A stretch of 45,182 nucleotides of DNA from NCBI GenBank assembly GCA_002314565.1, contig DCGL01000116.1:1-45182 (forward strand), read 5' to 3'. How positions within the stretch are numbered: the first letter of the stretch is position 1; each line of letters opens with the position of its first letter. The notes beneath the pieces were generated by a model, which saw only the letters and a list, made by a program, of their open reading frames with translations, did not search any database and was not told the origin of the DNA. Origin of the DNA: Clostridiales bacterium UBA1779. GTDB taxonomy: Bacteria > Bacillota > Clostridia > Oscillospirales > CAG-272. Both the position numbers and the translations under genes were made by a program. Below, in pieces: positions 1 to 45,182 of this stretch.

Positions 1-60
1 GGGCGTGCGTAAAAAATGCAAAAATCTATATAATAATATAATTATTTTTGAGAAAAATGA

Positions 61-89
61 TTGACAGCAAATTTTTGATATGATATAAT
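61..89 (+). promoter_or_regulatory. Consensus sigma-A/sigma-70-type promoter (TTGACA - 17 nt - TATAAT, with TG extended -10)
   Basis: TTGACA lies at 61-66, followed by an exact 17-nt spacer and TATAAT at 84-89. TG at 81-82 sits one base upstream of the -10, in an AT-rich context. The first downstream + strand gene starts only at 363, which implies a leader of about 265 nt or a separate short transcript. Confidence 0.5.
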
Positions 90-362
90 ATGCACACATA
101 TAAGGGTAAAGTTCCATCACCATAATTGTACTTGCAGTTAAATTCCGCTTTTCCCACTGCAGATTTTTTCAAGACTTTCGTAATAAAAGCCGGCCCAAGG
201 CTGAAATTGGGCATATTTTTCCGGGTGAATTTCAGTAAACACTGAAAAACGCAGCTGTTCTGAGCCCGGAGAGGCGCCGCGGCAGCAACAGAAAATCCTG
301 CCGGGCGCAAAAAAATACGCGCGCACACGTATATATAATATAGACAAGGGGGGGTAAAAAAG

Positions 363-947
363 ATGCAGAACAAAAAGAATGAAAAAAAAGAAGCTTTGCT
401 TAATGCTGTCATAAAAGTTACCTCCCGCGACGGTCTTGAGAGACTCACCACAAAGAGCGTCGAAGCCGAAAGCGGATGCTCGGAAAGATACATCTTCCTG
501 TACTTCGGAAGCAAGGATGCGATGCTGACGCAGACCTTTGACAGAGTCGAAATGAGATTCCTGAATGCAATAGCGGCAGCCTTCAGAGAATCGGTTTCAA
601 AGGAAAAGGGAACCGAAGCCTTTCTCAGAAGAGTCTGGTATGCCGGATGGAAGGAACTCAGCGACAATCCGGATGAAACGAAATTCTTCATACGCTACTT
701 CTTCTCGGAGCAGTTTGTCAGATTCTCAAGAGAGAATCACGAGAAGAATACCGAGCCGGTTGTAAATATGTTTGCTCCGCTTTTTCTTGAAGGCCATGAC
801 GCGAGAGATTCGATAAGATACGTTCTGATGTCAATGCTCTCATCAAGCCTGACCGCGATAAACTCGCAGAAGCCTTCAGAGTCCGAAGCAATATGCGAAA
901 AAGCATTCCGCTTTATGTATAACTCTCAGAGAGATATCCTGATGTAA
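363..947 (+). CDS. TetR/AcrR-family transcriptional regulator
   Basis: This is a 194-aa ORF. Its N-terminal helix-turn-helix region has the TetR pattern: KKEALLNAVIKVTSRDGLERLTTKSVEAESGCSERYIFLYFGSKDAMLTQTF. A G-rich SD (AAGGGGGGG) lies just upstream of the ATG at 363. Confidence 0.85.
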   Translation: MQNKKNEKKEALLNAVIKVTSRDGLERLTTKSVEAESGCSERYIFLYFGSKDAMLTQTFDRVEMRFLNAIAAAFRESVSKEKGTEAFLRRVWYAGWKELSDNPDETKFFIRYFFSEQFVRFSRENHEKNTEPVVNMFAPLFLEGHDARDSIRYVLMSMLSSSLTAINSQKPSESEAICEKAFRFMYNSQRDILM

Positions 948-965
948 AAACCGTGAGGAAGAAAG

Positions 966-1430
966 ATGATTTACATTTACGATACAGTGATAGACCCGAT
1001 GGACAGAAACCCTGTTTTCGAAAGATTCGGAACCAAGTTCAAGCTCGAAAAAAGACATAAAATGGGTGACAGGATTTACTACAGCTTTACGTCTCCCGGT
1101 ATGGAAAAGATTCTGGTGATTCCGAGCTTCATTTCGCAGTACCGTGAAATAGAAAAGTTGGTAACGAAGCAATGCCGCGGCAAGGACTATGAGGGCTGCC
1201 GCAAGGTTCTTCGCAAGCTTGTGGAAATCGAAGATGAAGATCAGTATCCTTCTGAATTATCCGAAAACAAAATAATGAACGTCGTGCTTTGTCAGTACAA
1301 GGACATCGGAATTACGTTTGAATACGAAAACAAACAAATAAAAATCGCGAAAGAGTTTGAAATCCGCCAGAACAATATCTTCGGAAACGGACAGGTGATT
1401 TCACTTCTGACAGAAGAAAAAGAAGATTGA
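966..1430 (+). CDS. Hypothetical cytoplasmic protein
   Basis: This is a 154-aa ORF. An SD (GAGGAAG) precedes the ATG at 966, only 18 nt after the TetR stop. I recognise no motif and see no hydrophobic segment. Confidence 0.6.
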   Translation: MIYIYDTVIDPMDRNPVFERFGTKFKLEKRHKMGDRIYYSFTSPGMEKILVIPSFISQYREIEKLVTKQCRGKDYEGCRKVLRKLVEIEDEDQYPSELSENKIMNVVLCQYKDIGITFEYENKQIKIAKEFEIRQNNIFGNGQVISLLTEEKED

Positions 1431-1449
1431 GAAAGAAAAGGAGCCCGAT

Positions 1450-1773
1450 ATGGCAAAGGATTACAAACCGATTAAAAACCCCGTGCTGAGATTCTTCCTT
1501 GACAGTGCCGGTGTGTTCGAGCTTATTTGCAAAATCATTCTTGCAGTGATAATCATCCCATACGGAAGCCTTTTCGTAAACGGCCTGATTTTTGACAAAC
1601 TTCTGAAGGTTGTTGACGGAAACGATTTCTGGGTTATCGCCATTGTGGCCACACTCGTCATACTGTTCATACTCGGAAACGTTGCCGCAGTCTACGCCAT
1701 CGTAAGATATTCAATCGGGATCGGACGAAAGAGAATAAGTACCCCGAAGACTAAGGAGAGTGAAGAAAAGTGA
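1450..1773 (+). CDS. Small integral membrane protein (two predicted TM helices)
   Basis: This is a 107-aa ORF with an SD (AAAGGAG) 7 nt upstream of the ATG at 1450. It has two hydrophobic spans (ICKIILAVIIIPYGSLFVNGLIF and FWVIAIVATLVILFILGNVAAVYAIV). Its stop overlaps the start of the next gene as GTGA. Confidence 0.65.
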   Translation: MAKDYKPIKNPVLRFFLDSAGVFELICKIILAVIIIPYGSLFVNGLIFDKLLKVVDGNDFWVIAIVATLVILFILGNVAAVYAIVRYSIGIGRKRISTPKTKESEEK

Positions 1774-3284
1774 GTATGGCACAGGCAAAGAAATTCACAA
1801 CGCTTGATTCCGCATTCGAGGCTCTTCCCGAAGAAACAAAACGTCACAGCTTAAGAGTCGCTGAGTATATGCAGATTCTGTTCCCCGAGGCCTGCTTTAC
1901 GGAACAGCTCAGGCGCGACCAGAAAGCAGAAGCAAGACTTCGCGACGATCTTACTCCGATGGCATATAACGCAGGAAAGTATCATGACATCGGAAAGGCA
2001 ATGATTCCGCTTGAGCTTCATGTTCCCCGTGATGACTTCAGCGAAGAAGAGCTTGCTCTTTACAGACGCCATCAGATATATTCTTCCAAGCTTGCCTTTG
2101 ACCGTTTCCGTGCCGATACAAAATGCTCGGCAAGAGAAGAAACCTACGGTTACGAAGCAATATCCTGTATGCACGAAAGGTGGGACGGAACGGGCTTCCC
2201 TCAGGGACTCGAGGGGAACAAAATCCCGGTTGTCGCAAGACTGCTCACAGCCTGCGACGCACTTGACCATCTTGCCTGCTCAATTCACAGCGAAAAACCG
2301 TTTGAAGATGCGCTTGACATTCTTATGTCAAAGTGCGATGAAATATACGACAGACTGATTGTGGACCTGATGTTCACGATCAAGGGTAGCCTGAAAAAAG
2401 TATTTCTGGAAAACCTTGAATACACGGACTCGATTCCGAAAATCGACACTGTGGTGCCTGCTTCCGGAAAGCGTACGGTAAAGTTGCGGTACAGACAGAT
2501 AAAAGACCGCATGTCAGGCAGGACGCTGGGACTTGAAGCGGTTCCGATGTTCCGCGTAGGAGATGACTGGAAAGATTACAGCGGGGTCAGCGAAATACTT
2601 GCCGACACAAAAGAAAAGCAGAACAAAGAACTGAGGCGTCGCCTGTTCATTTATCTTACCTGCGAAGCCTGCGATATGATAAGGCATTGCAGTGCGGCGA
2701 GAATCGATGCCGGTTGCATGACGGTTAACTACCCTGCGGTTTTCTTAAAACAGAAAGGTGCGGCACAGGACATCATCTCGGTTGTGACCGATGAAGAAAT
2801 CGGACCGGAAAAATTCCGTGTCATCGTTCACGGAATGCTTTTCAATCAGTCAAGCGCAACTCTGCAGAAAAACATAACGGCTCTGAAAGAGGCCGGGATC
2901 AAAACGGTTCTTACCTGTACTGAGCTTGTCGCGGAACCCGCAGATACGCCGAAGGATGCAGAGAGAATGCTTCTCACGGCAGACCGGGTTATCGAAAGCG
3001 GAATTTCGATTTTCCGTCTTGACAGAGCGGATGCCGAAAAGGCAGACGACGAAGCCGGGGTTGCGGAATTCGAAAAGCTCGCACGTGCCGGAATAGAATT
3101 TGCCAGCGACGCACTTGACGGTGAGCTTGTACGCCCCACTCTGAATCTTCTGAACGTGACGGAAATCGGCGACTCAAAGAACGATTTGCTGTTTGACGAA
3201 GACGAAATAATCAAAAGATTCCTGGCTGCCGAAAACGGGGAGCGGGATGAACAGCCTGCAGAAGAGACTGCGGCTGACAATTAA
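1770..3284 (+). CDS. HD-GYP domain protein (c-di-GMP phosphodiesterase family) with degenerate EAL-like C-terminal half
   Basis: The HD motif is YHDIGKAMIP and the GYP-type motif is HERWDGTGFPQGL (GFP variant). The C-terminal half aligns by eye to EAL-domain landmarks: RYRQIKDRMSGRTLGLEAVPMFR (EAV in place of EAL), MTVNYPAVFL and FRLDRAD. It lacks the E-x-T-E and DDFGTG-type motifs. The start is either GTG 1770, overlapping the upstream stop, or ATG 1776. Confidence 0.75.
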   Translation: MSMAQAKKFTTLDSAFEALPEETKRHSLRVAEYMQILFPEACFTEQLRRDQKAEARLRDDLTPMAYNAGKYHDIGKAMIPLELHVPRDDFSEEELALYRRHQIYSSKLAFDRFRADTKCSAREETYGYEAISCMHERWDGTGFPQGLEGNKIPVVARLLTACDALDHLACSIHSEKPFEDALDILMSKCDEIYDRLIVDLMFTIKGSLKKVFLENLEYTDSIPKIDTVVPASGKRTVKLRYRQIKDRMSGRTLGLEAVPMFRVGDDWKDYSGVSEILADTKEKQNKELRRRLFIYLTCEACDMIRHCSAARIDAGCMTVNYPAVFLKQKGAAQDIISVVTDEEIGPEKFRVIVHGMLFNQSSATLQKNITALKEAGIKTVLTCTELVAEPADTPKDAERMLLTADRVIESGISIFRLDRADAEKADDEAGVAEFEKLARAGIEFASDALDGELVRPTLNLLNVTEIGDSKNDLLFDEDEIIKRFLAAENGERDEQPAEETAADN

Positions 3285-3331
3285 AACACAAAGCTTGAGG
3301 TAATTTATAAAAATTTCAGAAAGGAGAAGCC

Positions 3332-4576
3332 ATGGCACTGCACGAACCGCCTTCCGATGAGATGAAGGCAAAGGCAGTCAAGGATACCGAAGGCCGGGGA
3401 CCGAAAGCCCCGCACGATACGGAAAAAGAACCGAAAGCACCGAACGGTATTTTCAGAAAGCCGAGCGGAGAATATCAGGCAAAAGCACTGACGCCGGATG
3501 AAATCAGCGCCTTGCTTCCTTACTACGCCGACATCGGCGAAAGACCTCCTTTCTACAGACCGATTAAGAGAATCCTCTGGGACAGAAAGCTGTTCAGAGA
3601 ACGCAGAAAGCTGAGGAAGCAATTAAAGTACGAATTCCTGATGAAGTTAAAGCCCAGGGAATTCGAGGAGCTTGCAACCGAAGTCGGACTTGGACTTGAA
3701 CACACACCCTGGCTGCTTCTGTGGTGGTTCTTCAATTGGCTTTTCGGAGCCGGTGGACTTGCAACCCTGCTCGGACTCGGGCTGCTGGCGATGGGAGGAA
3801 TTTACGCTTGGTCTGCCATATCGGAGCTGGCGGGATCCTTCACGGTACAGATAAACTACAACACGATGCAGAGCGGTTTCGTTCTTTCGGAAACCGCAGA
3901 CTTTGCAGTAAAAACCGGACGACTGATAAGCACCGAGCTCGAGGGTGTCAACGCAATGACGCTTTCCGATCTTCCTAAGGATATCGACGAATATGACGGA
4001 ACAAGGAACGGTGCAAGATATGTGGCATATTCGTTTTACATCAGAAATGACGGAAATGTAGTTGACAGTTATGAATATGTCCTTCATATGTCGGACAGTT
4101 CAAGAGATGCCGACCTTGCAGTCTGGTGTATGCTTTTTGAAGATGGACATCAAATTATATATGCCGATGCTTCGGCTGACGGTGATCCGGAAAGAATCTG
4201 GGGATATAAAATACCGCCCTTCTACAATCTGGCCTACGATCCCGCAAATCAGTACTATCAGAAAGCGGAAGACAAGGACGGACGCTGGGGAATTCAGACC
4301 ACACCCTTTGAAAGCCGAGACGTTGTTGTCCGCGGAATCGTAACTGATATCGAACCGGGGGAAATACACAGATATACGGTTGTTCTCTGGGTTGAAGGCT
4401 ATGACCCCGAATGCACTGACAGCATCCTCGACGGATATGCAAAATACTATATGGAATTCAATCAGGTCGATAAAGAAAAAGTCAACTTGTTCTCGAACCT
4501 CTACCGCACTGAATTTGATAAGCCTCTGACACAGGGCGGGCTTGAAGAGTCCGAAGAAACACAGTCGGCTGAATGA
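3332..4576 (+). CDS. Group-A SipW-cognate-type protein 1: basic cytoplasmic N-terminal extension of about 125 aa, internal signal/anchor, TasA/camelysin-like candidate ectodomain
   Basis: An SD (AAAGGAG) lies about 6 nt upstream of the ATG at 3332. The hydrophobic span WLLLWWFFNWLFGAGGLATLLGLGLLAMGGIYAWSAIS ends in the I-Y-A-W motif shared with the paralogs. The C-terminal motif VVLWVEGYDPECTD (4379-4420) is shared with 5981-7018 and 7222-8838. Confidence 0.75.
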   Translation: MALHEPPSDEMKAKAVKDTEGRGPKAPHDTEKEPKAPNGIFRKPSGEYQAKALTPDEISALLPYYADIGERPPFYRPIKRILWDRKLFRERRKLRKQLKYEFLMKLKPREFEELATEVGLGLEHTPWLLLWWFFNWLFGAGGLATLLGLGLLAMGGIYAWSAISELAGSFTVQINYNTMQSGFVLSETADFAVKTGRLISTELEGVNAMTLSDLPKDIDEYDGTRNGARYVAYSFYIRNDGNVVDSYEYVLHMSDSSRDADLAVWCMLFEDGHQIIYADASADGDPERIWGYKIPPFYNLAYDPANQYYQKAEDKDGRWGIQTTPFESRDVVVRGIVTDIEPGEIHRYTVVLWVEGYDPECTDSILDGYAKYYMEFNQVDKEKVNLFSNLYRTEFDKPLTQGGLEESEETQSAE

Positions 4577-4752
4577 AAAAATCAGCCCAAAGAAAAAAAC
4601 ATCTCAGTAACTCAGAAACGACAAACACAATAATTCATCAAGAGACACCAAAGAAGCAACGCCTTCGGTTTCACAATAAGTTATCAATATTCCGAAGCCT
4701 GCCGGCAAAGGAAAAGATAAAAATAAAAAGTTTCAAAACAAGGAGAAACAAA

Positions 4753-5853
4753 ATGAAGCACCTCAAATCAAAACTGATTTCCGCTATCGCAATGCTTGCA
4801 GTAGCCGCTGTAATGATGACATCCGCCACTTACGCTTGGATGACCATTTCAACCAACCCCGAAATCTCTGATATCAAGGCAAACGTTGTCGCCAACGGAA
4901 ACTTTGAAATCGCCCTCGACGCCGGTTCAATGACCAAGCCCGGCGCTTCAACAACCAGCGATGCCGGCAAGAACGAAACCTGGGGTAATCTCGTAGACCT
5001 CAAGGGCGCATTCCAGACCTCTTCCGGTGGAATCGCAACACTTCAGCTCAAGCCCGTAGGAATCATCAGCTCTGCCATCACCGTTCTTGACAGCTCCGGA
5101 ATCGCCAACAGCTCAGGCGTTGTAGTATTCCAGTATCCCGAATACGGTAAAGACGGTAGAATTTCCAAGCTCACAAACCTCAACAGAGTCCGTGCAACAG
5201 ACGGTGCTGCCGACAACTTCAAGGATCTCGGCGGTGTATATTTCTACACAACATCCAGCGCAGTTAAGTCTTCCGGTATTTCCGACATCAGCTCCAACGA
5301 AGTTTATGCCGTAGAAATCGACTACTGGCTCAGAACCAATGCCGAAAATTCTTCCGCCATCACACTGGTAGCTCCTTCCTCCGGAATCAGCTCCAGCTCA
5401 ACACCCGACTCCGGTGTTTCAAGATCTGAAGACGCTGCCGATACATACGCCGGCGAAAACGGTCTCGGCTCATTCATCAGCATTGATACAGTTACAATCC
5501 TTCTTGCCGATACAACCGATAAGAAAGTATACGAAGCTGTTCCTTCTGCCATCGCTTCTTCATCCTTCTACTCCCTCGCTCTGAAGGAAGTTGAATGGAA
5601 AGAATCTACCAAGACATACGAAGTCAAGTCCGGCGGAATCGAATACATCAAGCTCGACAAGGACGAAGCCAAGCTTATCAGAATGTACATCTTCATGGAC
5701 GGTGCCGTTCTTGAAAACTCCGATGCAAAGCTTACTATGACTGAGTTCACAATGAACGTACAGTTCACAAGCAACAAGGAACTCACCGCTATGGACGTTC
5801 CCATGACTGATTACGACAGAGCCTCTGCCATCTCTTCCTCCGCTGCATGGTAA
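4753..5853 (+). CDS. Group-A SipW-cognate-type secreted protein 2; candidate major fibre subunit (TasA/camelysin-like candidate)
   Basis: I prefer the ATG at 4753 because a strong SD (CAAGGAGAAAC) lies 6-8 nt upstream. The leader is MKHLKSKLISAIAMLAVAAVMMTSATYA followed by WMTISTNPEISDIK. The protein is Ser/Thr/Ala-rich, and by eye its codons are more C-ending than those of its neighbours. Two hairpins follow the gene. The ORF track start at 4573 (ATGA overlap with the upstream stop) would add 60 basic residues, encoded by A-rich sequence that looks intergenic. Confidence 0.8.
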   Translation: MKHLKSKLISAIAMLAVAAVMMTSATYAWMTISTNPEISDIKANVVANGNFEIALDAGSMTKPGASTTSDAGKNETWGNLVDLKGAFQTSSGGIATLQLKPVGIISSAITVLDSSGIANSSGVVVFQYPEYGKDGRISKLTNLNRVRATDGAADNFKDLGGVYFYTTSSAVKSSGISDISSNEVYAVEIDYWLRTNAENSSAITLVAPSSGISSSSTPDSGVSRSEDAADTYAGENGLGSFISIDTVTILLADTTDKKVYEAVPSAIASSSFYSLALKEVEWKESTKTYEVKSGGIEYIKLDKDEAKLIRMYIFMDGAVLENSDAKLTMTEFTMNVQFTSNKELTAMDVPMTDYDRASAISSSAAW

Positions 5854-5874
5854 TCAATCACTGAAAAACAATAG

Positions 5875-5896
5875 TCCGCCGCTTAATTGCGGCGGA
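5875..5896 (+). terminator. GC-rich hairpin downstream of the candidate major subunit gene (possible partial terminator)
   Basis: TCCGCCGC (5875-5882) pairs with GCGGCGGA (5889-5896) around the 6-nt loop TTAATT. The hairpin starts 22 nt after the stop at 5853. No clear U-run follows. Confidence 0.35.
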
Positions 5897-5916
5897 TAAA
5901 TGCGCAGACACATTTC

Positions 5917-5956
5917 GTTCACAATCTGTTTTGTGCGTACAGAACAGATTGTGAAC
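5917..5956 (+). terminator. Long perfect inverted repeat or hairpin in the 5854-5980 intergenic region
   Basis: GTTCACAATCTGTT (5917-5930) is exactly complementary to AACAGATTGTGAAC (5943-5956). The stem can extend by UUGU/ACAG (one G-U pair), leaving the loop GCGU. No U-run follows, so this could be an RNA stabiliser or attenuator, or a protein-binding palindrome. Confidence 0.35.
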
Positions 5957-5980
5957 TGACCGAAAAGCCATGACATTTCT

Positions 5981-7018
5981 ATGAAAGGAGCAATCGATTT
6001 GAGCAAGCAGCTGAAAACGGTAATATCACTGGTTCTCACTGTGGCGGCGCTGCTGTCACTGGTCGGTGCCACGTATGCGTGGCTGACGATGTCGGATGCT
6101 CCTATGGTTTCAGACCTGGCTCTGTATCTCGTTTCAGACAACGATATGGCTTTTCTTGTGGCTCCCGATGTGGACGGAGAGCCGGGCGAATTCGGCCTGA
6201 TTTTGGATCTTTCCACAAGCTCACAAAGAGGGACGCTCTTAAAACCGGTCACCTTCTCGGCATCTCAGTTTGCCTTTCTTCTGCCCGAATACGCGCTTGA
6301 CGGCAGAATCAAAGCGGGCTCACCGATATACCTTGAAACGACCATAGATACACCGTCCATCTATTCACCTTATATCTCCCCGGCGGCAGACTCGGAGATA
6401 TTGGGTGAGTACGTATACAAGACAACGTTCTGGGTTAGAGCCGACGCGGTTCCGGTTGACGTTTCCCTTGCGTCGACGTTCACAAATACAGACGGGGTCG
6501 AAGTTACCGGAAGTTATCTTGTCGGCGAACCGATTTGGAATGATACTTCATATTATCACGAAAACAGCGGAAGCGGAGCCGAATATGCAATCAGAATCGG
6601 ACTTTACTTCTTCGGAACCGAAGAAGACCCCGATGACCACCGCTTCGTCATCATTGAACCCAACGCGGACGGCGGAAATGCCGTTCTGTACGACAGCAAA
6701 TACTTTACACAGAGCGTCGACGGCGAAGGAATGGACCTTGCAGCCGGCGACAAACGCGTTACTCTGATTCAGCAATACAGTTCAGGATGGAAAGAGAAGG
6801 ATCCCATTCTGAAGGGCGAGGTTGATTACACTTCAGGGAAGGTAATCGGCGACGACTACATAATCACAATACAGCAGGCAGAGACCAGAAAAGTTGAACT
6901 TTACGTCTGGCTCGAAGGAAACGATGCGGACTGTCTGAATACGATTTCTTCAGGCCGTATCATCGGAAACCTTGTGTTTGGTGCCGATATTTCCAATCTG
7001 CCTCTCAATCCCGAATAA
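5981..7018 (+). CDS. Group-A SipW-cognate-type secreted protein 3 (TasA/camelysin-like candidate)
   Basis: The leader is LKTVISLVLTVAALLSLVGATYA followed by WLTMSDAPMVSDL. The C-terminal motif is LYVWLEGNDADCLN (6899-6940). The EPNAD motif is shared with 7222-8838. The start is either ATG 5981 or in-frame TTG 5999, which sits 8 nt after AAAGGAG (5984-5990). Confidence 0.8.
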   Translation: MKGAIDLSKQLKTVISLVLTVAALLSLVGATYAWLTMSDAPMVSDLALYLVSDNDMAFLVAPDVDGEPGEFGLILDLSTSSQRGTLLKPVTFSASQFAFLLPEYALDGRIKAGSPIYLETTIDTPSIYSPYISPAADSEILGEYVYKTTFWVRADAVPVDVSLASTFTNTDGVEVTGSYLVGEPIWNDTSYYHENSGSGAEYAIRIGLYFFGTEEDPDDHRFVIIEPNADGGNAVLYDSKYFTQSVDGEGMDLAAGDKRVTLIQQYSSGWKEKDPILKGEVDYTSGKVIGDDYIITIQQAETRKVELYVWLEGNDADCLNTISSGRIIGNLVFGADISNLPLNPE

Positions 7019-7099
7019 ATCACGCCTCAGGCGGATTCATTCAGGATTTCGGAAAAGCACCTTGCAAAGCAAAACAAAAATCATTTAAAACGGAAAACA

Positions 7100-7115
7100 A
7101 CCCGCTTCTGCGGGT
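7100..7115 (+). terminator. Short GC hairpin in the intergenic region (weak terminator candidate)
   Basis: ACCCGC (7100-7105) pairs with GCGGGT (7110-7115) around the loop TTCT. No U-run follows. Confidence 0.2.
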
Positions 7116-7221
7116 GACAATAAATTACCCGGGAAATTAGCCGGGAAAGCCAATCAATCAAAAGCAAGTCAATTGCAGAGTTCCGGCGGGAAATCTGAAA
7201 GAAACGGAAGGGGGGACGGGG

Positions 7222-8838
7222 ATGCCGAAAAACGCAAAGTCAAAGCTGATAGCGGCCGGAATTACGCTGTTGCTTTCATTTCTGCTGATGACCGGTACGA
7301 CCCTGGCTTGGTATACGATTTCAGTCAACCCCGAAATTTCCGGAATCACAATGTCGATAGCGGCTTTTGAAACCATACTGATAGCACGTGACGACAAGAA
7401 TGTTGAGGATCCTCACGACCTTGACTTTAAAGAAACGGTTGACATCAGTGACATAATGGTGTATTACAACGATCTGACCCCCGTTTCAACCGTCAACCTT
7501 CAGCAATGGTTCATTCCGACCTATGCCAGGGACGGAAAACCCAACGAGCCTGATAAGTTCATTATGGACGACAAGCTTGAATATGCCAACCGTCTGATGG
7601 TGGAAACGGATTCCGGCGGAATAGTATATCAGGTAACAACGAACCCCGAAAGCTCCTCTTCAATCACAATCTCATCGGCAATACCGCTGACTGGGCTTGA
7701 ATTGCTTGAAGCGGAAAAGAAAGGTTATTACGTCTATACGGACGTCTGGCTCAAGTCAACCGCCAAAGACGGTTCCGACGTAAGACTTTCATTTCCTCAG
7801 TATTCCATTGACAAAGCAAGCGCAGCCAACGAAATGGGCGGATTCTTCGGAACGTACGTTCTTCCTCAGATTTCACTCACGGTAGCTGACGACCACAGCG
7901 AATTTATCAAGTCCGTCAGCCGTAACGCCGAAACCTCTCTTCGGATAGGATTTCAGATATACGGGAACGGAATCGGATCCGGAGCAACGGACTATTACAT
8001 ATTTGAACCCAATGCAGACAGACACAGCGCAGATAACAAGCCCGACGGTGACGGAGAATACGTTGTTGGTTATGACGTGAATTCCTCGGCATATTCCGGT
8101 ACCTCAGCCTATGTCGACGGAGTATACATTCCGACTCAGCCGATAGGCTACGATTTCACCAAAGACAATGTTGAACCCATACCTCAGTATGATGAAAACG
8201 GATACCCGATATACCTCTATACCAAGGTCACAGATCCCGACTTGTTTGAAACTGTGACGTCCGGCCTGACCTTCTACATAGAGAAGGCGGGGACATATGA
8301 CGGATACACAATGGTTTCAAGAGCTCAGGCAAAAACCAAATACAGTGAAGGAACCGACGTGTTTACCAGAGAGCAAAAAACCGAAATGGGGAACGTACAT
8401 CACGCGTTTGCAATGGATCTTGACCCTGACCGTCTTATAGTCCAGATGGCAGGAGCCTGGAACACGGAAGCAGCGGGAACCCGTGAAAAGCTGAGAACAC
8501 AGACTTCGCTTAACTCAACGGATATCCTGAATTTCGGAAGCTTCGTTAACACAGGCCTGCTTTACGGCAAGCTGGCCGCCCTCAAAGAAGCAGGCGGAAG
8601 CGGAAAATTCTGCACGGTAAACGCAAGCAGCTATTATTCCGTATGTACTGCCCTGGAACCCGAAACGGACGAGCATTTCGTCATTTCCGGGGATAATACA
8701 TCACAAGTGCTTCTGCATCTCAATTACGATGAACCCGTAAAGGTCCGGCTCTTCTTCTGGGTCGAAGGACAGGATGCGGATTGCTGGAATGACATTGCCT
8801 CAGGCAGTTTCAGAGTAAATATAGAATTTGCCGGTTAA
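7222..8838 (+). CDS. Group-A SipW-cognate-type secreted protein 4 (largest paralog, TasA/camelysin-like candidate)
   Basis: An SD (GAAGGGGGG) lies upstream. The leader is KSKLIAAGITLLLSFLLMTGTTLA followed by WYTISVNPEISGI, close to the TISTNPEISDI of 4753-5853. The C-terminal motif is LFFWVEGQDADCWN (8750-8791). It also has YYIFEPNADRHS. Confidence 0.8.
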   Translation: MPKNAKSKLIAAGITLLLSFLLMTGTTLAWYTISVNPEISGITMSIAAFETILIARDDKNVEDPHDLDFKETVDISDIMVYYNDLTPVSTVNLQQWFIPTYARDGKPNEPDKFIMDDKLEYANRLMVETDSGGIVYQVTTNPESSSSITISSAIPLTGLELLEAEKKGYYVYTDVWLKSTAKDGSDVRLSFPQYSIDKASAANEMGGFFGTYVLPQISLTVADDHSEFIKSVSRNAETSLRIGFQIYGNGIGSGATDYYIFEPNADRHSADNKPDGDGEYVVGYDVNSSAYSGTSAYVDGVYIPTQPIGYDFTKDNVEPIPQYDENGYPIYLYTKVTDPDLFETVTSGLTFYIEKAGTYDGYTMVSRAQAKTKYSEGTDVFTREQKTEMGNVHHAFAMDLDPDRLIVQMAGAWNTEAAGTREKLRTQTSLNSTDILNFGSFVNTGLLYGKLAALKEAGGSGKFCTVNASSYYSVCTALEPETDEHFVISGDNTSQVLLHLNYDEPVKVRLFFWVEGQDADCWNDIASGSFRVNIEFAG

Positions 8839-8915
8839 ACGTAGACGGCCACGAAAAAACGACAAGAAAAAACGATAATAAGTTAAATATAAATTCGTAT
8901 GAAAGGTGTTTTCAA

Positions 8916-9641
8916 ATGAACACAACAACCGAAAAAAACAAGAACAGTAAATCCGGAAAAGTGGGCAACATCATCGTTGACGTCATCCTTGTGCTTGCAA
9001 TTGCATTCTTTGCCGTCGTCGGATATTCTGCCTTTACGGCTCAGACCGGCGAGAGCGTTCCGAATTTCCTCGGCTTGAATATGTCAAAGGTACTGACAAA
9101 TTCAATGGAGCCCGAATTCTCAGCAGGCGATATGATTTTCAGCCGTACCGTAAAAGACGCTTCAAAGCTAAAGGTAGGGGACGTCATTTCATTCTGGACG
9201 GTAATCAACGGTGAAAAGGTTATCAATACCCATAGAATCGTTGAAGTTCTTGACGGAGGAACATTCAGATCTTTCACCACAAAGGGTGACGCGAATCCTG
9301 TAAACGATACGCTGACCGTTCATGAGAACAGCGTTATCGGTAAATACAGCTTCCATATCAGCGGCCTGGGCACTGCATTTGACTATCTGCAGACCTCGCA
9401 GGGCTTTCTGATTGTCATCGTTATCCCGGTGGCTGTGTTCTTCCTCTGGCAATTGATTCAGTTCTTCAGAGCGCTCTTTGCATATCAGGCCGAAAAAGTA
9501 AAACTTGCGTATGCGGCAGAGCACGGAATCAGAGTACCGACAGAAGACGAAGAAGGCTCGGGAAAAAGCGGCTCTGAACAAAAAAACGCTGTCGCAGACG
9601 GGGACGGAAATCCCGGAAAAGACACGGAAAAAACTGACTGA
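8916..9641 (+). CDS. sipW: Signal peptidase I, archaeal/ER type (SipW-like), with C-terminal charged tail
   Basis: It has an N-terminal TM (IIVDVILVLAIAFFAVVGY), the catalytic Ser box LTNSMEPEF, the His box NTHRIVEV, TTKGDANPVND, and a second TM (FLIVIVIPVAVFFLWQLIQFF). An acidic tail of about 57 aa follows. SD: GAAAGGTG. Confidence 0.85.
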   Translation: MNTTTEKNKNSKSGKVGNIIVDVILVLAIAFFAVVGYSAFTAQTGESVPNFLGLNMSKVLTNSMEPEFSAGDMIFSRTVKDASKLKVGDVISFWTVINGEKVINTHRIVEVLDGGTFRSFTTKGDANPVNDTLTVHENSVIGKYSFHISGLGTAFDYLQTSQGFLIVIVIPVAVFFLWQLIQFFRALFAYQAEKVKLAYAAEHGIRVPTEDEEGSGKSGSEQKNAVADGDGNPGKDTEKTD

Positions 9642-9846
9642 TATCAAAAGAGCCGGCAGGAAGGTCCGAAAAGGAGTCCTGTCCGTTTCGCATATTCAGG
9701 CTGTTTGGTTTTTTGATTGTTTCTGCAGAAATCAGGCGGAATAATCACTGAACAGTGTATTGCTATGCCGTGAGCAGACGAAAAAACACGGGAAAGCGAA
9801 AAATCAAGAAGAAAAACCCGGTGAGTGAACCGGGGTGGAGAAAAAC

Positions 9847-11478
9847 ATGGGCGGTTTTCTGAATTACTTTTACCAGGATTTCGGTTTGATTCTTAAATCA
9901 TTCTGGCAGATATTCGTGGATATTTTCAATTTCCTGAATACTCTGCTGAACTTCCCGGCAAGAATGAGAACAATACAGGCCTATTCCGAGGAATTTGACC
10001 TGCCGAGCTGGATACTCGTCGCAGTGGTCAATCTGCTGCTGATTGCACTGATAGTATTCGTAATTTTCCTGATTGCAAAGGGCGTTGCAAAATTGCTGAA
10101 ATTCCGCGCTCCTGCAAAGGAAAACGAGGAGCTGAAGGCAGAACTGGCAAAACTGAAGAGAGATATGTTCAAGCTCAGCTATGAGAAGGACAAGATTCTG
10201 GCGATGAAGATATCCCAGATGGGCTTTGTCCCCGAAGATGAGCTGCTCAGCATTGAGAACGAAGCAACCCGTGTTCTCGGTGAGGACGGAACTGTCAGAA
10301 ATGCAGAAAGCGAAGCCGAGGGTGAAGAAGAGAAAGCGGATCACGTTGACCTCGGAAACAGAAATACCTTCGACGGTCCTCCCATCAATCCGAGCGAAAG
10401 CCGATTCTTCAGACTTACGACTGTTGATAACTATTATAAGACCAATTTCCAGCCTCCTGTATACGATGATGCAATCACGCTTCCGGAATTCTGCGACAGA
10501 TACCGCAATTTTGCAAGTTCAAGACTGCGTCTGTTCTATGATATCAGTACCTTGAGATTCTTCGTTGCATCACTGGCTGCAACAAGACTTATCATTCTTC
10601 AGGGTATTTCCGGTACAGGTAAAACCTCACTGCCGTATTCATTCGGTAAGTACCTGATGCACGACACCACAATCTGCGCCGTACAGCCTGCGTGGCGTGA
10701 CCGTACCGAGCTTTTCGGTTACTTCAACGAATTTACCAAGATGTTCAACGAAACGGACTTCTTACGTGCGGTTTATGAAGCAAATATGTTTGCCGATCCC
10801 CACGTAATCGTTCTCGATGAAATGAACATCGCCCGAGTTGAGTATTATTTCGCCGAAATGCTTTCAGTCCTCGAAATGCCGAGACCTGAAGAATGGCTTG
10901 TCGATATCGTAACCACAACCTGGGACAATGACCCCTGCCTCATTTCAGGCGGTAAAATCCACGTAAACAAGAACACATGGTTCGTCGGAACCATCAACAA
11001 CGATGACTCGACCTTCGCCGTCGCCGATAAGGTTTACGACCGTGCAATTCCTATCGACCTTGACTCAAAGGCCGCAGCCTTCGCAGCTCCCGACACAGAA
11101 CCCGTACATATCACAGCCGACCATCTGTGCGAGATGTTCACAGAAGGCCAGAAGCTTTATCCTCTTTCCGAGGACAATATGAAGAAACTCGACGAAATGG
11201 ATCTTTACGTTATCAAGCATTTCCGTCTTGCGTTCGGAAACCGTATTATGAGACAGCTCAGACTCTTCGTTCCTGCTTATGTTGCCTGCGGTGGAACGGA
11301 AATCGATGCGCTTGACTTTATAGTAGCCAAGAAGATTCTTCGTAAGTTTGAATCACTCAATATGGGCTTTATAAAGGATGAACTTCACAAGTTCGTTCTT
11401 TACCTCGATAAATCCTTCGGAAAACAGAACTTCCAGATTTGCAAGGAATACCTCAACCGTATGCAGAAAATGTCATAA
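9847..11478 (+). CDS. Membrane-anchored McrB-family AAA+ NTPase
   Basis: The N-terminus has hydrophobic segments (FGLILKSFWQIFVDIFNFLNTLL and WILVAVVNLLLIALIVFVIFLIA) followed by a short coiled coil (ENEELKAELAKLKRDMFKL). Walker A is GISGTGKTS. The Walker B region with McrB-type continuation is VIVLDEMNIARVEYYFAEMLSVLE, and FVGTINNDDSTFAVADKVYDRA matches McrB GTMNTADRS...D.A..RR. I prefer ATG 9847 (GGTGGAG 6 nt upstream) over the track's GTG 9835. Confidence 0.8.
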   Translation: MGGFLNYFYQDFGLILKSFWQIFVDIFNFLNTLLNFPARMRTIQAYSEEFDLPSWILVAVVNLLLIALIVFVIFLIAKGVAKLLKFRAPAKENEELKAELAKLKRDMFKLSYEKDKILAMKISQMGFVPEDELLSIENEATRVLGEDGTVRNAESEAEGEEEKADHVDLGNRNTFDGPPINPSESRFFRLTTVDNYYKTNFQPPVYDDAITLPEFCDRYRNFASSRLRLFYDISTLRFFVASLAATRLIILQGISGTGKTSLPYSFGKYLMHDTTICAVQPAWRDRTELFGYFNEFTKMFNETDFLRAVYEANMFADPHVIVLDEMNIARVEYYFAEMLSVLEMPRPEEWLVDIVTTTWDNDPCLISGGKIHVNKNTWFVGTINNDDSTFAVADKVYDRAIPIDLDSKAAAFAAPDTEPVHITADHLCEMFTEGQKLYPLSEDNMKKLDEMDLYVIKHFRLAFGNRIMRQLRLFVPAYVACGGTEIDALDFIVAKKILRKFESLNMGFIKDELHKFVLYLDKSFGKQNFQICKEYLNRMQKMS

Positions 11479-11499
11479 ACGGATCAGGAGTACAGAAAA

Positions 11500-13953
11500 G
11501 TGGCAGAAAAGAAGAAATCCGGCAAAAAGGAAAAGAAGAACGAGAAAATCGGTCTTATCGATCCCTTTTACAAAAAATACGTCAGCAGCGTAATAAAAAC
11601 TCTCAGCTCGGACGAATACTACAAGTATTTTTTGCAGGTCGTCAAGTCTGGAAAAAATGAATATAAGTTTTCAAACCGTCAGGTTGAGAAAACAGTTGAC
11701 GAAACGTGGGTAAATGCCGTTGAGTCAGTTATCAAGCCCATGCAGGAAATTATCAACAACCCCCGAAACTTCATTGTCCGTGAGCAGATTATCGTAAACG
11801 TTGCTCTGGCAAAAAAAGTTGAAGCGGAGACGATACGTCATCTTTGCAGCCACGGTGATATGATTGATGAGGTCAACGGCGATAATGTAAGACCGAACCG
11901 TCTTCTTGAAATCACAAAAGAAGACTCAATCAACACCTATGAAAACCGTTTTGTCTACACTCTGCTTGAAATGGCATGGGAATTCGTTGATATGAGATAC
12001 GAGGCAATTTTCGCTTCAATGGGTGAAGAATTCGGTTCTCACCTGAATATCAAGAGCGACAGCTTCGGTTATCTTGAAACCGTCAAGGCAGAGATGGATA
12101 TCAAAATCCAGCAGAACGAGGAACAGCTGTCTGCCGATGCGAAAAGCGAGGATATCTTTTCACGAATTTCAAGAATTCACAGAAACCTCGCAGCCTTCCG
12201 CTCAACCCCATACGCAAAGCAGATGTCGAAGTACGGCAAAGTTAAGGCTCCTATCGTTAAAACGAACGCCATCAAGAAAAACCCGAACTTCAAAGCCTGT
12301 CATAAGCTCTGGGACTTTATTATTGCATACAATGACGTAGGATACAAAATTGAAGTCAGAGAGCAGTCAAACGAGCTCGATGACGTCTTCCTCAAGGATA
12401 TGTACAACTCAATCCTGTACAATTATATGATTCTCAAACATCACCTTGAAGAAGAAAGAGACAGACTGATTGATTATTCAAAACCCGTAAAGAAAAAAGA
12501 AACGGTACCGAAATTCATCAATCAGGTAATTGAAGAACCCGTCGAAGACTACAATCTTCCGGATGTTGAAGTTAAGAGAGTCCTTATTGAGGAAGTGACA
12601 AAGGCAGACCTTATGAAGCTTGAAGAAGAGGAACGCCGCCGTCTCGTTGCCGAAAAAGAAAAGGAACTTCAGGAACGCAAAAAGGAAGAAGAACGCCTGC
12701 GCAAGCTTGCCGAAGCAGCAAGACGCGCCGAAGAGGAACGCCTCGAAAAAGAAAGAATCAAAGAAGAAAAACGACTCGAGCGCGAGAGAAGAGCGGAAGC
12801 CCTTGCAGCCGAGAGGGAAGCATACAGAAAAGCCGAAGAGGCAGAGGACTTCCTTACCGGTCTGACTGCCGCGCTTGAACTTGAAGAGAAAAACCGCGAA
12901 AAATACGTTGCAAAGCTTGCCGAAGCAAAGCGCCTTGCGGCTATTAGAGCCGAAAAAGAAGAAAAAGAGCGCATAGCAGCCGAAAAGAAGGAAGCTGCCA
13001 GACTTACTGCTCTTGAAAAAGCGGAACAGGACAGAATCAAGGCGGAACGTAAAGCAGAAGAAGACCGTAAGGCAGCAGAGCTTGCCGAGGCACAGAAGAA
13101 AGCCGACGAGGCAAGAATCATTTCAGAACAGGCCGAAGCCGAGAGACTTATCGCAGAGAAACGCGATGAACTTGATAAGCTGGAAGCCGAGATGAAGATA
13201 ATTGCCGAAGAAGCCGCAAAGAAAAAAGCGGAAGCGGAAGCTGCAGAGGAAAAACTCAATGCAGCACGTGCCGAAGCCGAGAAGCTTGCAGGCGAAGCCG
13301 CCGAAAAGGCAGAAGAAATCAGGCGTGAAACCGAAGGCTTCAAAGCCGAAGCCAAAGAAAAGCTTGAAAGTTCGATGGCTGCAAGAAATGCCGCCGAAAG
13401 CGAGCTTGCAGAAGCCGAAAAGACTGCAGAGGAACATAACAAAGCCAGACTCAATGCACAAAATGCAGCCAAGAAAGCAAAGGAAAAGGCCGAAGCTGAA
13501 ATACTTGCAAAAGAGAATGCCGACAAAGAGGCCGAAATTGCAGCAAAGAAGGCTGAAGAAGCAAGACTTGAAGCTGAGCGCCTGAGCACAGAAAGCAGCG
13601 ATGACCTTGAAAAGGCCAAAGCTGAGCTTGAAGACGCAAAGAAACGCGCCGAAGTCCTGCGTCAGGAAGCAAGACTTGCCGGGCTTGAAAAGGCAGCTGC
13701 ACTTAAAGCCGCAGCCGAAAAGGCAGCGGGAATCCGCAAACTTGACGAAGACAGCAGCAATATAGAAAAACAGAACAAAAAGCAGAAGAAAGCGGACAAG
13801 CTCAAAGAAAAGAGAGACCGCAAGCGTGCCATGGAAGCCGAGCAGCGTGAAAAACAGCTGCAGCGTACCCAGGAAGCCAAAGAAACACGCCAGAGAGAGC
13901 AGGAAGCTCTGATGGCTGCCGCACGCGAAGCTGCCAAAAAAGGCAAAAGATAA
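11500..13953 (+). CDS. McrC/DUF2357-like N-terminal domain protein with about 450-aa E/K/R/A-rich coiled-coil or single-alpha-helix tail; no nuclease motif seen
   Basis: The GTG start lies 9 nt after AGGAG and 21 nt after the AAA+ gene stop. The N-terminal 330 aa or so contain TYENRFVYTLLEMAWEF, which resembles the (T/D)xENRF motif of McrC/DUF2357-type partners of McrB. From about 12590 onward the sequence is continuous charged heptad-like, for example EEEERRRLVAEKEKELQERKKEEERLRKLAEAARRAEEERLEKERIKEEKRLERERRAEA. I could not find a PD-(D/E)xK pattern. Confidence 0.7.
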   Translation: MAEKKKSGKKEKKNEKIGLIDPFYKKYVSSVIKTLSSDEYYKYFLQVVKSGKNEYKFSNRQVEKTVDETWVNAVESVIKPMQEIINNPRNFIVREQIIVNVALAKKVEAETIRHLCSHGDMIDEVNGDNVRPNRLLEITKEDSINTYENRFVYTLLEMAWEFVDMRYEAIFASMGEEFGSHLNIKSDSFGYLETVKAEMDIKIQQNEEQLSADAKSEDIFSRISRIHRNLAAFRSTPYAKQMSKYGKVKAPIVKTNAIKKNPNFKACHKLWDFIIAYNDVGYKIEVREQSNELDDVFLKDMYNSILYNYMILKHHLEEERDRLIDYSKPVKKKETVPKFINQVIEEPVEDYNLPDVEVKRVLIEEVTKADLMKLEEEERRRLVAEKEKELQERKKEEERLRKLAEAARRAEEERLEKERIKEEKRLERERRAEALAAEREAYRKAEEAEDFLTGLTAALELEEKNREKYVAKLAEAKRLAAIRAEKEEKERIAAEKKEAARLTALEKAEQDRIKAERKAEEDRKAAELAEAQKKADEARIISEQAEAERLIAEKRDELDKLEAEMKIIAEEAAKKKAEAEAAEEKLNAARAEAEKLAGEAAEKAEEIRRETEGFKAEAKEKLESSMAARNAAESELAEAEKTAEEHNKARLNAQNAAKKAKEKAEAEILAKENADKEAEIAAKKAEEARLEAERLSTESSDDLEKAKAELEDAKKRAEVLRQEARLAGLEKAAALKAAAEKAAGIRKLDEDSSNIEKQNKKQKKADKLKEKRDRKRAMEAEQREKQLQRTQEAKETRQREQEALMAAAREAAKKGKR

Positions 13954-13963
13954 AGAGTATCAG

Positions 13964-14060
13964 GGATGACACGTGGACGGTTCTTCTGTCATCCGAGACC
14001 TCATCCGTCACGGCTATGCCGTGCCACCTATCTTCGTGGGGGTGGCAAGATGACAGAGGA
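13964..14060 (+). promoter_or_regulatory. Candidate structured RNA element with mutually exclusive pairings (between the coiled-coil gene and the second sipW-like gene)
   Basis: GGATGACA (13964-13971) pairs with TGTCATCC (13987-13994). The overlapping segment TTCTTCTGTCATC (13982-13993 region) can instead pair with GATGACAGAGGA (14049-14060; 9 Watson-Crick pairs plus extension). That alternative helix encloses two local hairpins: CACGGC-TAT-GCCGTG (14009-14023) and GCCACC...GGTGGC (14023-14046). Confidence 0.3.
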
Positions 14061-14156
14061 TAATACAACTTTGTCGGGGACTGCAATCATCTGAAAAACA
14101 AATCAGGACAGACACACTGAGAAAACGGGAAACCGGAGCACCGGAGATACATTGCA

Positions 14157-14984
14157 TTGAAACGCAGGACAGTCAAAAAAATAATATCGGCCGCAGTGAC
14201 TGTACTGCTTATATGCGCAACGGTGCTGTGCTTGTCCGCAATAATAGGAAGCTTGCTCAATGACGACCCTTCCGTTTTCGGATTCCGTGCATTTTACGTA
14301 CTCAGCGGAAGTATGGAGCCAACAATTCACGAAAGTGCTCTGGTGCTTGTAAAACGCTCGTCTGTCTATGAAATCGGTGACGTGATTACGTTCACGTCGA
14401 AGAATCCCGAAATATCCGGGGCTCCGAACACGCACAGAATCGTTGAGATTATTCAGAACGGAAAGAAAACGGAGTATATCACAAAGGGCGATGCAAATCC
14501 GACACCGGATGAAGAGCACGTTCTGGACTCCGAAATAATCGGACGTGTTGTATTCCATACCGGAGCCGTTGAATGGCTCGGAAGCTTTCTGGAATTTCTA
14601 ATGACAACCAAGGGATTTATGCTTATTGTGGTAATCCCGATTGTGGCAATCGTAATTTCCTGTCTCAGAGATTACGTCAAGGCTTACAAGGAAGCACTTC
14701 AGAAGGTACGCGAAGAGTATGAAAAACAATTGGCAGGGCAGTCTGCCAATGCTGAAAAAAACACGGATAATTTCAAAAACGAAAAAATCCCCGCAACAAC
14801 AGAAAACACTGAAGCTGCAGTCACAGAAATGCAGTATAATAACAAAAATACGGTCGGAAAACCCAAATCCGACACACAAGAAACCGACGCCCCGCAGTCT
14901 GAAGGAATGACGGGAAATAAAAAAGCCGATGGCAGAGAGGCCGGAAGCTCTGACGGAAAGGAATCGAACCATGAAGGACATTAA
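14157..14984 (+). CDS. sipW: Signal peptidase I, archaeal/ER type (SipW-like), with long C-terminal tail
   Basis: The start is TTG, 10 nt after GGAG. It has an N-terminal TM (IISAAVTVLLICATVLCLSAII), the Ser box VLSGSMEPTI, the His box NTHRIVEI, ITKGDANPTPDE, and a second TM (FMLIVVIPIVAIVISCL). A polar tail of about 107 aa follows. The 3' end overlaps the next gene by 14 nt. Confidence 0.85.
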   Translation: MKRRTVKKIISAAVTVLLICATVLCLSAIIGSLLNDDPSVFGFRAFYVLSGSMEPTIHESALVLVKRSSVYEIGDVITFTSKNPEISGAPNTHRIVEIIQNGKKTEYITKGDANPTPDEEHVLDSEIIGRVVFHTGAVEWLGSFLEFLMTTKGFMLIVVIPIVAIVISCLRDYVKAYKEALQKVREEYEKQLAGQSANAEKNTDNFKNEKIPATTENTEAAVTEMQYNNKNTVGKPKSDTQETDAPQSEGMTGNKKADGREAGSSDGKESNHEGH

Positions 14985-16266
14985 GAAAAGGGGACTTTTG
15001 ATGCTGATATCAGTTGTCCTGCTTCTTGGTATAGGAATATATATTACCTACGCATGGTACACCCGTATCACCGGTGTTTCCGCCATTGATTTCACTGCGG
15101 CAAGATGGGACTTCAACGCAAACTATCAGGCCGACAGTATCAAGGTCAACGTTTTCGAGTATGAATCGGTTTACGGAGGCAATATTGCGGCCCCCGGAAC
15201 AGCCGGAACGGTTAATCTGAAGCTCGGTGCCGAAGAGTCGGACGTTGACGTTGAATACATTCTGATGGTCGACCACGAAACGATGTCCGATGAGTTTCAG
15301 AAAAGAATATTCTTCTACTATACGGATGAAAACGGTGAGCAGGTTGAATTTGAATACGGGGTAAACGGTTTGTCCGGCGTTATCGCCGCCCGCAGCTCAT
15401 CAATTGTAGAGTTCAACTGGGAATGGGTCTACGATTATGACGGATACCTGGAAAAACTGGACAAAGAAAAATTTGTAGCTGCCTCAGGAATACTCAGAGT
15501 CCTGTATGACTCACCGATTGGAACGTTCACCACAATTGACGAATTCAAGGAATTGTACGAATATATCAGCAAGGATGCGGAAATTCTCAGTTCAGCACTC
15601 GTCAATCCGGGCTCCGGTGAGGACGGAACGTATTATCAGGTCCTGTCAAGCGCCGTATCGTTTCAAAGTCTGTGGAACAACAGACTGAGCGAGAGGGCAT
15701 TCAATGCTCTGCAGGTTATGGTAGGTATGACACCGGAAAGCCGCGCAATACTGTTTGCAAACGAAGCACAGTACGGAGGTTCAAGCAGCGCCATACTGAC
15801 ACTCGAAGAAATTGAAAAACTGAAGCCGTACAAAGATGCGAATGCGACCGATCCGAGTTGTCTTTATAATCTGTTTACTTCGAACTACGGCCCGGAAGGA
15901 GATTCGGCAACCGCAGATCTGAAAGAAAAATATGATATTATGCTGATTCTCAGAAGCTTTTCAAAGGCTCAGCGTGAATTGCTTTTTGCCAATTCGCAAT
16001 ATCTTGACAAGTGTTTCGGGCAGATAAATCTGGAAGTTGAAGGACAGAATTACAGCGATTCAATTGCCTATCTTGAGTATTACACAGCGGAACACGGATA
16101 TCTCACTCTTGAATCATTCTTTGAAGCGTATCTGTCTGAATATGAAGAATTTGACAGCTATGACAATAAAGTCGGGGCAAATCCGAAATATTATCAGTCT
16201 CAGATGACGGCAACGATTTACATTATCGGCACTCAGGTGAAACCTGAAGCCGTGGTCAATTCATAA
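14971..16266 (+). CDS. Group-B SipW-cognate-type secreted protein 5 (TasA/camelysin-like candidate with helical insert)
   Basis: I prefer ATG 14971 (AAAGGA about 8 nt upstream) over the track start at 14929. The leader is MKDIKKRGLLMLISVVLLLGIGIYITYA followed by WYTRITGVSAIDFTAARWDFNANY. The strand pattern IAAPGTAGTVNLKLGAEESDVDVEYILMV is typical of TasA/camelysin-like beta sandwiches. The C-terminal strand is MTATIYIIGTQV. Confidence 0.75.
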   Translation: MKDIKKRGLLMLISVVLLLGIGIYITYAWYTRITGVSAIDFTAARWDFNANYQADSIKVNVFEYESVYGGNIAAPGTAGTVNLKLGAEESDVDVEYILMVDHETMSDEFQKRIFFYYTDENGEQVEFEYGVNGLSGVIAARSSSIVEFNWEWVYDYDGYLEKLDKEKFVAASGILRVLYDSPIGTFTTIDEFKELYEYISKDAEILSSALVNPGSGEDGTYYQVLSSAVSFQSLWNNRLSERAFNALQVMVGMTPESRAILFANEAQYGGSSSAILTLEEIEKLKPYKDANATDPSCLYNLFTSNYGPEGDSATADLKEKYDIMLILRSFSKAQRELLFANSQYLDKCFGQINLEVEGQNYSDSIAYLEYYTAEHGYLTLESFFEAYLSEYEEFDSYDNKVGANPKYYQSQMTATIYIIGTQVKPEAVVNS

Positions 16267-16314
16267 AAATCAGTTTAAATTACAGCAAATAATCAGGAAG
16301 GAGGACAAAAGCGT

Positions 16315-17880
16315 ATGATAAACGGATACCGCAGATTCGAAAAAATCAGGCTCGTAATTGCCTGTGCGGCATTTTTGTGCGCTGTTGCCCTTCTTGTCTG
16401 CTACGCTGCCGTTTTTACCGTATCAAAATACAAAACCGAAATAGACGGATATACAAATTTTGAAATATCCTCATTCCATGCAATTCTTCTCGGCAATATG
16501 ACAAAAGAAGAAATAATGGAAACGTGGACCGATACGACCAAACAACTCACACTGTTCGGAGAGGAAGTATCGGTTGCCAATCTCTCTCCGGGAATGGAAT
16601 CCGCATGCATTCCGTTTTCCTTGTCGAACGGAACTTCCGTCGATGATATTTCGGGCATGGACTTTGAATTCACACTTCGCGTTCGCACGACAGGAAATAT
16701 TCCACTGACGTTCAGGCTTCTCTGGAAAGAAATCACCGAAATAAAGAATGCTTCCGGTCAGGTTATCGATACCGTTGAAACCGAGCATACTTACGTGACA
16801 AACGGTGAGTACTATCTCGAAGAAGGGGCGAAAGGCGATGCACCGAGATACATATACACTTTTGTTGAACAAAGGACGGACAACGGTATCACTTATACCG
16901 ACGATAATGAGCATTATTTCTATATGAGCGGCGGAACTCTCAGCGTTGAATCGTTTGAATTGCAGATGGACTGGCCTCTTGGAGTTGATGCCTACGGTGA
17001 TGATACAAACAGCTCGAAGTATATGAAAGAAGTTGACGTCATCGATATGCTTGCCATAATCAGCTCGAAAAACCGTTCCGAAACATATACCGGCTCATCA
17101 GGAACGCCGACATATTATTCTGACGGATATATTCTGGTTAAACGCGGAACAGGTAATTTCGGGTCCGAGACGGAGGGCGAAAGCTTTGTTCTTTCATTTG
17201 ATTTCAGAGCATTTGAAATTCAGAGCAGCGCGTCTGAATATACGGAATCTGATTATTCATTCGTTGTCGGAAACGGCAATGATATTTACAACGGCAGTGC
17301 AATATTAAATCCTACCACTTCTTCTTATACGAATTTCAAGCTTGAAATTGCCGTGCCGCTGACAGTGGATACACAAAGCAAGCAGGACAGTGTCAGAAGC
17401 TGTGCGATATACATTCAGGACGTTAATGACAGTAACGAAGACGGTGACAAAACCGATTATATTGAGATTACTTCAACCTCGATTTCGTACAGACTTTACG
17501 ATATAACCGACGATACATACGAAAGCTTTGAATCCAGAGCCGAGGCACTTGCTTATATCAATGATGCTGATTACGATTATGTGAAGTCAAATCTCAGAAT
17601 GTACAAGATTTACACACCTTCGGTGAACGACAATCAGGCACATTATTTTTCACTCAGTAATCTCGAAGCCGATGCTTCAATAAAGTATGACAGCCTGAAA
17701 TTCAAGATTCGTATGACGGGCAGCCCGATTACTTCCGTTACGGCGCTGGAAAACATTCCGAGAGTAGTTGTAACGGCATATTATGAAAATTCCGAAAGGG
17801 ATAACTCATCGCAGGGAACAACGGTTGATTCCGGTGCAATAGGATCCGGCGCGATTGATTCCGGTTCTGTAATCGGGTAA
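16315..17880 (+). CDS. Group-B SipW-cognate-type secreted protein 6 (divergent leader)
   Basis: An SD (GAAGGAGG) lies upstream. The leader is RRFEKIRLVIACAAFLCAVALLVCYA followed by AVFTVSKYKTEIDGYTNFEISSF. It also has LSPGMESACIPFSLSNGTSV. The C-terminus is a low-complexity Gly/Ser tail (SGAIGSGAIDSGSVIG). Confidence 0.7.
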   Translation: MINGYRRFEKIRLVIACAAFLCAVALLVCYAAVFTVSKYKTEIDGYTNFEISSFHAILLGNMTKEEIMETWTDTTKQLTLFGEEVSVANLSPGMESACIPFSLSNGTSVDDISGMDFEFTLRVRTTGNIPLTFRLLWKEITEIKNASGQVIDTVETEHTYVTNGEYYLEEGAKGDAPRYIYTFVEQRTDNGITYTDDNEHYFYMSGGTLSVESFELQMDWPLGVDAYGDDTNSSKYMKEVDVIDMLAIISSKNRSETYTGSSGTPTYYSDGYILVKRGTGNFGSETEGESFVLSFDFRAFEIQSSASEYTESDYSFVVGNGNDIYNGSAILNPTTSSYTNFKLEIAVPLTVDTQSKQDSVRSCAIYIQDVNDSNEDGDKTDYIEITSTSISYRLYDITDDTYESFESRAEALAYINDADYDYVKSNLRMYKIYTPSVNDNQAHYFSLSNLEADASIKYDSLKFKIRMTGSPITSVTALENIPRVVVTAYYENSERDNSSQGTTVDSGAIGSGAIDSGSVIG

Positions 17881-18039
17881 ATATACAGTATCCGGAACAA
17901 AAATTAAGACGGTAAACTGAACGACAGAAACAGGCAGAGAACGCCGGGCAGCAACGGAAAATGCGTCCAAAACAGCTAATAACAACGACGCATCTGATAA
18001 GCTAAAAATTACATTATTTCGAAACACCGCGAAAAAAAC

Positions 18040-19680
18040 TTGAATGCGAGAAAAAGACGGAAACAGGCAATGAGAAAACAGAGAGAGACGGAAAAAGGAA
18101 AAAACAGAATATTCAAGCTTATGCTGACGTCACTTCTGTGCCTGTGTTTGCTTTTTAACTGCTTTACGGCAATTCTGTCGGCAATCGGACTGCGCAGTAC
18201 TCTCAACTGGCTGCCGGGGGCATTTATGACGGTTGACAGTGCGAGTATGCAGCCTGAACTCAGTATAGGCGACCTGATTTTTGTGTGGAAGGTTCCATTT
18301 GAAGAGTTGAGTGTCGGTGACACAGTTACCACATACAGAAACGGAAGTTATACAACACACAAAATAGTGCGTCTTGAAGACGAAAAAATAATCACAAAGG
18401 GACTTGTCAACGCAATTGAAGACAGTCCTGCTGAAGATACGGATTATTTTGCAAAACTGATTTTTTCAATACCCGGTGCCGGAGCCGCATATTCTGTTGT
18501 GTCATCCGGTTGGATGGCATTTCTGTGCATATGCCTGATTCTTGCCGCCTTCCTTGCACGCCCCGTATTCGAATACTGTATCAGACGTCAGAAGAAGCTT
18601 CGCGTAAGCCTGCTCAGAATCAGTTCCGCTTTGTGTGCTGCAAGCTTTATGCTGATTCCAAGCACGATGACTCTTGCAAAATTTACCGGAACCGTCGGGG
18701 CCGGTAAAACCGCCGCTGCTGCCGAGGTGAATTTCAGCAGCAATTATCTGACTGAAAACGGAAACATTTACGACATCGTAGGATGGGACGGAAGCGATTA
18801 CAAGCTTTTGGTAAAAATCAATAACTACGCCAACATTCTGAAATACAACGAAGAAGGCGTTGATCTGGGATATACGCTTGAGTATGAGAAAATTACCGAA
18901 CAAGGCGAGCAGACCTATCCTTTGGATTACACAATTTCCGTTGAGCCGATTGACGGTACATCAATTGATTCTTCCGGCAATGCGCATTCAATTGCGCCGG
19001 CATATACAGCCGAGGAACCTGTTGCAATAGTCAGCGGAGGAATTCAACTCGGAACGAGGAAAGGACCGTACTCAATTGAAGGCGGAGCCAAAACAGCTCA
19101 CTTTTTCCAGGTTACTGTCAATGCCAAAACTCAGAGCGGACTATCATTGTCTGAAGGAGATAAAGTCTGTTTCAGAATCAAGGCTTCCTCATTAATCGGC
19201 AGCGGTTATATATCCGATTTGTATGCGGATTTTACAATGACTGTTACGACAGCCAGTGAGTTTATCAAAAGCCGTTCGATTGAACAGGGAAACGGAGTTG
19301 CTCTTGTTAAATTCAATATAAAATCAGCCACACTGCTCGGACTTGCCTCTCAGGAAATCGTGATTAAATGGCAGAATGATATGCTTTATCCGAACATGTA
19401 CGAAACCAACCTGTGGAACCTGAGAGAAAACGGTCTCTGCACGGTTGACGAAGCAAATTGCGAAATGAGGTTTACCATGTCGGCAACGGCGAGTATGACC
19501 TTTGAATTCAACAAGTTTACCTCACGGCTTAACGATACCGTTTATCAGCGAATGAGAAAGTACGTGGAAAAAGACTCGTTGGGCCGCACTATACGGGAGT
19601 ATATAGAAATCGAACTGAATGATACCTACGATACCTTCCCGGATGGGGACGTTGAAATCATTCATGATGAAACCACATAG
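18040..19680 (+). CDS. Fusion protein: divergent SipW-like signal peptidase domain + internal SipW-type signal peptide + group-B substrate-like domain
   Basis: The N-terminal 190 aa or so contain a TM (LMLTSLLCLCLLFNCFTAILSAIGL), the Ser box VDSASMQPEL, the His box TTHKIVRL, ITKGLVNAIEDSP (the KGD(A/N)N box is degenerate) and a second TM (WMAFLCICLILAAFLA). Next come a basic n-region (RRQKKLRVSLLR), an h-region (ISSALCAASFMLIPSTMTLA) and KFTGTVGAGKTAAAAEVNFSSNY with about 330 aa of mature-like domain. The start is uncertain: TTG 18040 or ATG 18070. Confidence 0.75.
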   Translation: MNARKRRKQAMRKQRETEKGKNRIFKLMLTSLLCLCLLFNCFTAILSAIGLRSTLNWLPGAFMTVDSASMQPELSIGDLIFVWKVPFEELSVGDTVTTYRNGSYTTHKIVRLEDEKIITKGLVNAIEDSPAEDTDYFAKLIFSIPGAGAAYSVVSSGWMAFLCICLILAAFLARPVFEYCIRRQKKLRVSLLRISSALCAASFMLIPSTMTLAKFTGTVGAGKTAAAAEVNFSSNYLTENGNIYDIVGWDGSDYKLLVKINNYANILKYNEEGVDLGYTLEYEKITEQGEQTYPLDYTISVEPIDGTSIDSSGNAHSIAPAYTAEEPVAIVSGGIQLGTRKGPYSIEGGAKTAHFFQVTVNAKTQSGLSLSEGDKVCFRIKASSLIGSGYISDLYADFTMTVTTASEFIKSRSIEQGNGVALVKFNIKSATLLGLASQEIVIKWQNDMLYPNMYETNLWNLRENGLCTVDEANCEMRFTMSATASMTFEFNKFTSRLNDTVYQRMRKYVEKDSLGRTIREYIEIELNDTYDTFPDGDVEIIHDETT

Positions 19681-19803
19681 AACTGCGATATAAATGCTGC
19701 TCCGTAAAAATCCGGAGCAAGATGCTGCAGATAATAAAGTACAAAAATAAGCTTCAGAATGAAGAATGAGCTCTTCCGATGGAAGAAAGAAACGGTCGCA
19801 AAC

Positions 19804-22800
19804 ATGAAGAAAATCAGTATAAGGGAAATCAAAAATATATGCAGAAGAACGGGGGCATTTATGCTTGCCCTCTCTATGATAATTGCCGCAGTGCCTTCAG
19901 TATTACTGGAGGCTTTTGCTCTCGAAGGGGATTTTACGCCCTTTGAGGACTTCAAAACCGAGCATACCCCGATAATTACAGGGGATCAGTCGGATGCCGG
20001 TACTGAGGGAAACCCTTATCTGCTTGAAAACGAGGCGGATTTTGCAAAGCTTGCGGAAAACATCAACAAGTCAGAAGAGTATTCGAAAAAATCCGAAAAT
20101 CTTTATTTCAAGGTTATGTCATATGATGCCTGGGGCGAAGGACAGCCTCTGGAATTTACTGCAACAGGTGCAAATGCCGTATGCATTGGCATTGAGGGCA
20201 ATCATAGCCACTCGTTCAGGGGTCATATGAATCTCAATGGTGTTAAGATAAGAACCAACGGACCGCTTTTCGGCTCTCTCGGAAACGGCGCTGAAATTTA
20301 CGACGGTCAGATTGTACTTACCGACCTTGACGGTTCATCAGCTTACACAGATGATTCCAACTGGGGAGGACTTACAAAGACCGTAACTACAGACCCGGAG
20401 GCGGCAACTACCGTATCCATTCATGATATTTCCGTAAATCTTGACGTATCTCTCGATGCTGTTACCCTGCGGGCAGCCGGAGGTCTTATCGGACGTATTC
20501 ACAACAATACACTGAATACCCTTACAGTCAATCTCTATAATGTCAGTGCAATTCAGGCTCAGAGTGAAACCTTTAATTTTGAAGCCCAAGCCACCTATCT
20601 CGGCGGTATTGTGGGCGAAATATACAATGGAACGAATTATTCTGTCAATGCTTCGAGTGTCACAGTCTGTCTCGGCAGAACAAGCACCTCGAATGCGGAT
20701 ACCATTGGAGCAGCAGGAAGCTTCAAGAATCCGGTAGGATTTGTCGGAGGCATAATCGGAAAATCCAACAGAAACGTAACAATTGAAATAAACGCTTCCG
20801 TATTGATACCGACTCCTGTGTTTGTCACATCTGGGCGCGGTTATTACGGAATAGCGGCAGATCTCTGCCGCGGTCTTTGCTATGCTCAGGGCAATGCCGA
20901 ATTTTATTTCGGCGAAAGAAAACCGGAGAACAGAAAAACGGCTTCTGAGCTTCTGTATTTCACACCGACGGCGGGATATGCAACATTTGCGATAAACAAC
21001 GGAACCATGTATAACGGCTTAAACTTCAATCTTTCAATACAGGGCGACGGTTCCGAAGAGTATCCCTTCCTGATTGATTCCGCTGAAAAGCTGCTTATGC
21101 TGTGTGTGGGACTCAATACAAGAACACTGAATGTCCTTCGCCTTTTTGTCGGAGATTCGGATTCTGAATACCGCTCAAACAATGCCAAGTTAAATTATCT
21201 TCTTGGGGCAGAATACAAGATAATAGAAGATATAGACCTCAGGGGCACGGGCTTTGACGGTTTGGGTTATTATATTGATGATATTCAGGCAGCCGCCTTT
21301 ACCGGACATTTTTACGGGGCAAGCTCTACTCAGACAGGTATTTCGGGCTACCGTCCGACTATCAAATACAATATTGTGTCGGTTAAGGGATATAACGGCC
21401 TCTTTTCCATACTCGGTAACGGTTCATCTGTTGATAATATTAATCTGGAAGGCTCGCTTTTCTCAGCAGGAGCTTCAAACGTAGGTTCGCTTGCAGGTTC
21501 TGTCGGTTATCCTACGGGAAGCACAAATGTCAACTGTACAATTTCAAACGTATCGTCTTCCGTGGCGATTTCAAGAAACTGGACAACAACGTCCAACAAC
21601 GGCGGTCTTGTCGGCATAATAAATTTCTATAAAACCACGTCAAAATCTGCCGTCAGTTTTGTAAACTGCGAATTCAGCGGCAGTATCAGCACTTACGGTT
21701 CATATTCCGGGGGTCTTGTCGGACGTGTAAATGTTCCTGATCAGACCAGGAAATACAGTGAAACCTTCGGAACAGACCTTAACTTTATTAATTGTATCTG
21801 CAGCGGAAGTCTGACAAACAACTATTCGTCCACTGCGTATCTCGGCGGCTGCGTCGGCAGTTTCTATTCTTCAAATTCATACAAATCCTATAACAACAAG
21901 AGTCTGGCGCCCGGCAGCAACTATACGTTGAAATTCAATTCACTGCATCTGAATGTCGATGGATATACCTTCAGCGGCAATATCACGGTAACCAGTGCAA
22001 ATGCACATTCGGTAGGCGGATTTACCGGAAATCTGTCCGGTGTCGAGGCTGTATTTGACAATCTTATAATCGGAGGCACCGTAAGTGCAAGAGCAGGTTT
22101 TGCCGGAATAGCTCAATATGCAAGCGGCAAAATAACCGTTGAAGGGGTTACTATACACTCGAATGCACACTGGACGGTAAACGGCTGGTATTTCAGCGGT
22201 ATTCTTTTCGGAAGTGCCCCGACGGCTTGGATTGACATCAAGGCAAATTCATATTGCAACAATGCAACGACAGGATACGGTTCCGCATACGGAATCAACG
22301 CACAGAACGGGTCCTACTATTTCTCTGATATTGTCTCTTCCAACTTTGAGTCGTCCGGCTCGTATTACCGTTCGTCATACGTTCAGACCGGCGGTATCGT
22401 AAATATTGAAAACAACAGCGGCTTTGAAAATGCCACAACAGGAAAGAGCTCTGTTGACGGTACATACTGGAACAGATATTACAACGATATTAATCTGACT
22501 GATATTTCGGGAAGCGGTACCAAGGCAGATCCTTTTGTCATCGACAGCGTTGACAAACTGATTACCCTTCAGGTATTTATGTTTGCAAATCCCAATATTG
22601 CTTATTTGCTTCTCGATTATTTTGACGGTGCTGCCTACGGTTCAAACTATACCGTTATTGATAAGTGTATGTACCTCAAGAATGCAAATTACAGATTTGA
22701 GGGCACTCTCGACCTTTCAAACAAAACGGTATACCCCATTCCGGTTATAGGCGGAAATTATGACGGTGGTATTGTCGGGGCCGGCGGAAAATACACTGAA

Positions 22801-25800
22801 AACACGACGATTATTTTCCATTCACCGGAAAGCTCACAGAACAGAACAAGCTCTTATAAGGATATGCAAGGCGGTCTGTTTACCACGGTCAGCTCAATGA
22901 ATTCGACCGTCCCGATTCAGATCAAAGGCTTTACACTTACCGGCGCCGTAAACGGAACCGGGGATACTGCAGCCTTAATCTCCTCTTTTTACAACTACAA
23001 TAATAACACACTGTATACCGCTCATTACAACTATGGCGGATATGCCATATACAGCGGGAAAGTCGACGTGTCATATATCACGTTTGACAATATTACGGTA
23101 GGCTCTTACAACGATTATTCAGGACTCATTGCCGGCATTATCAACGGCGGTGACCATGATTTCCATGACCTGACTCTTAAAAACTGTACAACATCAAACT
23201 TCGCTGATGCTTTTGTCACCAAAGCCTATTCAAATTCCGGTCTGTATGAATTCCAGCGTATTGATTTTGCCGATAACAGCTGGCAGAATTTTGAAGTTGC
23301 CGTATTCTTCAATTATTTTGCGGAGGGTGTTGCTTATTATTACGATACCGAAGCAGGAGATTTAGAAAAATACAAATACGACATTCCGAAAACAGAGGCA
23401 CAGGCAGGTGCCGGAAATCCGTATAAGGCGCCCGAAGGTCCGAGCTCGGCAAAGCATATTTCCATAAATCCCGTTCTGAACTACATCACAATGGGTCTTG
23501 GCACCGATGCGTCGCCGTATATGATTTCCAAGGCTTCTCAGCTTTATGCCGTTGCTTCGGCAATTGCCACAAACGGCAAAACTCTCGGAAAAATTCTTCT
23601 TGAAATTCCCGGTGTAACCAAAGAAGACTTCGCCGCGATGACTGATGCTCAGCTCAGCGCCAAGGCTCAGGCGCTTGCCTCTGCAAGTTACGTACTGACA
23701 TCCGACATTGATTTTTCGTTCCTGAACGTAGATGATATAGATGCCGGGGACAGCAGCCAGACGCTCGAGGGCTTCCTCGGTATCGGAACCCTTGCAAATC
23801 CGTTCTCAGGCTCTTTTGACGGACAGGGATATACTGTCACTCTTGCGGACTACGATCAGGCTCAGAACAATTTCGCTCTCTTTACCTATGTCAGAAATGC
23901 GAAAATCAGAAATCTGACTGTGAAAACCGAAGCGGACGGTCTTCTGATTACTTCCCCGATAACAACGAATGAAATATATCCCAATTCGTCCAACTATTCA
24001 GGTGTTGTATGTGCGGTTATTCTCGGCGGAGACGTAGTGTTTGATAATGTAACCGCCAAGGGCGACGTCAAGCTTGACAGTCTCGCTGTTGAAAGAAATG
24101 CTTATATCGGCGGATATGCTGCGCGTATTGAGGCAGCTCTTGTTCAGCTTGTAAACGTTCCCGATGGTTATCTTGAGGATTTCAGAATATACGTTTGGGA
24201 TTCAGAGCACAATGATTACGCTATTGTTGCCGTGGATCCTGACGACGTTATTGCATCTGAGGTGGGCACGCCGTATATCTGTGACGATACGAGACTTTAT
24301 GCAGCCCTTTGTCCATATGTCGTTGACGGTCTTATTATGTATATGGGCGATGACCCGTATTCAAGCGTTGTATGGACGGGACAGAACGAATATAACGGTA
24401 AGGTCAATGTCCAGTTCAGTATTGACCTGAATAACAATTCCGAAGTGTATCCGAAGAATGATCTTGACAGCTCGAATCTTGAATACACTTATTCGATTAT
24501 GAACCGGGACGGAACTACACCTGCTATGGTAACCGACAAGCAGGGGAACGTGGGGTATCCCGTATATATTTCAAAGACAACCGGAGGAGAAACGACACAG
24601 GTTAATTCCGGTTTTATTGTCACGTCCAGCGGTATGATTATCGGAAGTCCGCTTGTCGGTGGAAACGTCAGCCTTTATGTTCGTATTGCTGTCAGAAACA
24701 CGGAAACCGGAAATACAATTTACAGAATCAGAAGCTTTACTTTTAACATAGAAAAGGCATCCTTCCCGCAACTTAATGTAAATACCACTTCCATTTCCAA
24801 TATCACATTCGCAACGGCTAATCCGGTAATAACGTATTATAACTGGCCGTGTCCTCAGAGTTATTATTTCCCGACAGCCGGAAACTATGATATAGCGACA
24901 TCTGATGCCGAAATTCAATATGAAGTTTTAGCCGGTACAGATATAATTTCCGTTGTTGACAACCATATCGTCATAAGCGGTGTCGGAGACGTTACACTGA
25001 GAATTACCAAGGGCGAGGATTCGGCATATCTGGAATCAATGACCGAGATTTCATTCACTGTCCAGAAAGCCACTCTTCACGTTTATGCCATAACGGAAAG
25101 CTGGTACTACGGAGCTTTGCAGGCACCTGACATTGTTGCCAAGGTCTATATCGACGGACTCAAGGGGTATCTGAAAGCCGACATGTACTCAACGGCATAT
25201 AACAGATATCAGGATGCTCTCGAGAACTATAATTCGAAATCGATTGAAGCCGAACAGCTTCGCGCTCTTGCAGATGCTGCCATTGGCACAGATGAATATG
25301 AGGCACTTAATTCTTCTGCGACGGCTGTCGAAGAGCCTCTTTTGAATTTGTATTACACATATAAAAATCTGGAAAACAGTTATAACAATGCCGTCGCGAA
25401 TTTCCGTGGATATGAAGCAAACAGTACGACCGAACCCGATTTTGTCAATGCTCTGAATATTGCGGGATTTTCGCTCAACGGTCGGGGCTTTATGCTTGAC
25501 AGCCGTCTTGAGGTTGCCGACAAGACTACGATTCAGGTCGGAGATTATCCCGTTACTCTGCTGTCCCTTCAGATTTCCGGAAGCGATGACAGTACAGCCG
25601 CATACTATGACGTAGTATATCACAACGACTTTGTCCGTGTCAGACGTAAGATTGTAACAAACGAAGATTTCTGCATTTACAACAAGGATGAGTATCTTGC
25701 CTATCTTGCCGGGAGCAGTTCGATTATGCCGGAAAACCTTGCTGCAACGAAGGCAAACGGTGACTGGTACAACTGCGATATCGTTATTGTTCCGAATGCG

Positions 25801-28800
25801 ACCAATCCGGACAGCAAATACAATAAAATACTTGATTATTCATATATTCAGGAACACAATATCAACGAGAATTTTTACTATCAGTATTATCAGCCTTATC
25901 TTATCATTAACGGAGATACTGTATTAAATCAGGGATTTATTCTCGCCTCTGATGAGCTTGGTTATAAATCGGACGCCTTTGTTTTGCTTGTCCGTATAGA
26001 CAAGCTCAATCCGACAGCAAGCGTTCGCTATGTCGGAAGCTACAATACAACCGAATTTACGGATTTTACAAGCCTTGCAGTTTACAGAGCTGCATTCAGG
26101 GCGGAATTCTCGAAGGCCGATCCGACGGCAGCTGACGTTAACAGCAGTACGTCAGACGGTGTCAGCAGCGGTGTTGACCGCATTCTGGTACTGACTATTG
26201 ACGGAACCGAATCCTTTATGCAGGGACATGCGCTTGACAATCAGGCATGGATGTATGCTCCCGAGTCTGCATGGAAGACAATTACCGTTGCCAGCGCCTC
26301 TGCAAGTGATTACTTTGTGAAAATTACCGAAGAAGCAAAGACAGGTGCATTCTTCCTGAGATCAATAGACAATGCCGGAAACGTTTCCGATGTAGCGTGG
26401 CATACTTTTGCGGAAGATACCGAGACAGGAGTACTTAACGGAAAGTCCCCCTGGTATCTGCTTGACTCAAGTGCCCCTGAAATCACGTTCACCTACGTTC
26501 CTTCGGGCGCCGTGGCTTATCAGAAGGATGACATCGAAACCGACTATTCTCTTGTCACAGACATATCCTCACTGACGGAAGCCGTATGGCTTGCATATGA
26601 CTATGTCGAACAGGATATTCAGTTTACTGTAAATGAGAACATTTCAGGACTGAAATCAGTATATTGGACGCTTGACAACGGAGCACGGCATAATCTTGAA
26701 TTTACACCGAACAATACTGGAGAATATAACTTTTCAATTCCGGTTACCGATGAATACGGATTTATCAATCTGGATAACGGTGAACGAACTATCAGAATTT
26801 TTGCCGTTGATAAAGTCAACCACACCAAGGAAATCAAGATAACTATCCGCAAAGACAGTGCAGAACCGGAAATAATCATTGAAAAACACTGGGATGACGC
26901 CGTAAACAAATATGAGCAGACAAGACAGTTTGATATTCTGCTCGTAAACGATACTGACGAGGCTTCGCCTCTTCAGTCAATCAAGGTTACAAGCAATTAC
27001 AACAAAGATATTTACTATTTCAGTCAAACTGCAACCCAATCATCGGCGACAACCTATGCCAAATTCAAAGATGACGGTGAGGGTGGATTACAGCTCGATT
27101 ATACGTACAAGATTTATACCCTGCCAATGCAGAGTCGTTTTGTCGGTTCTGACGGAATAACCTATTATAAGGCTGAATTTGTCGCAACGTACTGCTCACC
27201 TCTCGTTGAGTATACAGTTGAAGTCAAGAGAAAAGCAAGAACAACGGTTGAGTATGAAACGGAGTATCATTCACAGACCGTTACCGTCAACAATGTCAAT
27301 TACCGGGAATATGTCGGAACCCAGTCACAGACGCTCGGACTCTATGTGACAAGCTCGGCAACTGTAGCGGTTCCTTACGTTGACAGCTATAAGCCGAAGC
27401 TGATTGTCAGTGCATATGAGGAAAAGAACAGCACCAACAAGGGCAATTATGTCAGCGGAACATGGACGACAAACGATATACGTTTTGTTTTCGAAAATGT
27501 CGGTACAAACTTCGGCAAGACAGAGCTTCACGGGTATACGGTTGACAGCTCGGGAAATCGGATTGAAGAATATTTTAATGCATCGGTTTCTTCAACTGCC
27601 TGGCTGATTGATGAAATCAACAGAAGCGGTACAATTCTCTCAAAACCTTCAATTCAGAATTATTACGTAGCTGCCGACGGAGCGTTTCTTGAAAAAACGG
27701 TAACCTTCTATCTTTTGACTCAGTCGGGAAAGAAGTCAAATGAAGTCACCTATACCATACGTATTGATAAAGAAAAACCAATAATCCAGGAATACGGAAC
27801 GGCCGACACCACGTTTATCAAGAAATTGATAAGCCAGGCCACCTTCAACCTGTTCTACAACAACGTTGATATCGACGTCACCGTACAGGACCTGGGAAGC
27901 GGCTTCGACAACAAGGACGGCAGTATTGCAGTCGGTAATATAGGTGCGGCTCAGGGCTCCAATTACAGCAACGTCATAATGACGCTCTATCCCGTACAGC
28001 TCAGTGAAAGCAACAGCTATAAGGGTAACGAGAACACTTATACGGTTCAGAGCTTCACCCACGAAAGTCAGAAAATCGCAATAAAATATACAGACAGCAC
28101 TAAAGCCACGGCATATATGAAGATATATGCCTCTCAGAGCAGAATCAAGAAGAACTCTGACGGAACGTATACCATACGTTTCGTTCTGCGCGATGGCTTT
28201 GATTTCAGAGGTAATATTTCTGTTGAAGCGATTGATGCGACCGGAAACTCGGATACTCTTTCAATGAGAGCAACCGAGCTTGTATACGTCGACCACCGTA
28301 AACCGAAGCTCGATATTACGTATTCTGAGCCCAACGAAACGCTGTATTCGTCCGGCATCTGGGCAAATTCCGACATCATTGTAAATCTTCAGAATATCCG
28401 TGATGAGGGACTTTTCCCCTCTGAAATCAAGGAAATTCAGTGGTATATTTCAGACAGCAGCGATTTTTCAGTGGCTGCCGGAGAAACAATAAACGTTATT
28501 CCGATAGGCTCGTCCGGGGTTGTTCTTGATACTTCTTCGGGAATCAAGAAATACAGTTACAGCTTCCTCGCATCCCTCGCAGGTTCACACACGGAAGATG
28601 GCAGCCGTTGGCTCGTTGTAAGAGTATACGATAATTCCGGCAACCTTACGACAGTTACACGAAAGCTTGAAAGAGACAGTTATGCCCCGACGATTACGTC
28701 CTTCGGCGTTAAAAATGACACCGAGAACAAAATTGTCCCGTCATCTGCGGCAGACACCTATACCGTCGGGTCCGATGCCTTCTTAATGGCAGGGGATATT

Positions 28801-31800
28801 CTCGAAATCGGGTTTACAAAGCCTAATACCAACTCGCCTCTGTGGCTCAATGTCAATTTCGTATACACTGATCCGAACAACGGAACACAGAAAACGGCAG
28901 ACATCAAGCTGCCTCTTGAATATTATGCTTCACTCGGATACTCGTATCCGGGGGGGAGCCTTGTTTCCACGGCCGAATTCGAGATTCCTCACTTTGCAGT
29001 AAACGGAAACGGTGAGCTGACTCCCGTCTGGGGTAACAAGGTGCCGGGGGATGATTATATCAGCCCGAACGGAGTATATACATTCACTCTGTGTGCAGGT
29101 AATAACAACCCTGCAGTATCCGACAGCATTGCGTTTGATTCCATTGTCAACGGACAGGCAAGAATCGATGACGATCCGCCTCTGGATCCCATTGTCGAAA
29201 ATTCATCGGCTTTCCTTGTATGGCACAATTTCGACAGACTTGATGACGTTGAAATCGGTTATGAAGAAACCTTCGGTTCTCAGGAACGTCTGGAAGCAGC
29301 CGTAATATCAGGATATGTAAGCGATCCCTCATACATCGGTTCTTCAGCTGCTTTTGTTACACTTACTCAGTATTCGGAGTGGCAGGGAAACAGAAATATC
29401 ACATTTACCCTGACAAAAGAAGCAATTTTTGCTATGCTTATGGGGTCACTTGATATATCCAATGCATATAATCCTTATACTCAGATATACACTCTGGCTC
29501 TGCGGGTAACCGACCGTGCAGGCGGAAAGAGTAACGTTATTCTTCAGACAATCAAGATAGATAACCAGATACCGTGGTTTGAAAACACAAGTGAAACCCA
29601 GAAACCCCTGAGCTTCTGGAACAGTGCAAACAAATCCGGAAATGCAAACGCTTATCTCGGTCGTCCGTATATTGATTACGGATACGACTATTATCTTCGT
29701 GTGTCAAATGCGGTTTACGTATTTGCATACGGAAAAGACTTATCTCAGAGTGTTCAGTATTTCGGTGATCAGGCGGGACAGATAAAAGTATATTGGTCCA
29801 CGTCGAATCCCGGTTCATATGTCGGTCACGAAAGTGAATGGACAGAGCAGATTCAGAATGCTCTGACGGCAACGGCAGCAGCAAACGGTGAAACGACCCT
29901 GTATTACGTCGTTGTCGACGAGGCTTTGAATGAAAGCCCGGTAATGACATGCCGCATACTGCTTAATGCCGCTGTGCCTGCGGTTAACAGCATTGATGTA
30001 CAGCGCGAAGAAAACAGATATAATTCCGCGCTTGTCAGTGTTGATGATATCACGTACGGACGTTCTGCCGCCGGTGTAAATGACTGGGACTTCAGATACG
30101 TCAAATTCACAATCAATGCAAGTGCCACCGATTCTTCTGGAATAATTGACCATTATTCTTATCAGTACAGCGTTGACGGAGGCAGTTATTCACAGTGGAT
30201 AGATATCGTTCCCTCGTCTGCCGCCGGGGATAAGTATACCCTTGTACTTGATGAGGAATTCGGTGAAACACTGAACAGCATAAGTGTAAACGGAAACGTG
30301 AACTTCAAGTTCCGTGCCGTTACACTGACAGGCGCAACCAGCAGTGACTATCCGATTCTGAACATAAAAAAGGATGATATTACACCTGAAATTGTCGTGG
30401 GCGTCAGTGCAAATGCAGTTGACTGGACAAATGAAGACGTTGTATTCACTCTTTCCAACAGTTCTGCCAACAAGGCTCCCGTTACTTATTTCGTAAAAGT
30501 CGGAGCCGGCGAATACGTTGCTCTTACGGAAAACGGACAGCATGTCGTATATGACAGCGATCACAATCTGTATGCCGTCTGGGACAGTGCTCAAAGCAAG
30601 CTGACATTCCCCTGCGACGCTTACTGCCTGCCCGTAGAGTTCAGAATTGAAACCGATGCCGGTCTTTTCGATAACAGTTCAAGCACTCTTCTCAAAATAC
30701 AGAAAACAACAGGTCACCTTCCCGTTATCAACCGTGACCTTTATCTTGACGCTTCGACAGATCCCAGTTCTTCGAGATACTCGATAAGCGTTGCATCGGG
30801 AGCAATCCATACCTGGTTCAACACCTGGTACAATTCCGGCGATTCAGCTCCCGTAATTTCCGTACTCAGTTCGGGAATTTTCTTCAGCGCCTCAACAGCC
30901 CCCGTATATCTGAACTGGAGTATTGACGGTGTCGCGTCAAGTGCTCTGATTTCAAGCAGTGCGTCCGGTGACGTTGCAGTATACGATTTCTCGGATAACG
31001 GAACCATCCGCGAGGATGCGGTTCACAATATTTCCGTATGGCTCAGTGATGCTGCCGGAAATATCGGAGCACACACGAACGTTACGGTCAGCGCTGACTT
31101 TACGGCTCCTTCTTCAGTGGGAATCAAACGGGCTGCTGAAACCTGGGCCGGAAAGATATATACGGTTCTCAATGACCTGACCTTCGGTATTCTCTTCAAG
31201 AAGAGCTCGAACGTTGCTCTGAAGGTCGAAACCAATGCTCTCGTATCCGGTGTCGGATCCATCTGGTATATCGTCGATACAAGTGCGGGCGCACTGGCTC
31301 TTTCTCAGAACGGCAGAAGTGCCGAAGATCCCGGTTGGATTTCATATTCAGAGAATACCGGTATAGCCTTCTCATCCAATGACACAGGTGTTGTCTGGAT
31401 TAAGGTTGTTGATAAGGCCGGCAACATTACGCTTGCTTACACCGATATCACAATGTTTGAATCCGAAGCTCCCGCTGTCAGCTTCACAGTAGATGAAAGC
31501 ACAGCGTTTGTTCAGGACAGTGACAACTCGCAGATTACAAATGACGGCGGAAACACTTACTACGGTGTTGCACCTCTGCTGAACATCCATGCACAGGAAA
31601 ACACAAGCGACTCGATTCCCGATTCCGGTTTATGGTATATTAAGGTTGAGGAAAAGAATCTTTCAACAAACGCAATAGTTTCAACGACGGAGCGTTATCT
31701 TATCAACGCAACGGAGAGCATAGATTCTTCGGCGACAATATTTGCAGAAGTCGGCAGTATGACTGAGGACTTCAGTTATACCGTACGCAATGAAGGCAAT

Positions 31801-34800
31801 ATCAGAGTAACAGTCACAGTCCGCGACCGAGCAGGAAATGAAAGCACCGCAACTGCCGATTATCTTATCGATACTCACGATCCCGCTCTCAACGTATCTC
31901 TTTATTCTGATAGCAAGACTTACAATTACGTCAATGACGATATTGAAAGCGGCTGGACTTCCAAGAATGTCACGGTAAGACTGGCTTCTCCGGGCAACAT
32001 ATCCCCGGTATATTACAGCTATACAACTGACAACGGTCAGAACTGGGTTGACCTGAGCGCCGGTACGACACAGTACGTTATTTCCACTGACTACAATGAG
32101 AGTGTGATTTTCAAGGCGACCTCACTGTCAGGTCACGTTACAAGTTCTGCAGTATATGATATCAAGATTCAGAAGACTGCTCCGAGCCAGATTTACGGAT
32201 ACCTTGACAGCTCGTCTGTACAGATTTTCGGAACTACGTCAATCTATGTCAACAGCAGCGGAGTCGATGAAATCAACGTCCCCGATTCACAGAGCGGCTG
32301 GTACAATAAGGATCTCAGCGTAGCTCTTACAGCCGTATACAACAGGCTGCGTATGGAAGGTTCGAACGCAAGAGCTCAGGCTCCCGTTACCACATACTTT
32401 ACTTTGCGCCGTGCAGACAACGATACGTCCACAGACACTTCATTCGTTGCAAGCGGAAGCATTCACGTGGTCTGCCTTCCCGGCTCCGGCGGAATCGAGC
32501 AGTTTGCCGTTACCCTGAACGGTGACGATACCGTTTACACTTCAATTGACAAGGCGGTTGAAAGATTTGCTCTTGTCAACAGTTCCGCAACGGTGACCGA
32601 CGGTGTATATATGATAAGCGTATATGCAAAGGACGCCGCAGGCTCAACGACAAACCAGGATATTCTTCACTTCAAGGTTGATACCACAGCCCCGACAAAC
32701 GGCTCAATGGTTGAGACTGTCAAGACCGGTACACCGAGTATTCTTCGTCAGATTCTCAATACACTGACGTTCAATCTTGCTTTCCAGTCAACAATTGAAG
32801 TTCAGGCAAGTGCCGATTTCGACATTTCCGGAAGAAGATATCTTCAGTATATGGAAGTGCCCGTCAGCACGCAGGAACAGTACGATTATCTGACCTCTCT
32901 TGAGGATTATTCGACAATCGATATTTCTCAGTTCCCCGGGCATTCGGAATGGACAAATGTATCCTCAGAAGACAAGATGTATCACGTCGGTACCGGCGGC
33001 TTCCTCGGTATTTATCTCTTAAAGGCAACCGACCAGGCAGGAAACGTCACAATATTTACGTCTGACGGCGTTATTATTGATATGACCTCCCCGACCATCA
33101 ATATCACACATACTTACGGACGTCTGGTGGCAACGGGAAGCTCAGCTGTGGTTTCTTCGGACGGCATTACGGATGAGCCTTTTGAGGTCGCGAATGACAC
33201 AAGCTGGTATAGGCACGGCAGAATCAGAGTCGTTATCAATGAAGACGGCTCCGGTGTCGATTATGTCCAGGTTTCAAAGGTCGATTCCCGCGGAACAACC
33301 GTCAACGTAACAAAGATTTCCGGAAAGCAGCTGGCATATCTTAACGGTCAGGATGAAACCAATGCGGCTTATGCTTTCGGTGTATACAAGAACAATCCGA
33401 ACGGAAGCAGTCTCATACTCAATTACAATACAGAGCATGATTACTGGGCCGAGCGCGATAGTCTGGTATACAATACTGCCAATGATACGATAGATGACAA
33501 CGGAGTATATTCATATACATTCACGGTATATGACCGTTCCGGCTTCGTGGGAACGACACTCACACTGAGCAACATGCTTCAGATAGACAATGCCGAACCG
33601 AAGCTTGTTGTCACACCGCATAATTATATTGACAATACATGGACAAATGAAACCGTAACGTTTACACTTAACGTTTCGGCAATCACAGCCGGAAAGAGCA
33701 TTTCTTCCCCGATTACTTTCTGGTACAGCAATGACAGCGGAGCAAGCTGGACTCAGCTTGCCGCCGATGCAAATAACCGCACACAGGCAACGCTTGTCCT
33801 TGACAGTGATACTAATGCAAATTACAAATTCAAGGCCCTTGTCGGCGGTCAGGCAACCGGTGCTCTGACAGATGTCAGCGCAAACTTCGTCTGCTACAAC
33901 TGGTCTGACCCGGTAAATCAGACCGGTGAAACCACTTTCAATGTAAAAATTGAAAAGCTTGATGCAAACGAGATAGTATGGCAGAACAGCGCTGTTCGGC
34001 TTTACAATGCCTCGACAGACGAGCTTATGTCAGACAGCTTCGAAAATGCCTGCTGTTCAGGAAATGAATTCTGGTACAGAATCGATTCAGAGGATACGGA
34101 GCACACGGTTCTCGGTTCTTCCTCCAATCTCAGGCTCGAAGTATCTCTGCCTCAGCCTCTGAGCACAGCTCATGCTCCGATGGAGACTGCATACACCCTG
34201 TATTACTATGCCGACAGAGACAAGCCGGATTCGCTGAGTAACAGACAGATTGCCGCATCAGGCGTCTGGGGTTCGTTTACTGAAACGGTGCTTGCCGGCG
34301 TACTTACTTTGTCAAGCGACGGTATTTACGAATTGTATCTTGAAACCCGCGACGCAACGTATGAGACGAAGACCCGCGGACTGATTTCAACGTACAACAA
34401 CCGTACGCACACGTACAGTCAGGTTAAACTTGACCGTGAGCAGCCGCTGGTAACCGGTATTTCAATCAATAACGTCAACTTTACTCCTCTTGCATCAATA
34501 GTCAATTCGCTGACCTTCGGCGTCTTCTTCAAGAGAGACATTCAGCTGAACGTAACATCAACGTATGGGGCATCCTGCCGCGCGGCTCTGTATTATCAGT
34601 TTGTAAATCAGCCTTCCGGTTCAGTCGATACTCCCGCTTATAATGATTCCGACTGGATTGCATTTGCAGCCGGAGCAGATAACGTTTCAGTCAATATGCC
34701 TTCGGATTTCCGCGGCGTCGTATTCATCAAGGCAGTTGACAATGCAGGAAACGAATCTATCGAATGGATGACTGCCGGTCTTGTATCCGACGGTGTCGAG

Positions 34801-37800
34801 CCGACACTTTCGGTAAACGTCAGTGCAACGGGTGCTGCCCACAACGTAAGCGACGGCTGGACGGCGGGAACCGTCGAATCAAACAAGGTTACAACGGCAT
34901 GGCTCAACAGAATTGCCCTGCTCAAGGTAAATGCATCTGACGTCGTCGAAAATATGAACACACTGAAGACCGTAACCTGGACTGTCTCGGGACAGGTTTC
35001 ATCAAGCGGTGTATTCTATGACGTAAGCGGAGATATTTCGGGTACCGGTCCTGCCGTAATGACGGAACAGTCCCTTACCTTCGGCGGACAGAATGCGACA
35101 TTCCGCGATGACGGTGAATACGTCGTCACCGTAGTTGCCGAGGACCGCTCAGGCAACAAGACGACAAATTACGTCATTGTCAGAGTCGATATGACCGAGC
35201 CGACCGATCTCACGGTAACCGTCAACGGACAGTCAATCATCGGCCGCGCAAATACTCTCTTCATCAGAGAGATAGATCCCGACCATACGGCACTTTCAGC
35301 CAACGTCAACGTATCAGGACTTGAAAAGATTGAGTATCAGGTCACTGCAGTCGGGTCTTCCGCACAGGACGGAAGCTGGGTTGAATACAGTTCAACAACC
35401 TTTGCAGGTGAGCTTGTATCAAACAGCGCCACAGACAACAAGAATTTCGTAATTCATATCAAGGTAACCGATAATGCCGGCAACGTAAGCACGGCTGTCA
35501 GCGGAACCGTATGCTTTGATACAGTTGAACCGGAATTCACGGTTGAGGGAAATCCAGAATCGTGGACCGGTGAGGACATCACTCTCAGCGTAACGAATCC
35601 CACGGAAATCCTTTCGGGCGTTGATTCATACCGCTTCGTTATCAACGGCGCCGACGCAAGCACCGACTGGACAAGCTGGGACGGAAGCGGAACGGTCAGC
35701 ACCGTTATCGCGCTCAACTGCAGCGTCAAGGTTCAGGTTAAGGATAAGTCATGCAACATCGGAGAGGAAACTCTTGAGGTTGTTTATATTGATAAATCCG
35801 TTCCCGTAATCAACGACAGCTTTGCCGTTTCAAAATTCACAAAGAACGACTGGTTCAATTCAACCCAGACAGTCTATGCCGAGATGACAAAGACCGTCGG
35901 TGCTCCCGAATGGATTGAATACAGATACCGCACCTTCAACGACAGCGTCTGGTCAGAATGGTCCGGCTGGACTGCCGCGACAATGAGTGCCGACTGGCAC
36001 AGCGCTGCCTCCGGAGCCGTACTCAGCGGAGCCGTAAGCTTCGATACTGCAACCTACGGTCAGGAAGACGTTTGGGTTGAATTCAGAGTTACCGACTCGT
36101 CGGCCGTTCTGAGCTCCAACCACACCGTAAACGGAACCGAGAGCAACGGAACCGGCAGCGGTTCTTCAGGAATTTCCGGTATAGTCATAAGATACGACAT
36201 CAGTGCACCGGATGAAGCACGTCTCGATATCGTAACTAACGAAAGTACGCCGCGCAGCCTGCTCAACATTCTCACTTTCGGCTGGTTCTTCAACTCATCA
36301 CTCGGAATTACGGTTGTCCGTGACGTGGGCGGGGTCGATGCTTCCTCACGAAGCGGAGAAGCAAAGGTCGAATACGTCCTTATGGACGGAAGCGACGTGC
36401 CGGATGAAAACACGGTATGGAACACTTATACGGGAACCTTCTACATTAATCCCGATGCTCTTGTCGGCAACGGATATCAGGGTGTTATTTATGTAAAAGT
36501 AACCGATAACGCAACAAACTCAACTACTATCCACACAAAGCTTCTCACTGTCGAATCAAGAGTACCTCACGAGCCGACAGTTGTAAAGACCTCTGATTCC
36601 GCAGCTTATACAGATGCTTCATGGTCAGCAAACAACGTTGACTTCGATCTGTCATATGCGATGAATCCCGCAGGAGACATCAAGGCCGGTGTCGATTATT
36701 ACGAATATCGTTCTTCTTCTGACGGAAGCAGCTGGTCCGAGTGGACGGTTGCCTCATCAGCCGTAGGAAACGGAACGTATACTGATGTAATTTCAAACGG
36801 CCTGACCTCGCAGCTCTCTGCCAAGGTGCAGACGGGTTCGACGGCAATTTCATACTATCAGTTCCGAACCGTTTCAAAGTCAGATGTACACGGAACAGCA
36901 ACGCAGACCTTTACCGTAAAAACGGATAAGACAAATCCCGCACAGCCGACGGTCACAATGACCCCCATAGGCAGCAGTGCAGGAACTCCCGTTTCAAATA
37001 TCTGGTATAAGAACAACGTAATAAGCGTGGCCTTTACCCAGGACTTCGGTTCACCGATTCATACAGAATACAAGGTTGGAAACGGAGAATGGAACAACGT
37101 TGAAAACGGACAGGTAGTTGCTTCCAACGGTACCTTCACATACAGCTTCAGAACGGTTGATGAAGTAGGAAACGCATCTGAAGCTCTGGTTTACACAATC
37201 AGTGCAGATAACGGGGAACCCGCGTTTACCGTAACCCCAGTATACTTCAACGGAACCTCTGATGAAGCTTATGACGGCCGCTTTGCAAACGGCGGTTCTG
37301 ACGGAACGAACTACGTAAGATATAACTTTACTGCTTCTTCACTCGCTCCTTTCTGGAAGATTGAAGTATATGCGGATTCAGTCCTCGTTTCAACCCTTAC
37401 AGACGGAGCAGGACTTACAGTCACAGCAGTTTCCGGTGATGTGACAAAGAACTGGAATATTACCGGATATTATCAGGCTCCTTCCGTTGATACAGACGGA
37501 ATCGAATATACGTTCAAGGCTTATACGAGAACCGATTTTACGGGCAGCGTTGAATTCGGCAGAACTGAAGATACGAAGACGTTCAGATGGGATGCAACCA
37601 ATCCCGTAATCGGCACCGTAACATACAGACACGTAAACGGCGGTGACTTTGCTCAGGTCTTCAATTTCGTGACGTTCGGACTGTTCTTCAATGAGACGGT
37701 AAGAGTATACGTACCCGTAACAACGTCCTCGGCAACCTGCCTCGGCTCGGATCTTCAGAGCGTACAGTATAAGCTCGGTTCAGGCGCGTGGGCAGATGCA

Positions 37801-40800
37801 ACGGTAAGCGGAACAAACGGTTCTTTCGTTGCCACCTTCGACGTCGACCCTGCTTACACGGGAAGCGTAACAGTCAGAGTCCTTGACACGATTGTTTACG
37901 GTCAGGACAATTCGGATGAGCTCGGTATCGAAAAGATAACGGTTGATGACGAAGCACCCGAGCTTTCAATCACAGCGTCAAGAGATCCCAATGCCGACGG
38001 CTGGTACAATGCCTCGGTTGACTTCACCTTTGAAGCAAATGATACTCCTGCAGGCCTGCACCACGTAAATTACAGCATTTTCAATTCCGTAACGAACGCA
38101 CAGCTGCAGAGCGGTTCATTCGCGGCTTCGGCCGGCGACACCGAGGTGAGCACTTATTACAGCGACACGAACCAGATTTATACATCCGCTGACGACGGAT
38201 GGTACACGGCAAGCATTGAAGCTCAGGACTTTGCGGGCAATTCCGCAATACTCAGCTCTTCAATCAGGTTTGACAAGAGCCCGGCTGTCATTTCATCACT
38301 GTCAAAGGCTCCGAACAAGATCTGGCACAATGCCGACGTCGTTCTGACGCTCAGCGCAACCGACCATACATCGGGTATCAAGACGGTTGTCGTAACCTGC
38401 AATGACGATGCAACTGTAAACGAATCTCTCACAGTAGCGCAGGCACAGTCAAGCTTCAACTATACTGCAACGAAGACCGGTTATTACGTGTACACGGTAA
38501 CCGACTATGCAGGAAACGTAAGCTCTTCGGGTATTCAGGTCAATATCGACCGCACAACCCAGACGATTACGGGCTATACGCTTACTCCTTCCGGCTGGAC
38601 AAACGGAAACGTCAACGTAACGTTCAGCGTTTCCGAGACTGCGATTGAAGCACCGTACAGCGTCAGCGTTTCTACAGCCGACGGTGAACTTACGTCATCA
38701 AGCTTTGTTTCATCCTCGGGACTTACAACAGCCGCAAGCTTCACGTTTACGGCAAAGAAGTACGGAACTTACACCGTAACCGTTACCGATGATGCCGGAA
38801 ACACCGTAAGCACAAATACTTCAGTTAACGTACATAATATCGATAACACAAATCCGAAGGTTGATTCGATAACAGTCGGTTCAAGAGTACTGTCGCTCGC
38901 AGAGACAGGCTCCTCAGCAGTCTATACCGAATACTATGCCGGTAACACTGCGTTCGTTATCGCCGCATCCGACGTATACGTCGCGGGCGACGGACTGTCC
39001 GGAGTTGCAACCATTGAGCACAAGCTCATAACGGACGGTGTTGAAGAAGCCTCATGGCATACAGGCTCAAGTGCAGTTCTGATGCCTAACCATACCTATG
39101 TCGTTCTTGCAAGAATTACCGACAATGCCGGAAACGCAACAACAAAACGCACACCGGGCATCGTCGTTTATACTCAGCCGACTGCCGATGCATCTGCCTC
39201 TTACGTAAAGCATCACGGAGACGTTGACGTCAATACCGTTCCCGGAGGTCTTTCCCTCAGTGAAGCCGTTCTCAGCCTTGCAACAATACAGAAGCTGTCC
39301 GGAACCGGCTGGTACACGTATACGGATAACGTATTCACAATTAACGGCACGTCCCTCGATGCCCTTGCGGCTTCGGAATCCTACGTACTGAAACTGACGT
39401 GGAATCTCTTCGCTGCTCCCGCCGGCATCACATACGAAGGAACTCTTCCGACAATCACAACAAATACGACAGTATCCATCGGACTTGACAGCCGTACGAT
39501 AACGATTGATCCGACACAAATCAGCAAGACGTATGACAGTTATCCGGTAACGGCAGTCCGCAGCTCTGCTTTCAATTATCCCGGAGAGGGAAGCGAGAGC
39601 GTGACCTGGCAGAAAGCCGACGGAACTTCACTTGCCTCAGCCCCGACAGACGTTGGTTCGTACATCGTAACAGTCAGCGTCGGTGCCGATGCAAACTACA
39701 AGTCCGCAGTTGCGTCTTCTGCATTCACGATTTCAAACGCAGACTTCGTATCATATTCCGTTGCTTCAAACGGCATACTTACTTTCAACGGCGAAGCACA
39801 GGTTATCCCCGCTTCTTACAGCGCAACAACCGTCGGAACCAACACCGTCACGTATCTGTTCTCGGTTGACGGAGGAAACACATGGCGCATTCCTTCACAG
39901 ACCGTAGTGACGAATGCCGGAACTTATACGGTTATGTACAGAATTTCTGCCCCGAACCACAATGAGGTAACGGGAAGCTTTGAAATCTTCGTGGACAGAC
40001 TGGATATCAGCGGTTCAACGATTGCACTTGATACTTCAAGCTTCGTTTACAACGGCGGAACACAGTCAGTCAATATATCGTACGTCCACACGACGGGCGG
40101 TCTGAACGTAAGCTACGGCATAATATCCGGCAGCTCCGGTATGAATGCAGGCACATACACTCTTGTCGTCGAAGGAACCGGAAACTACCGCGGACAGACT
40201 TCAGTCAGCTGGACAATCACTCCTGCAACCCTGATTATCATACCGGATGACAACCAGTCAAAGGTTTACGGTCAGCAGGATCCGGCACTTACTTTCACAG
40301 TAAGCGGATGGCAGGGAAGCGATGAAGCAAATGCCGCAACGATTATCACAGGCGCTCTTGTAAGGGCAGCAGGTGAAACTGTCGGCAGCTATGCCATTAC
40401 TCAGGGTACAGTTGCGTCAACTGATGCAAACTACGTACTGAGCTTCGTTTCAGGCAAGACCTTTGCCGTTACAAAGGCTGAACTGGTAATTACGCCGAAC
40501 GCTGCGTCAAAGGTTTACGGACAGGCTGATCCCGTATTTACGTACTCCGTCTCAGGACTTATGAGAGGCGACAGCGAGTCGGTTCTCACGGGCGCTCTTT
40601 CAAGAGAGAACCTGTCGGCCCAGAACGTCGGAACCTATGCCATTACTCTCGGTACTCTTGCCGATACGACAGGCAACTACACGGTAAAGCTTTCAGGCAC
40701 TGCCGTTTACCTCACGGTAACGAAGAAAGCCCTGACAATCACCGCAAAGAACAAGAGCATTACTTACGGTGATGCCGCGGCAAATGACGGTGTGGACGGC

Positions 40801-43800
40801 GTCGGATTCGAGTATTCGGATGACCTTTCTTCACTCGGCGGCAGCTGCACATACAGCTACACCTACGACGTGACGGTCCCCGCAAACAGAGGAGTCGGCA
40901 CATACTCCATTACCCCGTCTGGACTTAGCTCTCAGAACTATGAAATTACCTTCGTACCCGGAACACTCACCGTAAACGCAAAGACCGTTACGATTACTCC
41001 GGATGCAAACCAGAAGAAGGTATTCAATACGTCTGATCCCGTATTCACGTATACGGCAGCGGGTCTTGTATACAATGACACGACAAGCGGTGCTCTTGCA
41101 AGAGTCAGCGGCGAAAACGTCGGTCTGTACAACCTGCTTCTCGGTACTGTCAGCGCAGGATCAAACTACAATATCAGCTTCACAACCGGCGTTAAGTTTG
41201 AAATAGTAAATGCCACAATCATTTACTCTCTTGCTTACAGCTCGGGCATTGCCTATGACGGACACAACCATACCGTAACAGTTAAGGTCACAACACCCGG
41301 TTCGGGCTACAGCGTGTATTATGCGGACAGCCAGGCGGGACTTGACTCAAACGGCACGGTACAGCCCGTATACAGCAATGCGGGAACCTACACGGTCTGG
41401 TACAGAATCGTTGCTGCAAACTACACGACTGTAACAGGCAGCCAGACCTTTACAATCAACACAAAGAAGCTTGACAAGCCTACGCTTGCGTCTTCAGGCT
41501 TCGTTTATGACAGCATAAGCCACGGCACTCTCATCGGGGTCACCGATGAAATGACGGTAACCGAAACTCAGTCGGGTGCTCTTCTGAACGTAAATGCCGG
41601 AACATATTCCGTAAGCATCGTTCCGAAGACCAACTACAGCTGGGACGGCGCTGCTGCCGGCTCTGCCGATACAAGCGCAGTCGTGCTTTCATGGACGATT
41701 TCGAAGAAGACTCTGACGGCAACGGCAGACTCAAAGACGGTAACCTACGGTGATGCCGTTCCCGTATATACGGTTTCGTACTCCGGCCTTGCCGCAAACG
41801 ATACCGTAGCGGTTATCAGCGGAACTCCTTCGTTCAGCTGCTCGTATGCACAGGGCTCAAATGCCGGAACGTATCAGATTACTGTTTCAGGCGTCAGCGC
41901 TTCGAACTACAATATCAGCTTCGTTCCCGGAACGCTGACGGTCAACAGACTGCCGATTGCCGTTCCCACAGCAGTCACCGGCCTTGTTTACAATGCAAAC
42001 GAACAGACTGCCGTAACTGCCGGAACCGGTTACTCGGTTGTAAGCGGCGGAAAGGGTACGAATGCCGGCAATTATACAGCAGTAGTCGCTGTCGACAGCA
42101 ATCATATCTGGGATCTTGCCGTCGATACTGCCGACAATCAGAACATTGACTGGAACATTGCAAAGGCAGAGGCTTACGTAAGCGTTGCAAATGCCGCAAA
42201 GGTTTACGGAGATGCCGATCCTGCATTCTCTTCAACCGTAACGGGTATGAAGGGAAGCGATTCGCTCACCGTAACTTATAACAGAGCAAACGGAGAAAAC
42301 ACAGGAAGCTATACAATCCGCGCCTCCGCTTCGAACGCAAACTACAACATTCACTTCACAGACGGAACTCTCGTAATTTCAAGGGCTTCGCTGACGGTTA
42401 CTGCAAATGGCAAGACGGTAAGCTACGGCGATAATGCTCCTGCTTACAACTATACGGTCAGCGGATATAAGAACGGCGACACTGAGTCGGTATTCAGTTC
42501 TTCAATCGTAATTTCCTGCACGTACGTAAAGGGAGATTCAATCGGTTCAAAGACTATTACCGTAAACGGTCCCGCGGTCCTTTCAAATTACAACGTTTCA
42601 TACGTCAACGGAACACTGACGGTTAACAAGCTGTCAATCACAGTCAAGGCCGACAGTAAGTCAAAGATTTTCGGAACCGCGGATCCTGAATTCACGGGAA
42701 CCGTAAATCCCGCACTTGTGAACTCCGGCGACCTCGGAGCGATTACTTACACGAGAGCAGCCGGCGAAAACGTCGGAACTTACACGATTACACCGCACTA
42801 TACGGATAATGCAAACTATTCGATTACTGTTGAAACAGGATTACTTACAATCAACACAAAGACAATAGTACGTCCGACAGCTTCTTCGGGACTCGTATAT
42901 AACGGAAGTGAACAGACCGGTGTTGCCGGCGGTGCGGGATATACCGTAACAAACGGTAAGAAGACCGAAGCCGGAAATTACACGGCAGTTGCAACACTTT
43001 CGGATACAGTCAACACGAAGTGGGACAACGGAAGCATAGATGCACAGAATATCGCCTGGTCAATTGCAAAGGCAGATATTACATACTACAGCGTCAGTGC
43101 AGGAAATCTCACTTACAACGGAAGCACTCAGACACCCGCTCTTACCGTGAGTGCAACGACGGTTGCCTCCCAGACTGCGGTATTCACTTACAGCACGTCA
43201 CAGAACGGAACATATACGACTGCATTACCCACTGTTATGAATGCAGGTACTTATACTTTCTGGTATAAGATCAATGCAAACAGCCACAACGAGGTCAGCG
43301 GTTCGTTTACTGTAAACGTTGCAAAACGACAGATTTCAGTTCCCACAGCCAATACCGGACTTATTTACAGCGGTTCCGAACAGACCGGTGTAAATAACGT
43401 AGCGGGACTTTACGTCTTCACCGACAATAAGGCAACGTACGTAGGCTCATACACAACGAAGGTGGACCTTGCCGACAGCGCAAACAACGAGTGGACTGAC
43501 GGCACGGTTTCCCAGAAGACTGTTGGCTGGTCAATCGCCAAGGCTGCATATCCTAAGACATACACGCTTTCGGATATGACCTACACCTACGACGGAATTG
43601 CACATATTCCGGATTACAATGCGGCTGAAATTGCATCGGACGGCATTCTCGTAAGCTGGGATCACACTCAGACCAACGTCGGCTCATCGGCAATCACGGC
43701 TATCTTCTCATTTGCAGATACCGATGAAAGCGTTGTGACAAATCAGGCACACAACTATTATGCTCCCGTTTCACAGACGGCAGTTGTTACCATCGTTGCA

Positions 43801-45182
43801 AGGGGAATTGATGTTCCCACAGCTACGCTGAGCTTTGCGTATGACGGACAGTCACATACGGCAGTCACCGCAGCAAGCGGCAGCCATATTACCGGAACTG
43901 CAAGCGCAACGGCTGCAGGTACTTATACGGCACAGGTAATACTTGACGATAAGAACAACACAGTCTGGTCGGATGCCGGAAATACAACTGCGGATAAAAC
44001 CTATGTCTGGACGATTTCATCCGCTTCAATAACAAACGTTGTTGTAAGCGCTGCAAATCTCACATATACGGGTTCTGCTCAGAGCGTCAATATTGTGACA
44101 GCATCTGCTGTGACGGTTGCAAGCCAGGCTTATACCTTCACTTACAGTCTTGCGTCTGACGGAGAGTACATGACAAGCGTACCGACTGTCACGAATGCAG
44201 GAGTATATACGCTGTATTATAAGGTTAATGCCGCAAACCACAATGAGTTCAGCGGAAGCGTAAGTTTCTCTGTCGGTTGCAGAAGCATTTCAAGACCCGT
44301 TATGGGAACGAATCTCTCATACACAGGCGGAGATATCGTCGGTGTCATCGGAAGCGGAACAGGATACACGCTTACCGGAACGACTAGCGCAAGACTGCCC
44401 GGCAATTACACTGCAACGGCTGTTCTGTCAGACAAGCAGAATACCGTCTGGGATGACGGAACAACGGCGGATATCACGTACCACTGGTCAATCTGCACGG
44501 CGACATTTACGGCAATTTCAATCAGTGCTTCGGGCTTTACCTACGACGGAAACGCCCACAGACCGACGATTACGTCATCGGCAACAACCGTTGACGGTTC
44601 AAAGGCAACGTTTACCTTCAGCCTGAAGCAGACCGGCGTTTACTCATCCGCAATTCCTGCCGTAAGTTCTTCCGGTCAGCACACACTGTATTACAAGGTT
44701 ACGGCAAACAACCATACCACTTCTTCCGGAATCATCCGGTTTACAGTCGCAAAGAAGGTTGTTTCCATACCAACAGCGGTTCAGGGACTGGTTTATAACG
44801 GCAATCCTCAGACCGGAGTTTACAGCACACCCGATTATACGGTAACAGACAACGTTCAGACGAATGCAGGCAGCTACACGGCAATTGCAACTCTGAATGA
44901 CAAGGTAAATACAGTCTGGACCGGCAATATTATCACAAATCAGTCAATCGGCTGGAGCATAGGAAAGAAACAGGTTGCGGTTCCTGCGGCAGTTCAGGGA
45001 CTTGTATACACAGGTTCAGCTCAGGCAGGCGTATATGGCGGTGAAGGATATTCACTGACCGGACACACCGGCGTGAATGCAGGCAGCTACACGGCAACGG
45101 CAACACTCGATTCGAACTATGCATGGACCGGCGGCTCAACCGAAGCTCAGCAAATCAGCTGGAGCATAGGAAAGAAACAGGT
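19804..45182 (+). CDS. Giant secreted multidomain adhesin-like protein (3' partial; at least 8459 codons in the window)
   Basis: Frame 1 stays open from the stop at 19735 to the last base. I spot-checked about 20 lines codon by codon and found no in-frame stop. The ORF track has no frame-1 entry across these 25 kb, as expected for an ORF with no stop in the window. The Sec-type leader is MKKISIREIKNICRRTGAFMLALSMIIAAVPSVLLEAFA followed by LEG. An alternative in-frame ATG lies at 19759. Domain content is described in the sub-features. Confidence 0.9.
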   Translation, partial: MKKISIREIKNICRRTGAFMLALSMIIAAVPSVLLEAFALEGDFTPFEDFKTEHTPIITGDQSDAGTEGNPYLLENEADFAKLAENINKSEEYSKKSENLYFKVMSYDAWGEGQPLEFTATGANAVCIGIEGNHSHSFRGHMNLNGVKIRTNGPLFGSLGNGAEIYDGQIVLTDLDGSSAYTDDSNWGGLTKTVTTDPEAATTVSIHDISVNLDVSLDAVTLRAAGGLIGRIHNNTLNTLTVNLYNVSAIQAQSETFNFEAQATYLGGIVGEIYNGTNYSVNASSVTVCLGRTSTSNADTIGAAGSFKNPVGFVGGIIGKSNRNVTIEINASVLIPTPVFVTSGRGYYGIAADLCRGLCYAQGNAEFYFGERKPENRKTASELLYFTPTAGYATFAINNGTMYNGLNFNLSIQGDGSEEYPFLIDSAEKLLMLCVGLNTRTLNVLRLFVGDSDSEYRSNNAKLNYLLGAEYKIIEDIDLRGTGFDGLGYYIDDIQAAAFTGHFYGASSTQTGISGYRPTIKYNIVSVKGYNGLFSILGNGSSVDNINLEGSLFSAGASNVGSLAGSVGYPTGSTNVNCTISNVSSSVAISRNWTTTSNNGGLVGIINFYKTTSKSAVSFVNCEFSGSISTYGSYSGGLVGRVNVPDQTRKYSETFGTDLNFINCICSGSLTNNYSSTAYLGGCVGSFYSSNSYKSYNNKSLAPGSNYTLKFNSLHLNVDGYTFSGNITVTSANAHSVGGFTGNLSGVEAVFDNLIIGGTVSARAGFAGIAQYASGKITVEGVTIHSNAHWTVNGWYFSGILFGSAPTAWIDIKANSYCNNATTGYGSAYGINAQNGSYYFSDIVSSNFESSGSYYRSSYVQTGGIVNIENNSGFENATTGKSSVDGTYWNRYYNDINLTDISGSGTKADPFVIDSVDKLITLQVFMFANPNIAYLLLDYFDGAAYGSNYTVIDKCMYLKNANYRFEGTLDLSNKTVYPIPVIGGNYDGGIVGAGGKYTENTTIIFHSPESSQNRTSSYKDMQGGLFTTVSSMNSTVPIQIKGFTLTGAVNGTGDTAALISSFYNYNNNTLYTAHYNYGGYAIYSGKVDVSYITFDNITVGSYNDYSGLIAGIINGGDHDFHDLTLKNCTTSNFADAFVTKAYSNSGLYEFQRIDFADNSWQNFEVAVFFNYFAEGVAYYYDTEAGDLEKYKYDIPKTEAQAGAGNPYKAPEGPSSAKHISINPVLNYITMGLGTDASPYMISKASQLYAVASAIATNGKTLGKILLEIPGVTKEDFAAMTDAQLSAKAQALASASYVLTSDIDFSFLNVDDIDAGDSSQTLEGFLGIGTLANPFSGSFDGQGYTVTLADYDQAQNNFALFTYVRNAKIRNLTVKTEADGLLITSPITTNEIYPNSSNYSGVVCAVILGGDVVFDNVTAKGDVKLDSLAVERNAYIGGYAARIEAALVQLVNVPDGYLEDFRIYVWDSEHNDYAIVAVDPDDVIASEVGTPYICDDTRLYAALCPYVVDGLIMYMGDDPYSSVVWTGQNEYNGKVNVQFSIDLNNNSEVYPKNDLDSSNLEYTYSIMNRDGTTPAMVTDKQGNVGYPVYISKTTGGETTQVNSGFIVTSSGMIIGSPLVGGNVSLYVRIAVRNTETGNTIYRIRSFTFNIEKASFPQLNVNTTSISNITFATANPVITYYNWPCPQSYYFPTAGNYDIATSDAEIQYEVLAGTDIISVVDNHIVISGVGDVTLRITKGEDSAYLESMTEISFTVQKATLHVYAITESWYYGALQAPDIVAKVYIDGLKGYLKADMYSTAYNRYQDALENYNSKSIEAEQLRALADAAIGTDEYEALNSSATAVEEPLLNLYYTYKNLENSYNNAVANFRGYEANSTTEPDFVNALNIAGFSLNGRGFMLDSRLEVADKTTIQVGDYPVTLLSLQISGSDDSTAAYYDVVYHNDFVRVRRKIVTNEDFCIYNKDEYLAYLAGSSSIMPENLAATKANGDWYNCDIVIVPNATNPDSKYNKILDYSYIQEHNINENFYYQYYQPYLIINGDTVLNQGFILASDELGYKSDAFVLLVRIDKLNPTASVRYVGSYNTTEFTDFTSLAVYRAAFRAEFSKADPTAADVNSSTSDGVSSGVDRILVLTIDGTESFMQGHALDNQAWMYAPESAWKTITVASASASDYFVKITEEAKTGAFFLRSIDNAGNVSDVAWHTFAEDTETGVLNGKSPWYLLDSSAPEITFTYVPSGAVAYQKDDIETDYSLVTDISSLTEAVWLAYDYVEQDIQFTVNENISGLKSVYWTLDNGARHNLEFTPNNTGEYNFSIPVTDEYGFINLDNGERTIRIFAVDKVNHTKEIKITIRKDSAEPEIIIEKHWDDAVNKYEQTRQFDILLVNDTDEASPLQSIKVTSNYNKDIYYFSQTATQSSATTYAKFKDDGEGGLQLDYTYKIYTLPMQSRFVGSDGITYYKAEFVATYCSPLVEYTVEVKRKARTTVEYETEYHSQTVTVNNVNYREYVGTQSQTLGLYVTSSATVAVPYVDSYKPKLIVSAYEEKNSTNKGNYVSGTWTTNDIRFVFENVGTNFGKTELHGYTVDSSGNRIEEYFNASVSSTAWLIDEINRSGTILSKPSIQNYYVAADGAFLEKTVTFYLLTQSGKKSNEVTYTIRIDKEKPIIQEYGTADTTFIKKLISQATFNLFYNNVDIDVTVQDLGSGFDNKDGSIAVGNIGAAQGSNYSNVIMTLYPVQLSESNSYKGNENTYTVQSFTHESQKIAIKYTDSTKATAYMKIYASQSRIKKNSDGTYTIRFVLRDGFDFRGNISVEAIDATGNSDTLSMRATELVYVDHRKPKLDITYSEPNETLYSSGIWANSDIIVNLQNIRDEGLFPSEIKEIQWYISDSSDFSVAAGETINVIPIGSSGVVLDTSSGIKKYSYSFLASLAGSHTEDGSRWLVVRVYDNSGNLTTVTRKLERDSYAPTITSFGVKNDTENKIVPSSAADTYTVGSDAFLMAGDILEIGFTKPNTNSPLWLNVNFVYTDPNNGTQKTADIKLPLEYYASLGYSYPGGSLVSTAEFEIPHFAVNGNGELTPVWGNKVPGDDYISPNGVYTFTLCAGNNNPAVSDSIAFDSIVNGQARIDDDPPLDPIVENSSAFLVWHNFDRLDDVEIGYEETFGSQERLEAAVISGYVSDPSYIGSSAAFVTLTQYSEWQGNRNITFTLTKEAIFAMLMGSLDISNAYNPYTQIYTLALRVTDRAGGKSNVILQTIKIDNQIPWFENTSETQKPLSFWNSANKSGNANAYLGRPYIDYGYDYYLRVSNAVYVFAYGKDLSQSVQYFGDQAGQIKVYWSTSNPGSYVGHESEWTEQIQNALTATAAANGETTLYYVVVDEALNESPVMTCRILLNAAVPAVNSIDVQREENRYNSALVSVDDITYGRSAAGVNDWDFRYVKFTINASATDSSGIIDHYSYQYSVDGGSYSQWIDIVPSSAAGDKYTLVLDEEFGETLNSISVNGNVNFKFRAVTLTGATSSDYPILNIKKDDITPEIVVGVSANAVDWTNEDVVFTLSNSSANKAPVTYFVKVGAGEYVALTENGQHVVYDSDHNLYAVWDSAQSKLTFPCDAYCLPVEFRIETDAGLFDNSSSTLLKIQKTTGHLPVINRDLYLDASTDPSSSRYSISVASGAIHTWFNTWYNSGDSAPVISVLSSGIFFSASTAPVYLNWSIDGVASSALISSSASGDVAVYDFSDNGTIREDAVHNISVWLSDAAGNIGAHTNVTVSADFTAPSSVGIKRAAETWAGKIYTVLNDLTFGILFKKSSNVALKVETNALVSGVGSIWYIVDTSAGALALSQNGRSAEDPGWISYSENTGIAFSSNDTGVVWIKVVDKAGNITLAYTDITMFESEAPAVSFTVDESTAFVQDSDNSQITNDGGNTYYGVAPLLNIHAQENTSDSIPDSGLWYIKVEEKNLSTNAIVSTTERYLINATESIDSSATIFAEVGSMTEDFSYTVRNEGNIRVTVTVRDRAGNESTATADYLIDTHDPALNVSLYSDSKTYNYVNDDIESGWTSKNVTVRLASPGNISPVYYSYTTDNGQNWVDLSAGTTQYVISTDYNESVIFKATSLSGHVTSSAVYDIKIQKTAPSQIYGYLDSSSVQIFGTTSIYVNSSGVDEINVPDSQSGWYNKDLSVALTAVYNRLRMEGSNARAQAPVTTYFTLRRADNDTSTDTSFVASGSIHVVCLPGSGGIEQFAVTLNGDDTVYTSIDKAVERFALVNSSATVTDGVYMISVYAKDAAGSTTNQDILHFKVDTTAPTNGSMVETVKTGTPSILRQILNTLTFNLAFQSTIEVQASADFDISGRRYLQYMEVPVSTQEQYDYLTSLEDYSTIDISQFPGHSEWTNVSSEDKMYHVGTGGFLGIYLLKATDQAGNVTIFTSDGVIIDMTSPTINITHTYGRLVATGSSAVVSSDGITDEPFEVANDTSWYRHGRIRVVINEDGSGVDYVQVSKVDSRGTTVNVTKISGKQLAYLNGQDETNAAYAFGVYKNNPNGSSLILNYNTEHDYWAERDSLVYNTANDTIDDNGVYSYTFTVYDRSGFVGTTLTLSNMLQIDNAEPKLVVTPHNYIDNTWTNETVTFTLNVSAITAGKSISSPITFWYSNDSGASWTQLAADANNRTQATLVLDSDTNANYKFKALVGGQATGALTDVSANFVCYNWSDPVNQTGETTFNVKIEKLDANEIVWQNSAVRLYNASTDELMSDSFENACCSGNEFWYRIDSEDTEHTVLGSSSNLRLEVSLPQPLSTAHAPMETAYTLYYYADRDKPDSLSNRQIAASGVWGSFTETVLAGVLTLSSDGIYELYLETRDATYETKTRGLISTYNNRTHTYSQVKLDREQPLVTGISINNVNFTPLASIVNSLTFGVFFKRDIQLNVTSTYGASCRAALYYQFVNQPSGSVDTPAYNDSDWIAFAAGADNVSVNMPSDFRGVVFIKAVDNAGNESIEWMTAGLVSDGVEPTLSVNVSATGAAHNVSDGWTAGTVESNKVTTAWLNRIALLKVNASDVVENMNTLKTVTWTVSGQVSSSGVFYDVSGDISGTGPAVMTEQSLTFGGQNATFRDDGEYVVTVVAEDRSGNKTTNYVIVRVDMTEPTDLTVTVNGQSIIGRANTLFIREIDPDHTALSANVNVSGLEKIEYQVTAVGSSAQDGSWVEYSSTTFAGELVSNSATDNKNFVIHIKVTDNAGNVSTAVSGTVCFDTVEPEFTVEGNPESWTGEDITLSVTNPTEILSGVDSYRFVINGADASTDWTSWDGSGTVSTVIALNCSVKVQVKDKSCNIGEETLEVVYIDKSVPVINDSFAVSKFTKNDWFNSTQTVYAEMTKTVGAPEWIEYRYRTFNDSVWSEWSGWTAATMSADWHSAASGAVLSGAVSFDTATYGQEDVWVEFRVTDSSAVLSSNHTVNGTESNGTGSGSSGISGIVIRYDISAPDEARLDIVTNESTPRSLLNILTFGWFFNSSLGITVVRDVGGVDASSRSGEAKVEYVLMDGSDVPDENTVWNTYTGTFYINPDALVGNGYQGVIYVKVTDNATNSTTIHTKLLTVESRVPHEPTVVKTSDSAAYTDASWSANNVDFDLSYAMNPAGDIKAGVDYYEYRSSSDGSSWSEWTVASSAVGNGTYTDVISNGLTSQLSAKVQTGSTAISYYQFRTVSKSDVHGTATQTFTVKTDKTNPAQPTVTMTPIGSSAGTPVSNIWYKNNVISVAFTQDFGSPIHTEYKVGNGEWNNVENGQVVASNGTFTYSFRTVDEVGNASEALVYTISADNGEPAFTVTPVYFNGTSDEAYDGRFANGGSDGTNYVRYNFTASSLAPFWKIEVYADSVLVSTLTDGAGLTVTAVSGDVTKNWNITGYYQAPSVDTDGIEYTFKAYTRTDFTGSVEFGRTEDTKTFRWDATNPVIGTVTYRHVNGGDFAQVFNFVTFGLFFNETVRVYVPVTTSSATCLGSDLQSVQYKLGSGAWADATVSGTNGSFVATFDVDPAYTGSVTVRVLDTIVYGQDNSDELGIEKITVDDEAPELSITASRDPNADGWYNASVDFTFEANDTPAGLHHVNYSIFNSVTNAQLQSGSFAASAGDTEVSTYYSDTNQIYTSADDGWYTASIEAQDFAGNSAILSSSIRFDKSPAVISSLSKAPNKIWHNADVVLTLSATDHTSGIKTVVVTCNDDATVNESLTVAQAQSSFNYTATKTGYYVYTVTDYAGNVSSSGIQVNIDRTTQTITGYTLTPSGWTNGNVNVTFSVSETAIEAPYSVSVSTADGELTSSSFVSSSGLTTAASFTFTAKKYGTYTVTVTDDAGNTVSTNTSVNVHNIDNTNPKVDSITVGSRVLSLAETGSSAVYTEYYAGNTAFVIAASDVYVAGDGLSGVATIEHKLITDGVEEASWHTGSSAVLMPNHTYVVLARITDNAGNATTKRTPGIVVYTQPTADASASYVKHHGDVDVNTVPGGLSLSEAVLSLATIQKLSGTGWYTYTDNVFTINGTSLDALAASESYVLKLTWNLFAAPAGITYEGTLPTITTNTTVSIGLDSRTITIDPTQISKTYDSYPVTAVRSSAFNYPGEGSESVTWQKADGTSLASAPTDVGSYIVTVSVGADANYKSAVASSAFTISNADFVSYSVASNGILTFNGEAQVIPASYSATTVGTNTVTYLFSVDGGNTWRIPSQTVVTNAGTYTVMYRISAPNHNEVTGSFEIFVDRLDISGSTIALDTSSFVYNGGTQSVNISYVHTTGGLNVSYGIISGSSGMNAGTYTLVVEGTGNYRGQTSVSWTITPATLIIIPDDNQSKVYGQQDPALTFTVSGWQGSDEANAATIITGALVRAAGETVGSYAITQGTVASTDANYVLSFVSGKTFAVTKAELVITPNAASKVYGQADPVFTYSVSGLMRGDSESVLTGALSRENLSAQNVGTYAITLGTLADTTGNYTVKLSGTAVYLTVTKKALTITAKNKSITYGDAAANDGVDGVGFEYSDDLSSLGGSCTYSYTYDVTVPANRGVGTYSITPSGLSSQNYEITFVPGTLTVNAKTVTITPDANQKKVFNTSDPVFTYTAAGLVYNDTTSGALARVSGENVGLYNLLLGTVSAGSNYNISFTTGVKFEIVNATIIYSLAYSSGIAYDGHNHTVTVKVTTPGSGYSVYYADSQAGLDSNGTVQPVYSNAGTYTVWYRIVAANYTTVTGSQTFTINTKKLDKPTLASSGFVYDSISHGTLIGVTDEMTVTETQSGALLNVNAGTYSVSIVPKTNYSWDGAAAGSADTSAVVLSWTISKKTLTATADSKTVTYGDAVPVYTVSYSGLAANDTVAVISGTPSFSCSYAQGSNAGTYQITVSGVSASNYNISFVPGTLTVNRLPIAVPTAVTGLVYNANEQTAVTAGTGYSVVSGGKGTNAGNYTAVVAVDSNHIWDLAVDTADNQNIDWNIAKAEAYVSVANAAKVYGDADPAFSSTVTGMKGSDSLTVTYNRANGENTGSYTIRASASNANYNIHFTDGTLVISRASLTVTANGKTVSYGDNAPAYNYTVSGYKNGDTESVFSSSIVISCTYVKGDSIGSKTITVNGPAVLSNYNVSYVNGTLTVNKLSITVKADSKSKIFGTADPEFTGTVNPALVNSGDLGAITYTRAAGENVGTYTITPHYTDNANYSITVETGLLTINTKTIVRPTASSGLVYNGSEQTGVAGGAGYTVTNGKKTEAGNYTAVATLSDTVNTKWDNGSIDAQNIAWSIAKADITYYSVSAGNLTYNGSTQTPALTVSATTVASQTAVFTYSTSQNGTYTTALPTVMNAGTYTFWYKINANSHNEVSGSFTVNVAKRQISVPTANTGLIYSGSEQTGVNNVAGLYVFTDNKATYVGSYTTKVDLADSANNEWTDGTVSQKTVGWSIAKAAYPKTYTLSDMTYTYDGIAHIPDYNAAEIASDGILVSWDHTQTNVGSSAITAIFSFADTDESVVTNQAHNYYAPVSQTAVVTIVARGIDVPTATLSFAYDGQSHTAVTAASGSHITGTASATAAGTYTAQVILDDKNNTVWSDAGNTTADKTYVWTISSASITNVVVSAANLTYTGSAQSVNIVTASAVTVASQAYTFTYSLASDGEYMTSVPTVTNAGVYTLYYKVNAANHNEFSGSVSFSVGCRSISRPVMGTNLSYTGGDIVGVIGSGTGYTLTGTTSARLPGNYTATAVLSDKQNTVWDDGTTADITYHWSICTATFTAISISASGFTYDGNAHRPTITSSATTVDGSKATFTFSLKQTGVYSSAIPAVSSSGQHTLYYKVTANNHTTSSGIIRFTVAKKVVSIPTAVQGLVYNGNPQTGVYSTPDYTVTDNVQTNAGSYTAIATLNDKVNTVWTGNIITNQSIGWSIGKKQVAVPAAVQGLVYTGSAQAGVYGGEGYSLTGHTGVNAGSYTATATLDSNYAWTGGSTEAQQISWSIGKKQ
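19999..24200 (+). other. Head region of the giant protein: four GLUG-type modules
   Basis: The module starts are G-x-G-[ST]-x-x-[DNS]-P-[YF]-x-[IL]: GTEGNPYLLENEADFAKL (19999), GDGSEEYPFLIDSAEKLL (21043), GSGTKADPFVIDSVDKLI (22510) and GTDASPYMISKASQLY (23500). The canonical NPFSGSFDGQGYTVTL lies at 23800-23844. There are many GG[LIF][VIT]G (GLUG-like) strands, for example AAGGLIGRI, YLGGIVGEI, FVGGIIGKS, NNGGLVGII and YSGGLVGRV. Confidence 0.65.
26300..39200 (+). repeat. Central region of the giant protein: about 18 divergent Ig-like modules with D-x-[AST]-G-N signatures
   Basis: Recurrent signature examples are IDNAGNVSD (26365-26391), IDATGNSD, YDNSGNLT, VDKAGNIT, RDRAGNES, TDQAGNVT, VDNAGNES, EDRSGNKT, TDNAGNVS, VDEVGNAS, QDFAGNSA, TDYAGNVS, TDDAGNTV and ITDNAGNAT (39121-39141). 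Each is followed within a few residues by a D-x-x-x-P module boundary. Confidence 0.6.
40225..42850 (+). repeat. Eight MBG-like (YGX-type) repeats of about 75-85 aa, interleaved with Ig-like units
   Basis: The units begin with K-[VI]-[YF]-G-x-x-D-P or [VI]-[TS]-Y-G-D: SKVYGQQDPALTFTVSG (40258), SKVYGQADPVFTYSVSG, SITYGDAAANDG, KKVFNTSDPVFTYTAAG, TVTYGDAVPVYTVSYSG, AKVYGDADPAFSSTVTG, TVSYGDNAPAYNYTVSG and SKIFGTADPEFTGTVNP. Each ends in N-Y-x-[IV]-x-[FV]-x-x-G-x-[LF]-x-[IV]. Confidence 0.6.
42850..45182 (+). repeat. Alternating A/B coding repeats (about 70 and 85 aa) running off the window end
   Basis: A units have the form V/I-P-T-A-x-x-G-L-[VI]-Y-[NS]-G-x-x-Q-T-G-V ... N-A-G-[NS]-Y-T-A ... 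W-S-I-[AG]-K. B units have the form L-T-Y-[NT]-G-S-x-Q ... T-F-T-Y-S ... N-A-G-x-Y-T ... Y-K-[IV]-N-A-x-[NS]-H-N-E. The last two A units (44755-44965 and 44965-45175) share long identical DNA strings such as AATGCAGGCAGCTACACGGCAA and CTGGAGCATAGGAAAGAAACAGGT. Confidence 0.7.

Follow-up and report, generated by a model that had tools for sequence, protein, structure and literature searches.

A conserved CoCoPALM-type operon of Clostridia joins SipW-like signal peptidases, leader proteins and an McrBC-like GTPase pair, and may build a surface fiber or adhesin array

What kind of machinery is encoded by a gene cluster in which archaeal/ER-type signal peptidases, proteins with a membrane leader and an McrBC-like AAA+ pair stand side by side? 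We addressed this question for a locus of Clostridiales bacterium UBA1779, analyzing a window of 45,182 nucleotides (the whole stretch of DNA, contig DCGL01000116.1). The genes and motifs lie where an earlier note on this DNA had placed them, but the interval 3332-19680, credited there with 13 genes, holds 11 co-directional ones (G1-G11). With four upstream genes and a giant ORF counted in, 16 genes run co-directionally from position 363 to the end of the window (slashes mark putative cleavage sites, predicted by the (-3,-1) rule only).

363-947, plus strand: TetR-family regulator (TetR_N, E 4.3e-6)
966-1430 and 1450-1773, plus strand: two small ORFs, co-directional with the locus
1776-3284, plus strand: HD-GYP-type HD protein ('HERWDGTGFP') with an EAL-like C-terminal domain (HD_5, E 1.5e-17)
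3332-4576, plus strand: G1, bitopic membrane protein (one TM; hhalign to G3)
4753-5853, plus strand: G2, leader protein (..SATYA/WMT; motif, hhalign)
5981-7018, plus strand: G3, 345-aa leader protein (..GATYA/WLT; alignments, AF2)
7222-8838, plus strand: G4, 538-aa leader protein (..GTTLA/WYT; hhalign, BLAST)
8916-9641, plus strand: G5, archaeal/ER-type (SipW-like) signal peptidase I (TIGR02228, 94.7 bits)
9847-11478, plus strand: G6, membrane-anchored McrB-like GTPase (AAA_5/McrB profiles, TM, PADLOC)
11500-13953, plus strand: G7, McrC-like partner (DUF2357, E 4.8e-9)
14157-14984, plus strand: G8, second SipW-like signal peptidase I (TIGR02228, 101.9 bits)
15001-16266, plus strand: G9, leader protein (..ITYA/WYT) of a separate conserved family (cluster 4, hhalign)
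16315-17880, plus strand: G10, leader protein of a second leader class (..CYA/AVF..SKYKTE; hhalign)
18070-19680, plus strand: G11, fusion of a third SipW-like peptidase with a leader protein (TIGR02228, 52.7 bits)
19861-45182, running off the window, plus strand: giant surface protein (ordinary Sec signal; MBG_2 (x8), CopC-like and Big_13 domains)

A perfect sigma-70 consensus is located at 61-89. At least a partial SD-like tetramer is present within 21 nt upstream of 12 of the 15 starts (a raw count), so that the SD sites described previously are found except at G3, G11 and the giant ORF. The short gaps (16-205 nt) are seen with the JGI gene calls, whereas the start/stop overlaps reported along with them appear only with the longest ORF starts.

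G6 is better conserved than any other protein of the locus, with relatives in at least 573 species genomes. Locus content was counted in 80 fetched loci, with counts out of 50 referring to full loci. The block is kept in all 80, which come from different families (Oscillospiraceae, Ruminococcus, Lachnospiraceae, Acutalibacteraceae and one Bacilli MAG). G7 directly follows G6 in 76 of 76 loci, and the full loci encode a SipW-type peptidase (49/50), a G1-like anchor (48/50), leader proteins (at least 44/50) and a downstream, G8-like peptidase (38/50). The operon is real and kept in hundreds of species of gut and rumen Clostridia; as the earlier note had supposed, it is a conserved multi-component system with the AAA+ pair as an integral part, and the neighborhood comparison across genomes proposed there shows that peptidases, leader proteins and AAA+ pair stay together. 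BLAST across the 80 related loci detected no relatives of the TetR gene or g0c and a relative of g0b in L001 only; the TetR gene and the two small ORFs (363-1773) are not part of the conserved system.

All three peptidases score above the cut-off of TIGR02228 (NCBIfam 'signal peptidase I, archaeal type'; 51.85 bits), with the catalytic Ser and His in place, in agreement with their previous assignment to the archaeal/ER type. The motifs in G5, G8 and G11, respectively, are SMEP, SMEP and SMQP; THRIV, THRIV and THKIV; and KGDANP, KGDANP and KGLVNA. G5, with TMs at both ends (19-37 and 163-181), retains Ser, His and Asp, and Ser and His are kept in 121 of 125 aligned peptidase homologs, the other four being unaligned at those columns. 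With the SipW equivalog model, whose cut-off is 190 bits, the window peptidases reach 97-100. Judged by their sequences, these are catalytically intact peptidases of a SipW-like type. In G11, the peptidase is the N-terminal third (aa about 25-185), followed by a leader (TM 189-207, ending in ..TLA/KFT) and a C-domain of roughly 340 aa that aligns with the 'YAKY' leader-protein family c12 (hhalign 97.4%, 271 columns). This family is free-standing in Lachnospiraceae loci, which supports the notion of a peptidase-substrate fusion.

A membrane leader that ends in [TC][YL]A is present in six or seven proteins; related loci have a median of 3 genes with the W-type leader motif. The seven leader endings listed in the earlier note are all present as quoted, but the IYAW of G1 is not kept across the G1 family and is probably coincidental. 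G1 crosses the membrane once (TM at about aa 137-157), with a basic helix region on the cytoplasmic side and a beta-sandwich domain outside the cell (AF2 pLDDT 80-92). It is the membrane-anchored member that had been postulated; we propose it as the membrane anchor or base. Residues 220-381 of G1 align with residues 135-338 of G3 (hhalign 98.1%), G4 is a full-length paralog of G3 (hhalign 100%, E 4.5e-44), and the N-terminal region of G2 aligns with G3 and G4 (hhalign 99%); G2-family members in relatives span 600-1875 aa and share the N-terminus 'STYAWFTLSTAPEVTGI..VGANGNLEIAL'. G3, a candidate shaft subunit, is predicted to form an all-beta domain (AF2 pLDDT 69.8, pTM 0.70) with conserved YEPN and W-x-EG-x-D-x-DC motifs, and found no match in Pfam, NCBIfam and PDB sequence searches. 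The G9 family (cluster 4), present in 17 loci, aligns with the Lachnospiraceae family c11 (hhalign 97.5%), and G10 is weakly linked to family c10 (hhalign 93.9%, 53 columns); a BLAST search of the 80 loci found no G10 relatives. Thus, by profile alignment, G1-G4 demonstrably belong to one superfamily, and among the seven proteins they are the only ones to do so; G9, G10 and the G11 C-domain fall into other conserved families. The large leader proteins of Ruminococcus loci bear Flg_new repeats and CBM26 starch-binding modules.

We favor, with modest confidence, the reading that this is a cyclic-di-GMP-linked operon by which a monoderm (Gram-positive-type) cell builds or displays a surface fiber or adhesin array, with a repurposed McrBC GTPase as a cytoplasmic engine or gate. 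Under this scenario, Sec would export G2, G3, G4, G9, G10 and the G11 C-domain, each kept tethered to the membrane by its N-terminal signal-anchor, and two or three dedicated Ser/His signal peptidases would cleave after the small-x-small site [ST]-[YF]-A, exposing a conserved new N-terminus (W-F-T-L-S...). The freed beta-sandwich subunits would assemble, probably via the conserved N-terminal strand, on G1, an uncleaved homolog remaining in the membrane; the larger leader proteins would bring binding modules and the neighboring giant MBG-repeat protein the adhesive function. G6 may form a ring beneath the membrane into which G7 would plug by its DUF2357 domain; the TM and coiled coil of G6 would hold the ring in place, and the conserved 57-aa segment of G6 would be exposed outside. 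GTP hydrolysis could then gate or power assembly, export through the wall, or retraction, and the HD-GYP/EAL-like protein would couple the process to cyclic-di-GMP. No fiber system is known to use an McrB-like GTPase, and this role of G6 and G7 is suggested by analogy. A surface or adhesive role is indicated by the beta-sandwich domain of G1-G4, by the Flg_new and CBM26 modules and by the MBG_2 repeats of the giant ORF. The fiber/adhesin reading is further supported by the CoCoPALM class features of G6, G7 and the three peptidases, by the conservation of the block, by the retention of Ser and His in the peptidase homologs and by the leader motif, about three per locus, with one relative at the TIGR04088 cut-off. 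For NTPase assistance, there is the precedent of Clostridium perfringens, where efficient release of the SipW-processed, TasA-like BsaA polymer needs the type IV pilus NTPase machinery (PMC11580942). Alternatively, the leader proteins may not polymerize but act as individual proteins associated with the wall or membrane.

The earlier note had set the locus between a c-di-GMP module and a giant adhesin. Both are present, but they are not mere neighbors: both kinds recur in related loci, so that the system extends beyond 3332-19680. Homologs of the HD-GYP/EAL-like protein, in which the EAL match is weak (E 0.11), are encoded just upstream of G1 in 53 of 80 loci and 37 of the 50 full loci, as fused, HD-only or EAL-like-only proteins; it is a conserved member at the upstream end of the locus and likely provides the cyclic-di-GMP input. 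The giant protein, 10,425 aa long on the source contig and weakly similar at its N-terminus to large downstream proteins of L025, L035 and L078, is likely a co-regulated adhesin or cargo. It is conceivable, albeit unlikely, that the locus encodes not a pilus but a dedicated machine for the export, wall passage or anchoring of giant adhesins, where the small leader proteins and G1 would form a conduit or scaffold in membrane and wall and the GTPase would power passage or tensioning of the very large neighboring proteins. Indeed, the window and at least 21 related loci encode, immediately downstream, large surface proteins with Sec signals (1.7-10.4 thousand aa), some leader proteins themselves exceed 1,800 aa, and in C. 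perfringens a matrix polymer passes through peptidoglycan with NTPase assistance (PMC11580942). However, in many loci with full flanks a giant gene is missing from the nearest 10 kb, the signal peptide of the giant ORF is of the ordinary kind and not the shared leader, and the locus encodes no channel-like polytopic membrane protein.

The preferred fiber reading also has to be compared with known matrix operons. As in tapA-sipW-tasA of Bacillus subtilis and sipW-bsaA-bsaB-bsaC of C. perfringens, a dedicated archaeal/ER-type signal peptidase I is encoded beside several paralogous, beta-rich secreted substrates; their leader closes with small-aromatic-Ala, and the next residue is aromatic. In contrast to these operons, the locus encodes two or three peptidases instead of one, far under the SipW equivalog cut-off, as well as the anchored homolog G1, a cyclic-di-GMP gene and an McrBC-derived GTPase pair, where C. 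perfringens has type IV pilus NTPase proteins that aid release. Moreover, the substrates are not of the Peptidase_M73/TasA family by profile: this Pfam model matches none of the 117 related leader proteins and no window protein. TIGR04088 matches none of five window leaders and 2 of the 117 relatives, at a borderline score (best 19.1 bits against the SipW-cognate cut-off of 19). Thus, among the profiles named in the earlier note, TIGR02228 is matched by the three peptidases, whereas the other two miss the window leaders. Foldseek searches with the G3 and G1 models gave nothing at E <= 1e-3; the best matches (E 1e-3 to 2e-2) have TM-scores of at most 0.32, and the top 50 include no TasA chain, so that homology to TasA or camelysin is not borne out. 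The archaeal TasA-like bundling pilin (AbpA, PDB 7UEG) recurs as a weak match (E 0.11 for G3, 5e-3 for G1); these pili likewise combine beta-sandwich subunits with archaeal-type signal peptidase cleavage, but the structural likeness is below significance.

Accordingly doubtful, and somewhat more so than the export machine, is an ordinary SipW/TasA-type biofilm-matrix operon with energy-free donor-strand self-assembly, in which the McrBC-like pair would be a regulator or sensor, not a motor, and might couple assembly to cell state. TasA and Abp fibers are not known to need an NTPase, and none is known for Abp pili; the SipW-type peptidases, the leader shape resembling the SipW-cognate class, the borderline TIGR04088 match in a relative and the recurrence of 7ueg for both models point the same way. 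The Peptidase_M73, Foldseek and SipW equivalog results speak against this alternative, and G6, best conserved and strictly linked, looks more like a mechanical or catalytic core component than like an accessory regulator.

The proposed engine or gate of the favored fiber scenario is an McrBC-derived pair. G6 consists of the 57-aa N-segment, a strong TM (60-78), a DivIC/FtsB-like coiled coil (a weak but near-full-length match) and an AAA+ domain with intact Walker A (GISGTGKT), Walker B (VIVLDE) and NNDD signature. Its match to AAA_5/McrB is weak when searched alone, and the family profile matches Escherichia coli McrB at E 1.7e-4; relatives are 45-58% identical in other families and 70-78% at the closest. 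G7 contains DUF2357, the McrC N-domain (aa about 1-375; 36.3 bits, cut-off 23.3), which is matched by 19 of 19 G7 homologs, and a 445-aa helical tail rich in E, K, R and A (together 72%, 0 Pro), coiled or SAH-like and ranging in the family from 0 to about 640 aa. The membrane-anchored McrB-like NTPase described previously is present, and its partner has a long helical tail. As in McrBC and CoCoNuT systems, a McrB-type GTPase (Walker A, Walker B, N-x-D/N-x-x-D) adjoins a DUF2357 partner; unlike them, G6 has a TM and coiled coil in place of the N-terminal DNA-binding domain, G7 has no PD-(D/E)xK or other nuclease (and no TM) in domain searches, and the context is surface proteins rather than restriction or defense genes. 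The pair has lost the nuclease and the DNA-binding domain.

Nevertheless, the GTPase domain of G6 has its closest relatives among candidate defense proteins (PADLOC PDC-M26A, E 1.9e-38; CoCoNuT clade), which argues against the fiber reading. It is improbable, however, that the locus is a CoCoNuT-related, McrBC-derived anti-phage or conflict system with the surface proteins as sensors, decoys or exclusion factors. The architecture places G6 in the CoCoNuT-like NxD branch, and most of its best 150 matches in a representative library cover the GTPase region only and are 600-870 aa long, probably putative CoCoNuT-like coiled-coil McrB homologs. Yet no nuclease or other effector domain accompanies the DUF2357 domain and helical tail of G7, the surroundings consist of adhesins and a cyclic-di-GMP gene instead of defense genes, the syntenic context is stable across hundreds of species, and PADLOC found no defense-component match for G1, G5, G7 and the HD protein. 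The chance that an McrBC-like cassette was inserted by accident into an unrelated peptidase and surface-protein cluster is negligible: McrBC systems are mobile and often island-inserted, but accidental adjacency is refuted by the shared synteny, the same partner genes flanking G6-G7 in all 80 loci, from several families, whose G6 proteins share 45-70% identity with that of the window.

The earlier statement that the locus cannot be matched to any described machinery was too strong. An association of McrBC, signal peptidases and coiled coils was named CoCoPALM, in two sentences with the analysis deferred, by Bell et al. (2024, eLife 13:RP94800; PMC11090510). The locus is of this type, with all tested class features found and none contradicting: G6 combines a CoCoNuT-like, NxD-branch McrB-like GTPase with an FtsB-like TM and coiled-coil segment (the DivIC match), G7 is a McrC (DUF2357) homolog with a coiled-coil region, and three signal-peptidase-family (TIGR02228) genes are associated with them. 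Beyond the CoCoPALM text (PMC11090510), the analysis adds the leader-protein superfamily with its G1 anchor, a peptidase-substrate fusion, an HD-GYP/EAL-like partner, CBM- and MBG-bearing adhesins and the recognition of the peptidases as catalytically intact enzymes of the archaeal/ER type.

The locus at 3332-19680 holds 11 genes on the + strand, as counted from the ORF listing, six-frame scans and gene calls for the source contig, EMG_10000631 (61.6 kb) of JGI metagenome 3300001598, rather than the 13 given in the earlier note.

Genes of the locus at 3332-19680
3332-4576, + strand: G1, predicted bitopic membrane protein, 414 aa
4753-5853, + strand: G2, leader protein, 366 aa
5981-7018, + strand: G3, leader protein, 345 aa
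7222-8838, + strand: G4, leader protein, 538 aa
8916-9641, + strand: G5, signal peptidase homolog, 241 aa
9847-11478, + strand: G6, TM-anchored McrB-like GTPase, 543 aa
11500-13953, + strand: G7, McrC-like (DUF2357) partner with a helical tail, 817 aa
14157-14984, + strand: G8, signal peptidase homolog, 275 aa
15001-16266, + strand: G9, leader protein, 421 aa
16315-17880, + strand: G10, leader protein, 521 aa
18070-19680, + strand: G11, peptidase-leader fusion, 536 aa

Four further co-directional genes precede G1, namely, a TetR regulator, two small ORFs and an HD-domain protein (1776-3284). A partial or better SD-like tetramer lies upstream of 12 of the 15 gene starts used, the exceptions being G3, G11 and the giant ORF that follows the locus; the reported start/stop overlaps appear only when the longest possible starts are taken. 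Promoter and terminator scans of the window stayed at chance level; all that they show is one perfect match to the sigma-70 consensus, at 61-89 ahead of the TetR gene, and one weak terminator-like site (19893-19913). The block of the TetR gene and the two small ORFs (363-1773) looks like a lineage-specific regulatory add-on because it is absent from related loci, except for g0b in locus L001. An Rfam search of the whole window returned no riboswitch or other RNA, and hence no c-di-GMP riboswitch is present. A Ser/Ala-rich antisense ORF of 316 aa (12669-13619, - strand) over the G7 tail was rejected as a gene and attributed to the purine-rich coding strand of the coiled coil; both this ORF and the very strong AT skew over the same tail (0.449 at 12001-14000) look like by-products of the GAA, AAG and GCA codons of the G7 E/K/R/A helix.

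A set of 5.8 billion proteins contains more than 8,000 relatives of the GTPase G6, and the best 120 of these show 55-100% identity along the full length, almost all of them unnamed. A library of 1.84 billion representatives has 746 at E <= 1e-30, and a scan of one genome per GTDB species gave a relative in at least 573 genomes. We fetched 80 loci, from Oscillospiraceae, Ruminococcus, Lachnospiraceae, Acutalibacteraceae, Butyrivibrio, Roseburia and one Bacilli MAG, including the cultured strains Lachnospiraceae bacterium 10-1 (L049; KE159821.1, about 116.6-138.2 kb), Ruminococcus sp. FC2018 (L041; NZ_JHXH01000001.1) and Ruminococcus sp. CAG:488, and mapped the window proteins onto all their ORFs by BLAST and HMM. 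One gene order was found throughout, (HD/EAL-like gene) - G1 - leader protein(s) - peptidase - G6 - G7 - (leader protein) - peptidase - further leader proteins, often ending with a very large surface protein. G7 adjoins G6 in 76 of 76 loci; of the 50 loci flanked by 6 kb or more of sequence on each side, 49 encode a peptidase, 33 have peptidases both before and after G6, 48 have a G1-like gene, 44 have one or more same-strand W-type leader genes (median, 3) and 37 have an HD/EAL-like gene. The conserved order and co-occurrence exclude an accidental adjacency of G6-G7 with the peptidases and leader proteins. The observation in the earlier note is real, and its main inference, an elaborate conserved system that includes an NTPase, is right. 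In loci of the Ruminococcus sp. FC2018 type, the W-type leader gene is found upstream of the core in reverse orientation (- strand; L028:6138-7091, L038:6250-7080 and L041:6288-7097), and therefore, the members do not all share one transcription unit.

The flanking genes, that is, the HD/EAL-like gene and the large surface proteins, belong to the system. The protein encoded at 1776-3284 contains an HD_5 domain (E 1.5e-17), whose signature is HD-GYP-like, and a weakly EAL-like C-terminal domain (E 0.11). Directly upstream of the G1 gene, this protein comes in three forms, fused in Oscillospiraceae, as the HD half in Lachnospiraceae, and as the EAL-like half in Acutalibacteraceae and CAG:488, and this split-or-fused pattern argues for a functional link with the locus. 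Single-domain examples are found at L049:7374-8036 and L060:5454-6206. On the other side, the giant ORF starts at 19861 and runs off the window end (19861-45182), reaching 10,425 aa on the source contig. Its later part includes eight MBG_2 domains along with CopC-like and Big_13 domains; the first ~4,000 aa have no Pfam match, and the N-terminal part shows a weak likeness to large downstream proteins of other loci. Tandem Repeats Finder detected no DNA-level tandem repeats in this ORF at a score >= 100. Ruminococcus loci encode large proteins in which the system's leader is combined with Flg_new repeats and CBM26 starch-binding modules (L056:16564-20943 and L042:18853-21510), which points to adhesion to substrate and suggests that starch-binding adhesins are displayed by the system in those Ruminococcus species. 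A first rival to the surface-fibre mechanism set out below is a dedicated export machine for giant adhesins.

All three peptidases claimed in the locus exceed the cut-off of TIGR02228, the NCBIfam model of archaeal-type signal peptidase I (51.85 bits): G5 scores 94.7 bits, G8 101.9 and the N-terminal third of G11 52.7. Their scores against the Bacillus SipW equivalog model NF046067 range from 19 to 100 bits versus a cut-off of 190, so these proteins can be assigned to the SipW type (archaeal/ER-type signal peptidase I) without being SipW orthologs. The TM-domain-TM layout is that of SipW. The fusion of peptidase and substrate in G11 is genuine, given that its C-terminal domain matches c12, a leader family of Lachnospiraceae-type loci (hhalign, 97.4%), with the third TM serving as an internal leader. 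The catalytic Ser and His are kept in 121 of the 125 peptidase homologs from related loci, and the remaining four are unaligned at those columns of the HMM alignment; the locus peptidases are therefore predicted to be working enzymes, unlike the dead chaperones of the SipA/LepA kind. Gram-positive pili assembled by sortase are marked by a sortase gene and LPXTG sorting signals, and their S26 chaperone (SipA/LepA-type) is catalytically dead. No C-terminal LPXTG was found in G1-G11 and no sortase among the window ORFs, and together with the retained Ser and His, these results led us to reject a sortase-pilus reading.

The seven leader endings quoted in the earlier note were all found in the window proteins. 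Pfam and NCBIfam contain no family for G1-G4, G9 and G10, even when N-terminal fragments were scanned at E <= 10; with the C-terminal domain of G11, most of the locus proteins are accordingly outside any such family. Profile comparison with hhalign shows that G3 and G4 are full-length paralogs (100%), that G2 has the leader and first domain in common with them (99%), and that the G1 ectodomain and the C-terminal two-thirds of G3 are homologs (98.1%). No relation of G9, G10 or the G11 C-terminal domain to G1-G4 was detectable by hhalign, and each matches a separate Lachnospiraceae-type leader family (97.5%, 93.9% and 97.4%, respectively). The G1 family has no conserved cleavage-type motif at the end of the TM and conserves a cytoplasmic basic helix, and G1 is best read as a predicted uncleaved bitopic anchor. 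Two motifs, Y-E-P-N and W-x-E-G-x-D-x-[DE]-C-x-N, are invariant across the G3, G4 and G1 families (for example, at window positions 6900-7000, 8740-8830 and 4380-4450); their acidic cluster and lone Cys suggest a putative metal (Ca2+) site.

The TasA framing of the locus fared less well. The peptidase type is the same and the leader shape similar, but Pfam Peptidase_M73 (TasA/camelysin) matches neither any window protein nor any of 117 related leader proteins at E <= 0.1, and TIGR04088, the model of the SipW-cognate signal peptide, matches 0 of the 5 window leaders at E <= 10 and only 2 of the 117 related proteins, with a best score of 19.1 bits against a cut-off of 19. The locus leader is thus similar in shape to the SipW-cognate class, yet is a divergent class. 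The TapA model gave weak matches in three relatives, and a search of PDB sequences with the G3-family profile returned only chance TM-helix matches. The AF2 models of G3 (pLDDT 69.8, pTM 0.70) and G1 (pLDDT 71.1, with the ectodomain at 80-92) each consist of an N-terminal helix followed by an all-beta sandwich. Foldseek searches of the PDB with both models gave nothing at E <= 1e-3, TasA was not in the top 50, and the best-placed matches belong to generic beta-sandwich domains and to PA14, CBM and cohesin domains. An archaeal bundling pilin that is TasA-like, 7ueg, turns up for both models, with an E of 0.11 for G3 and 5e-3 for G1 and a TM-score of 0.32 or less. Homology or fold identity of the leader proteins with TasA is unproven. 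These comparisons, with the shared peptidase type and leader shape on one side and the profile and fold searches on the other, bear on a second rival, in which the locus is a passive matrix operon of TasA type and the GTPase is regulatory. Among analogues studied by experiment, the nearest to the locus is sipW-bsaA-bsaB-bsaC of C. perfringens, where SipW processes a TasA-like polymer assembled by donor-strand exchange, and type IV pilus NTPase components are needed for efficient release (PMC11580942).

As a single sequence, G6 matches the AAA_5 and McrB models weakly, and a profile of ten homologs aligns with E. coli McrB (6hz4) across the AAA+ core at E 1.7e-4. Walker A (GISGTGKT), Walker B (VIVLDE) and N-N-D-D (aa 388-391) are all invariant; the latter fits an NxD motif plus a second D, and HMMER pairs it gap-free with N-T-A-D of McrB. 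The N-terminus consists of a conserved aromatic segment of 57 aa and a very hydrophobic TM (aa 60-78, KD 3.35), followed by a K/R-rich coiled-coil stretch; the Pfam DivIC (FtsB family) match at aa 69-136 takes in positions 1-72 of the 80 in the model, at an E of only 0.12. By the positive-inside rule, the GTPase would be cytoplasmic and the first 57 residues outside. This segment (window 9847-10020), with invariant F4, Y7-F8-Y9-Q10-D11, N35, R39 and W55, could be a contact site for extracellular parts.

Full-length G7 matches nothing in Pfam; only without its low-complexity tail does it match DUF2357, the N-terminal domain of McrC, at 36.3 bits (cut-off 23.3), as do 19 of 19 homologs. The tail of 445 aa is 72% E/K/R/A without proline, indicative of a predicted coiled coil or single alpha-helix spacer, and its length in homologs varies between 0 and about 640 aa. 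A search of PDB sequences with the G7 profile gave only a chance match to DotF. In McrBC type IV restriction, McrC carries a PD-(D/E)xK nuclease and McrB an N-terminal DNA-binding domain, whereas G7 has no nuclease domain, only DUF2357 and the helical tail, and G6 begins with a TM and coiled coil; the pair has lost both the nuclease and the DNA-binding domain. The GTPase domain of G6 matches the PADLOC candidate family PDC-M26A (E 1.9e-38), in keeping with the CoCoNuT relationship of G6, and a defence system, the last of the rivals, has this match on its side and the missing nuclease to set against it.

The earlier note could match the locus to no described machinery; a class with this composition has, however, been named. 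Bell et al. 2024 (eLife RP94800, PMC11090510) designate as CoCoPALM those McrBC systems whose GTPase carries a fused FtsB-like TM and coiled-coil domain, leaving their analysis to a forthcoming paper; the name was found in no other paper of the literature searched, and no CoCoPALM detail was found among the supplements searched. The locus has the McrB-like GTPase in common with the class, its fusion to an FtsB-like TM and coiled coil, the adjacent DUF2357 McrC homolog with a coiled coil, and the tie to genes of the signal peptidase family, here numbering three. The class is further marked by an NxD variant of the GTPase signature, shorter by one residue and usually followed by D or E; N-N-D-D of G6 is compatible with this variant, but a pairwise alignment does not prove the deletion. 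We are highly confident that the locus is a member of CoCoPALM.

Given the observed parts and their families, intact catalytic motifs, strict co-occurrence and adhesive modules on leader proteins, we lean slightly towards a composite surface-fibre mechanism. The leader proteins would be exported by Sec with a signal-anchor and cut by the dedicated peptidases after [ST]-[YF]-A, and the freed subunits would assemble on G1, their uncleaved homolog. Large leader proteins and the giant protein would supply tip or side adhesins. A membrane-tethered G6 ring, with G7 inserted, would gate or power assembly, wall passage or retraction, and the HD/EAL-like protein may give cyclic-di-GMP control.

A broader and more tentative proposal is that CoCoPALM loci represent a new class of NTP-dependent surface-filament machines in monoderms. 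Subunits would be freed by signal peptidase I-type cleavage, not by prepilin peptidase or sortase, and a nuclease-less, McrBC-derived GTPase ring would drive or gate assembly, wall passage or retraction via a membrane-anchored homologous base subunit; the machines would be common across gut and rumen Clostridia and serve substrate adhesion, for example, to starch via CBM26. The class has a name in the literature and no published anatomy or experiment. Being otherwise undescribed, mostly without family models and common in gut Clostridia, it is a worthwhile target, and the present analysis contributes an inventory of its parts, identifies conserved motifs that can be mutated and points to cultured carriers, making the role of the McrBC module directly testable. 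Its carriers number hundreds of gut and rumen species of Oscillospiraceae, Ruminococcus and Lachnospiraceae, whose attachment to fibre, starch and mucus is poorly understood. If the composite mechanism is right, a restriction-type GTPase would have been turned to a new use, as engine or gate in the cytoplasm for a system of surface fibres or adhesins; on the broader proposal, a new paradigm of pilus assembly would stand alongside sortase and type IV pili and the passive fibres of TasA type.

Follow-up and report, generated by a model that had tools for sequence, protein, structure and literature searches.

The locus analyzed here raises the question of why a pair of genes resembling those for McrB and McrC should lie among genes for signal peptidases and surface proteins. 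We refer to the whole stretch of DNA analyzed (45,182 nucleotides of contig DCGL01000116.1, from Clostridiales bacterium UBA1779) as the window; all of the features located below are on its forward (+) strand. A preliminary description of this DNA offered two readings of the pair (9847–13953), either as an exapted McrBC-like module serving a fiber locus or as a defense module inserted into the operon, and held that either would be new.

The membrane-anchored ATPase

The first gene of the pair (9847–11478) encodes a protein of 543 aa. Its ATG start codon at 9847 is preceded by GGAG and agrees with the public gene call, and because the protein has at least 8000 relatives in the databases, it is not a chance ORF. 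Both ORFs of the pair and the ATPase motifs exist as they had been described: GISGTGKTS at residues 253–261, VLDEMNIARVEYYFAEMLSVLE at residues 322–343, and GTINNDDSTFAVADKVYDRA at residues 381–400. In an alignment of 37 relatives (57–79% identity to the window protein), nearly all positions of these three stretches are invariant. The AAA+ core and lid (residues 228–543; 10528–11475) were delimited by invariant columns and by gapless alignments, and contain Walker A (10603–10629), the Walker B residues D324/E325 (within 10804–10827), and an N-N-D-D (NxD+D) sensor motif (10996–11007); all three motifs and an aligned arginine, R399, are invariant in the 37 relatives.

The earlier assignment of this protein to the McrB family was upheld by sequence and profile searches. 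McrB is its only sequence match in the PDB (with a marginal score, E = 1e-3), AAA_5 was matched in all 37 family members scanned, and the PADLOC model PDC-M26A matches at 1.9e-38. A structure model retrieved the AAA+ rings of MCM, RavA, McrB, and BrxL in Foldseek, with E values of 7.7e-5 for RavA and 2e-4 for McrB, both of which are AAA_5 proteins. The core aligns without gaps to E. coli McrB, and the NNDD motif aligns without gaps to the GTANHDETT of annotated plasmid AAA-ATPase and DUF2357 pairs. Judged by its sequence, the protein belongs to the McrB branch of AAA+ NTPases and keeps its catalytic motifs intact, and its sensor is the NxD-plus-acidic motif typical of the CoCoNuT-like branch. 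It shares with E. coli McrBC (PDB 6hz4, 6ut6, 7vsr) the AAA+ core, Walker A, a DE(I/M)N Walker B, an Asn/Asp sensor motif, the aligned arginine, and a partner gene immediately 3', but it is membrane anchored, it lacks the N-terminal DNA-binding domain of E. coli McrB, and its sequence score against that protein is marginal (E about 1e-3). With the CoCoNuTs (CnuB/CnuC), it shares the NxD-[D/E] sensor motif in a gapless alignment, and its AAA+ core is 34–38% identical to those of plasmid pairs of CoCoNuT-like architecture. Whereas CoCoNuT GTPases carry long coiled coils, the window protein has only a membrane anchor and a stalk of ~35 residues.

The N-terminal membrane region (9847–10098) was defined by hydropathy, the structure model, and invariant residues, and consists of conserved amphipathic helices (residues 2–49) followed by a transmembrane helix (residues 52–84); the predicted helices span residues 2–34, 36–49, and 52–84. 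Where the preliminary description allowed one or two hydrophobic segments, we found one strong segment (residues 49–87, Kyte-Doolittle maximum 3.35), after which comes a helix at residues 91–124. Q10, D11, G13, N35, R39, and Y46 are invariant among the 37 relatives. Residues 84–125 form a K/R-rich stretch with 11 K/R, which by the positive-inside rule suggests that the C-terminal side is cytoplasmic. The stalk helix (residues 91–124 of the model; 10117–10218) corresponds to a segment described in the literature as FtsB/DivIC-like. It contains the invariant residues YEKDK (112–116), L118, and M120, and shows a periodicity peak at 3.5–3.6 residues; weak Pfam DivIC matches were obtained in 8 of the 37 relatives (best E 0.033). 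An acidic linker follows (residues 126–170; 10222–10356), which is gappy and variable in length in the alignment and predicted to be disordered (pLDDT below 50). Between it and the AAA+ core lies a class-specific motif, RNT..P..SRFFRLTxVDNYYK (residues 171–207; 10357–10467), in which R172, N173, P178, R186, F187, R189, L190, T191, D194, N195, and K198 are invariant among the 37 relatives, and of which the alignment contains no counterpart in the CoCoNuT-like plasmid relatives. A membrane anchor and a short stalk stand in for the usual DNA-binding domain of McrB.

A DUF2357 partner with a charged tail

The partner gene (11500–13953) encodes 817 aa. It begins with GTG at 11500, 8 nt downstream of an AGGAG sequence, and the gap from the ATPase stop codon is 21 nt, as had been noted, together with a TYENRF-type motif that we place at residues 146–151. 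The proposed kinship with McrC proved well founded. Once the tail was removed, the protein matched Pfam DUF2357 (E 4.8e-9, 36.3 bits, cut-off 23.3), as did 38 of 42 partner homologs, and hhalign against an annotated DUF2357 protein gave a probability of 96.7% (E 4.6e-10). The N-terminal domain (residues 1–345; 11500–12534) has relatives in 2187 clusters at 50% identity (E ≤ 0.001), so the partner is not a chance ORF either. Within the T-Y-E-N-R-F motif, all sequences have Y147, E148, and N149, and 41 of 42 have R150; P88, R89, T255, and N256 are also invariant, and position 105 is K or R throughout. The PR, VRP, YENR, and TN..NP.Y...LW motifs are shared with the DUF2357 partners of CoCoNuT-like pairs.

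The reported lack of a nuclease was borne out. The partner has no nuclease match in Pfam, NCBIfam, PADLOC, or the PDB, and a PD-(D/E)xK nuclease was found in it by neither profile, motif, nor fold search; a moderate-confidence model of the N-terminal domain (mean pLDDT 73) gave nothing at E < 0.6 against the PDB in Foldseek. Strings resembling D..(D/E)xK occur only at residues 38–56 and 187–215, and none of them uses invariant acidic or lysine residues. The DUF2357 alignment reaches approximately residue 283 and the charged composition is documented from residue 372, which leaves fewer than 90 residues, too small a space for a nuclease domain, although a degenerate nuclease remnant may persist in residues 165–345. 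No nuclease domain was found among all 16 genes of the window. In this the partner differs from E. coli McrC, which has a PD-(D/E)xK nuclease, and the pair differs from the CoCoNuTs, in which a nuclease (PD-(D/E)xK, HEPN, or other) is always present in tandem, often with a helicase; the window locus yielded neither.

The C-terminal tail (residues 372–817 and the stop codon; 12613–13953) was recognized by its composition: its 446 aa comprise 23.5% E, 22.6% A, 15.2% K, and 10.5% R, with no proline. It had been described as about 450 aa of charged coiled coil. The length and charge of the helix stand, but a simple heptad-register test scored no better than shuffled sequence (z = 0.7) and gave no support for a canonical coiled coil. 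We found no DNA tandem repeats in the tail. Partner homologs have tails of anything between 0 and about 650 aa, some lacking the tail entirely. The last 30 residues are strongly basic in the window protein, and 38 of 74 homologs reach a net charge of at least +5 there; about half lack the basic end. The partner thus keeps the DUF2357 domain of McrC, and beyond that domain has just a long charged helix of variable length.

The surrounding cluster and its conservation

Upstream of the pair, a block at 363–3284 encodes a TetR regulator (363–947), two small proteins, and an HD-GYP-type HD_5 protein (1770–3284). It is followed by a conserved signal-anchored protein, g3332 (3332–4576), recognized from its sequence, alignment, and homologs in related loci, with a basic cytoplasmic tail, a transmembrane segment, a YAW motif, and a C-terminal domain that ends in VVLWVEGYDPEC (family consensus WLEGxDPDC). 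Sequences and alignment then identify three candidate secreted subunits (4573–5853, 5981–7018, and 7222–8838; block 4573–8838), in each of which T-[YL]-A-W comes after a hydrophobic signal. Searches for relatives of these candidates in Pfam, in the PDB, and among named proteins found none, and the candidates have no detectable sequence similarity to TasA, Peptidase_M73, or known pilins; the suggested relationship of the neighboring proteins to TasA was not confirmed by sequence searches.

Three SipW/archaeal-type signal peptidase I paralogs flank the pair, all matched by TIGR02228. The first (8916–9641) scores above the cut-off (E 4.9e-27), with SMEP and THR motifs visible in its sequence; the second lies at 14157–14984 (E 3.1e-29); and in the third (18040–19680; E 4.2e-14, 52.7 bits against a cut-off of 51.85) the peptidase domain is fused to a C-terminal domain of ~350 aa. 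Two further signal-bearing proteins are encoded at 14929–16266 (with TYAWYT) and 16315–17880. The last gene (19804–45182) is open at the window end and specifies a giant surface protein, with >8459 codons in the window and 10,425 aa in the source contig; MBG_2 matches it in 8 stretches (E 2.7e-106), with weaker CopC-like and Big_13 matches. The Bacillus tapA-sipW-tasA biofilm fiber operon likewise has a dedicated archaeal/ER-type signal peptidase gene beside genes for secreted proteins whose signals are followed by an aromatic-containing motif (PMC10269814). The window locus differs from it in having three peptidase paralogs, an adhesin of >10,000 aa, and subunit candidates without detectable TasA/Peptidase_M73 similarity.

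We examined synteny in species genomes at 82 related loci; Lachnospiraceae bacterium 10-1 and Ruminococcus sp. FC2018 are examples of cultured carriers. A partner gene was recognized in 81 of the loci, and in 77 it lay within 150 nt on the same strand. SipW-type signal peptidases were present in 79; two of the three SipW-free loci are contigs under 3.4 kb. A g3332 homolog was found in 73; when the search was reversed and anchored on g3332, 20 of the 25 informative loci yielded the McrB/McrC pair. Very large surface proteins occur often, and the identical operon order recurs with proteins of 9,482, 10,425, and 12,418 aa. Conservation within the cluster is highest for the ATPase gene, with a median identity of 49% as against 30–35% for its neighbors in 67 shared loci. 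No ATPase match in plasmid and phage collections covered 80% or more of the protein. The pair thus belongs to the conserved core of a gut-Clostridia cluster that encodes surface proteins processed by signal peptidases together with a giant adhesin, and it is probably not a defense insertion. Because synteny ties the pair to the cluster in both search directions, the exaptation reading of the preliminary description is strongly favored, and the co-occurrence of SipW and partner genes tells against an inserted defense module.

The expectation that either reading would be new did not survive, because the architecture has been published. Bell et al. (2024; eLife 13:RP94800, PMC11090510) named a CoCoPALM class in one paragraph and deferred its analysis; in their description, an NxD McrB GTPase is joined to a segment resembling FtsB, with a transmembrane part and a coiled coil, both proteins carry coiled coils, and the genes are linked to those for signal peptidases. 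The window pair shares with this class the NxD-type McrB GTPase with an N-terminal transmembrane and helical (FtsB-like) segment, the DUF2357 McrC homolog with a long helical extension, adjoining signal-peptidase-family genes, and a Bacillota host, and shows no difference of kind. We found no experimental study of any CoCoPALM member in the literature. Our analysis adds to the class a conserved gene set (g3332, SipW paralogs, T-Y-A-W signal proteins, HD-GYP, and the giant MBG-repeat adhesin), an operon with no detectable nuclease and a partner tail that is variable or dispensable, and association statistics in both directions.

Possible roles of the pair

We consider it probable that this CoCoPALM module is a McrBC derivative without a detectable nuclease that has become fixed in a SipW-dependent fiber/adhesin cluster of gut Clostridia; its most likely role would be that of an NTP-driven assembly or export module for the locus. 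The existence of a fiber is suggested by the SipW-type signals, the three SipW paralogs, and the published label. To our knowledge, the Bacillus tapA-sipW-tasA operon contains no ATPase and the TasA/SipW system needs none, so a motor is not an obvious requirement. Against exaptation, moreover, the nearest relatives are predicted defense systems, and the PADLOC candidate matches strongly.

A less probable explanation is that the pair acts as a GTPase switch for regulation or positioning, whose FtsB-like anchor would bring it to a particular place in the membrane, for instance the septum or a pole, and whose nucleotide state and long partner helix would control where or when the products of the locus are deployed, possibly in concert with the c-di-GMP-type HD-GYP protein encoded upstream. 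The weak DivIC/FtsB matches and the FtsB-like domain described in the literature (PMC11090510) point this way, as do an HD-domain (HD-GYP) homolog upstream in 32 of the 82 loci and EAL matches recorded in relatives; the widely varying tail would be expected of a spacer or ruler. The very strong constraint seen throughout the AAA+ catalytic motifs and in the activating DUF2357 domain is in keeping with a functioning hydrolase ring, though still compatible with a switch. It is unlikely that the ring and its partner act as a MoxR/RavA-type chaperone, maturing or inserting a difficult client (such as the >10,000 aa adhesin or the membrane peptidases) instead of working as a McrBC-like translocase. 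MoxR-type systems (RavA-ViaA and relatives) share the AAA_5 fold, a hexameric ring, and an obligatory neighboring partner, and by fold RavA scores as well as McrB. As far as is known, every MoxR protein acts together with a dedicated partner whose gene adjoins its own. That partner is a VWA protein, however, whereas the window partner has DUF2357; sequence searches pick out McrB and not MoxR, and both the NxD motif and the closest relatives are of McrB type.

We regard as more unlikely still a membrane-associated anti-phage or abortive-infection module that travels with the surface-protein locus. Homology to McrBC and CoCoNuT-like systems and the PDC-M26A match would suit such a module, and the closest annotated relatives adjoin helicase-like genes on plasmids and on one unverified phage-labeled contig. 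The context of the CoCoNuTs is defense, though, and that of the window pair is secretion. Against a defense module, no effector or nuclease was found in the pair or operon, the pair keeps its place between SipW genes in at least 80 species, the ATPase is unusually conserved for a defense gene, full-length copies are absent from the plasmid and phage collections, and the partner N-terminal domain matches no PADLOC model. Very improbable, finally, is a module that still handles nucleic acid, for example by exporting extracellular DNA or tethering it to matrix fibers. It would draw on McrBC ancestry for translocase activity and on the basic end of the partner, but that end is far from universal and the tail is missing in some homologs, the membrane anchor replaces the DNA-binding domain of McrB, and the operon has no DNA-related gene.

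For an assembly or export module, E. coli McrBC suggests how the pair might work. The DUF2357 domain of McrC plugs into the McrB ring and activates it. By inference from that system, which would supply ring formation, nucleotide specificity, finger contact, and substrate alike, six ATPase subunits would form a ring beneath the cytoplasmic face of the membrane, and a finger of the partner would enter the ring and switch on NTP hydrolysis. A candidate for this finger is a low-confidence loop at partner residues 96–105 and its flanks, which include invariant R89 as well as position 105, where the residue is always basic. The energy would be spent on protein, not nucleic acid, in the export, membrane extraction, polymerization, or anchoring of the SipW-processed subunits and the giant adhesin, and the long helix of the partner may serve as a spacer or scaffold.

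The ATPase gene and the membrane anchor of its product

The pair comprises two long ORFs on the + strand, and the motifs and two-ORF layout reported for it in the preliminary description were all found in place. The first ORF, which encodes the McrB-like ATPase, runs from 9835 or 9847 to 11478; the start is the ATG at 9847, which has a GGAG upstream and is also the start in the public call for an identical protein, giving a product of 543 aa. The partner ORF (11500-13953, +) begins with a GTG 21 nt past the ATPase stop codon and has an AGGAG 8 nt upstream. This 21 nt gap had been likened to the position of McrC after McrB, and close spacing proved to be general. In 82 related loci (80 fetched after species had been scanned through a single genome each, which gave at least 568 species with a relative, and two from protein look-ups), the N-terminal domain of the partner was present in 81, and it was on the same strand as the ATPase and within 150 nt of it in 77. 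A scan for promoters and terminators around the pair gave background levels.

The Walker A (GISGTGKTS, residues 253-261) and Walker B (VLDEMN, with D324 and E325) motifs of the ATPase are invariant among 37 relatives and align to GPPGVGKT and IIDEIN of E. coli McrB. N384-N385-D386-D387 is likewise invariant; a gap-free alignment pairs it with MNTAD in E. coli McrB and with N-H-D-E in CoCoNuT-like proteins, the branch that is marked by NxD and an acidic residue directly after it (Bell et al., 2024; eLife 13:RP94800, PMC11090510). Because the CoCoNuT-like stretch GTANHDETT aligns gap-free over GTINNDDST of the window protein, the ATPase has an NxD followed by an acidic residue. Its N-N-D-D reads as NxD plus a second Asp, and NxxD could also be read from this sequence alone. 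Among relatives that are 57-79% identical, G253-S261, D324-A336, G381-A400 and D398/R399 are invariant and M338 is nearly so. Since these motifs are intact and invariant in the relatives, the ATPase is almost certainly active as an enzyme, judging from its sequence.

A sequence search of the PDB with the ATPase matched only E. coli McrB (E = 1e-3, residues 233-405), with both Walker motifs (DE(M/I)N in Walker B), the Asn/Asp motif and an arginine all in register. The AAA_5 score of the window protein (18.1 bits) is just under the 22-bit cut-off, and AAA_5 was matched by all 37 relatives scanned (best E 8.3e-6). McrB is the top NCBIfam match (E 7e-4, far under the model cut-off), and the PADLOC candidate model PDC-M26A matched with an E value of 1.9e-38. 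Taken by sequence, the ATPase is thus closest to McrB. The monomer model (mean pLDDT 70.5) matches the AAA+ rings of MCM, RavA, McrB and BrxL with E values of ~1e-4; the predicted fold confirms the AAA+ clade, within which Foldseek did not single out McrB from MCM, RavA and BrxL.

The AAA+ core with its lid occupies residues 228-543. Upstream of it lie conserved amphipathic helices (residues 2-49), a single strong hydrophobic segment (residues 49-87, hydropathy maximum 3.35; helix 52-84 in the model), a K/R-rich stretch and a further helix (residues 91-124). The transmembrane helix and helix 91-124 are both conserved, and YEKDK (112-116), L118 and M120 of the latter are invariant. The preliminary description envisaged one or two hydrophobic segments followed by a short coiled coil: one strong segment and the helix at 91-124 were found, and homology of this region to FtsB/DivIC was seen only weakly (matches in eight of 37 relatives, best E 0.033). 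Residues 84-125 contain 11 K/R, from which, together with the need of an NTPase for cytoplasmic nucleotide, we infer that the catalytic domain is cytoplasmic. An acidic linker of variable length (residues 126-170), which is predicted to be disordered, leads to a strongly conserved motif, RNT..P..SRFFRLTxVDNYYK (residues 171-207; 10357-10467, +), directly before the AAA+ core. Our searches with the ATPase gave no match to a DNA-binding domain, and its N terminus is made up of membrane anchor, stalk and acidic linker. The RNT..P..SRFFRLTxVDNYYK motif was not found in the CoCoNuT-like relatives compared; it may be a class-specific element that binds a client or the partner and replaces the DNA-binding domain of McrB.

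The DUF2357 partner and its charged tail

At full length (817 aa) the partner matched nothing in Pfam, PADLOC or NCBIfam, because its charged tail masks the DUF2357 domain. Trimming the tail exposed the domain: residues 1-371 matched Pfam DUF2357 at 36.3 bits (cut-off 23.3; E 4.8e-9), and DUF2357 was matched by 38 of 42 partner homologs. A profile of the N-terminal domain aligned over 200 columns to a Deinococcus plasmid protein that is annotated as DUF2357 (hhalign probability 96.7%, E = 4.6e-10), and the two have in common the motifs (N/Q)PR, VRP, YENR and TN..(N/D)P.(F/Y)...LW. The T-Y-E-N-R-F sequence that had been singled out as an McrC/DUF2357 motif is thus a genuine hallmark, with YENR common to the plasmid protein and Y147, E148 and N149 invariant among the homologs. 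R89 does not vary either, and position 105 is K or R throughout; the two are within or flank a low-confidence loop of the model (residues 96-105). As a conserved Arg/Lys of McrC is reported to contact the signature Asp of McrB (Bell et al., 2024, citing Niu et al., 2020), we consider R89 and position 105 candidates for this contact. The best 150 representatives from an exhaustive search with the N-terminal domain belonged to the close family only, and nuclease-bearing outgroups were reached through the plasmid collection.

We found no PD-(D/E)xK nuclease in the partner, either as a profile match (Pfam, NCBIfam, PADLOC) or as a PDB match, and its homologs contain no invariant D...(D/E)xK. Sequence and profile searches of the PDB returned only coiled-coil noise. 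Foldseek comparison of the monomer model with the PDB, which addressed the proposal that a structure might reveal a PD-(D/E)xK core, detected neither a nuclease nor McrC (best E 0.6); the finger domain is extended and the partner model is of moderate confidence, so this result is uninformative on similarity to McrC. Past residue 214 the model is mostly helical, with one strand only. As the DUF2357 alignment reaches to around residue 283 and the charged composition was established for the stretch from residue 372 onwards, there is no room in the partner for a nuclease domain of ~150 aa, although a degenerate remnant of one is conceivable.

The tail (residues 372-817) is E/A/K/R-rich and proline-free, and no tandem DNA repeats were found in it. 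The preliminary description of a nuclease-less coiled-coil protein is upheld in that no nuclease is detectable; as to the coiled coil, a crude heptad test did not tell the tail from shuffled sequences (z = 0.7), which means that it could be a weak coiled coil or a single helix of the ER/K type. The length of the partner varies from 369 to 1026 aa among 74 complete homologs, some of which are tail-less. Such variants were noted at loci L067 and L072 (both from "Bacilli" MAGs), L032 and L073: some of the partners are without any charged tail (369 aa), and others end in a short non-charged segment (e.g., ...GIYYYRE and ...GIYFCGE), which may be a small extra domain. A basic patch at the C terminus was rejected as a conserved feature, being present in 38 of 74 homologs only. 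An AT-skew peak of 0.45 at 12-14 kb coincides with the region that encodes the tail. A 316-aa S/A/F/L-rich antisense ORF (12669-13619, -) that overlaps the tail is not a gene; it arises from the richness of the coding strand in GAA, GCA and AAA.

The operon and its conservation

The pair sits in a block of co-directional genes on the + strand that extends from a TetR regulator to a giant ORF. The TetR gene (363-947, +) heads the operon, with two small proteins in the upstream block. A 107-aa protein with two transmembrane segments (1450-1773, +) is kept with the operon in the closest related loci (L001 and L005), and it is followed by an HD_5 protein of the HD-GYP, c-di-GMP phosphodiesterase, type (1770-3284, +). 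In relatives (L001 and L002) the HD protein has EAL matches or there is a separate EAL protein, which hints that the operon is under c-di-GMP control, as for biofilm loci.

Next come a conserved signal-anchored protein (3332-4576, +), which we call g3332, and three candidate subunits (4573-5853, 5981-7018 and 7222-8838, +), in each of which T-[YL]-A-W comes directly after a hydrophobic signal. One SipW-type signal peptidase (TIGR02228) is encoded directly before the pair (8916-9641, +) and another directly after it (14157-14984, +). Two more signal-bearing proteins, including that at 14929-16266 (+), separate the second peptidase from a third (18040-19680, +), the peptidase domain of which is fused to an extracellular part of ~350 aa. 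The three paralogs are all TIGR02228 peptidases of the archaeal/ER type, and each keeps the serine motif SM(E/Q)P and the histidine motif TH(R/K). In the 14929-16266 protein, as in g3332 and the candidate subunits, the signal is followed by T/I-Y/L-A-W. A C-terminal W-[LV]-E-G-x-D-x-(D/E)-C is common to the candidate subunits and g3332 (two families aligned), and the 3332-4576 and 4573-5853 proteins have long basic cytoplasmic N-terminal tails ahead of the membrane segment. None of these five proteins is annotated or has a Pfam, PDB or named relative, and only the type of signal resembles that of SipW substrates. Searches of Pfam, NCBIfam and PDB profiles found no similarity of the candidate subunits to TasA or Peptidase_M73, and all attempts to identify them by sequence or profile as TasA-like proteins were negative.

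The giant ORF (19804-45182, +) runs off the end of the window after more than 8459 codons; the public call on its source, a 61.7-kb metagenome contig (JGI 3300001598), makes it 10,425 aa long. Its N terminus is a signal peptide, and it matches MBG_2 in eight stretches (E 2.7e-106); a CopC-like match is weaker, a Big_13 match is under the Pfam cut-off, and nothing in Pfam matched within the first 4200 aa. The corresponding proteins of homologous operons are 9,482 and 12,418 aa long.

Most of the related genomes are MAGs of Clostridia, and a few come from isolates. SipW-like genes, whose co-occurrence with the pair the preliminary description had proposed as a check, are present in 79 of the 82 loci, and two of the three exceptions are contigs shorter than 3.4 kb. 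Homologs of g3332 were present in 73 loci, subunit-like genes in 62, an upstream HD-domain protein in 32 and ORFs of at least 1000 aa in 36. In the reverse direction, we anchored the analysis on the g3332 family in metagenome contigs with at least 6 kb downstream (25 loci) and found the ATPase in 20, the partner in 19 and SipW in 20; huge subunit genes take up the flank in two of the five exceptions. Among the genes compared in 67 loci the ATPase is the best conserved, with a median identity to the window protein of 49%, followed by 35% for the partner N-terminal domain, 35% for SipW and 30% for g3332. Plasmid and phage collections gave matches to the AAA+ core only (at most 38% identity), none of which covered 80% or more of the ATPase. 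The linkage of the pair to SipW peptidases and their likely substrates is obligate, and the pattern of conservation and linkage marks the pair as a core part of a machine rather than a mobile cassette for defence.

Class and possible function of the pair

The best annotated matches outside this group are pairs on Deinococcus and Rhodoferax plasmids, in which an "AAA family ATPase" of ~800 aa is followed by a "DUF2357 domain-containing protein"; upstream of each pair lie genes for a large AAA-domain protein and for one of ~490 aa. These pairs probably have the CoCoNuT-like layout of Bell et al. (2024). A similar arrangement of four genes was seen in a human faecal sequence labelled "UNVERIFIED: Bacteriophage sp." (L087; MT835511.1, 3702-8244), in which two large ORFs come first, an 824-aa McrB-like and a 689-aa DUF2357-like protein are encoded after them, and no SipW gene was found.

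The CoCoPALM class has a GTPase fused to an FtsB-like transmembrane/coiled-coil domain; it was named, and deferred to a later publication, by Bell et al. (2024), who described coiled coils on both proteins as "usually" present. Both proteins of the pair carry long helices, predicted or by composition, and the pair fits the published description, clearly so in the signal-peptidase genes, two paralogs of which flank it, and less clearly in the FtsB-like and coiled-coil segments. It is very probably a CoCoPALM module. With neither a tandem nuclease nor a long coiled coil on the GTPase, it differs from the CoCoNuTs, and it is not a canonical McrBC type IV restriction system, because the DNA-binding domain of McrB and the nuclease are both missing. 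Searches of the literature library found no follow-up on CoCoPALM and nothing further on PDC-M26 or on SipW loci in these taxa. The class is thus already named, bioinformatically defined and experimentally untouched, and the window pair adds a member; the expectation that either of the two functions first proposed for the pair would be new does not hold in the face of that publication. Its interest is accordingly higher for experimentalists, as a widespread and testable exaptation, than as a discovery.

The explanation that we favour, as the likelier account overall, is that the pair is a CoCoPALM-type motor that works on proteins of the fibre/adhesin locus; such an exaptation had been one of two options raised earlier, and the locus counts in both directions favour it. 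By analogy with E. coli McrBC, the ATPase would form a hexameric ring into which a finger of the partner inserts to stimulate hydrolysis, and the helix of the partner might act as a spacer or scaffold. The genomic context suggests that the ring could export proteins, extract signal-anchored precursors, or polymerise or anchor a fibre and the giant adhesin; whether the pair has a part in assembly is evenly poised. A more ambitious form of this idea, which we regard as less likely than not, is that the pair is the cytoplasmic engine of an unrecognised Gram-positive surface-fibre machine, in which an McrBC-derived ring tethered under the membrane would cooperate with dedicated SipW peptidases to extract, polymerise or anchor signal-anchored subunits bearing adhesins of ~10,000 aa. 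The pair would then be equivalent to the PilB/TadA engines of type IV and Tad pili and of unrelated origin. It is widespread: Clostridia of gut and rumen carry it in the genomes of 568 species or more.

The pair might instead be a positioning or regulatory switch, which we think unlikely, or operate in the mode of a MoxR-like chaperone, which seems less likely still. The other option raised earlier, a defence module inserted into the operon, has in its favour the match to PDC-M26A, and defence-system finders may flag the ATPase on this account, although the context argues against defence: no nuclease domain was found among the 16 window proteins, in which HD_5 was the sole hydrolase found besides the SipW peptidases, and the distribution is that of a core part. 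We therefore consider defence very improbable, and handling of nucleic acid by the pair more improbable than any of these. On the motor reading, the motor of a restriction enzyme has clearly been turned to a task other than cutting nucleic acid, and should fibres or adhesins be assembled by its power, Gram-positive surface structures for attachment in the gut would have a new route of assembly. The class is open to direct tests, as its gene set is defined, candidates for the catalytic and finger residues are at hand, and carriers such as Lachnospiraceae bacterium 10-1 (L063) and Ruminococcus sp. FC2018 (L054) are in culture, and hundreds of abundant, poorly studied gut and rumen Clostridia carry the pair beside some of the largest bacterial proteins known.

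Follow-up and report, generated by a model that had tools for sequence, protein, structure and literature searches.

Dedicated SipW-type signal peptidases and the substrates encoded next to them are known, always as separate proteins. SipW of Bacillus subtilis, encoded in the tapA-sipW-tasA operon, is a signal peptidase I of the ER/archaeal type with an N-terminal and a C-terminal transmembrane (TM) segment, and is dedicated to the secreted proteins TasA and TapA encoded alongside it. The cleavage site of TasA, T-W-A↓A-F, combines small residues at P3 and P1 with an aromatic residue at P2', the latter being a hallmark of TasA and SipW and a poor substrate for housekeeping enzymes of the LepB type. 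In Clostridium perfringens (sipW-bsaA-bsaB-bsaC), a clostridial SipW-type peptidase is encoded together with several secreted proteins of the matrix or surface whose processing depends on SipW; these substrates are TasA-like and occur in isopeptide-linked polymers. The best relative of solved structure is SEC11A/SEC11C (PDB 7P2P, 7P2Q and 9RJB), which belongs to a four-subunit complex and acts on free preproteins. The triad Asp of SEC11A is Asp122, while Asp116 of the KGD box is structural and forms a salt bridge with Arg97; Asp116 mutants are less stable but still active. In viral polyproteins (e.g., those of orthoflaviviruses), a TM segment is followed by an internal signal sequence, and an exoplasmic cut by the host signal peptidase splits two products. 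No description was found in the literature of a type I signal peptidase joined covalently in nature to its preprotein via a complete internal signal peptide.

A gene for such a fusion, consisting of a SipW/Sec11-type signal peptidase I, an internal signal peptide and a tandem beta-sandwich passenger, is located at 18070..19680 of the window (the whole stretch of 45,182 nucleotides that was analyzed; all features given below are on the + strand). It resembles the B. subtilis system in the type of the peptidase, in its two TM segments, in its dedication to secreted proteins encoded at the same locus and in a predicted site with small P3 and P1 and an aromatic P2'. It differs in that enzyme and substrate form one chain, in that the KGD Asp and its Arg partner are missing and in that the protein fails the SipW model NF046067; P1' is Lys, whereas it is Ala in TasA, and the passenger matches neither TasA nor Peptidase_M73. 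The C. perfringens operon also pairs a SipW-type peptidase with surface proteins, but its genes are separate and it has neither a giant adhesin nor an internal leader. Each residue of the Ser-His-Asp triad has its aligned counterpart in SEC11, which, unlike the fusion, keeps the Asp116-Arg97 bridge and carries no fused substrate. In contrast to the viral polyproteins, the peptidase is not a host enzyme but the upstream product of the same chain.

The open reading frame listing gives 18040..19680 as a single uninterrupted frame of 546 aa from a TTG start. Two gene callers chose the ATG at 18070, giving 536 aa, over TTG 18040; no Shine-Dalgarno-like sequence was seen ahead of the TTG, and the ATG is the more likely start. 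Residues are counted here from ATG 18070; the numbering of an earlier, sequence-only reading of this DNA is higher by 10. The motifs quoted in that reading are all present (SAS59MQP, TH97KIV, KGLVNAIED118, RRQKKLRVSLLR183 and TLA203↓K204FTGT). Gene calls on a JGI contig and, independently, on the Logan assembly of an SRA run contain an identical 536-aa product; exact look-ups with the TTG-start and Met28-start versions gave no match. All data are from metagenome assemblies of uncultured Clostridia.

The N-terminal half matches TIGR02228 (ER/archaeal-type signal peptidase I; MEROPS S26B) over residues 42-167 with 52.7 bits (cut-off 51.85, E=4.2e-14), and a profile of the three window peptidases matches SEC11A (E=2e-11), which bears out the earlier assignment to signal peptidase I. 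Against the Bacillus SipW equivalog model NF046067 (cut-off 190 bits) the fused protein scored 18.9 bits, and the two stand-alone paralogs of the window also remained below the cut-off (~97-100 bits); 'SipW-like' is a description here, not membership of SipW sensu stricto. When the full protein was run against the PDB with phmmer, only spurious cGMP-kinase matches came up. The extracytoplasmic catalytic domain (residues 49-135; 18214..18474) was delimited by TIGR02228, the SEC11A alignment and family conservation. Its residues Ser59 (18244-18246), His97 (18358-18360) and Asp118 (18421-18423) align to the SEC11A triad Ser56/His96/Asp122. Ser and His, whose boxes were read as intact before, are conserved in 36/36 and 35/36 family sequences, respectively, the member without the catalytic His being P0029, and the triad Asp is present in 36/36. 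The equivalent of Asp116 is absent from 35 of the 36 sequences and is Leu112 (18403-18405) in the window protein; the Arg after the catalytic His (Arg97 of SEC11A) is Lys98 (18361-18363), so that Leu112 and Lys98 stand in for the Arg-Asp pair. The resulting KG[L/I/T/V/M]xNxxxD characterizes the subfamily as a whole (35/36), stand-alone members included.

Hydropathy indicates hydrophobic segments at residues 22-40, 149-167 and 179-197, and AlphaFold2 (AF2) places helices at residues 2-39, 147-171 and 181-201. TM1, the N-terminal anchor of the peptidase (residues 22-40; 18133..18189), lies within the first helix (pLDDT >90), and TM2 (residues 147-171; 18508..18582) is the counterpart of the C-terminal CTS helix of Sec11A. 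The predicted cytoplasmic basic loop that follows, RRQKKLRVSLLR (residues 172-183; 18583..18618), is the n-region of the leader; such TM2-leader loops are K/R-rich across the family (mean 6.6 K/R vs 2.3 D/E), which supports the topology that the sequence-only reading had called self-consistent. The predicted internal signal peptide (18619..18678) has its h-region at residues 184-196 and its c-region, PSTMTLA, at residues 197-203, with cleavage predicted after Ala203, between nucleotides 18678 and 18679. Arg183 is the conserved P-21 residue and is followed in the window protein by the 13-aa h-region.

The site logo of 41 sequences shows R/K at P-21 (35/41), a 14-aa hydrophobic core and Pro at P-6 (29/41). 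P-3 is Thr in 40 sequences and Ser in one, P-2 is free (nine different residues) and P-1 is Ala (35), Thr (3), Ser (2) or Gly (1); P+1 is Lys (35), Arg (5) or Gln (1) and never Pro, and P+2 is Tyr (40) or Phe (1). The leader follows TM2 after a loop of 9-16 aa, and the distance from the conserved Arg/Lys to P-1 is a constant 20 residues. Published rules for signal peptides ask for an h-region below 18 aa, 5-7 aa in the c-region, small residues at P1 and P3 and a Pro within P4-P6; the internal leader agrees with the type I pattern in its basic n-region, h-region, c-region, Pro, small P3 and P1 and the lack of Pro at P1'. The restriction of P-1 to Ala/Ser/Gly/Thr and of P-3 to Thr/Ser with a free P-2 is the signature expected of a fit to S1 and S3 of the peptidase. 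The complete internal signal peptide with a canonical -3/-1 site, first noticed in one protein, is thereby found conserved across the 41 sequences. Stand-alone passengers (P0038, P0049, P0065, P0097, P0121 and those of the loci L026 and L027) have a homologous element as their N-terminal leader, and by this homology the internal leader would work as an autonomous export signal. Compared as motifs, T-x-A↓K-[YF] and the TasA site have P3 Thr, P1 Ala and an aromatic P2' in common. The leaders of the locus matched no signal-peptide or SipW-cognate model of NCBIfam, even at E<=10 (TIGR04088 is taken here to be the model of the SipW-cognate, TasA-type signal-peptide class). In the AF2 model, residues 202-217 form a disordered linker (pLDDT <50) between helix 181-201 and the beta domains, and the c-region is not docked into the active site. 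P+1 to P+7 are more strongly conserved than is usual in ordinary substrates of signal peptidases, which could reflect a function other than cleavage. Taken as a cleavage site, Ala203↓Lys204 would be cut in cis or in trans.

The predicted mature passenger of 333 aa (18679..19677) starts with a conserved peptide, KF..(A/G)..N...A...NFSSNYL (residues 204-227), and is modeled by AF2 as two beta-sandwich domains (approximately residues 222-517), with pLDDT values of 82 and 79.8 in two models and a pTM of 0.74 for the passenger alone. It matched no Pfam or NCBIfam family. TasA was absent from the top 50 Foldseek PDB matches of either AF2 model, the best matches being generic beta-sandwich proteins such as pilins, adhesins and cohesins with query-normalised TM-scores <=0.26; in these models the passenger is a tandem beta-sandwich and is not TasA-like. 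The sequence-only reading had likened its N-terminus to those of secreted proteins encoded nearby ('group B'). This holds in part for the family of the protein at 16315, to which profile-profile comparison (hhalign) aligned 41 columns with E=3e-4, comprising the leader and only about 15 mature residues, but not for the 14929 family (E=0.12, not significant). Homology of the globular domains to the 14929 and 16315 proteins was detected neither by BLASTP nor by hhalign.

The fused gene is part of a conserved locus of ~60 kb in gut Clostridia that is without functional annotation. The locus encodes an adhesin of ~10,000 aa, an AAA+ protein and two to three peptidases, along with several secreted proteins whose leaders fall into two classes. 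The two stand-alone SipW-type paralogs of the window both have canonical THR...KGD boxes: Sip1 (8916..9641) scored 94.7 bits with TIGR02228 and is 47% identical to its ortholog in the locus L017, and Sip2 (14157..14984) scored 101.9 bits and is 39% identical to its L017 ortholog. The upstream neighbor (16315..17880; 521 aa) has a leader with TVSKY; in a comparison of four loci, it and the fusion's internal leader belong to one class, T-x-[AS]-K-Y. Downstream, the giant adhesin gene (19759..45182, within an open frame at 19738-45180) runs off the window; it encodes 10,425 aa on the full contig, with nine MBG_2 domains, and its counterparts always follow the fusion or the passenger gene (synteny in L017, L020, L025 and L026). 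No transcription terminator or promoter was seen between the fused gene and its neighbors. The AAA_5 gene of the locus was considered as a defense system (PADLOC candidate PDC-M26A) and set aside, as it is a fixed, highly conserved member of the secretion locus in four MAGs.

The fused architecture is found in ~35 protein clusters or representatives that are 23-47% identical to the window protein and align over both halves in one stretch; an exhaustive HMMER search gave 34 matches at E<=1e-30. A word-indexed homolog search with the 546-aa version gave no matches because the 90% cluster of the window protein is represented by an unrelated 50-aa sequence. In collinear loci the same slot, directly upstream of the ~10,000-aa adhesin gene, is occupied by a fused gene, a split pair or a passenger gene only. 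The fused P0013, ~30% identical to the window protein, precedes a gene for 10,663 aa in a collinear locus from another MAG. L026 and L027 have split pairs, in which a stand-alone peptidase of the subfamily is followed after a gap of 26-88 nt by a separate gene for the passenger, which has a Met and a leader of its own; these peptidases reach 162-173 bits on an HMM of the fused-family N-terminal half vs ~70-104 bits for enzymes of the Sip1/Sip2 type. The nearest fused relatives of the L026 pair are congruent for both halves (P0034, then P0033), and the solo passenger P0049 is 67% identical to the C-terminal half of the fused P0022. L017 and L025 carry the passenger only, again in this slot and with 37-50 nt between genes; these loci hold only two peptidases, which shows the third to be dispensable for the passenger. 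The Rosetta-stone comparison of fused and split versions that had been proposed is thus positive at one orthologous position. The candidate P0043 was rejected as a stand-alone peptidase of the fused subfamily, its gene being cut by a contig end. A scan of genome contigs with peptidase-derived patterns found no fused gene and only stand-alone SipW-type genes, in Ruminococcus, Eubacterium, Clostridia MAGs, one archaeon and a Dehalococcoidia MAG; two scans of metagenome contigs with passenger-derived patterns found no relatives.

The reading favored here, and held to be probable, is a conserved fusion of a dedicated, competent SipW-like peptidase with a neighboring preprotein, in which the internal leader exports and releases the passenger. 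The fusion would have arisen from a peptidase gene and the preprotein gene that is its immediate downstream neighbor in relatives. TM1 would put the peptidase domain outside the cell and TM2 would bring the chain back to the cytoplasm; after the short basic loop, the internal leader would re-cross the membrane from inside to outside, export the passenger and be cleaved at Ala203↓Lys204. Cleavage in cis, with the leader hair-pinned to TM2, would be the simplest route; alternatively, another copy or the two stand-alone paralogs could cut in trans. In Sec11A the h-region of the substrate packs between TM1 and the C-terminal CTS helix, and the cis geometry is plausible because the leader follows the helix equivalent to this docking helix. 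It speaks against fast cis cleavage that the selective gain from fusing genes that were already operon neighbors is not evident. The products would be the 333-aa surface protein with its conserved K-[YF] N-terminus and a three-helix peptidase to which its own cleaved leader is still tethered. A probable partner of the passenger is the giant adhesin, whose gene comes next downstream.

An artifact, in which a frameshift or a missed stop in sequencing or assembly merged two adjacent genes, might be suspected because relatives do carry split adjacent pairs and because the two assemblies that share the protein match the window at 100% identity, so that one sample may underlie both. The junction is, however, continuous and conserved in the ~35 diverged clusters, which stem from many independent runs and MAGs, and the TM2-leader linker is in-frame coding sequence in which inspection found no remnant of a stop codon, ribosome binding site or start codon. 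The frame is unbroken across the junction in the assembled sequence, the occurrence of fused, split and passenger-only states in one slot agrees with a natural fusion, and a design conserved in dozens of relatives argues for a real one; the artifact reading is effectively refuted. It is also quite improbable that the peptidase half is a dead pseudo-enzyme that depends on the two canonical paralogs alone for the cutting of its leader and remains as a stub for docking or nucleation. The sequence-only reading had leaned this way in calling the catalytic box degenerate, and the replaced Asp and Arg (Leu112 and Lys98), the TIGR02228 score just above the cut-off and far below those of the paralogs (52.7 vs 95-102 bits), the His lost in P0029 and the passenger-only loci that get by with two peptidases would fit it. 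That description does not stand, since the triad Asp is Asp118, whereas the missing KGD Asp is structural in SEC11A, where its mutation leaves activity, and its loss is family-wide and shared with complete stand-alone enzymes of the subfamily. Ser, His and Asp118 are conserved and only the salt bridge is replaced, which makes a pseudo-peptidase unlikely, and a near-invariant triad among members ~23-47% identical to the window protein points to purifying selection on catalysis. From these alignments we infer a catalytically competent peptidase half.

Another unlikely reading takes the internal segment for an uncleaved signal-anchor, i.e., a third TM segment, so that the beta-sandwiches stay on the peptidase as a substrate-recruiting, chaperone-like or anchoring module; they might, for example, be the base on which the giant adhesin or other secreted proteins of the locus are anchored at the membrane. 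The retention of the fusion in ~35 clusters suggests a benefit of staying linked, and AF2 confidently packs helix 181-201 after TM2 with an undocked linker. The conserved P+1 to P+7 could have another role, and TapA of B. subtilis, a cell-anchored accessory protein of the SipW system, provides a precedent. Against an anchor stand the core of only 13-14 residues with Pro at P-6 or P-7, a length typical of signal peptides and not of TM segments, the restriction of P-1 and P-3 with a free P-2, and the use of the same element as an N-terminal leader in split and solo homologs. Within the favored fusion with cleavage, a narrower and doubtful proposal is that the enzyme is self-processing and essentially single-turnover: after the cut in cis, the tethered leader would fill the TM1/TM2 window and leave a switched-off or gated platform, in a 1:1 ratio with the passenger, that organizes export or anchoring of the giant adhesin. 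If true, a natural enzyme-substrate (zymogen-like) form of a type I signal peptidase would be seen here for the first time, and structural studies of bacterial ER-type peptidases would gain a complex that is tethered from the start.

If processed as proposed, the fused protein would provide a natural tethered enzyme-substrate pair for the study of recognition by bacterial ER-type peptidases; no structure of such an enzyme was among the PDB matches of the window-peptidase profile. Cis cleavage could be studied in it, as could what becomes of a leader that has no way of leaving the enzyme, and the natural variation between fused, split and solo forms would show what fusion adds. The alignment corrects a tempting mis-annotation, as the loss of the 'KGD' Asp is not the loss of the catalytic Asp in peptidases of the ER/archaeal type. 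A member of the fused family is labeled 'signal peptidase I' in GenBank.

The gene at 18040..19680 (+) is a single unbroken ORF in the ORF listing of the window, with a TTG start and a product of 546 aa; two independent gene callers chose ATG 18070 (536 aa), and no Shine-Dalgarno-like sequence was found upstream of TTG 18040. Residues are numbered here from ATG 18070 (numbers in the sequence-only reading are higher by 10). Every motif quoted in that reading was found in the ORF, namely SAS59MQP, TH97KIV and KGLVNAIED118 in the peptidase part and RRQKKLRVSLLR183, the hydrophobic stretch ISSALCAASFMLI and PSTMTLA203/K204FTGT in the leader part. Hydropathy gives three hydrophobic segments (residues 22-40, 149-167 and 179-197). 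Gene calls for a 61.6-kb JGI contig and for the Logan assembly of SRR5323900 include the exact protein as well; both assemblies are 100% identical to the window and possibly derive from a single common sample. An exhaustive HMMER search of 1.84 billion representative proteins yielded 34 matches at E<=1e-30, and about 35 diverged proteins (466-691 aa, 23-47% identity to the window protein) aligned across both halves in a single stretch. With this family as the decisive evidence, the natural fusion proposed earlier is almost certainly real, and an assembly artefact is effectively excluded.

Members of the family are known only from gut and rumen-type metagenomes, in uncultured Clostridia; two metagenome scans and one genome scan gave no additional fused loci. 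The fused P0013 (MAG GCA_965318625.1) is encoded upstream of a 10,663-aa gene, and its locus and the window are collinear. In GenBank the member NCC66583.1 is named 'signal peptidase I [Clostridia bacterium]' and nothing more, and full-text literature searches found no description of a natural signal peptidase-substrate fusion. Enzyme and substrate are separate in B. subtilis tapA-sipW-tasA and C. perfringens sipW-bsaABC, whereas here they form a single chain. At 90% identity the window protein falls in a database cluster whose representative is an unrelated 50-aa ENA sequence, and a word-indexed homolog search therefore missed it. P0059 has two tandem peptidase domains. P0115 apparently combines a canonical KGD-type SipW peptidase with a different beta domain (~150 aa, no Pfam family), the two being linked by a loop of basic residues, a hydrophobic stretch and 'FSKY'; it may represent a second, independent enzyme-substrate fusion.

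A Rosetta-stone search, as suggested by the sequence-only reading, recovered fused, split and passenger-only versions at one and the same locus position. The gene is continuous in the window and in locus L020. Loci L026 and L027 carry a peptidase of 173/180 aa, a gap of 26-88 nt and a passenger gene of 341/342 aa with its own Met, n-region and leader (an RBS is visible in the L026 gap). Loci L017 and L025 have two peptidases and the passenger gene only, 37-50 nt after the ortholog of the gene at 16315. The HMM of the fused-family N-half scored the split-pair peptidases at 162-173 bits, versus ~70-104 bits for enzymes of the type of Sip1 (8916-9641) and Sip2 (14157-14984), the canonical stand-alone paralogs upstream of the fusion. 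L017 is gene-for-gene collinear with the window: its products of 370, 428, 223, 539, 679, 224, 232, 472 and 345 aa correspond to 5981, 7222, Sip1 (47% identity), 9835 (72%), 11500 (58%), Sip2 (39%), 14929, 16315 (neighbour genes by start coordinate) and the C-half of the fusion (30%), followed by the giant adhesin gene in both. In a neighbour-joining tree of the passengers, the solo proteins P0065, P0097 and P0121 form an outgroup and the solo P0038 and P0049 are nested within a fused clade (P0049 and the fused P0022 share 67% identity over the passenger region). The closest fused relative of the L026 peptidase is P0034, with P0033 next, and the same holds for the L026 passenger. The two halves thus co-evolve, and switches between the fused and the split state have happened more than once.

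The N-half narrowly passes NCBIfam TIGR02228 (archaeal/ER-type signal peptidase I) with 52.7 bits (E=4.2e-14; curated threshold 51.85 bits), versus 95-102 bits for Sip1 and Sip2, and fails the Bacillus SipW equivalog model (18.9 vs 190 bits required). The best solved-structure matches to a profile of the three window peptidase domains were human SEC11A and SEC11C (E=2e-11). According to cryo-EM and mutagenesis of the human signal peptidase complex (SPC), the catalytic triad is Ser56/His96/Asp122; Asp116, the 'KGD' Asp, faces the core in a salt bridge with Arg97, and its mutants are less stable but keep activity. In the HMM alignment, with numbering checked on the SEC11A sequence, Asp122 is matched by the Asp that all three window peptidases share; Ser59, His97 and Asp118 are therefore all retained in the fusion, and only the salt-bridge pair is swapped (Asp to Leu112, Arg to Lys98). 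The alignment with Sec11-type peptidases that had been proposed thus runs against the 'degenerate catalytic box', the replaced KGD Asp being only structural in the human complex. Among 36 fused proteins, Ser is kept in 36, His in 35 and the Asp122 equivalent in 36, while 35 lack the KGD Asp (L, I, T, V, M or C instead); complete stand-alone enzymes of the fused-type subfamily have the same altered signature. On these alignments the loss is best read as characteristic of the subfamily and maintained by purifying selection rather than as decay. A pseudo-peptidase, which the degenerate box had been taken to suggest, is therefore unlikely, and the peptidase of the fusion is likely active. In the fused P0029, Ser and Asp are kept but the catalytic His is replaced by Arg (ATRRII), and this protein may be an inactivated member.

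The sequence-only reading of a complete internal signal peptide holds. In 41 sequences (36 fused, 5 solo) the leader has R/K at P-21 (35/41), a hydrophobic stretch from P-20 to P-7 with Ser at P-12 in 32, Pro at P-6 (29/41), Thr (40) or Ser (1) at P-3, nine different residues at the unconstrained P-2, Ala (35), Thr (3), Ser (2) or Gly (1) at P-1, Lys (35), Arg (5) or Gln (1) at P+1, Tyr (40) or Phe (1) at P+2 and Asn at P+7 (31). In the fused proteins a constant 20 residues separate the conserved basic residue from P-1, and across the family the K/R-rich loop between TM2 and leader has a length between about 10 and about 48 aa. The pattern, canonical at -3/-1, agrees with the published requirements of SPC substrates (an h-region under 18 aa, a 5-7-aa c-region, small residues at P1 and P3, any residue at P2 and Pro at P4-P6), and the homologous leader is an N-terminal signal peptide in relatives. 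At motif level the aromatic P+2 is shared with B. subtilis TasA, in which an aromatic P2' is what suits the protein to SipW and makes LepB handle it poorly. The predicted site in the window is P197-S-T-M-T-L-A203/K204-F205, so that the cut would fall between nt 18678 and 18679; judged by this pattern, the leader is probably cleaved.

The AlphaFold2 model of the fusion, built on the 36-sequence alignment (mean pLDDT 82), has helices at residues 2-39 (TM1), 147-171 (TM2) and 181-201 (leader h-region), a beta-rich peptidase domain at 50-134, a disordered stretch at 202-217 (pLDDT <50) and an all-beta region at 222-517. Modelled alone, the passenger reached pLDDT 79.8 and pTM 0.74. Foldseek against the PDB gave only generic two-domain beta-sandwich matches (query-normalised TM-score <=0.26), including Fab fragments, a cohesin dyad (3L8Q), TTHA1873, MSCRAMM adhesins (SdrG, Bbp, ACE) and pilins (BcpA, CsuA/B, FimA); TasA was absent from the top 50, and Pfam and NCBIfam gave no family match. 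The models support a predicted surface protein with two beta-sandwich domains.

The topology proposed earlier is self-consistent, the K/R-rich loop before the leader being positive-inside. TM1 would insert in-to-out and TM2 out-to-in with the peptidase domain outside, followed by the basic loop inside, the leader in-to-out and the passenger outside, and the chain would be cut at Ala203/Lys204 once inserted. A 2.6 Angstrom substrate-bound SPC structure places the docked h-region between TM1 of Sec11A and its C-terminal CTS helix, which crosses the membrane, and shows the c-region leading to the active site as a beta-strand 5 or more residues long. A 9-16-aa loop hair-pins the leader of the fusion to the counterpart of that substrate-docking helix, which makes cis cleavage geometrically natural. 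Cleavage mainly in cis is tentatively suggested by this analogy; cleavage in trans by a second copy, Sip1 or Sip2 is equally compatible, and must occur in passenger-only genomes. The cleaved leader would stay tethered to the enzyme, and a single-turnover or product-gated peptidase is a speculative possibility. Alternatively, the leader may be an uncleaved signal-anchor and the ectodomain permanently attached, as the persistence of the fusion under selection and the undocked linker in the AlphaFold2 model would favour; the short h-region, the restriction of P-1 and P-3 to small residues and the N-terminal position of homologous leaders in relatives, however, disfavour it.

Two leader classes occur in the locus, T-x-A-W-[FYM]-[ST] (4573, 5981, 7222 and 14929) and T-x-[AGS]-K-[YF] (16315 and the passenger); with two or three peptidases per locus, each may serve a substrate class of its own. 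The resemblance to group-B proteins noted from the sequence is real but limited to the leader and N-terminal peptide: profile-profile comparison with the 16315 family covered 41 columns (E=3e-4, probability 39%), that is, the leader and ~15 mature residues only, and was not significant for the 14929 family (E=0.12). BLASTP gave no match between the passenger and the 14929 and 16315 proteins. The 414-aa product of 3332-4576 has a ~135-aa cytoplasmic N-terminal extension before a hydrophobic segment ending GGIYAWSAIS, a T-x-A-W-class leader in a late or internal position, and that of 4573-5853 has a 60-aa basic extension ahead of its leader; leaders set back from the N-terminus may be a recurrent feature of the locus. 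The last 14-56 nt of Sip2 also belong to the following gene, which starts at 14929 or 14971 and ends at 16266; this suggests translational coupling of peptidase and substrate.

The giant ORF (19759-45182) runs past the window end; the full contig encodes 10,425 aa, of which the window covers >8,470. Its first 4,000 aa have no Pfam match, and the remainder has nine MBG (YGX-type) domains and weak Ig-like and CopC-like matches. In related MAGs its orthologs (9,220-10,663 aa) always come directly after the fusion or the passenger gene. The best-conserved genes of the locus, by identity to a distant MAG, are 9847-11478 (72%), a TM and AAA_5 (McrB-like) protein matching the PADLOC candidate family PDC-M26A (1.9e-38), and 11500-13953 (58%), whose 817-aa product contains a long coiled coil rich in E, K and A, the source of the AT skew (0.57) at 13-14 kb. 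At the upstream edge, a TetR-family regulator (363-947) and an HD-GYP-type (HD_5) protein (1770-3284) may regulate the adhesin and secretion genes, possibly with a c-di-GMP link.
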